A stretch of DNA of 27,431 bases, taken from IMG/VR virus record IMGVR_UViG_3300036823_000215, positions 1 to 27,431 of that record; one strand, given 5' to 3'. The notes beneath the pieces are model-generated. The model saw nothing but the letters and a program-made list of their open reading frames with translations, did not search any database and was not told the DNA's origin. Below are positions 1-27,431 of the stretch, in pieces. The first letter of the stretch is position 1; every line of letters begins with the position of its first letter. Origin of the DNA: a virus (taxonomy: Duplodnaviria > Caudoviricetes). Both the position numbers and the translations under genes were made by a program.

Positions 1-49
1 GTTCCACTTTTTCCCTCCTGGTCAGCCAGCTACGCTTCTGTCGCTCCAT
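1..49 (-). CDS. istA: 5' end of IS21 transposase (IstA-like), runs off the window
   Basis: Frame reads MERQKRSWLTRREKVE from ATG at 49. An in-frame GTG at 7 follows AGGAGG. It lies just inside the IS end; only 16 codons are visible. Confidence 0.55.
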   Translation of the reverse strand, partial: MERQKRSWLTRREKVE

Positions 50-127
50 CCATGAAGCCTAGCCAGTGCTGCCCAAGTGGGCCAAACTTAACTGCCGTTG
101 CTGGGCCAAACCAGAATGCCAGAATCA
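1..127 (-). mobile_element. IS21-family insertion sequence, left end (IRL), truncated by the window edge
   Basis: Read on the minus strand from 127: TGATTCTGGCATTCTGGTTTGGCCCAGCAACGGCAGTTAAGTTTGGCCCACTT. It has a terminal TG and two repeated GGCA...TGGCCCA units, as expected of IS21 ends. It aligns with the end at 27307 and abuts the TCCGG duplication. Confidence 0.88.
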
Positions 128-132
128 TCCGG

Positions 133-669
133 CTGTGTAGGAAGCATCGCGCTACGCTGGTCATTGCCAAGCTGGATCGCTTGGCTCGCAACGTTCACTT
201 CATCTCTGGCCTGATGGAGTCCAGCGTTGATTTCGTGGCCGTCGATATGCCCCAGGCGAATCGGTTTGTGGTTCACATCATGGCGGCCGTTGCCGAGCAG
301 GAAGCCGAAGCTATTTCGAAACGCACAAAAGCTGCGCTGGCTGCAGCAAAGGTTCGCGGTCAGCAGCTCGGCGGCCGGCGTGTGTCTGCAGAGCGGTTTG
401 CGGCGATCGGCGCTGCCGCGCGGCAGGTGCTCGTGGATAGGACTCAGAAAGCTCGCGCTGAGATCCTGCCGGCGATCGCGAAGCTGCAGGCCTCCGGCGC
501 TGTGAGCTTGCGCCAGATCGCAGCTGGCCTCAATGCTGCTGAGATCTCAACGCCTCGCGGGCGCGGTGAATGGTCGGCCGTCCAGGTGCAGCGAGTGATG
601 ATCGCCGCCAGAGTCCGAAAGCTGCCGTTCGGCGTGACGGCGGCGATCGCGAAAGCGACGGTCGCATAG
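133..669 (+). pseudogene. C-terminal part of IS-interrupted serine resolvase
   Basis: LCRKHRATLVIAKLDRLARN...EQEAEAISKRTKAALAAAK is a serine recombinase core. It is highly similar to 10827-11534 and continues in frame from 27112-27306. Confidence 0.92.
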
Positions 670-884
670 CTGGCCTTCTGAGGACGCATCAGATTCTCGA
701 CATTTTGTACAGTTGCTGCCGCGCAATCAGGGCGACTGCGCGCTCCGGCGTTTCCAGCGCAGGAAACCCTGCTGAAGGGTGCAGCGGCGCGTCCTAGGGC
801 ATCCTGGCGCGCTGTTTTCCCTCGTTTAAGCGCCTCGAGAAGGCAGCAGCGGTAAAGCGGCCCACCGCGCGTCGGCGTTGAGGT

Positions 885-1238
885 TTAGGCCGCTGCTGTC
901 CGAGACCGGCTGCGGCGTTTCTTTGCCGGCCTCTCGGCTCCGAGGCTTTCAATTACGAAATCGCCATCGGGGAAGATGACCCGGACCTCGAGCTGGCCAC
1001 CGAGCGCACCAACGTATTCCCGTAGCGTGCTAAGCAAAAAATCAGATTGCTTCTCGATCCGGGAAACGGATCCCTGGCCGACGCGCAGCTTTGCAGCTAC
1101 GGCGATCTGGGTTTTCTGTCGGGCGCGGCGAAGCTTATCGAAGCCGATGCGCTGTAGCTCGGCGTGAGCCTCACGCTGTAGCTGGACTCTGACAGCGGAG
1201 GAAGCCTTGTGCTTTAGATCGTTCCACTTTGTGGGCAT
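885..1238 (-). CDS. XRE-family HTH antitoxin (HigA-like)
   Basis: LRRARQKTQIAVAAKLRVGQGSVSRIEKQSDFLLSTLREYVGALGGQL is an XRE HTH; it lies directly downstream of the toxin gene. Confidence 0.88.
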   Translation of the reverse strand: MPTKWNDLKHKASSAVRVQLQREAHAELQRIGFDKLRRARQKTQIAVAAKLRVGQGSVSRIEKQSDFLLSTLREYVGALGGQLEVRVIFPDGDFVIESLGAERPAKKRRSRSRTAAA

Positions 1239-1274
1239 TGCGGGTGCACTCCATTGCGTTGCTAACCCCGGAAA

Positions 1275-1658
1275 TCACCGGGGGCGCTTCTTTTTGTTTG
1301 CCCTCTGCTGCTCTTCCTGGAGGGCCTTCAGGTGCTCTTTGTAGATGGCGTCGGCTTTCGGCACCATCTTTTCGTACCAGCGATCGTCGCCTGTCTTGTC
1401 GCCGCCCAGAATCAGCAATGCTGATCGGGCGGGATTGAAGGCGTATAGGACACGGTATGGCCGGCCTTCGTGCTGAATCCTCAACTCACGCATGTGACTG
1501 AACGTCGATTGCTGGATGCCGCTGCTGTACGGAAATCCGAGCGCGGGCCCGGCCTCCTCCAGCATCAACACCACACGCTCGATGCTGAGTTGTTCGGCCT
1601 CGGAAAGGGGCTCGTACCAATCCCTGAACTCGTCCGAGACCTCAACCTCATATGGCAT
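1275..1658 (-). CDS. RelE/ParE-family type II toxin (HigB-like)
   Basis: GPALGFPYS...MRELRIQHEGRPYRVLYAFNPARSALLILGGDKTGDDRWY; toxin-before-antitoxin gene order as in higBA. Confidence 0.9.
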   Translation of the reverse strand: MPYEVEVSDEFRDWYEPLSEAEQLSIERVVLMLEEAGPALGFPYSSGIQQSTFSHMRELRIQHEGRPYRVLYAFNPARSALLILGGDKTGDDRWYEKMVPKADAIYKEHLKALQEEQQRANKKKRPR

Positions 1659-1685
1659 AGATGCAATATATCATCAATGCGATAC
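1659..1685 (-). promoter_or_regulatory. Extended -10 promoter for a probably leaderless toxin-antitoxin mRNA
   Basis: Minus strand reads TGaTATATT-gcatct-ATG with no Shine-Dalgarno; an imperfect palindrome TATCGCATTGATGATA overlaps it. Confidence 0.5.
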
Positions 1686-1736
1686 AGGGAGCCGGATTTC
1701 GCTTTGGAGTCGGGTCGCTGCGAATCAGTAGGGCAT

Positions 1737-3491
1737 TCATGGGTGACGCTTTGCTGCCCGTTCGTCCAGCCAGGATTCCATCATGCAAACTCCGCTGGAT
1801 TCGTTGAACAGGCTGCCGTAGGTCTTGATCACCTGATTCGGGTTTGCGTGCCACAGGAGCTTGGACAGTCCCATATAGTCCTTCGGGTGATCCTTCAACC
1901 AAGCGACGGAGACCACATCCCTGAACGGGTGCGGAGTCACTCGGCGACCTCCAAAGGTGAGTGTGTTTGCAGAAACGACTTGGGTAACCTGATTCAGGCT
2001 CATTGGATTGCCAGCCTGGTTCAGGAAGAGTGTCCCCGGATCGTCACCGACTACGAGGTCCTGCCGGAATTCGTCCAGATATTCCTCCAGTGGCCCGATC
2101 AACTGGTGCGGCAGCAGTGCGTGCACCTCGCAGCCGGTCTTCGTCTCGTCTTCGTTGAAGTAGAACTGCCAGAAGTCGGCGTTCGGATCCTTCTGGCGCT
2201 CCTCGATGGCCCAAGCAGGCATATCAATGGTCGTAATCGCTGGTACCCGTCCCTTGTACAGATTTGGGTGAGAGCCGCCAGACAAGCGGCACTCTCGAAT
2301 ATTCCGCTGGCGCCACGGGAGAATACTGAGCCATCGAATCAGCAGTTCGACCATGGCAAGGCGGGCGACGTCTTTGCTTCCCTTCTTCGCCGCCTTTGTC
2401 CGCTGCGCCCTGACCATGTCTGGAATTGCTTCGATCACTGAATAGTCGAGAACCTTTTCGGCCCTGCGCCTCTTCAACACTGAGTCCGGCTCAACCGGCA
2501 GGCCGTCCAGGAGCGACTTGAACCAGTCCAGCTTTAGGTCTTTGTAGCGCGGATGCTGATGCAGTGCGGCGTTAAACAGGCGCAAGTTGCGCTGCAGCGT
2601 TTGGCCTTTAACGGCTCGACGGCTGTGGCACCACTGACAGAAGCCACCGATAAGGTGCGGCTGAGCCATCTGCGATAGCGAGCCGATTCCGACGTCTCCC
2701 AGCACGTTGACGTAGTAGCCGTACAGGGCGCAGAGAACCTGTTCCAGCCTTTTTGCGGTCACCGCCCTGATGCGCGCACCCTTGGGCCGGTCCCAGACAT
2801 AATCGTCCTGCTTCCACTTCAGAAGGTCGAGCACTTCCTGCTTCAAGCCGGCAGGAAACTTTTCGACGGGAATACCGTAGTTTTCTTCGCGCAAGATGCA
2901 TGGCGGGAGCTTTTTCGCGAAGCCGCAATCCCGGACAATGCGCCAAAACGATTTCCTCCTGCTGAGTGCCGTCCCGTACGCGAGACGCTGCTTGGCCATC
3001 TCATGAACCCAGCAATCTACGTCCTCGAACGTGACATCCCGTGGACTCTTCCTGATCGAGGCGAGGCTGCGAGCCAAGTCCCCGCAGTGCTGTTCATCTG
3101 CCAGTGCAATCACGCACCGCCAGTCCGTAGATGTTGTGTCGGAGAGTTCCCATCCGGCTTCGCGGGCGAGATTGAGCAGGATACGGACGTAGTTGACGTA
3201 TGTCCGGATGGAGTTCTCCTTGTTTTTCCTTCCCTCCAGAAACGCACGGAAGCTCTTCCGGCGCTGCTCCACCGCATCGATTGTCAAATCGTGAACTGTC
3301 GTGCCGTGATAGTCGGCCAGAAGGGCACACGTGTGCCGGAGCATTGACACCTGACGAGGCGGATTCTCTGACCAGATCGCCAGCAGGTCGGCGAGCGTCC
3401 TCGGCGCGATCGGTGAGCTGGCACTGTTTTCGGAAGAATCGCGAAGTTCGGCAGCAATTGCCGAACCATTCTGAACAAATGTGCATGTCAT
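1737..3491 (-). CDS. Large tyrosine recombinase/integrase-like protein (584 aa)
   Basis: C-terminal catalytic motifs PWRQRNI (R), ETKTG (K), TPHPFR (HxxR), LLWH and KTY. ATG at 3491 follows AAAGGAG, so the longer ORF-track start is unlikely. Confidence 0.8.
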   Translation of the reverse strand: MTCTFVQNGSAIAAELRDSSENSASSPIAPRTLADLLAIWSENPPRQVSMLRHTCALLADYHGTTVHDLTIDAVEQRRKSFRAFLEGRKNKENSIRTYVNYVRILLNLAREAGWELSDTTSTDWRCVIALADEQHCGDLARSLASIRKSPRDVTFEDVDCWVHEMAKQRLAYGTALSRRKSFWRIVRDCGFAKKLPPCILREENYGIPVEKFPAGLKQEVLDLLKWKQDDYVWDRPKGARIRAVTAKRLEQVLCALYGYYVNVLGDVGIGSLSQMAQPHLIGGFCQWCHSRRAVKGQTLQRNLRLFNAALHQHPRYKDLKLDWFKSLLDGLPVEPDSVLKRRRAEKVLDYSVIEAIPDMVRAQRTKAAKKGSKDVARLAMVELLIRWLSILPWRQRNIRECRLSGGSHPNLYKGRVPAITTIDMPAWAIEERQKDPNADFWQFYFNEDETKTGCEVHALLPHQLIGPLEEYLDEFRQDLVVGDDPGTLFLNQAGNPMSLNQVTQVVSANTLTFGGRRVTPHPFRDVVSVAWLKDHPKDYMGLSKLLWHANPNQVIKTYGSLFNESSGVCMMESWLDERAAKRHP

Positions 3492-3645
3492 ATCTGCATT
3501 TCTCCTTTGTTGCTCCAAATGGAGAGCGGCGAAGAAATGCAGATAAAACGCGAAGAGCGGGGAAGAGCCGCGAAGCCCGGCTCGCTTGCTTCGCGTGCAC
3601 GCAGATTGCGGCGATATAGCGAAGAGGTCGGAGGAATAACGAAGC

Positions 3646-3891
3646 TCATTTCCGGCCGCCCTTCTTACTCTCACGGAGAAACTGCTCAAGGTCTGCGGAC
3701 AGGAACTTCGCCCGTCCGGGCAAGTCCCGCGACGGCAACTGGCCGGAAGCGACCCGGGTCTGGATCGCGCGGACGCTCACGCCGAAAAGCGTGGCCACGT
3801 CCCGGATCGTGTACGTCGGCTGAAGGGACATCTGCCGCAGGGCCAAGACCCCCTCGAGTAAGGGGTGTTGTGGTGCATGGGGTGACGACAT
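3646..3891 (-). CDS. Excisionase-like HTH DNA-binding protein
   Basis: YTIRDVATLFGVSVRAIQTRVASGQLP...FLSADLEQFL matches the Xis/HTH_17 pattern; it sits upstream of the integrase. Confidence 0.8.
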   Translation of the reverse strand: MSSPHAPQHPLLEGVLALRQMSLQPTYTIRDVATLFGVSVRAIQTRVASGQLPSRDLPGRAKFLSADLEQFLRESKKGGRK

Positions 3892-3998
3892 ATTGACTCC
3901 CGAGAGACGGACTGGCCCGTTAGGGGCCGGTGCGTCGGGAAGCGTTGATCGCTTCCGTATAAGCAGTCCGGAAGTCGGAAACCTTAATTTCGCCGAAA

Positions 3999-4178
3999 AT
4001 GGCAGACCGCGAAGCGCTGGACCATTCCAGAAGGTTTGCGAGCGATTTGGAAGGCCTCACGGCCCGCGCAGATGGGGGGATTGCGCTGGAAGCGGTGATG
4101 AAGGCCGCGTGCGGCGAGGAGCTGACCCTCGTCGAGAGCGTGCGTGATCTGCTGCAACCGCGGGGCGATGCCCGGTGA
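3999..4178 (+). CDS. Possible small hypothetical protein (59 aa)
   Basis: Open frame MADREALDHSRRFASDLEG...LLQPRGDAR with GC-rich third positions. No clear RBS; not listed in the ORF track. Confidence 0.25.
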   Translation: MADREALDHSRRFASDLEGLTARADGGIALEAVMKAACGEELTLVESVRDLLQPRGDAR

Positions 4179-4310
4179 AAGCTCGCGCTGAGTATCCTGC
4201 CGGGCGATTCGCGAAGGCTGCAGGCCTCCGGCCCGCTGTGAGCTTGCTGGAGATCAACTCCACGCCTCGCGGGCGCAGTGAATGGTCGGCCCGTCCAGGT
4301 GCAGCGAGTG
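4178..4310 (+). pseudogene. Degenerate copy of the 3' part of the resolvase gene (copy of ~448-597)
   Basis: aaagctcgcgctgag..atcctgccgg..ctgcaggcctccggc..gctgtgagcttgc..acgcctcgcgggcgc..gtgaatggtcggcc..gtccaggtgcagcgagtg is shared with 448-597, with several indels. Confidence 0.85.
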
Positions 4311-4441
4311 CTGAAGGCTGCCATCTGCTGCAATCGCGATGTCGAGCAGTTTGGTCAGCCCCCGATCCCTTCTGGGCGCGCCAGTCTGGCCGCCTGAGGC
4401 GGCCCGCGCGGAGTCGTCTGCCTGCGAGATTTCAACAGCTT

Positions 4442-4530
4442 TCCACGCATAAGTTGGTAGGCAGGAAAATCAGGGGTTTGAGGGTTTATCCACGCATAAG
4501 CTGGTAGGACGTCCACGCATAAGTTGGTAG
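4442..4530. repeat. Three 19-bp direct repeats (iterons), putative plasmid oriV
   Basis: TCCACGCATAAG(T/C)TGGTAG at 4442, 4489 and 4512. TTATCCACG (DnaA-box-like, 1 mismatch) overlaps the second copy. An AT-richer tract follows. Confidence 0.8.
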
Positions 4531-4869
4531 ACCTTTAACCGGTAGTTCTTTACCGTTAGGTTTTGTACGGATATCCGGTAGCCGGCTGGCAGATGCCAGC
4601 GGAAATTCCTCCCTCTCAAACCCCCGCCCCCCCCCCACGTAACGCATGGCTAGCGCCGCCATGGCCTCCGCTCGGGGGATGCTGCTAGCCGGGCAGCATT
4701 GGACGCATACTGGTCGGCTAGGTCATGGTGTTCGAGAATGTGGTCGATCAATTTTGAATCCTCCTCACCGGTAATCTGGCGAGTGGGGATCAAAACGGTG
4801 AAGTTTCCCTGCGAGGAGAACTTCACCGCCTATCCGAACCTAGCGGCGCGCGCCCGGGCAGGCGTGAGC

Positions 4870-5085
4870 CTACCGCAGCAGCCTCAGCTTGATTGCGATC
4901 CGATAGGCGTCGATCTGAGGGCCGTCTTCGTAGATGTGCACTACTGCTGCCACCTCGCCGCTGCCAAGGTGATACCTCACATGGTCTCCAACTCGAGGCA
5001 GAGGTGGGCAATCGGCGGCCTCGCCAATGAAGTAGTCATAGGGATTCTCGGCCTCATCCAGAAGCCGGACCATCACACGTGCCAT
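4870..5085 (-). CDS. Hypothetical protein
   Basis: MARVMVRLLDEAENPYDY...PPLPRVGDHV; GAGG upstream of ATG 5085; protein-like composition. Confidence 0.6.
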   Translation of the reverse strand: MARVMVRLLDEAENPYDYFIGEAADCPPLPRVGDHVRYHLGSGEVAAVVHIYEDGPQIDAYRIAIKLRLLR

Positions 5086-5371
5086 TTGGTGGTTGTCCTC
5101 TGATGGACAGGATATGCGATTAGGCTGCTGCATCGGACCGTCCGGCTATCGCGGGCTGATGCCTTCGAAGATTCCCCCGGCGCTCGTAGCCAAGTTGCGT
5201 TACATGGATTGAGTCTTGGAATATTTTGGAAGCGAAGCGAGATGTCATCGCTGAGCGCCGCAGTATCGAAAGTGTCGTTTGATCGCAGCAATGACTTTTC
5301 GGACCTTTGGGTGCTCTCAAATAGCTCCCACGGGCCGATCAACGAAAACCGCTTCAAACCAGCATGGATAT

Positions 5372-5416
5372 TGGTTGCGGGGGGTGGATTTGAACCAGCG
5401 ACCTTTGGGTTATGAG
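5372..5416 (-). other. 3' half of tRNA-Met(CAT), attP/att-core-like fragment
   Basis: Minus strand CTCATAACCCAAAGGTCGCTGGTTCAAATCCACCCCCCGCAACCA contains an anticodon loop, T-loop and CCA end resembling initiator tRNA. The 5' half is absent. Confidence 0.88.
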
Positions 5417-5691
5417 AACGTTAACCACTAGCTAAGCGTATTAGATTCAATCGCTGCTATGGTCAAAGTGGGGTGTTTTCGCGCATTCCGCCCCACGATC
5501 TACCCTCGCATCAACAGGATAGAAAAGGCTAACATCCTACCGCTTAACCGCCTGCCTCTTCTTTCCTCGTCCCTCTGGCTTTCGAGCGTATGATCCGGGG
5601 TGGTCGGCGCGATCCCCTCCCTCTTTCGGTTTGCGCGGACGCTGGCCCAGCACTCGCGCGGCAAGGGGTTTTGGTTTCGTCTTCTTAATGC

Positions 5692-5988
5692 TCATTCCGG
5701 CTCAACGATCTCAGCATGAATGCCTAGCGTCATGAGCGCGATCAGGTATGCATGTGCTGTCTCCAAAGAGATGCGAGTTGCAGCGGACTCTTGGTCTAGG
5801 AACTGCGGGTGGAATTGATACTCACGTACGTTCCGAACCACATTCGGCCAATTCATGACCTGCATAGGCAGACCCCCCTTCGAGGCGCTCATCGCCCAGA
5901 GCCATTTCCCTGCCAGTGGGCCGCTCTTGCCTCGAATGCGATAGGCAAACGGTGGAAGTGTGTTGGGTTGTTCAGTCATGGTCTGCAC
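5692..5988 (-). CDS. Hypothetical protein
   Basis: 98-aa ORF coupled to the stop of 5990-6241; same strand as repA. Confidence 0.55.
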   Translation of the reverse strand: MQTMTEQPNTLPPFAYRIRGKSGPLAGKWLWAMSASKGGLPMQVMNWPNVVRNVREYQFHPQFLDQESAATRISLETAHAYLIALMTLGIHAEIVEPE

Positions 5989-5989
5989 C

Positions 5990-6241
5990 TCAGATGATCC
6001 TTTCGATCTTCTCTCTCCACGGGTCCATCAGGTGATCACGGAAGATCACCCGCAACCGATCATTCGTGTCCGGCATCTCCCGTCGCAGTGCGGTCAAAAC
6101 GTTGTCCGATAGCCGCTGAAGGTTCTCATAGCGACGATTTGACGGCCACTTGGCCATCACTGCAAGCCTGTAAGCCTCACCCTGCCCAAAGAACTCGAAC
6201 TCCCTTTCTACGAACCGCAGCGCGACACCAAACGTGCTCAT
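5990..6241 (-). CDS. Hypothetical protein
   Basis: 83-aa ORF with AGGAGG upstream of the ATG. Confidence 0.6.
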   Translation of the reverse strand: MSTFGVALRFVEREFEFFGQGEAYRLAVMAKWPSNRRYENLQRLSDNVLTALRREMPDTNDRLRVIFRDHLMDPWREKIERII

Positions 6242-6648
6242 TCCGGCTGCCCTCCTGTGTGGGGATTCTATCGAGGTTGCAGGTGTCTAGTTTTCCTCAT
6301 CTTGCATCGAGATCTCCGAAATTTGACACAAACCTTCGACCTCGCAGTACTCTCCTGCGCGCTTCGAGCGTGGAGAGGACAAATTATCGTGGCATCTTGG
6401 CTAGAAGCTGTTCTGCGATATCCCGAGGCCGCTGCGCGCCTCATTGCCGTTACTGCTGCTGGACTCAGTGGAGTTATTCTCGCCGTGGGCGTAATGATCC
6501 ACCTCATCGGCCCGGTGTCGTTCCAGCTGCCCCGTATGGAGATTCCCTCCATCGGGATACACGTCGGGCGCGCGGTCGCTTCGAGATTGGGGCGGCTCAC
6601 GGGAGCGAGCTGCAGGCGATAGCCTCTATCTCGACCATCTGATAAGGC

Positions 6649-7695
6649 TCACGCGTGAAGCTGCCGGCGAGGCGGTACCGGGGAGGGGCTGTAGCGGAGC
6701 TGGAGTGTGCCGGCGTGGTTGGTATTAACGTTGGCCTCGCGGTAGACGGCGAGCACTTTGGCTAGAGAGTCTTTGAAGTTCTGGCGGAACTTGTATGCGT
6801 CGTGGTACTCCGGCCCGAACTGGGCACGGATCGCGGCCCATGAGATTGGCACTGTTTTGTGCCGCGGGATCCGGCATAGGCGATGGGCCAGCCAGGTGTA
6901 GATATCGAGAGCCATGGCTGATTGTTGGAGCGCCCTGATCGCACGCGCGTCCAGCGGGAGAGCATTCTGTCCCATCAGGCTGTCGTAAAACTCGCTGCTG
7001 AGTGTCACTGTCGTCGGCCACAGCATTCGCTGGTTTGGGCTGCGGGGGAACCAGACGTCATAGCGGCTGATCGGGCTGGATGCGTTTACCATTGACACTC
7101 TGTCTTCATCGTCGAACAGCAGCTGCATCCGGGTTGCGGCCAGCCTGTTCATCTGATCCTTGAATCTGGCGATGCTGCCATTCTGACCGCCCGTGACTCC
7201 CAGCCCAAGATCGCGCATGAATGCGCTCATGCTGTCGGAGATCTCCACCTCCGGAGACTTATGCAGCTTCGATTCTGTGCAAAGGTGGATCATCAGCAGC
7301 CGTGGCTTTGCACCGTAAGGGATTCCCTGCAGGGTTGGTTTCCGTGTCTTTGGGTCGAGTAGTACTCCGGGCGTGAGGATGAGAGAAGCTCGGCCGTTCT
7401 TTTTCTCGTAGAAAGGAAGGCCGGTTTCAGGTTCGCGGTACGGCAGCCCGCATTGAGCCAGGACCACATGCAGATACCGGAGCTCGCGCGGATCGCCGCC
7501 GTAGATATCTTCCATGGCATCCAGCAGGCGATTCTGAGCGCGTGTGGGCGTCAGGGCCCGAATCTTGGGCGGCGGATCTGGGAAGCCAGGCAGAACGGTT
7601 TGCGCGTCATGGTGACGACTTCCCTGCTTCGGCAGTCGCGGAGAAATGAGCTCACCGAGCGGCTTGAGCCCATCGGACTGGCGCTTGCTCATCAT
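6649..7695 (-). CDS. repA: Plasmid replication initiator, RepA_C family (pBBR1/IncW-like)
   Basis: LAQCGLPYREP, GIPYGAKPRLLMIHL, SMSAFMRDLGLGVTGGQNG and MALDIYTWLAHRL are characteristic RepA_C motifs. Confidence 0.92.
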   Translation of the reverse strand: MMSKRQSDGLKPLGELISPRLPKQGSRHHDAQTVLPGFPDPPPKIRALTPTRAQNRLLDAMEDIYGGDPRELRYLHVVLAQCGLPYREPETGLPFYEKKNGRASLILTPGVLLDPKTRKPTLQGIPYGAKPRLLMIHLCTESKLHKSPEVEISDSMSAFMRDLGLGVTGGQNGSIARFKDQMNRLAATRMQLLFDDEDRVSMVNASSPISRYDVWFPRSPNQRMLWPTTVTLSSEFYDSLMGQNALPLDARAIRALQQSAMALDIYTWLAHRLCRIPRHKTVPISWAAIRAQFGPEYHDAYKFRQNFKDSLAKVLAVYREANVNTNHAGTLQLRYSPSPVPPRRQLHA

Positions 7696-7816
7696 TTTTC
7701 GCCTCGGTGGTCGTCACCGATATGCGTTCGACGGCCGCGGAATTCAAATTCAAGATACTTCTCTGCGTGCCGCGCTGGACGATTCCATTCGTGGGCCTCG
7801 CTGGCATGCTGGTTTG

Positions 7817-8062
7817 TCATTCCATGCTCTCTACGCGGATTGCTGCGCTGGAAACGATGAAGGCACTGCGGCTGATGCCCAGGCGCTTCGCCGCGTGGTC
7901 GATCCGATCGAGCATCCTAGGGTCAACGCGAATCATGATTGGTTTTTTGTTTTGTTCTTCTTCCGGGTTCTCAACTGCGGACCCGGTTTTGGAAATGAAG
8001 GCTTGAGCCTGCTCTTCCCTTCCCTCTGCACGTTTGCGTTTGGGATTCTTTGCGATAGCCAT
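7817..8062 (-). CDS. Ribbon-helix-helix partition/regulator protein (ParG/CopG-like)
   Basis: KKPIMIRVDPRMLDRIDHAAKRLGISRSAFI is an RHH with a flexible N-tail; directly downstream of parA. Confidence 0.85.
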   Translation of the reverse strand: MAIAKNPKRKRAEGREEQAQAFISKTGSAVENPEEEQNKKPIMIRVDPRMLDRIDHAAKRLGISRSAFIVSSAAIRVESME

Positions 8063-8063
8063 G

Positions 8064-8720
8064 TCATTTCGCTCCGATAGCATTTGTATGTAGGAACAGC
8101 GTGTCAGCCAGGCGGGTGAATTCTTCGATTGCTTTGGGGTCGTCGTATTCCAACACGGAAAGGCCGGCCGCGGCGGCATTGGGGAATGCCTTGCGGCGCA
8201 CGATAAAACCGGGGGCAAGGTCTATTCCCTGTATCTCACGCAGGGCATCGGCCGCGGCTTCATTGTCTTTGCCCTGCGCATCCGCGGCGTTAATGACAGA
8301 GACCGCCCGGAGATCTTCGTTGATCTCGCGGGCCTCTTTGATCAACTCCGCGGTTTGGTCTACCCCCCACAGATCGAAGCTGCGCGGCTGGACGGGAATA
8401 AGAACCATGTCGGCGACCGTGAGGGCGGCTCGAAGGCTTCCGGTGTCACGGCCACCAACATCGATGACAATGTCTGAATATTTCGGAGCGAGCTGGCGGA
8501 CCTGAGTGCGGATCGCGGCTCCGTGGAGTGAAACCACCGTATAGCCTGGCTTTCCGTCCTTCTGTTCGGTTCGCAGCTCGGTGAATGCGATCGCTGTACC
8601 CTGATCATCGCCGTCGACCAGTAGGACATCGCGGCCTGAACGGGCGCGGGCGATTGCGAGATTGATCGCGAGGGTGGTTTTGCCGACGCCGCCCTTCACG
8701 TTGCCGACAGCCAAAATCAT
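8064..8720 (-). CDS. parA: Type Ib ParA partition ATPase
   Basis: [16 protein letters not shown] deviant Walker A; [10 protein letters not shown]; DIVIDVGG. Confidence 0.93.
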
Positions 8721-8781
8721 CGTTGCGCACCGCCTTCGCTCCAATTATTAAACGCCATCGCACCGATATACAAAAGAAAGT
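8720..8781 (-). repeat. 62-bp direct repeat copy 1 (promoter/leader of parA)
   Basis: Identical to 10691-10752 except one base. Minus strand shows TTGTAT-N17-TAATAAT followed by GGAG. Confidence 0.9.
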
Positions 8782-8814
8782 TTCAGGAGTGCCCTTTTGT
8801 GGAAGCTCGAAAGC

Positions 8815-10689
8815 TTATGGGAGCTTTCGTTCTGCCGGCGTCAAAAACAGATCGTCAACCGCGAACACCGTCGACTGCGGACCGTAGTCGATCAGTTTTA
8901 AAGATCGAAGGGAGCTCAGGTTTTTCTCAAAGCCGGAGGACTTGGCGGAAACGTTGCAGGCCTCGGCGAGCTCCTCGCGCGTCATTGGCTCGCCTCGCTG
9001 CGCCAAAAGCTCGCGCATAATGTTGGCCTGTGAGCTGCTCAGCATGCTAGCGATCTGGCGATGCAAGCCGTCCTCATTCACCGCTTGAGTGACGGGTACG
9101 AGCTTGCGGCCCTCTTCAGTTAGAAACAGCGTGCTGCCGGCGCCGTAGTCGATGAAGCCGCGTGTCCTGAGCGTGGAGAGATTCTTTTCGAAGCCGCTCG
9201 ATTTGGGACTTACGCCGGCCAGAAATGCTGCCCACGTCCGAGTTAAAACCGGACGCCCGATGGCAATCCCATTGCCGATGGCCTGAAGGATTGCGCTTTG
9301 GCTGGCCGAGAGGCCGTCACGATCACCCGCGGGGAGAGCTGGCTTGGGAAGGGAATTCGTGCGCGTATCTGAGTGGGTGTGCGGAGCCGGGATGGGTGCG
9401 CGTCTGTTTGCGGATGAAACTGGAGCTGGAACTGACTTGAGTGTTGCAAGCGCTGCCTCGACCCGCTGGGACGGTTTAGGGAGCACCCAAGCGGCCGAAT
9501 TCATGATCTCTGAGGTGGCATCATTCAGGCGTCGGCGGACTTCCTCTTTGCGCTGATCAAGAAATCCCTGAGCTTCCGCCAAAAGCTCGGCTCGTATTTT
9601 GGCGATCTCCTGCGGATCGGCCCTCGTGGGAGTGGGGACGGCCGCGGCTGCAGTCGGGACGACCTTGCGAGTCTTCTCTTGGGCGAGTTCGTGGCGTAGC
9701 TGGATAACCGTCTGCTTTAGTGCCTTGGGATCATCCTCCCTGGCGCGCTCGATAGTTTCCTTCATGCGCTCGGTATATTTCGCCAGATCCGGAGCAGCGC
9801 CCCTGCCGGACACCTTGCGTCCGTGTTCGCCTGGCTTTGGCGTGGAGCTCGAATCAAACGTCTCTCGAGCGCGCATTGGGACGACAGCCTCGATCTGCAG
9901 CCATCCGGGGGAGACGACCAGCGCCGTACCGCGGGGAAGCGATCGCAGCTGTTCGACGTAGCCTTTGATCTTTTCCTTCGGCGCGTGTTCACCCAGCCAA
10001 TCCATGACGGCCGCGACGGAGTTTGGGCCTACGGTGCGAAAGGCGATCATGACGTCTGCAAGTTCCGCAACGTCCTTGTTGAGGCGTGCACTGCGCTGCG
10101 TGAGGAGTCCCACGCCGATACCTACATTGCGGCCTTCTTCGACAATCGTGGCCCAGGTGCTCAGGCACTTCGCGGCGTCGACCTCGCCTTGGCGGATGGT
10201 TTGCGGCATGAAACGCGCGGCTTCATCGATCAACTGAAAGATAGGTTCGTGGCGCTTGCCGTCGATAAGGCTGCCCTGCAGCTGGTAGAGGCGCTTGCCG
10301 TAATCGTTGACGAAGCGGACACGCTCGCCTACACCCCACATCTCGCCAGAGCGCTTTCGTGAAAAGTCGATGATGACGTTGACGCTCTCGTTTACGACCA
10401 GGTCGGCCACAACCGTGCCGCCTGTCGGCTCGATCGGGATGTCGCCATGTGGGCCGCCAAGAATCAGACACTCGATGCCGCTGCCCCTGCCGTCGGCGGA
10501 ATAGCGCAGGCCCCAGAGGACACCCATCGGATCGAGAGCAGACCAGCGGAGACCGTTCTTGGAGAGCTCTTCGAGAAATACGGCGCCGGAGTTGGACTTG
10601 CCCATCCCTTTGCCGCCGTAGGTCAAGATGGTTGATGTCACAGCGTCTTCGGGAAACGAGAACCCTGGAGAGACTTTCAAGCGAGCCAT
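8815..10689 (-). CDS. HerA/FtsK-superfamily (DUF87-like) ATPase with two C-terminal winged-helix repeats
   Basis: Walker A GGKGMGKS, Walker B FQLIDEA, EEGRNVGIGVGLLTQR, a coiled-coil linker, then two KSSGFEKNLS(T/S)LR...IDYG repeats. Confidence 0.8.
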   Translation of the reverse strand: MARLKVSPGFSFPEDAVTSTILTYGGKGMGKSNSGAVFLEELSKNGLRWSALDPMGVLWGLRYSADGRGSGIECLILGGPHGDIPIEPTGGTVVADLVVNESVNVIIDFSRKRSGEMWGVGERVRFVNDYGKRLYQLQGSLIDGKRHEPIFQLIDEAARFMPQTIRQGEVDAAKCLSTWATIVEEGRNVGIGVGLLTQRSARLNKDVAELADVMIAFRTVGPNSVAAVMDWLGEHAPKEKIKGYVEQLRSLPRGTALVVSPGWLQIEAVVPMRARETFDSSSTPKPGEHGRKVSGRGAAPDLAKYTERMKETIERAREDDPKALKQTVIQLRHELAQEKTRKVVPTAAAAVPTPTRADPQEIAKIRAELLAEAQGFLDQRKEEVRRRLNDATSEIMNSAAWVLPKPSQRVEAALATLKSVPAPVSSANRRAPIPAPHTHSDTRTNSLPKPALPAGDRDGLSASQSAILQAIGNGIAIGRPVLTRTWAAFLAGVSPKSSGFEKNLSTLRTRGFIDYGAGSTLFLTEEGRKLVPVTQAVNEDGLHRQIASMLSSSQANIMRELLAQRGEPMTREELAEACNVSAKSSGFEKNLSSLRSLKLIDYGPQSTVFAVDDLFLTPAERKLP

Positions 10690-10690
10690 T

Positions 10691-10752
10691 TCGTTGCGTA
10701 CCGCCTTCGCTCCAATTATTAAACGCCATCGCACCGATATACAAAAGAAAGT
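10691..10752 (-). repeat. 62-bp direct repeat copy 2 (promoter/leader of the ATPase gene)
   Basis: Matches 8720-8781 with one mismatch. Confidence 0.9.
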
Positions 10753-10773
10753 GTTCAGGCGTTGGAATAGGGT

Positions 10774-10811
10774 GTAACATCATCCCCATCGAACGTTGGG
10801 GATTGCGTTAC
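10774..10811. promoter_or_regulatory. Inverted repeat, putative res/crossover site of resolvase 2
   Basis: GTAAC-atc-ATCCCCA...TGGGGAT-tgc-GTTAC directly before the resolvase RBS; an analogous site is at 27060-27095. Confidence 0.55.
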
Positions 10812-10826
10812 GGAGGACTTGGGATC

Positions 10827-11534
10827 ATGGCGAATGGCAAGTTTGTCAGCTATCTGCGCGTTTCGACGGCGCGGCAGGGCGCGAGCGGTCTCGGGCTCGA
10901 GGCTCAGCGTGAAGCCGTGAGCCGGTACATGAACGGCGGCAACTGGATGCTCGTCAGGGAAGTGGTCGAGGTTGAGAGCGGCAAGCGCAACGATCGCCCA
11001 GCGATCGCTGAAGCGGTTCGGCTGTGCCGGATCCACCGTGCAACTCTCGTCATCGCGAAGTTGGACCGCCTGGCTCGCAACCTGCATTTCATCTCCGGGC
11101 TAATGGAATCGGGCATCAGCTTCATTGCTGTAGACAATCCATCGGCGAATGAGCTAACCGTGCACATCTTGGCCGCGGTTGCGCAGAGTGAGGCGAAGGC
11201 TATTTCGGAACGAACGAAGGCGGCTCTGGCTGCGGCAAAGGCGCGTGGAGTGAAGCTCGGAGGCCTGCGCGGCCCAGCTGCTGAATTTGCAGCGCTCAGT
11301 AAGAAGGGAAGTGCCGCCGGCGCGGCTGTGCGGGCAGCTAAAGCCGCTAAGCGTACCGAGGATCTGTTACCAGTGATCAGCTACATTTTTGAACGCGGGA
11401 CCAGGTCACTGCGCGCGATTGCGGCGGATCTCAATGCGCGGGGAATTGAAACGCCGCGCGGCGTCGGCGAGTGGTTTCCAACTCAAGTGCAGCGAGTCCT
11501 CGCGAAGATGCCCCACCCGCCAGCTATGGCCTGA
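10827..11534 (+). CDS. Serine resolvase/recombinase (intact, 235 aa)
   Basis: MANGKFVSYLRVST contains the catalytic Ser; AKLDRLARN; GGAGG RBS. Confidence 0.95.
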   Translation: MANGKFVSYLRVSTARQGASGLGLEAQREAVSRYMNGGNWMLVREVVEVESGKRNDRPAIAEAVRLCRIHRATLVIAKLDRLARNLHFISGLMESGISFIAVDNPSANELTVHILAAVAQSEAKAISERTKAALAAAKARGVKLGGLRGPAAEFAALSKKGSAAGAAVRAAKAAKRTEDLLPVISYIFERGTRSLRAIAADLNARGIETPRGVGEWFPTQVQRVLAKMPHPPAMA

Positions 11535-11542
11535 GAGCGTGA

Positions 11543-12652
11543 TCAGCTGGCTTTGCGCAGCTTCTTCGTTGGCTTCTGTGTCTTGCGGGCTTCCTCGCGT
11601 TTGTGTCGTACGGAGGCCAGATGAGCATGGGCCTGCGAGCAATACATCTTGCGGCTATCCGACGACTCGAACGTGTTGTCGCAATCTTTCAGCGCACAAA
11701 CCTGAAGGTCGCATCCGCGCAGCTTGTCTACGTAGATGGTAGCCAGAATTGCATCGAGCGGGGTAGTCGCGAAGATTTCTGCGATGAGCTTCTGTTTGAG
11801 TTCTGGGGTTCCGCGAGCTTTGTCCATTTTGCGGTGCTTGAAAAGTGACTGAGTAAAATGCCAGCCGCGAGAGTCGGGAATGCGCGATTCAGGGGTTGGG
11901 AAGCTTTTTTCGACGGTTGAGCAGATTTCTTCGATATCCGCGCGTGACAGATACATGTCTCTCCGAATCACGATCTGCGGGGGGATTCCCTGCATCAACT
12001 GGTAAGTCTCATCCGAGGCACCTGAAATTAATTCGGAGACGTCTTCCTCGTATACCTTGTGGTAAAGAAGGAAATCTTCGTCGCGGCTAACTCCACGTTT
12101 GCCCAGATGGGGAAACCCTCCCAGCCATCCTGCCAACGGATCGGTGCGACGTAAAGCACGCACCATCCTTTGCCATTCTTTCAATTCCGACCATGTCAGG
12201 AGCCAGAGGTCACTGGGCTCGTCTCGCAGTGTTCTGAAGGGGCAGCCGAGAGTGTTTAAAAATGCTAACGCATCTTTGGGGCTCGTAAGGTGCTCAAAGG
12301 CCGCGCGAAGTGTATAGGCGTCCCAGCTCTCGTCGAAGCTCCGCCGCGGACGATGATCATCTTTTCGCGAATAGCTTGCTCGGAATACGGGGGTACCTTC
12401 TTCGGCGCCCAGTTGGCTGTTGCTGTCATGAGTCCGCCAAAACTGTAGGCTTGCGCCGCCATGTGGTTCTGCGGCCTTAATCGCCGCCGGTGCGTCCGCG
12501 GTCGGCGGGGCGCCCCATGTTTCAAGCGTGTAACTCACCCGCTCGGCGCTGAGGAGGCGGATCCTGACTGGCATCGCGGGAAGGATCTGAGAGGCAATCT
12601 CTCTGCCTTTTGTTGCATGGACTCCGAAACGGGGTGTGCCCTGATGGCTCAT
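11543..12652 (-). CDS. Protein with C-terminal CGNR-like zinc finger, probable regulator
   Basis: VCALKDCDNTFESSDSRKMYCSQAHAHLASVRHKR followed by a basic tail; GGAGG upstream of the ATG. Confidence 0.65.
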   Translation of the reverse strand: MSHQGTPRFGVHATKGREIASQILPAMPVRIRLLSAERVSYTLETWGAPPTADAPAAIKAAEPHGGASLQFWRTHDSNSQLGAEEGTPVFRASYSRKDDHRPRRSFDESWDAYTLRAAFEHLTSPKDALAFLNTLGCPFRTLRDEPSDLWLLTWSELKEWQRMVRALRRTDPLAGWLGGFPHLGKRGVSRDEDFLLYHKVYEEDVSELISGASDETYQLMQGIPPQIVIRRDMYLSRADIEEICSTVEKSFPTPESRIPDSRGWHFTQSLFKHRKMDKARGTPELKQKLIAEIFATTPLDAILATIYVDKLRGCDLQVCALKDCDNTFESSDSRKMYCSQAHAHLASVRHKREEARKTQKPTKKLRKAS

Positions 12653-12662
12653 CTTTCCTCCT

Positions 12663-12691
12663 GTGCCATGACATGCCCATTGTCATGTCAC
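12663..12691. promoter_or_regulatory. 11-bp inverted repeat, putative operator
   Basis: GTGCCATGACA-N7-TGTCATGTCAC (1 mismatch) immediately upstream of the zinc-finger gene RBS. Confidence 0.5.
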
Positions 12692-13220
12692 CGTACTTCC
12701 GGCTGAAATATAGCACGGAGCTGGAAGAGATCAACGCGCTGAATTTCGAATTAATCGAAGCAAGGCTTTGATTGAGAGGAAAGCGGCCAAAATAGGCGCA
12801 CGGCCAAGCGCATTCCACGGCCAACACGAGGACGGGAGACGTGTGTGTCACTAGGTAAATCTCGGGCTGTTTTACACAACGCTGCAGGCGTACAGATCGC
12901 TTCGATCGCTGAGGATGAGATCGCATGTTTTGAATTTCGAGCGCGCCGCGGCGAAGTAGAGCGATTCACGAAAACGAAGAAGGGCCGGCCTGTGCTGGTC
13001 TTTCAGCTCAAGGACGGATCCGGCCATGCGGATCGGAGTTCTCGCACTGAGGGGCCTGTGCGCTTGGGATCGCCGGCGGCCCTGACGGATCGCGATGCGG
13101 AGGGAATTGCTGGATGTGGTGACGTGTCTCGCGCTCAGGTAGAGCGGTGGTTTGGCTGGGGGTTGTTGGGGAGATCTACCTGTGGTGAGCAGAAGCGGAG
13201 TTACGCTGGCATCGGAGGGA

Positions 13221-13544
13221 ATGACTGAAATGTCGAACGAAAAGGAAACACCTGAAGATATCGAGGCTGCCAATCGCTTTGAGGAAGACATGGAGCTGAT
13301 AAACCGCGGGCGCGTGGAAAGGAATTCCATCGTGCTGCCTGCATCGACTGGTTCGGTAGCGGGCGGCATCGCGACTGGCGTAGACAAGGCTGGCAACGTA
13401 TTGGGCATAAACGCGAATACCGCGCGAGAGGCGTTGCGGGCGCGCGAACTGGCAACATCCGAGCCAACCGAGACGCCCCGCGAAAAAGCGATTGCTGACT
13501 TTAAGGCATCGGTCGATTCGGAGGAAAGCGGCACGATTCAGTAG
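13221..13544 (+). CDS. Hypothetical protein (107 aa)
   Basis: GGAGGG upstream of the ATG; acidic protein with a Gly/Ala-rich segment; first gene of the plus-strand phage block. Confidence 0.65.
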   Translation: MTEMSNEKETPEDIEAANRFEEDMELINRGRVERNSIVLPASTGSVAGGIATGVDKAGNVLGINANTAREALRARELATSEPTETPREKAIADFKASVDSEESGTIQ

Positions 13545-13587
13545 GAACGAAACATTTCCGGTGATGAACCGGTGGAGGATAAAACGA

Positions 13588-15819
13588 ATGCCCTTGAGTG
13601 TGCCTGACAGCTTTGCGCCTAGTGTGAATCAGGGTGAAACGCCGATGACGCCGGCGACCGGGCCATGGGTCAGCCCAATGAGGAATTCTGCGCCGAGCTT
13701 GCTGCAGCAGACGGGACAAATGCTTTCCCAGACTGGAGAGGCCGCTGCGCGCCTGGGTAACGAGATTGTCGATCGCACGCAGGAAACTTTTGACGAAGCC
13801 AGCGTAAGAAACGCTGAAACGGCGTTTCTGGGCAACGCGAACGATATCTTAGCGCGGTATACCCGCTCCCTGGGACTGGATGCGATCAACGGCGCGGATC
13901 CGGCGAAGGCGGCCATCGTAAAGGCAAAACAGGATGCTCAGGCTGGCTTGGTCAATCCCCTTCAGGAGCGTGCGTTTGCGCAGATGGCGACTCCGCATTT
14001 GGTCGAGTTTGGAAAGCAGGTCGAAGACCATCGGATCCAGCAAAACATCCAGTACGGAACGCAGGCCGCCAACGATAGGGCGGACAGCTTAATCCAACAG
14101 GCAGCGAACGGTTATGCGGACTGGCAAAAGCCTGGCGGGACATTTGCGATAAACAAAGCCGCCGCCGTGCATGAAGCGCAGCAGGCGGCAGCGTTGCTTG
14201 GTCAGCCGGTTGACAGTCCACAGGCTCAGGCGCTGGTAAAGCAAAAAACAACAGCTCTAACGCAAGGCGTCATTATGCGGATGACGCAGAAAGAGCAGTA
14301 CCCCGAAGCGCAGCAATATCTCGATCAGGCGATTGCTGCCGGCGAGGTCGACGAACGCGCTGCGGAAGCTTTGGGAAACATGGTGATGGAGGGCCATAAC
14401 AGCCAAAAGGGTGCGTTGTTGGCAACCGCGGCGGCGCAGATTGCCGTCGGCGCGCAGGATGTGGCGCAGCAGCGACTGCTGCCTGTAACGGACGGCTCGA
14501 TCACTTCGACGATGGGCTTACCGCGATTCGACGGCCGGGTGCACGATGGCATCGATATCGCTGTTCCGGTCGGGACTAAAGTCCAAGCGCCGGCCAACGG
14601 GACCGTGAGTAAGGTCTGGAATGACGATAAGTTTGGAGGCGGCCTTTCGATGGAGATCACCTACCCAAACGGAAACGTGGAGGGTTTCGCGCACCTTGCG
14701 GTGGCGAACTACCAGCCGGGTCAGCAAGTTACTCAGGGCGCCATTGTCGCGTTGACTGGAAAGAGTGGAAATGCAACGGGTCCGGTGCTTCATTGGGCAA
14801 TGAAGGATCCGAATGGCAACTGGATTGATCCGCGCACCTCGACCCCGGCGTCGAAGAATACCGACGACCTTACGGAGCCTGAGCAGTTTGAAAAAGGCCT
14901 TGCCTACATCAACGACAGCGATGCAACGGATCGAGTGAAGGATATCGCGATCGCGAAACTGGGATCGCAATACGACCGTACGCGGACCCTTCAGAACCAG
15001 AAATACGACGAAGCTAAACAGAATGCCGTCGATTGGATGGTGCAGAACGGCAACAACTACGATGCGATGCCACCCACCCTGAAGGTTCCATTGCGTCCCA
15101 GCGACCAGCAGGGGCTGCAGGATATGCAGGACGAGGACAAGCTGGCCAAGTCCGATCTGGACACGCAGATCAAGTACTACTCGATGCCGCCGGAGCAGCG
15201 GACGCCGGCATTCGTGAAGGATAACTATCAGAACCTGAAGCCGGGTACCTTCATGAGTCTCCTGAAAAATTCAACGGAGCTGCAGCAGAACGCGGACAAT
15301 CTGCCGGAAGCGAAGGTGCAGGACACGATGTTCCGCAATGCGCTGCTCGAGAACAACTTCACTAACCTGCTCAACCCGAAGTCTGACGACGATAAGCAAA
15401 AGGTGTTACAGATGCGAGGAAGCGTCGATGACCTTGCGACTTCGATGCAAACGGCTCTGGGGCGAAAGCTGAGGCCTGATGAATGGCAGAACGTGCTCAA
15501 CAGCCAGTTGAAAAACGATGTCTTTGTGGAGCGGGCACGCATTCTACCGTGGGCCGCGATCGGAAAGATGGCGATAGGTAAGACGCCGCTCATTAACCAG
15601 GATGACTTGCACTATGGCCAGCAGCGGCCACTCTCGCAGGTAGCTCCCGCGGATCTCGGTAAGACCTACGTGATGTCGGGCGGCCAAAAGGTGTACCTGG
15701 CGGATATCCCGCCGAGTCGCAAGATGCAATACGAGCTGAGCAGATTTAAGAACGGACTTCCCATCTCGGAGCAGGGCATCGCGGACGATTGGGTGCACTT
15801 CGGCATGCCGAAGCAGTGA
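13588..15819 (+). CDS. Phage internal virion/ejection-type protein with an M23 peptidase domain
   Basis: GGAGG RBS; Ala/Gln-rich helical body; M23 motifs HDGIDIAVPVGTKVQAPANGTV, FAHL and TGKSGNATGPVLHW at ~14470-14832. The M23 call is firm; the virion role is inference. Confidence 0.75.
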   Translation: MPLSVPDSFAPSVNQGETPMTPATGPWVSPMRNSAPSLLQQTGQMLSQTGEAAARLGNEIVDRTQETFDEASVRNAETAFLGNANDILARYTRSLGLDAINGADPAKAAIVKAKQDAQAGLVNPLQERAFAQMATPHLVEFGKQVEDHRIQQNIQYGTQAANDRADSLIQQAANGYADWQKPGGTFAINKAAAVHEAQQAAALLGQPVDSPQAQALVKQKTTALTQGVIMRMTQKEQYPEAQQYLDQAIAAGEVDERAAEALGNMVMEGHNSQKGALLATAAAQIAVGAQDVAQQRLLPVTDGSITSTMGLPRFDGRVHDGIDIAVPVGTKVQAPANGTVSKVWNDDKFGGGLSMEITYPNGNVEGFAHLAVANYQPGQQVTQGAIVALTGKSGNATGPVLHWAMKDPNGNWIDPRTSTPASKNTDDLTEPEQFEKGLAYINDSDATDRVKDIAIAKLGSQYDRTRTLQNQKYDEAKQNAVDWMVQNGNNYDAMPPTLKVPLRPSDQQGLQDMQDEDKLAKSDLDTQIKYYSMPPEQRTPAFVKDNYQNLKPGTFMSLLKNSTELQQNADNLPEAKVQDTMFRNALLENNFTNLLNPKSDDDKQKVLQMRGSVDDLATSMQTALGRKLRPDEWQNVLNSQLKNDVFVERARILPWAAIGKMAIGKTPLINQDDLHYGQQRPLSQVAPADLGKTYVMSGGQKVYLADIPPSRKMQYELSRFKNGLPISEQGIADDWVHFGMPKQ

Positions 15820-15848
15820 GCGTTTGGCAGGGTAAATTCTTCAGTGCG

Positions 15849-15875
15849 GGCGACCTCTCGGGTCGCCTTTTTATT
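15849..15875 (+). terminator. Rho-independent terminator
   Basis: GGCGACC-tctcg-GGTCGCC followed by TTTTTATT. Confidence 0.75.
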
Positions 15876-15938
15876 GGAGCCTCGGTCGATCAGCTTATTC
15901 CACGGGGATTTCGAACCTTACGTTTCAGGAGCCTTTTC

Positions 15939-16391
15939 ATGAGTGCAACACTGTCGCTCGTCACGCAGCAGCCGAACTCGGAAGAGTTCATGGACGCACG
16001 GAGGCCGGGCTTTTGCTGGCAAGATAACGAACTCTACGACGTTTACCAACCCATCATTGGGGCCCATGGCGTGGTGCTGTACGCGAACCTCTCCAGAAAG
16101 GCTCACGGCGACGAGTGCAGCTACTCGTTGAGAATTCTGGCGGCTGAAACCGGTTTGGATGTGGTGACGATCCAGCGATTGCTGGCGATGCTGGCGACCA
16201 TTGGCATGGTGCGGATGACGTCGGGAGTGTGCGGATCGGTGGACGGAACATTGGATCTGGTCGACCTGAAAGACCTGGCGGAGGCTCACGGAGCGCAGCC
16301 GGTTCAGAACCGGAGATCGCACGTTTTGTCAGCGGAGAGAGCGGAGGAACTGCGTCGGCAATGCGAGGCGCTGATGCAGGCGCGATCGTAG
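15939..16391 (+). CDS. Winged-HTH protein resembling the N-terminus of phage replication initiators
   Basis: IIGAHGVVLYANLSRKA...YSLRILAAETGLDVVTIQRLLAMLATIGMV; AGGAG RBS. Confidence 0.7.
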   Translation: MSATLSLVTQQPNSEEFMDARRPGFCWQDNELYDVYQPIIGAHGVVLYANLSRKAHGDECSYSLRILAAETGLDVVTIQRLLAMLATIGMVRMTSGVCGSVDGTLDLVDLKDLAEAHGAQPVQNRRSHVLSAERAEELRRQCEALMQARS

Positions 16392-16410
16392 CGCGTCCGG
16401 GAGAGATCTG

Positions 16411-16435
16411 GGGCGACCTTTTGGGTCGCCCTTTC
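16411..16435 (+). terminator. Terminator-like hairpin, paralogous to 15849
   Basis: GGGCGACC-ttttg-GGTCGCCC-TTTC; weaker U-tract. Confidence 0.55.
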
Positions 16436-16470
16436 CATTTAGAAAACCACTTACGTTTCACGGAGCCTTT

Positions 16471-19400
16471 ATGGGTACAACGCCATCGCCCGTCGCACCC
16501 GTCGCACAGCAGCCGGACCCTGTTGATTCCTATTACGCCGGGCTAGCGAGTCAGCAGCGCCAGATCGGCCAGAATCTGGCCGTTACCGCCGGGGATAACC
16601 CGGACGAGACGGGCGAGGCTCAGAGGCTTGCGCAGCGGTTTGGGGTCAGTCCTCAGCTCGTGCAAAGCAACCTGATGGATTTTCGTCGGCAAGCGAACGT
16701 GCAGGACGCGCTGGTCCATGTAGCCACGGGCAGTAGCCCGGTCTTGCGGCAGCAGCTGGAGGATCCGAATTTCGCGGCAATCGCTCACGATCAGATCGAT
16801 AACCTGAGCGCGACGGAGAAGCTCTTTAACACCATCGACAATGCGGGCCCTGACATAGCCAACCAGTACGAGGCGGGACACCTGCAGTATGAGCGCGGGG
16901 TGTTGGGCGACAAAGCTAAGGGAGGCGGCGCCACACCGGGCGATTGGAGTCGTATTCGGGAGATCGACCAGCGACTGCAGGAGCTTGGACCTCAGAGAAC
17001 GCTGCTCGGGGGCCTCTCGAATATGGCGGGAACGCTGGTTCCTCAAGGCTGGCATGTTGCCGGCGGCGCGGCAGTCGGCGGCGTGGTCGGGGGAGGGATC
17101 GGATTGTTGGGCGGCCCGTTTGCTGAGGTGTCAGTGCCGGGCGGTGCGATTGAGGGCGCGAAGGCCGGTGCCGAGATCATGATGGGCGAGCGAGCCTACA
17201 CGATGGCTGGAGGCAACGCTTATCTCGACATGCTCGATAAAGGGGTAAGCCACGATACGGCGAAGTGGGCGTCCGCCGGCGTGGGTCTCATTAATGCCGG
17301 CCTGCAGGTCGGGGGCGCCAAGCTTGTGGGTGACATGCCGGGCGTGACGGCTCTGAGTGCTGCTGCGCGCGACGCAATATCCAAGGCTGCCGGCGTGGAG
17401 ATTGCTGACGCCATGACTCAACCGACGGTGAATAGCGCTGTGAAGTCGGCGGTGGGGCGATTCCTGGCCTCGAGCGGTGAGGGCGGCGTGTTGATGGCTG
17501 GTCAGGAGCTGACCAACCAGGTGGCTCTCAACGCGGCCGAGCTGCACGATACGGGCAAGTTCGATCTTGAGACCGACGAGGGGCGGACTGCTGCCGGCCG
17601 CGCGCTGGGTCAGGCATTCGTAAATGGCGCGCTGACGATTGGTACCCTGCACGCGGCGACGGGCATGTTGGCTTTCGGAGCGGATATGGCGCGGGCGCGG
17701 GATGCGCAGCAGGCTCAGGAGTTCTTTACGGCCCTCCATGACAATGCGGCGGACAGTAAGGTGCGGGAGCGCAACCCCGCAAGCTACGAAGGCTATATCG
17801 CGGCACAGGCGCAGGGAACGCCGGCCGAGACCATTTACGTGGACGGTAAGCAGATGGCCAACGTGCTGGCGCAAAGCAGTCTGGATCCGGAGCGCGTCGA
17901 GCGAGTGATGCCAGGGCTAACCGCTCAGGTGAACGAAGCCGCGGCGACGGGCGGCGACGTGGAGATCCCCACCGAGCAATATGCGGCGCGCTTGGCGGGA
18001 ACCGATGTGGGCAAGGCGATGTTGCCGCACATGCGCATGGATCCAGACGCGATGAGCTCGCAGGAATCTGCCGAATACCTGAACGATGCGCAGGCGAAGT
18101 TTGACGAGGCGCGGAAGGCTGCTGGTCAGCAGATGGCCACGAACGTGGCCTTTGCGCAGAGTGCAAAAAACGTAGAGGACGATGTCTTTCGCCAGATCAG
18201 GGCGACAGAGACGATGCCGAACGACATGGCGCGAACCAATGCGCAGTTCGTGCGGGACTTCGTGGCGACGCAGGCTGAGCGCGCCAATATGACTCCGGAG
18301 GCTTTCTACGATCGGTACCGGTACACGATCCAGCGGGCGGCAGCAGGGCGGCCGGACGAACTGCTGAATCAGGGGCAAGTCGCGTCTCCCGAGTTTAAGC
18401 AGTGGTTTGGCGATTCGAAGGTGCTGGACGGTGAAGGCAATCCGCAGGTTGTCTACCACGGAACAGCGAAGAGTTTCGATCAGTTCGACCTCTCGAAAGC
18501 TGGAGCCGGCCGCGGCGCTGCAGGGGAAAAGGCGCTCTTCTTTAGCCGGAATCCAGAGACAGCAGATCATTCTGCTGCGGTCATGGGCGCCGGCGATGCC
18601 GGTGGCGCGCAGGTGCTGCCGGTCTATCTTCGCGTGGAAAATCCATTCATCTCAAAGATGAAGTATTACGACTCCGAGAAAATGGCGAAGGAGATCGCCA
18701 AGGCAAAGAAGCTGGGCCACGATGGAATCGAATTTCCGAATCTGAATACAAAAGGCGAGTCGGGAACGATCGCCGCGTTCTCGCCGGAGCAAGTTAAGTC
18801 GGCCATTGGGAACCGTGGCACCTTCGACGCGACGGACGCTAACATTTTGCATCAGGGCGAACCGGGTGAAGTGCCGGAAGGGATGACGCGCCTTTATCAC
18901 GGAAGCGCGACACCGGGAAGATACGAGGGGCCTGCATGGTTCTCCACGAACCGCAAGTACGCCGAGGACTATAGACCGGGCGCGGAGCTGCAGTACGTCG
19001 ACTACCCGACGTCTAAGCTCGAGGAGAAAGGCTGGGATCGCGAGAATCAGCCCACGTTCAACACCGAGCTTCACTCCAGCGAGACAGGTCCGCGTAGGCC
19101 AGTCCCCGGCGCCGGCGAGGGCTCCGGGAAAGCGCGCGGCGGTTTCGACCCTTCGACGTTGACGACCATGCTCGGCCAGAAAGCCGACATGAGCACCTTC
19201 CTGCATGAGACCTCGCATTACTTCCTGAGTGTCTACGGGGATCTGGCGCGACAGTCGGACGCGCCACCGGAAGTGAAGGCGGATATGGCGTCGCTGCTGA
19301 AGTGGTTCGGTGTGAAAGACCTCGACGCGTGGCACGGGATGAGCCTGGAGGAGCAGCGGCCATTCCATGAGCAGTTTGCCTACAACTTCGAGAAGTATCT

Positions 19401-22400
19401 GGCAGAGGGGAAAGCGCCAAGCGTGGAGACGGAAGGCGTGTTCCAGCGCTTTGCGCAGTGGCTGAAGCGCGTGTACGTCTCGATCCGCGACGAAGTCAAC
19501 ACGATTTACCGTCGCGAGCACGGCAAGGACTTGCCGCTGATGACCGGGGAAGTTCGCGAAGTCATGGATCGGATGCTGGCCTCGGAAGATGCGATACGCG
19601 AGCGTGAGGCGATCCAGAACATGGTTCCGATGTTCCGGACGGCCGAGGAAGCCGGCATGAATGGAGACGAGTGGGCAGCCTACCAGGCGATGCATCGCGA
19701 GGCAAGCGATCAGGCGGCAACCGAATTGAGTGCGGCGAGTATTCGGCAGATGCAATGGCTGCAGAACGCCCGCGGCCGCCTCATGCGGGAGATGCAGCGC
19801 CAACATGATGCGCTGCGGGACGTCGAGCGCGGCGAGGCGGCCGGGGAAGTTGCCGGCAGCGACCTTTACCGGGCGCAACGATTCTTGAAGGCGGGCGAAC
19901 TGCGCGGTGAGGACGGCGAGGATATTCAGGCGCTGGTAGGGCACAAGCTCGATTCCGACAGGGTGAAGGCGATGTTCCCGGAGAGCGCTCCCGGAGAGAA
20001 GCCAGATCTGGGCAAGCTCGGCAGCATGATGAAGAAAGGTGGTACGGATCCGGACCTGATTGCGCCGATGTTCGGCTTTGACAACGGCGAGCAGATGGTG
20101 AGGCAGATCGCCGACGCGCGCCCGATCGAGGAAGAGATCGATGCGCGCACAGACCAGCGAATGCTGGAGCGTTACGGCGATATGAACACGCCGGAGCAGC
20201 GTGAGGTGGCGATCCAGCGGGCGCTCCATAACGAGGCGAGGGCGCGGTTTGTGGGTGTCGAGCTGCGGGCGTTGGAGAAAACGACGCGCCCGGTTAGGGA
20301 CCTTCTGGCGGCGGCCAAGAGCGCAGCGCGGCAGATGCTGGCGGACAAGCCGATCGGGGATATTACCCCGCGTGACTACCAAGCGGCTGAGGCGCGGGCG
20401 GCGCGCGAGGCGATGGACGCGATGAAGCGTGGTGACAGCGCCGCGGCGGCGCAGGCGAAGCGGAGTCAGCTTTTGCAGAACGCGCTGGCACGAGAGGCTC
20501 AGCGTGTACGTGACAAGGCGGAAACGCAGCTCGCCTATCTGAGTAAATTTGCCGATCCCTCGAAATCGACAGCGAAGGCCGTGGGCGCTGATTTCATGGA
20601 CCGAATCAACGAGCTCGTGGCCGGATATCAGCTGGGCGCCAGAGACGTGCATGGGGATGATCCACGCCCGCTGAATGCCTGGGTGAATGATTACTACGAC
20701 AAAAACGGCGTCATGCCCTCGGTGAGTGATGAGGTAATGGCCAACCTCGGCCGCATGCACTGGAAGGACATGACGCCAACCCAGCTGGGGGATCTTCGCG
20801 ACGCCGTGAAGTCGCTCGATTACCTCGGCCGGCGCGAGCAGTCGGCGACCATGAGCGGCAAGCAGGTAGAGCTCGACGCGTTGCTGCAGGAGCTGAAGGC
20901 TCCTCTTGCGGAACTGCCGCACGACAAGAATCGCGACGTCCGCGCAGATCTGCAGCATGGCAGCGGCCTGACGAAGATGAGCGCGAAGTTTCTGGATCTG
21001 AAGAGTGGCATACGCTCTCTGGATGCCGTTCTGCTGAAGATGGAGCAGCTCTTCCAGTGGTGGGGCGCCGGCAAATACGCAGGCCTAAGAGAAGCGCCGA
21101 TCAACGGGGGATGGGCCCGCGTTTTTAAAATGGCTTCCGATGCTGAGGCGGCCGAAAGGGCGATGCGGGCGAAATCCGGCGCAGCGCTCAGGTCTATCGG
21201 GGAAGTGCTGCACGGCGCAAAGATCAATCTGGACGATTCCCTGGATGTACCGGAGATGCCACGTCCCGGAAGGGGCAACCAGTGGTATCGCGAGGAGTTG
21301 CTCAGCGCGGCGCTGAACATGGGCAACGCCAGCAATAAGGCCAAGATGCTGCAGTACTACAAGTGGCAGGAATACGAGGTTGTAAGTGCCATCAATCGGC
21401 TGCTCTCAAAACCGGAGATGGATTTCGTCCAGGGCGCGTGGGATCACGTTGGCAGCTACGGGCAGGACATCGAGAATCAGCAGCGCCGCTTAACCGGAGT
21501 AACGCCGAAGATGATCGAAGCGGCGCCGCTGCAAACCAAGTGGGGAACCTACCGCGGCGGCTACTATCCGATGGTCTATGACTCGTTTCTGGACCGCAAC
21601 ATCGAGCGAAAGAGCGAGCGTAACGCTGACCGGCTCTTCGAGAATAACTACGCGAAACCCTCAACGAACGACGGACACACGATCGAACGCACTGGCTACG
21701 TCGGGCCCGTCAGCTTCTCGCTGAATGTGATTGCGCGGCATCTGGATCAGGTTACGCATGATCTGGCATGGCGCGAGGCGATCGTCGACCTGAATAAGAT
21801 CCTGAGCGATCAGGGGCTGAAGGACGAGATTAACCAAACCTGGGGGCGGCAGTATACGAAGCAGTTGCGGCCGTGGCTGCAGGCAATGGCAAACAATCGA
21901 GTCTTTGACAGCACGATGGACTCGGCGTGGGAGGGCATCCTGCGACGTGTCCGCTCCAACGCGACGATGATGGGTGTCGGCTTCCGGGCGACGACGATCC
22001 TTACGCACGGCACGACCGCTCTTTCGAACTCGATGGGGGAACTGGGGCCGAAGTGGTTCATGAAGGGCGCGGAGCAGTTTATGGGCATCGATCGAGTGAA
22101 GGCGACGCGGGATTTCGTCTACGAGCGTAGCCCGGAGATGGCCCACCGCATGGATGAGGCGGACCGCAACCTGCACGAAGCGATCGACGAGATCAACCGC
22201 CATCAGGAGTCGTTCCGCTCGCCGACGGCCGCGACGCAGCTCTTCGACAAGGTGCGCAAGTTTGCGTATCGAGGCGTGATGATCAGCGATATGGCCAGCG
22301 CGCTTCCAACCTGGGTGGGAGCCTACCTTAAGGGCATGGCAAAGGAACCGGACGGCGGCCTGAACCTCTCCGAAGACGATGCGATCGACTACGCCAACCG

Positions 22401-23043
22401 TACGGTGCGCAACGCCCACGGCGGCGGCGGCGTGAAGGACCTCGCGCAGATCCAGCGGGATAAGGGGCCGCTGTCTCTGGCGACTCTGTTTTACAGCTAC
22501 TGGAACCACGTGTATCAGCGCGAACGTGACCTCGGCATGGGGTGGAAAAAGATGCTCACCGGCCAGGGAAGTGTGAGCGACATGCCGCGGTTACTGGCGC
22601 GGAGCTGGTTCTATTTCGTGCTCCCTCAGATCGCACACGCATTTTGGAGCACGCGGCAGGGCAGCGATGAGGACAACACGCTCGGCGGGTTTGCAAAAAG
22701 GACGGCCGAAGAGACAGCGTTGGGCATGGTTTCAGGGCTGCCTGTATTCCGTGACCTGGCGAGCTCTCTGGCGGAGGGCCGCGACTACAAGTTCACTCCG
22801 CTTGAAGACGCTGGACGGAGTTTCGTGACTACGACCAGCGACGCCTATCACCTGGCCGCTGGCGAGCCGGTGAGCAAGCATGCTCTGCAGACCGCGGCCA
22901 ACACGGCTGGATACGCCTTCGGGCTTCCGCTCTCGCAGCCCGCGTCGACGACGCGCTTCCTCTGGGACTACACGAATGGAGATGTTGATCCGCAGAGTCT
23001 GAAGGAGTGGTACGAGGGGGTCCTTACAGGCCATATCCATTGA
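16471..23043 (+). CDS. Large polyvalent phage protein (2190 aa) with ART-like domain(s) and HExxH metallopeptidase; probable DNA-ejection protein
   Basis: Gly-rich hydrophobic segment near the N-terminus; FKQWFGDSKVLD...VYHGT...FFS...PVYL..NP...HDGI...FSPEQVKSAIGNRGTFD (ART-PolyVal pattern); STFLHETSHYFL...HEQFA..FEKYL.EGKAPS (zincin); long helical C-terminus. Confidence 0.85.
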   Translation: MGTTPSPVAPVAQQPDPVDSYYAGLASQQRQIGQNLAVTAGDNPDETGEAQRLAQRFGVSPQLVQSNLMDFRRQANVQDALVHVATGSSPVLRQQLEDPNFAAIAHDQIDNLSATEKLFNTIDNAGPDIANQYEAGHLQYERGVLGDKAKGGGATPGDWSRIREIDQRLQELGPQRTLLGGLSNMAGTLVPQGWHVAGGAAVGGVVGGGIGLLGGPFAEVSVPGGAIEGAKAGAEIMMGERAYTMAGGNAYLDMLDKGVSHDTAKWASAGVGLINAGLQVGGAKLVGDMPGVTALSAAARDAISKAAGVEIADAMTQPTVNSAVKSAVGRFLASSGEGGVLMAGQELTNQVALNAAELHDTGKFDLETDEGRTAAGRALGQAFVNGALTIGTLHAATGMLAFGADMARARDAQQAQEFFTALHDNAADSKVRERNPASYEGYIAAQAQGTPAETIYVDGKQMANVLAQSSLDPERVERVMPGLTAQVNEAAATGGDVEIPTEQYAARLAGTDVGKAMLPHMRMDPDAMSSQESAEYLNDAQAKFDEARKAAGQQMATNVAFAQSAKNVEDDVFRQIRATETMPNDMARTNAQFVRDFVATQAERANMTPEAFYDRYRYTIQRAAAGRPDELLNQGQVASPEFKQWFGDSKVLDGEGNPQVVYHGTAKSFDQFDLSKAGAGRGAAGEKALFFSRNPETADHSAAVMGAGDAGGAQVLPVYLRVENPFISKMKYYDSEKMAKEIAKAKKLGHDGIEFPNLNTKGESGTIAAFSPEQVKSAIGNRGTFDATDANILHQGEPGEVPEGMTRLYHGSATPGRYEGPAWFSTNRKYAEDYRPGAELQYVDYPTSKLEEKGWDRENQPTFNTELHSSETGPRRPVPGAGEGSGKARGGFDPSTLTTMLGQKADMSTFLHETSHYFLSVYGDLARQSDAPPEVKADMASLLKWFGVKDLDAWHGMSLEEQRPFHEQFAYNFEKYLAEGKAPSVETEGVFQRFAQWLKRVYVSIRDEVNTIYRREHGKDLPLMTGEVREVMDRMLASEDAIREREAIQNMVPMFRTAEEAGMNGDEWAAYQAMHREASDQAATELSAASIRQMQWLQNARGRLMREMQRQHDALRDVERGEAAGEVAGSDLYRAQRFLKAGELRGEDGEDIQALVGHKLDSDRVKAMFPESAPGEKPDLGKLGSMMKKGGTDPDLIAPMFGFDNGEQMVRQIADARPIEEEIDARTDQRMLERYGDMNTPEQREVAIQRALHNEARARFVGVELRALEKTTRPVRDLLAAAKSAARQMLADKPIGDITPRDYQAAEARAAREAMDAMKRGDSAAAAQAKRSQLLQNALAREAQRVRDKAETQLAYLSKFADPSKSTAKAVGADFMDRINELVAGYQLGARDVHGDDPRPLNAWVNDYYDKNGVMPSVSDEVMANLGRMHWKDMTPTQLGDLRDAVKSLDYLGRREQSATMSGKQVELDALLQELKAPLAELPHDKNRDVRADLQHGSGLTKMSAKFLDLKSGIRSLDAVLLKMEQLFQWWGAGKYAGLREAPINGGWARVFKMASDAEAAERAMRAKSGAALRSIGEVLHGAKINLDDSLDVPEMPRPGRGNQWYREELLSAALNMGNASNKAKMLQYYKWQEYEVVSAINRLLSKPEMDFVQGAWDHVGSYGQDIENQQRRLTGVTPKMIEAAPLQTKWGTYRGGYYPMVYDSFLDRNIERKSERNADRLFENNYAKPSTNDGHTIERTGYVGPVSFSLNVIARHLDQVTHDLAWREAIVDLNKILSDQGLKDEINQTWGRQYTKQLRPWLQAMANNRVFDSTMDSAWEGILRRVRSNATMMGVGFRATTILTHGTTALSNSMGELGPKWFMKGAEQFMGIDRVKATRDFVYERSPEMAHRMDEADRNLHEAIDEINRHQESFRSPTAATQLFDKVRKFAYRGVMISDMASALPTWVGAYLKGMAKEPDGGLNLSEDDAIDYANRTVRNAHGGGGVKDLAQIQRDKGPLSLATLFYSYWNHVYQRERDLGMGWKKMLTGQGSVSDMPRLLARSWFYFVLPQIAHAFWSTRQGSDEDNTLGGFAKRTAEETALGMVSGLPVFRDLASSLAEGRDYKFTPLEDAGRSFVTTTSDAYHLAAGEPVSKHALQTAANTAGYAFGLPLSQPASTTRFLWDYTNGDVDPQSLKEWYEGVLTGHIH

Positions 23044-23096
23044 CGGCCCCTAGAACTCTAACTTCGAATTTGACTTAGAACGCGAATTGATTAACC

Positions 23097-23124
23097 CGGC
23101 CTCGTCTGCATGCAGACGGGGCCG
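23097..23124. repeat. 28-bp near-perfect palindrome
   Basis: CGGCCTCGTCTGCA|TGCAGACGGGGCCG, one mismatch (G-U compatible). Confidence 0.7.
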
Positions 23125-23147
23125 CTGCATTTGGTGCGAGGAGAGGA

Positions 23148-23417
23148 ATGAGAAGACCGGCGGGTGACCTGCGACGTGAGAGACGGGAGGCGTTGCTGCA
23201 GTACTTCGACAAGGTGTTTCGGGCGATTAGCTTATTGCCGCCCGATAAGAGGGCGGAGTTTGAGGAGTGGGATCAGAACCGAACGGATGGACGAGCCACA
23301 TCGGACTGGCCGGGGTTCGAAGCCCTCATTGGCTCTCGTCCGGGGTCTGTGTCGGACCGCCGAAGGGAAGCGAAAAGAGTATTGGAAATGAACTGCGGAG
23401 GGGCTAGAGAGCAATGA
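23148..23417 (+). CDS. Hypothetical protein
   Basis: Purine-rich RBS; ATGA overlap with the next gene. Confidence 0.65.
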   Translation: MRRPAGDLRRERREALLQYFDKVFRAISLLPPDKRAEFEEWDQNRTDGRATSDWPGFEALIGSRPGSVSDRRREAKRVLEMNCGGAREQ

Positions 23418-24328
23418 GCGTACGAGTAATGGCAGACGTGTGGGACAACGGGCCTGACGATGCAACGCTGACGACGGTCTTGTTGGTGCTGGCGAATTCG
23501 GCCGACGACAACGGCGGCAACTGTTTCCCCGGCAATGCGCTGATTGCACGCCGTACGCGCTTTTCGGAGCGCACCGTGATCCGGGCGGTTGTCGAGTTGG
23601 AGCGCCAAGGCTGGATCGCGGTGCTGCAGCGCCGTGGCGGTCGCCCCAAGCGTGGCGCCCGCCGGCACGAGCTGGCCGAGTATCACACCCAGTACAGGAT
23701 CAATGTGGCGAAGCTGAAAGGGTGTCAGGATGTCACTGTTTCGCCGGCGACCAGCGCGCCGGCAACCGAGGAAGCATGGCCTCCGAAAGGGTGTCAGGCT
23801 GTCACGGTTCCAGAGCGGAAAAGGGTGACACCGGTGCAGAAAAGCATGACAGTGACGCCCGAAAAGGGTGACAGTGACGACATTCCCCCACACCCCCTAT
23901 ATGGAGTATCCGTCACTGATCCGTCAGGTGAACCTAACCCCCTACCCCCTCCGCATGCGGAGGGGGAGAGCTACTTGAATTCCGAATTCTCATCGGGGAT
24001 CCGAGCAAAGGCAGGGCACGGCGAAGAGTCGACGGTCATCCGACGTGAAGCGGACCGGGTCTCCGAAGCTATTGGCTCAACAGCTGAAGGCACGAAGCGT
24101 GCGATTCGAAGACAGCTCGCCATGCGCGTCAAACCGCTCGAGGAGCAGGCGCTGATCGCTATGGCGGATCGCATGATCGCGGCACATCGCGTCTACGCCA
24201 GCTGGGGCGATCTGCTGCGGTTCGTATGGGGCCAGCGCCGGTTCTATGGCGAGGGGCACTGGGACAAACCAGAGCTGTGGCCGATTGATCAGGAGCGGCT
24301 GGCTCAGCAGAGGAGGGCAAGGCTATGA
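23414..24328 (+). CDS. Phage replication initiator (N-terminal wHTH)
   Basis: MSVRVMADVW...VLLVLANSADDNGGNCFPGNALIARRTRFSERTVIRAVVELERQGWI; a low-complexity middle encoded by DNA repeats. Confidence 0.85.
   Translation: MSVRVMADVWDNGPDDATLTTVLLVLANSADDNGGNCFPGNALIARRTRFSERTVIRAVVELERQGWIAVLQRRGGRPKRGARRHELAEYHTQYRINVAKLKGCQDVTVSPATSAPATEEAWPPKGCQAVTVPERKRVTPVQKSMTVTPEKGDSDDIPPHPLYGVSVTDPSGEPNPLPPPHAEGESYLNSEFSSGIRAKAGHGEESTVIRREADRVSEAIGSTAEGTKRAIRRQLAMRVKPLEEQALIAMADRMIAAHRVYASWGDLLRFVWGQRRFYGEGHWDKPELWPIDQERLAQQRRARL
23716..23878. repeat. Intragenic iterons, putative phage-type origin
   Basis: GAAAGGGTGTCAGG(A/C)TGTCAC at 23716 and 23785; GAAAAGGGTGACA at 23818 and 23861; GAAAAGCATGACAGTGAC at 23839. 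Confidence 0.75.
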
Positions 24329-24591
24329 GGTCCAAAAAGGTTGCTGGCCAGAGCGCGAGCAGCTCAGAGCGTTTTCCGCGATGCGACGGGGGGGCGAGCG
24401 GGATAGAGGTGCTACTCGCGCCGCCGGCGATCCTGACTTGCGCTGAACGCCGAAGAAGGGAAATTGAAGAGTTCTGGCGTTGGGCGCCTGAGTGGATGGA
24501 GGTGACAGGCGGTTCGGAGGACGAGTTGCTGAGGAGGTTTCCATCGTACAGAGGTACAAGGCCTAGCCGTCGAAATGCATCGGCGGCCTGA
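24325..24591 (+). CDS. Hypothetical protein
   Basis: ATGA overlap with the initiator stop; same operon. Confidence 0.5.
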   Translation: MRSKKVAGQSASSSERFPRCDGGASGIEVLLAPPAILTCAERRRREIEEFWRWAPEWMEVTGGSEDELLRRFPSYRGTRPSRRNASAA

Positions 24592-24617
24592 GACTCTGGG
24601 AGGAAGAGAGGAAACTT

Positions 24618-24890
24618 TTGAGCGACGTTAGCGACGTTCTCGTGAGCGACGATGAGCTGGGCGCGGCGCAGGTGGTAGCAATGCAGTTTGCCGGAGGCCG
24701 TTCGATTATGCGGTTGGCTGAAGAATGGGAGCGTGATGCAGCGTGGGTTGAGGAAGCGATACGGCGGGCACTGCGAGACACAATCCCGAAGCGAAATGGC
24801 GGAATGAAGGTTTCGCGAAGGGCGGCGAGCAGGGAGCGCAGTCTGCGAACGGCGTCGAGGCGAGAGGCGCAGGATTCACTCGAATGGTGA
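24618..24890 (+). CDS. Small HTH-like hypothetical protein
   Basis: FAGGRSIMRLAEEWERDAAWVEEAIRRAL; GAGG RBS before a TTG start. Confidence 0.55.
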   Translation: MSDVSDVLVSDDELGAAQVVAMQFAGGRSIMRLAEEWERDAAWVEEAIRRALRDTIPKRNGGMKVSRRAASRERSLRTASRREAQDSLEW

Positions 24891-24906
24891 TGGATGGAGG
24901 AGAAAA

Positions 24907-25446
24907 GTGCTGACACCGAAACAGGCGATATTTATCGCGGAATACCTAGTTGACGGGAATGCTACGCGTGCAGCGATCGCCGCGGGCTATTCGGAGAAGA
25001 CTGCAGAGGCTGCGGGCTCCCGATTGTTGAGGAATGTTAAGGTCTCGCGCACGCTTGCGGAACGGAACGCGCGCCGCGTTGAGAAGCTGGATATTACGGC
25101 CGCTCGCACGCTCAGTGAGCTCGCGAAGCTTTCCTATTTCGACCCTGGGAGGCTGTTTGATGAGCTTGGAAAACTGGTACCGGTGCACAAGCTCGACGAG
25201 GTAACGCGGGCGGCCGTTGAATCGGTCGAGATCGATCCGGACACGGGTCGCATTAGAAAAATTGTGATGGCGAAGAAGGGGCAAAATCTGGAACGGCTGG
25301 GGCGGTACCAGAAGCTGTTTACGGACCGCATTGAGCATGATGGCAGGGTGACGCTGGAGCAGTTGGTATGCGGACTCGGCGACGCCGACGGCCGCGGCGA
25401 GGTGCTCGAGAATGTCGCTAGTGGGGCTAAGGAGCCAGAGGAGTAG
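24907..25446 (+). CDS. terS: Phage terminase small subunit
   Basis: LTPKQAIFIAEYLVDGNATRAAIAAGYSEKTAEAAGSRLLRNVKV is the classic Terminase_2 N-terminus; GGAGG RBS. Confidence 0.93.
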   Translation: MLTPKQAIFIAEYLVDGNATRAAIAAGYSEKTAEAAGSRLLRNVKVSRTLAERNARRVEKLDITAARTLSELAKLSYFDPGRLFDELGKLVPVHKLDEVTRAAVESVEIDPDTGRIRKIVMAKKGQNLERLGRYQKLFTDRIEHDGRVTLEQLVCGLGDADGRGEVLENVASGAKEPEE

Positions 25447-25493
25447 TCTGCGGCGAAAGAGCAAAGCTGGAAAGGGGGCGAGTTTTAAAGGTT

Positions 25494-25533
25494 CTGGGCC
25501 CCTAGGGTTTCAGAACCCGGAGGCCCAGCCTTT
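25494..25533. terminator. Hairpin between convergent terS and integrase genes
   Basis: CTGGGCC..GGGTT-tcag-AACCC..GGCCCAG, imperfect stem. Confidence 0.4.
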
Positions 25534-25616
25534 ATCGAATTCGAATCGCTTGTCAACGGGATGTTGATTTTCTTGCGCGGTGAACGAGCAGGGAGGTATT
25601 TTTCCCTTCGCGTGGC

Positions 25617-26939
25617 TTAGGCCCTTCCGATGCGTGGCCACTCTTCGTTTCGTTGTTGTAACAGGGCTTGGCCGTCGTCGCTCACCGGGGCTTGACGATT
25701 CCATCCTGCCGCCATTGCTTGTTCCTGCCACGTTGGGAGCGCTGGGGACGGCTGAGGCGGATGTTGTGGAGTCCAGCCCGCGATTATTGCCTGTTGGCGC
25801 CAATCTTGCGGCGACGGCGAACTTTCCCATGCTGTGGAGGCCCACCGACGCTTCGCCTCCATGGAAATCGCGGTGTAGTGCTGCTGCATCGTTGGACTGA
25901 TGTGGCCCGCAAAGCTCATGATCACCTGAATGGGGACGCCGGATTCCGCCATGCGTGTGATCGCCGTGTGGCGCAGATCGTACGGTCGCAGCCATGGAAC
26001 TTTCGCCGCGGTGCGAACCTGCTCCCATGGCTTGCGAAGGCCCCACGGGCTCATTGGACGCAGCACGTCGTACTTGTCGTGGTGTAGATGAAACGGGAAC
26101 AGGCAGCAGTGTGGGCCACCGGCGCCCAGCTGCCGGGCCCGCCGCATAAGATTTTCCAGCGCCCAAACAACCTCCGGCGTTTGCAAGGGGATCGTCCGGA
26201 TCCGGAACTTATTTTTCGCGCCGGCGCTTCGGATCTGGATTGTTCCTTGGTCAAGGAAGACGTCGCCGAGGCGCAGCATCCGCAGCTCGTTCGTCGAGGC
26301 CGTCGTCTGCAGTGCAACCAATGACCACCAGTACACCAGCTGCCATTCCGTCCGCGAGCCGGCGGCTTGCAGGAATCGATGCTGCTCTTCTGGATTCATC
26401 GCGCGCTGGATGTCATTCTGGACCGGCTGGAGGGGCTCGTAGACCTCCTCGTGGTGTAGTGTCCACGCGCCCGCGGCCCGCATCACCCGCATCACTGTCT
26501 GCACTTCCTTGCGGATCAGATTCGCGCTGGCGGCCCGCATCCAGCGGGTCTGCTGCAATATCCAGCCGCGCCCATGCTCGTCTGACCATTTCTCTGCCAG
26601 TTCCGGGGAGGCAAACGGCCCAACCGTGTCGCCGTTTCGCTCGAGGTAGAGATTGCCGTCGGCATCAGGAGGGTTGGTAGCGCGCAGCACATGATACCGA
26701 TGAAAATGGCTGGCGTTGATCTCCTCAAGACGAAAGCCTCCGAAGAAGAGCCCGGTCGCGCGGGCGTACTGGCGAAGGTCCTTTTCTGTGCGTGGCGAGA
26801 TGTAACGCGCATTCGTTCGGGCTCCCGCGGTGTGGATCACGCGGCGAGAGATCCACTCTTCGAAGGCGGCAGAAAATGTCAGCTGGGGAGAAAGTGTTGA
26901 ATTGGTCATCTGAGTGACGTTTGGGAATTGGCAAATCAC
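25617..26939 (-). CDS. Tyrosine integrase/recombinase with an atypical first catalytic motif
   Basis: AKNKFRIRTIPL, RPYDLRHTAITRMAESG and FAGHISPTMQQHY; GTG start after AAAGGAG. Confidence 0.9.
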   Translation of the reverse strand: MICQFPNVTQMTNSTLSPQLTFSAAFEEWISRRVIHTAGARTNARYISPRTEKDLRQYARATGLFFGGFRLEEINASHFHRYHVLRATNPPDADGNLYLERNGDTVGPFASPELAEKWSDEHGRGWILQQTRWMRAASANLIRKEVQTVMRVMRAAGAWTLHHEEVYEPLQPVQNDIQRAMNPEEQHRFLQAAGSRTEWQLVYWWSLVALQTTASTNELRMLRLGDVFLDQGTIQIRSAGAKNKFRIRTIPLQTPEVVWALENLMRRARQLGAGGPHCCLFPFHLHHDKYDVLRPMSPWGLRKPWEQVRTAAKVPWLRPYDLRHTAITRMAESGVPIQVIMSFAGHISPTMQQHYTAISMEAKRRWASTAWESSPSPQDWRQQAIIAGWTPQHPPQPSPALPTWQEQAMAAGWNRQAPVSDDGQALLQQRNEEWPRIGRA

Positions 26940-27009
26940 TGTGGATTCTCCTTTGGAGCGGGTTGAGTGTGATTCGTTTAATTATCGAAACGGAATCGTG
27001 TAGATATTA

Positions 27010-27029
27010 CACCGATATACAAAGGAAAG
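27010..27029 (-). repeat. Third, partial copy of the shared promoter element
   Basis: CACCGATATACAAAGGAAAG versus CACCGATATACAAAAGAAAG at 8761 and 10732. Confidence 0.8.
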
Positions 27030-27059
27030 CAAAATCGCTTGCTATCGCCAAGGCGTGGT

Positions 27060-27095
27060 GTTACGTTCTCTCTACGGACGTTGAAGGAATGTAAC
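27060..27095. promoter_or_regulatory. Inverted repeat, putative res/crossover site of resolvase 1
   Basis: GTTACGTTC...ACGTT...GAATGTAAC followed by GGAG, in the same position as 10774-10811. Confidence 0.55.
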
Positions 27096-27111
27096 GGAGA
27101 GGGAAAAAGCG

Positions 27112-27306
27112 ATGGCAGCTGGAAAGTTCGTGAGCTACCTGAGGGTGTCGACGGCGCAGCAGGGATCCAGCGGTTTAGGCCTGGAGGCGCAGCGCGCGGC
27201 GGTTGCTGGATACCTCAATGGCGGGGAGTGGATCCTCGTTGAAGAGGTATTGGAGGTTGAGAGTGGGAAGCGAAATGACCGGCCCGCTCTGGCTCGGGCT
27301 CTCCGG
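27112..27306 (+). pseudogene. N-terminal 65 codons of the IS-interrupted serine resolvase
   Basis: MAAGKFVSYLRVSTAQQGSSGLGLEAQRAAV...VESGKRNDRPALARALR; homology stops exactly at the IS end. Confidence 0.93.
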
Positions 27307-27431
27307 TGGGTTTGGCAAGTAATCTTGGCCCACTTGTGGCAGTTAACTCTGGCCCATCTGTGGCAGCTTGCTGGACAAGGTAGCGGGATAGAGATGCGCT
27401 GTGCTTCGGGCTGGAGCGTAGCGGAAGCCCG
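27307..27431 (-). mobile_element. IS21-family insertion sequence, opposite end (IRR), truncated by the window edge
   Basis: TGGGTTTGGCAAGTAATCTTGGCCCACTTGTGGCAGTTAACTCTGGCCCA is an imperfect inverted repeat of the end at 127; preceded by TCCGG. Confidence 0.88.

Follow-up and report, generated by a model that had tools for sequence, protein, structure and literature searches.

What kind of element encodes proteins for ejecting DNA from a phage particle, and no genes for the particle itself? The question is raised by the virus record IMGVR_UViG_3300036823_000215, analysed here over its whole length of 27,431 nt (the window). An earlier note had seen in it one apparently complete element carrying repA, parA, an RHH gene, iterons, a tRNA fragment, integrases, a phage initiator, terS, an M23-bearing protein and a 2190-aa protein, and all these parts are present. 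On balance, the element is probably a capsid-less, circular satellite-plasmid of BPP-1-like temperate podophages of Acidobacteriaceae, which would load its own pair of ejection proteins into helper heads. What is observed, as detailed below, is its gene content, its circularity, its family and the purifying selection on the pair.

The window is a circle interrupted by an IS. Copies of the 5-bp target duplication TCCGG are found at 128-132 and 27302-27306, and removal of the IS ends leaves a circle of 27,174 bp, in which the 243-aa resolvase gene res3 is open and shares 85% identity with its intact counterpart in relative A; the element is thus complete, as had been supposed. The IS, which we take to be IS21-like, is multicopy (depth about 88-90, against 17.5-19), and the contig breaks at it. 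Closure is by the target duplication; host flanks, and with them the chromosomal integration expected of PICIs, are missing.

Relatives A and B, two contigs from Acidobacteriaceae MAGs, have the layout of the window at 75-85% identity; the host assignment is based on MAG binning. A is a closed circle of 26,026 bp, joined through an exact 141-bp terminal overlap and lacking host flanks. Closed circles without a shell are therefore known from two independent assemblies, and are accompanied by a third near-complete member (B) and two fitting fragments. The family measures 26-30 kb. B carries a TrwC relaxase, a coupling-protein fragment and ArdC-N; no relaxase or conjugation gene was found in the window or A. 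Other capsid-less elements with terS and ejection genes, as sought by the earlier note, exist in the form of A, but terS is absent from B. RepA matched 30 of 401 genus genomes at E<=1e-30, of which B alone exceeds 70%, the others reaching at most 41%. Searches of viral_contigs yielded no new members, as no pattern match was confirmed for the C-terminal part of the window protein (0/2), the Bbp11-like protein (0/6) or the alignment of the marker gene at 12845..13228 (0/7). A was the only match to the marker in 401 order-level genomes. The features of the window are the following:

1..127, IS right end, with TG...CA ends and internal repeats, at the contig break
128..669, plus strand, 3' part of serine resolvase res3, beginning with TCCGG (128-132)
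885..1658, minus strand, Gp49/HigB-like toxin and HTH antitoxin pair, in 3/3 near-complete members
1737..3891, minus strand, 650-aa tyrosine recombinase (1737-3689) and HTH_17 excisionase-like gene, window only
4442..4531, three iteron-like repeats (at 4442, 4489 and 4512), likely oriV, kept in A and B
5372..5416, minus strand, attP-like tRNA 3' half, 45 nt, window only
6649..7695, minus strand, RepA_C plasmid initiator (E 4.5e-23)
7817..8744, minus strand, parA (8064-8744) and ribbon-helix-helix partner (within 7817-8218)
8720..10752, minus strand, cassette with a HerA-like ATPase (8815-10734) flanked by two 62-bp direct repeats, window only
10827..11534, plus strand, serine resolvase res1
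11543..12652, minus strand, 369-aa protein, candidate regulator transcribed away from the ejection operon
12845..13228, plus strand, small conserved family-marker gene
13221..13544, plus strand, short ORF with a weak Bbp12-like (small ejection gene) remnant
13588..15819, plus strand, Bbp11-like ejection protein with M23 domain (M23 protein 13492-15819)
15789..16391, plus strand, non-conserved 200-aa ORF, weakly similar to wHTH/initiator proteins
16471..23043, plus strand, 2190-aa Bbp10-like polyvalent ejection protein with LPD22 and ART-PolyVal
23414..24328, plus strand, phage O-like replication initiator, HTH_36
24325..24890, plus strand, two small ORFs
24907..25446, plus strand, small terminase terS (Terminase_2 / PF03592, E 1.1e-31)
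25617..26939, minus strand, 440-aa tyrosine recombinase
27112..27306, plus strand, 5' part of serine resolvase res3, ending in TCCGG (27302-27306)
27307..27431, IS left end, at the contig break

Two serine resolvases and the higBA-type pair, common to all three near-complete members, had been overlooked in the first reading. In the window the IS lies inside one resolvase, and a resolvase remnant is also present.

No TerL, portal, capsid, tail or lysis gene is recognisable, in agreement with the earlier note. Among 116 ORFs scanned with PHROGs, 27 of them main ORFs and 89 additional ones from the six frames, there was no match to a capsid, portal, tail or holin, and in tblastn none of six structural proteins of the nearest prophage, G403, matched the window, A or B at E<=1e-5 (0/6); the same queries do match six phage records (TerL lies outside the G083 stretch). 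A PHROG labelled 'terminase large subunit' matches the ATPase at 8815-10734 (E 7.6e-10). The gene is not counted as a hidden TerL, because HerA models match it, it is missing from A and B, and the TerL of the nearest phage does not match.

The Bbp11-like protein is homologous to BPP-1 Bbp11 over its full length (hhalign 98.3%, 608 columns), an M23 domain replacing the transglycosylase, and the Bbp10-like protein matches BPP-1 Bbp10 at 31.5% (E 3e-137). The two genes follow each other in the BPP-1 order, and from synteny and homology their products are predicted to be packaged in, and ejected from, virions. The small Bbp12-like gene is intact only in B among near-complete members (1/3; 42% to Bbp12, E 2e-22), and is a remnant in A and, weakly recognisable (31%, E 8e-4), in the window. 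In P22, foreign ejection proteins are packaged and functional and gp7 is exchangeable, while gp16 and gp20 function only as a matched pair, mismatch resulting in non-infectious particles; HK620 ejection proteins partly escape SieA (available passages of PMC10883804). By analogy, the conserved pair and the dispensable small gene appear to mirror gp16/gp20 and gp7.

The large protein hosts LPD22 (E 1.1e-17) and ART-PolyVal (E 3.9e-22), as polyvalent proteins do. Its C-terminal 1300 aa are conserved, and the insert at about residues 623-888 varies: ART-PolyVal in the window, PF18809 and PF18812 in other members, all non-homologous and at the same site. No solved structure matched this protein. 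In A, the N-terminal half of the Bbp11-like protein is phage-like (49% to G403 versus 38% to the window). Together with the non-homologous inserts, this points to genes still being exchanged with phages. In the window, another residue stands in place of the first His of the M23 HxH motif, so wall-cutting by this domain is uncertain; inactivation specific to plasmids was rejected, since several complete phages (G404, G406, L073, L119) have the same change. The cyanophage A4 pre-ejectosome (rank 2, E 9.1e-8) was discarded as fold evidence for the Bbp11-like model (TM 0.14, rmsd 28.5), the match being driven by M23.

A satellite-plasmid of this kind would be maintained in the cell by RepA, ParA and the toxin-antitoxin pair. 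Infection or induction of a helper would turn on the operon, whose genes share one orientation from 12845 to terS; concatemers of the plasmid would be produced by the O-like initiator, and TerS would recruit the helper TerL, so that helper heads would be filled with about 1.5 plasmid copies; members lacking terS could use the TerS of the helper or conjugative mobilisation. The Bbp11/Bbp10-like pair would be loaded into the same heads, along with the Bbp12-like protein of the helper in plasmids whose own copy is lost. On entry into a new cell, the two proteins would form the channel for the DNA and bring in the insert, ART or nuclease-like. What the plasmid would likely gain is entry into cells that exclude the channel of the helper, and helper particles spoiled by a mismatched mix.

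Spoiling could also be the sole function. The pair would then make BPP-1-like heads non-infectious or toxic, and the plasmid would rarely be packaged, moving by conjugative mobilisation. The fate of P22 particles with mismatched gp16/gp20 (PMC10883804, available passages) fits this reading, as do the retention of the pair in 3/3 members against 2/3 for terS, the relaxase of B, and the C-terminal third of the Bbp11-like protein, which is family-specific (68-84% within the family, at most 33% to phages). We consider it unlikely, because a poison needs neither a matched full-length pair (about 2900 residues, dN/dS near 0.1) nor the intact third protein of B; moreover, terS and the O-like initiator are both kept in the window, A and fragment L161, and the window and A have no relaxase.

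Selection on the genes bears on whether the element is instead a degenerate phage-plasmid or captured piece of prophage, the relic of a BPP-1-like ancestor that lost head and tail genes. One prophage clade supplies the nearest relatives of integrase, terS, the pre-terS gene and the ejection genes; the small ejection gene has decayed in 2/3 members, terS was lost in 1/3, and the window has an IS in one resolvase and also a resolvase remnant. But dN/dS is 0.08-0.12 for the large gene (at dS 0.9-1.2), 0.12-0.24 for the Bbp11-like gene and 0.17 for terS, compared with 0.07-0.08 for parA (at dS 0.9-1.0), ratios that are approximate as dS near 1 is close to saturation. The synonymous divergence of the large gene is similar to that of the backbone, and its frame of 6.4-6.6 kb has stayed open in three lineages that differ by about 20% in DNA. 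With a large-gene dN/dS of about 0.1 at dS of about 1, like that of parA, the ejection genes are under purifying selection, and are not products of prophage decay. Nor is the gene order that of a contiguous phage slice: the gene next after the large one is a tail fibre in G403, L073, L116, L119 and L124, and an initiator in the plasmids. Present-day decay is thus largely refuted, and a relic is an improbable explanation; as an origin story it is compatible with the satellite reading. The earlier note had asked for dN/dS of the phage genes, and had held that homologues confined to complete prophages, together with decay, would speak against it; capsid-less elements carry these genes, and selection on them is purifying (0.08-0.24).

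In a FastTree-only tree of 31 of the 120 listed homologues, a single long-stemmed clade (support 1.0) unites the four closest large proteins and is nested among phage proteins; row L071, which has an in-frame stop, was left out of alignment A4. TerS is 78% identical to that of A and 62% to those of L161 and the G347 prophage.

The likely host family contains candidate helpers of the satellite-plasmid: 2 of 401 Acidobacteriaceae genomes harbour complete prophages from this clade, and a weak fourth match, G330 (E 7.4e-4), was also noticed. A cognate podovirus prophage, as sought in the earlier note, thus exists at the level of the clade, but the two carrier MAGs, both incomplete, yielded neither a portal nor a tail-tube homologue. 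No phage came above 65% identity in the large protein, as would be expected of the actual helper. The suggested change of host range lacks support, as no tail-fibre gene is carried. By a further reading, the element is one half of a divided phage genome, with a partner replicon or defective prophage supplying head, portal, TerL and tail and lacking ejection genes. Initiator, terS and ejection modules would indeed complement a head-tail block; yet neither portal nor tube B homologues are present in the incomplete carrier MAGs, and all six examined phage records with head genes have their own ejection genes (6/6), so that a divided genome is hardly probable.

The tRNA fragment, presumably the 3' half of tRNA-Met, matches a 45-nt site beside the integrase region of G406 (91%) and the G347 prophage (80%); ARAGORN detected no whole tRNA in the window. 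The attP-like site and two integrases listed in the earlier note are present, but the fragment, the 650-aa recombinase and its excisionase (the HTH_17 gene, a weak MerR match) are specific to the window. The recombinase at 25617-26939 is 45-50% identical to integrases of related prophages. Its inactivity through an altered version of what we take to be the first catalytic Arg motif is unsupported, as the G403 integrase has the same motif. The integrase type varies among members, and L161 has none between terS and res3. The O-like initiator is conserved in position and swapped in sequence; no primase match was found in the window, which has this initiator and RepA_C. The second of the two small ORFs also precedes terS in related prophages (62-74%).

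The marker gene has 15 relatives at 73-82%, and a 46% homologue sits in an int-AlpA-rep chromosomal island. Its protein has no Atlas match, and the model (pLDDT 60.7) has its best, tentative match in an N-terminal piece of IscB (Z 5.3). The conserved divergent 369-aa gene has no family match; a resemblance to CGNR zinc-finger clusters is only a lead. No AlpA, Stl or MerR regulator conserved in the family was found. Promoter counts in 12500-13650 are inside the shuffle range, the three Rfam matches in the window are each below the gathering score, and neither a pac site nor a Sie gene was identified.

Co-option of the pair for a job independent of virions, for instance as a membrane channel or in exporting effectors during conjugation or cell contact, is very unlikely. 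Polyvalent proteins are also found on conjugative elements (available passages of PMC5512222) and B has TrwC and ArdC-N, but the window and A lack conjugation genes, a phage initiator and terS belong to the same operon as the pair, and a match covering 80% of the large protein is present in none of 72,556 plasmids searched. An assembly or binning artefact, chimeric or partial, is most improbable: the break falls at a multicopy IS, and the duplication would also suit two IS copies bracketing other DNA, but an independent assembly of run X1 recovers 7500-27334 in three pieces with zero differences and flat depth, and A has the same layout, closed by its overlap.

The satellite-plasmid has precedents, in view of which it is a variant and not a new category. 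PISP/cf-PISP of Vibrio crassostreae are likewise circular, with repA, parA and a terminase gene and no tail genes, and helper packaging is proposed for them, with no experimental demonstration in the available passages (PMC13230959). They measure 11-16 kb and carry capsid protein E and a protease, or a full head module, whereas the present family is larger, has no capsid gene, and encodes ejection proteins whose effector domain varies. EcCIMP1, a capsid-less PICI of E. coli MP1 with helper Kapi1, has demonstrated excision and transfer, and DNA transfer-like genes resembling those of the helper, for which its authors propose a packaging role; it is chromosomal, with an AlpA/primase backbone and no identifiable terminase, and the passages available describe no polyvalent protein or plasmid replicon (PMC11773190). 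PICI/SaPI as defined in SatelliteFinder share the lone terS, integrase-type and replication genes, and lack of tail and holin; the window differs for its plasmid state, the missing capsid-morphogenesis gene, and virion-internal proteins (Bbp10/Bbp11 homologues), atypical for elements defined as free of other phage structural genes (PMC10085698, in part). VEIMEs with ParA/RepA are capsid-less and found inside phage particles, one subgroup having plasmid-like genes and some small terminases; they are marine and form concatemers in virions, their main text as available mentions neither 'internal virion' nor 'core protein' (PMC9618062). Polyvalent proteins with LPD22 and ART or PBECR-type domains are similarly predicted to be packaged and injected (PMC5512222); the present ones belong to an element with no virion shell and, in 2/3 members, no conjugation genes, and the word 'satellite' is absent from the available text of that paper. 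BPP-1-like (Rauchvirus) podophages and prophage G403 share Bbp10 and Bbp11 (in B also Bbp12) homologues in the same order, and related terS and integrase; the window lacks TerL, portal, scaffold, capsid, tail tubes, fibre and lysis genes, and has a different gene order. Unlike phage-plasmids, it combines replicon and partition genes with no head, portal, TerL or tail of its own. The work 10.1101/2025.08.03.668216 is unrelated in its available part. The earlier statement that no described satellite has this combination stands for the exact combination, for which a search largely of open main texts found no paper on a plasmid satellite with ejection proteins; satellite-plasmids (PMC13230959) and a PICI with DNA-transfer-like genes that is mobilised by a podovirus (PMC11773190) are already in print.

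The satellites described to date act by redirecting packaging, shrinking heads or borrowing tails. It is possible, and is proposed here tentatively, that the family represents a satellite class targeting the entry step, which would place its own matched DNA-delivery channel, with a swappable injected enzyme, in helper podophage heads, entering lysogens that exclude the helper and crippling the particles of the latter. If so, DNA entry would join the targets of satellite piracy, and what was obtained with P22 hybrids, foreign ejection pairs that are packaged, functional and able to escape exclusion, would be a natural strategy. About 9 of 27 kb would be devoted to the injection channel, and the family would provide a natural series in which one injected scaffold carries different enzyme inserts. 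For Acidobacteriaceae, which are abundant in soil but have been little studied for their viruses, it is a candidate plasmid-satellite-phage system.

Pfam and PHROGs searches confirmed the parts listed in the earlier note (RepA_C, ParA, RHH, two tyrosine recombinases, TerS, the M23 protein at 13588-15819, the 2190-aa LPD22/ART-PolyVal protein at 16471-23043 and an O-like initiator), and identified also a toxin-antitoxin pair and two serine recombinases. The absence of virion shell genes, equally claimed there, holds: none of 27 main and 89 further ORFs matched a capsid, portal, tail-tube or holin family, and the endolysin and tape-measure family matches are M23-only, all resulting from the M23 domain of one protein. 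Six structural proteins of G403, a provirus related to BPP-1, have no match in the window or in its relatives A and B; the same queries match six phage records. One ATPase, labelled large terminase in PHROGs, is HerA-like and window-specific, and was rejected as a terminase. The 650-aa recombinase, xis and the attP-like fragment are found in the window only; the fragment resembles tRNA-derived sites of the related phages G406 and G347.

The large protein is homologous to BPP-1 Bbp10 (31.5%, E 3e-137), and had no match among solved structures. Bbp11 is the counterpart of the M23 protein, by an alignment of 608 columns (probability 98.3%); the M23 domain takes the place of the Bbp11 transglycosylase. 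In BPP-1 and G403 the two genes follow the tail tubes and a small 'internal virion protein' gene and precede the tail fibre, the place occupied by ejection genes of short-tailed phages in the accessible parts of PMC8954989 and 10.64898/2026.02.16.706137. Because of homology and gene position, we infer that both are ejection proteins. In the M23 domain, the first His of HxH is replaced in the plasmids and most related phages; HxxxD is also gone in several phage versions, and locus L075 has an unrelated domain at that place. Relative A features a 305-aa ORF (L067:11967-12884) with a signal-peptide-like start; within this ORF lies a second copy of part of the Bbp11-like N-terminus.

Scanning of species-representative genomes revealed nine loci. 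Two are full-length (83-84%), on contigs titled Acidobacteriaceae (relative A, L048, G001:C274) and Terracidiphilus (relative B, L049, G002:C110). A is a closed 26,026-bp circle, since its contig ends overlap exactly for 141 bp; B (30,316 bp) is unclosed. Common to both are repA, RHH, parA, iterons, both resolvases, the toxin-antitoxin pair and a small marker gene (12845-13228 in the window), as well as the Bbp11/Bbp10-like pair with the initiator behind it. Two fragments are consistent with the family, L115 (large protein at 87%, then resolvase and initiator) and L161 (initiator, terS at 62%, res3, toxin-antitoxin). Fifteen of 41 candidates are marker relatives at 73-82%, all on contigs of at most 26,167 bp. 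The family is real, conserved and apparently undescribed.

The marker is the first gene of its operon. A 46% homologue is part of a chromosomal island that also has an integrase, AlpA and an initiator, a hint that this first gene is of satellite-type origin. The PICI-like island (G608:C1, about 663900-668400; L153:8073-12800), at the mnmE/trmE end, includes a fragmented integrase, AlpA, the marker homologue, HTH and initiator; the long homopolymer next to it is apparently an artefact of the sequence. L149 (7,498 bp) and L147 (10,349 bp) are candidate minimal satellite-plasmids, with related RepA (51-59%), similar resolvase and a TerS-like gene, and without ejection genes; L149 may be a circle, because repA is split across its ends.

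The window is an entire virus-database record (27,431 bp). An insertion sequence (IS) occupies both ends, and TCCGG is present twice (128-132 and 27302-27306). Removal of the IS ends opens a 243-aa serine resolvase, res3, 85% identical to the intact gene of relative A; the circle minus IS measures 27,174 bp. Contigs of soil run X1, which may be where the record comes from, cover 7500-27334 in three pieces with zero differences; the two long ones have depth 17.5-19.3, compared with about 88-90 at the IS end. Near-identical, low-depth pieces occur in three runs of other soil studies. A cointegrate with an IS copy on each side is a possible alternative to a simple circle. One contig of soil run X3 joins the region before res3 (27095) to the start of a second resolvase, res1 (10827-11534), with 37 letters on the short side, a pattern weakly suggestive of loss of the intervening 16.3-kb module by excision. 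The 3' end of a third resolvase is left over at 4175-4330 (88-94% identity to 546-610 over short stretches).

TerS is encoded by the window, A and L161; B hosts in its place TrwC, a coupling-protein fragment and ArdC-N. The Bbp12-like small ejection gene is intact in B only (64% to G403, 42% to Bbp12). The interval from parA to res1 can contain cargo cassettes flanked by a repeat of roughly 62 bp, made of the parA upstream region and a core also seen before res3. A has two such cassettes and the window a single one, with the HerA-like ATPase; B has none. The arrangement looks like a resolvase-site cassette array. One low-depth X3 contig joins 10689 to 8720, an excised-circle or tandem pattern, or maybe an assembly-graph artefact.

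Copies of the repeat of roughly 62 bp
8720-8781, window
10691-10752, window
23187-23246, G001:C274 (A)
24837-24895, G001:C274 (A)
25951-26012, G001:C274 (A)
about 5330-5400, G002:C110 (B)

Five aligned tyrosine recombinases, prophage integrase included, all carry TTAS/A..EL at what we take to be the position of the first catalytic Arg motif. B has both recombinase subtypes, in tandem.

Aligned tyrosine recombinases
25617-26939, window
1-1290, L136
5412-7963, L069
7586-8812, L066

By pairwise Nei-Gojobori counts, dN/dS is 0.08-0.12 for the large gene (dS 0.9-1.2), 0.24 and 0.12 for the Bbp11-like gene, 0.17 for terS (dS 0.91) and 0.07-0.08 for parA (dS 0.9-1.0); module and backbone have therefore similar divergence depth and constraint, with dS near saturation. 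Among 31 homologues placed in a tree, the four closest large proteins group as one clade (support 1.0), whose long stem arises within phage proteins. Inserts near residues 623-888 are unrelated in the window (ART-PolyVal), A (PF18809) and P0003 (PF18812, as in B), and the N-terminal part of the Bbp11-like protein of A resembles that of G403 (49%) more than that of the window (38%), the C-terminal part being family-specific. These sequence features suggest ongoing exchange with co-resident phages.

The nearest large protein found is that of G403 (65%). Large-protein matches occur in 4 of 401 family genomes: A, prophages G083 and G347, candidate helpers that carry head and tail genes, and a weak one. 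The TerS of G347 is 62% identical to that of the window. Neither a portal nor a tail-tube homologue turned up in the incomplete MAGs that contain A and B.

According to the accessible text of PMC10883804, foreign ejection proteins are packaged and functional in P22, where gp7 is swappable alone, gp16 and gp20 function only as a matched pair, and mismatched proteins yield non-infectious particles; HK620 ejection proteins partly escape SieA exclusion. P22 proteins resemble the plasmid pair by analogy, not by tested homology. The two large ejection proteins are retained in 3/3 plasmids, the small one in 1/3, as the P22 rule predicts if the proteins are used inside helper heads. We favour on this ground, as somewhat probable, a satellite-plasmid packaged by a BPP-1-like helper. 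All steps beyond gene content and selection we infer: the helper would package plasmid DNA, and the plasmid would provide its own DNA channel for entry and its own injected enzyme. Interference with phage, without self-transfer of the plasmid, is unlikely. It is improbable that the element is a relic, and quite improbable that it is part of a divided phage genome. Use of the pair outside virions is very unlikely, and an artefact is extremely unlikely.

On the features tested, and with the PICI definition as available in part in PMC10085698, the element falls outside PICI, PISP and phage-plasmid classes. Vibrio satellite-plasmids carry capsid genes in the accessible text of PMC13230959, whereas this family lacks them. 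EcCIMP1, in the available part of PMC11773190, is a PICI of chromosomal location that has been tested experimentally; it lacks capsid genes and a terminase and has DNA-transfer-like genes. No description of a plasmid satellite encoding ejection proteins emerged from the literature searched, which consisted largely of open-access papers. Derivation of satellites from phages by reduction is a model stated in the accessible portion of PMC11389934. Satellite-plasmids and a PICI with DNA-transfer-like genes being already described, the family is best read as a variant of phage satellites.
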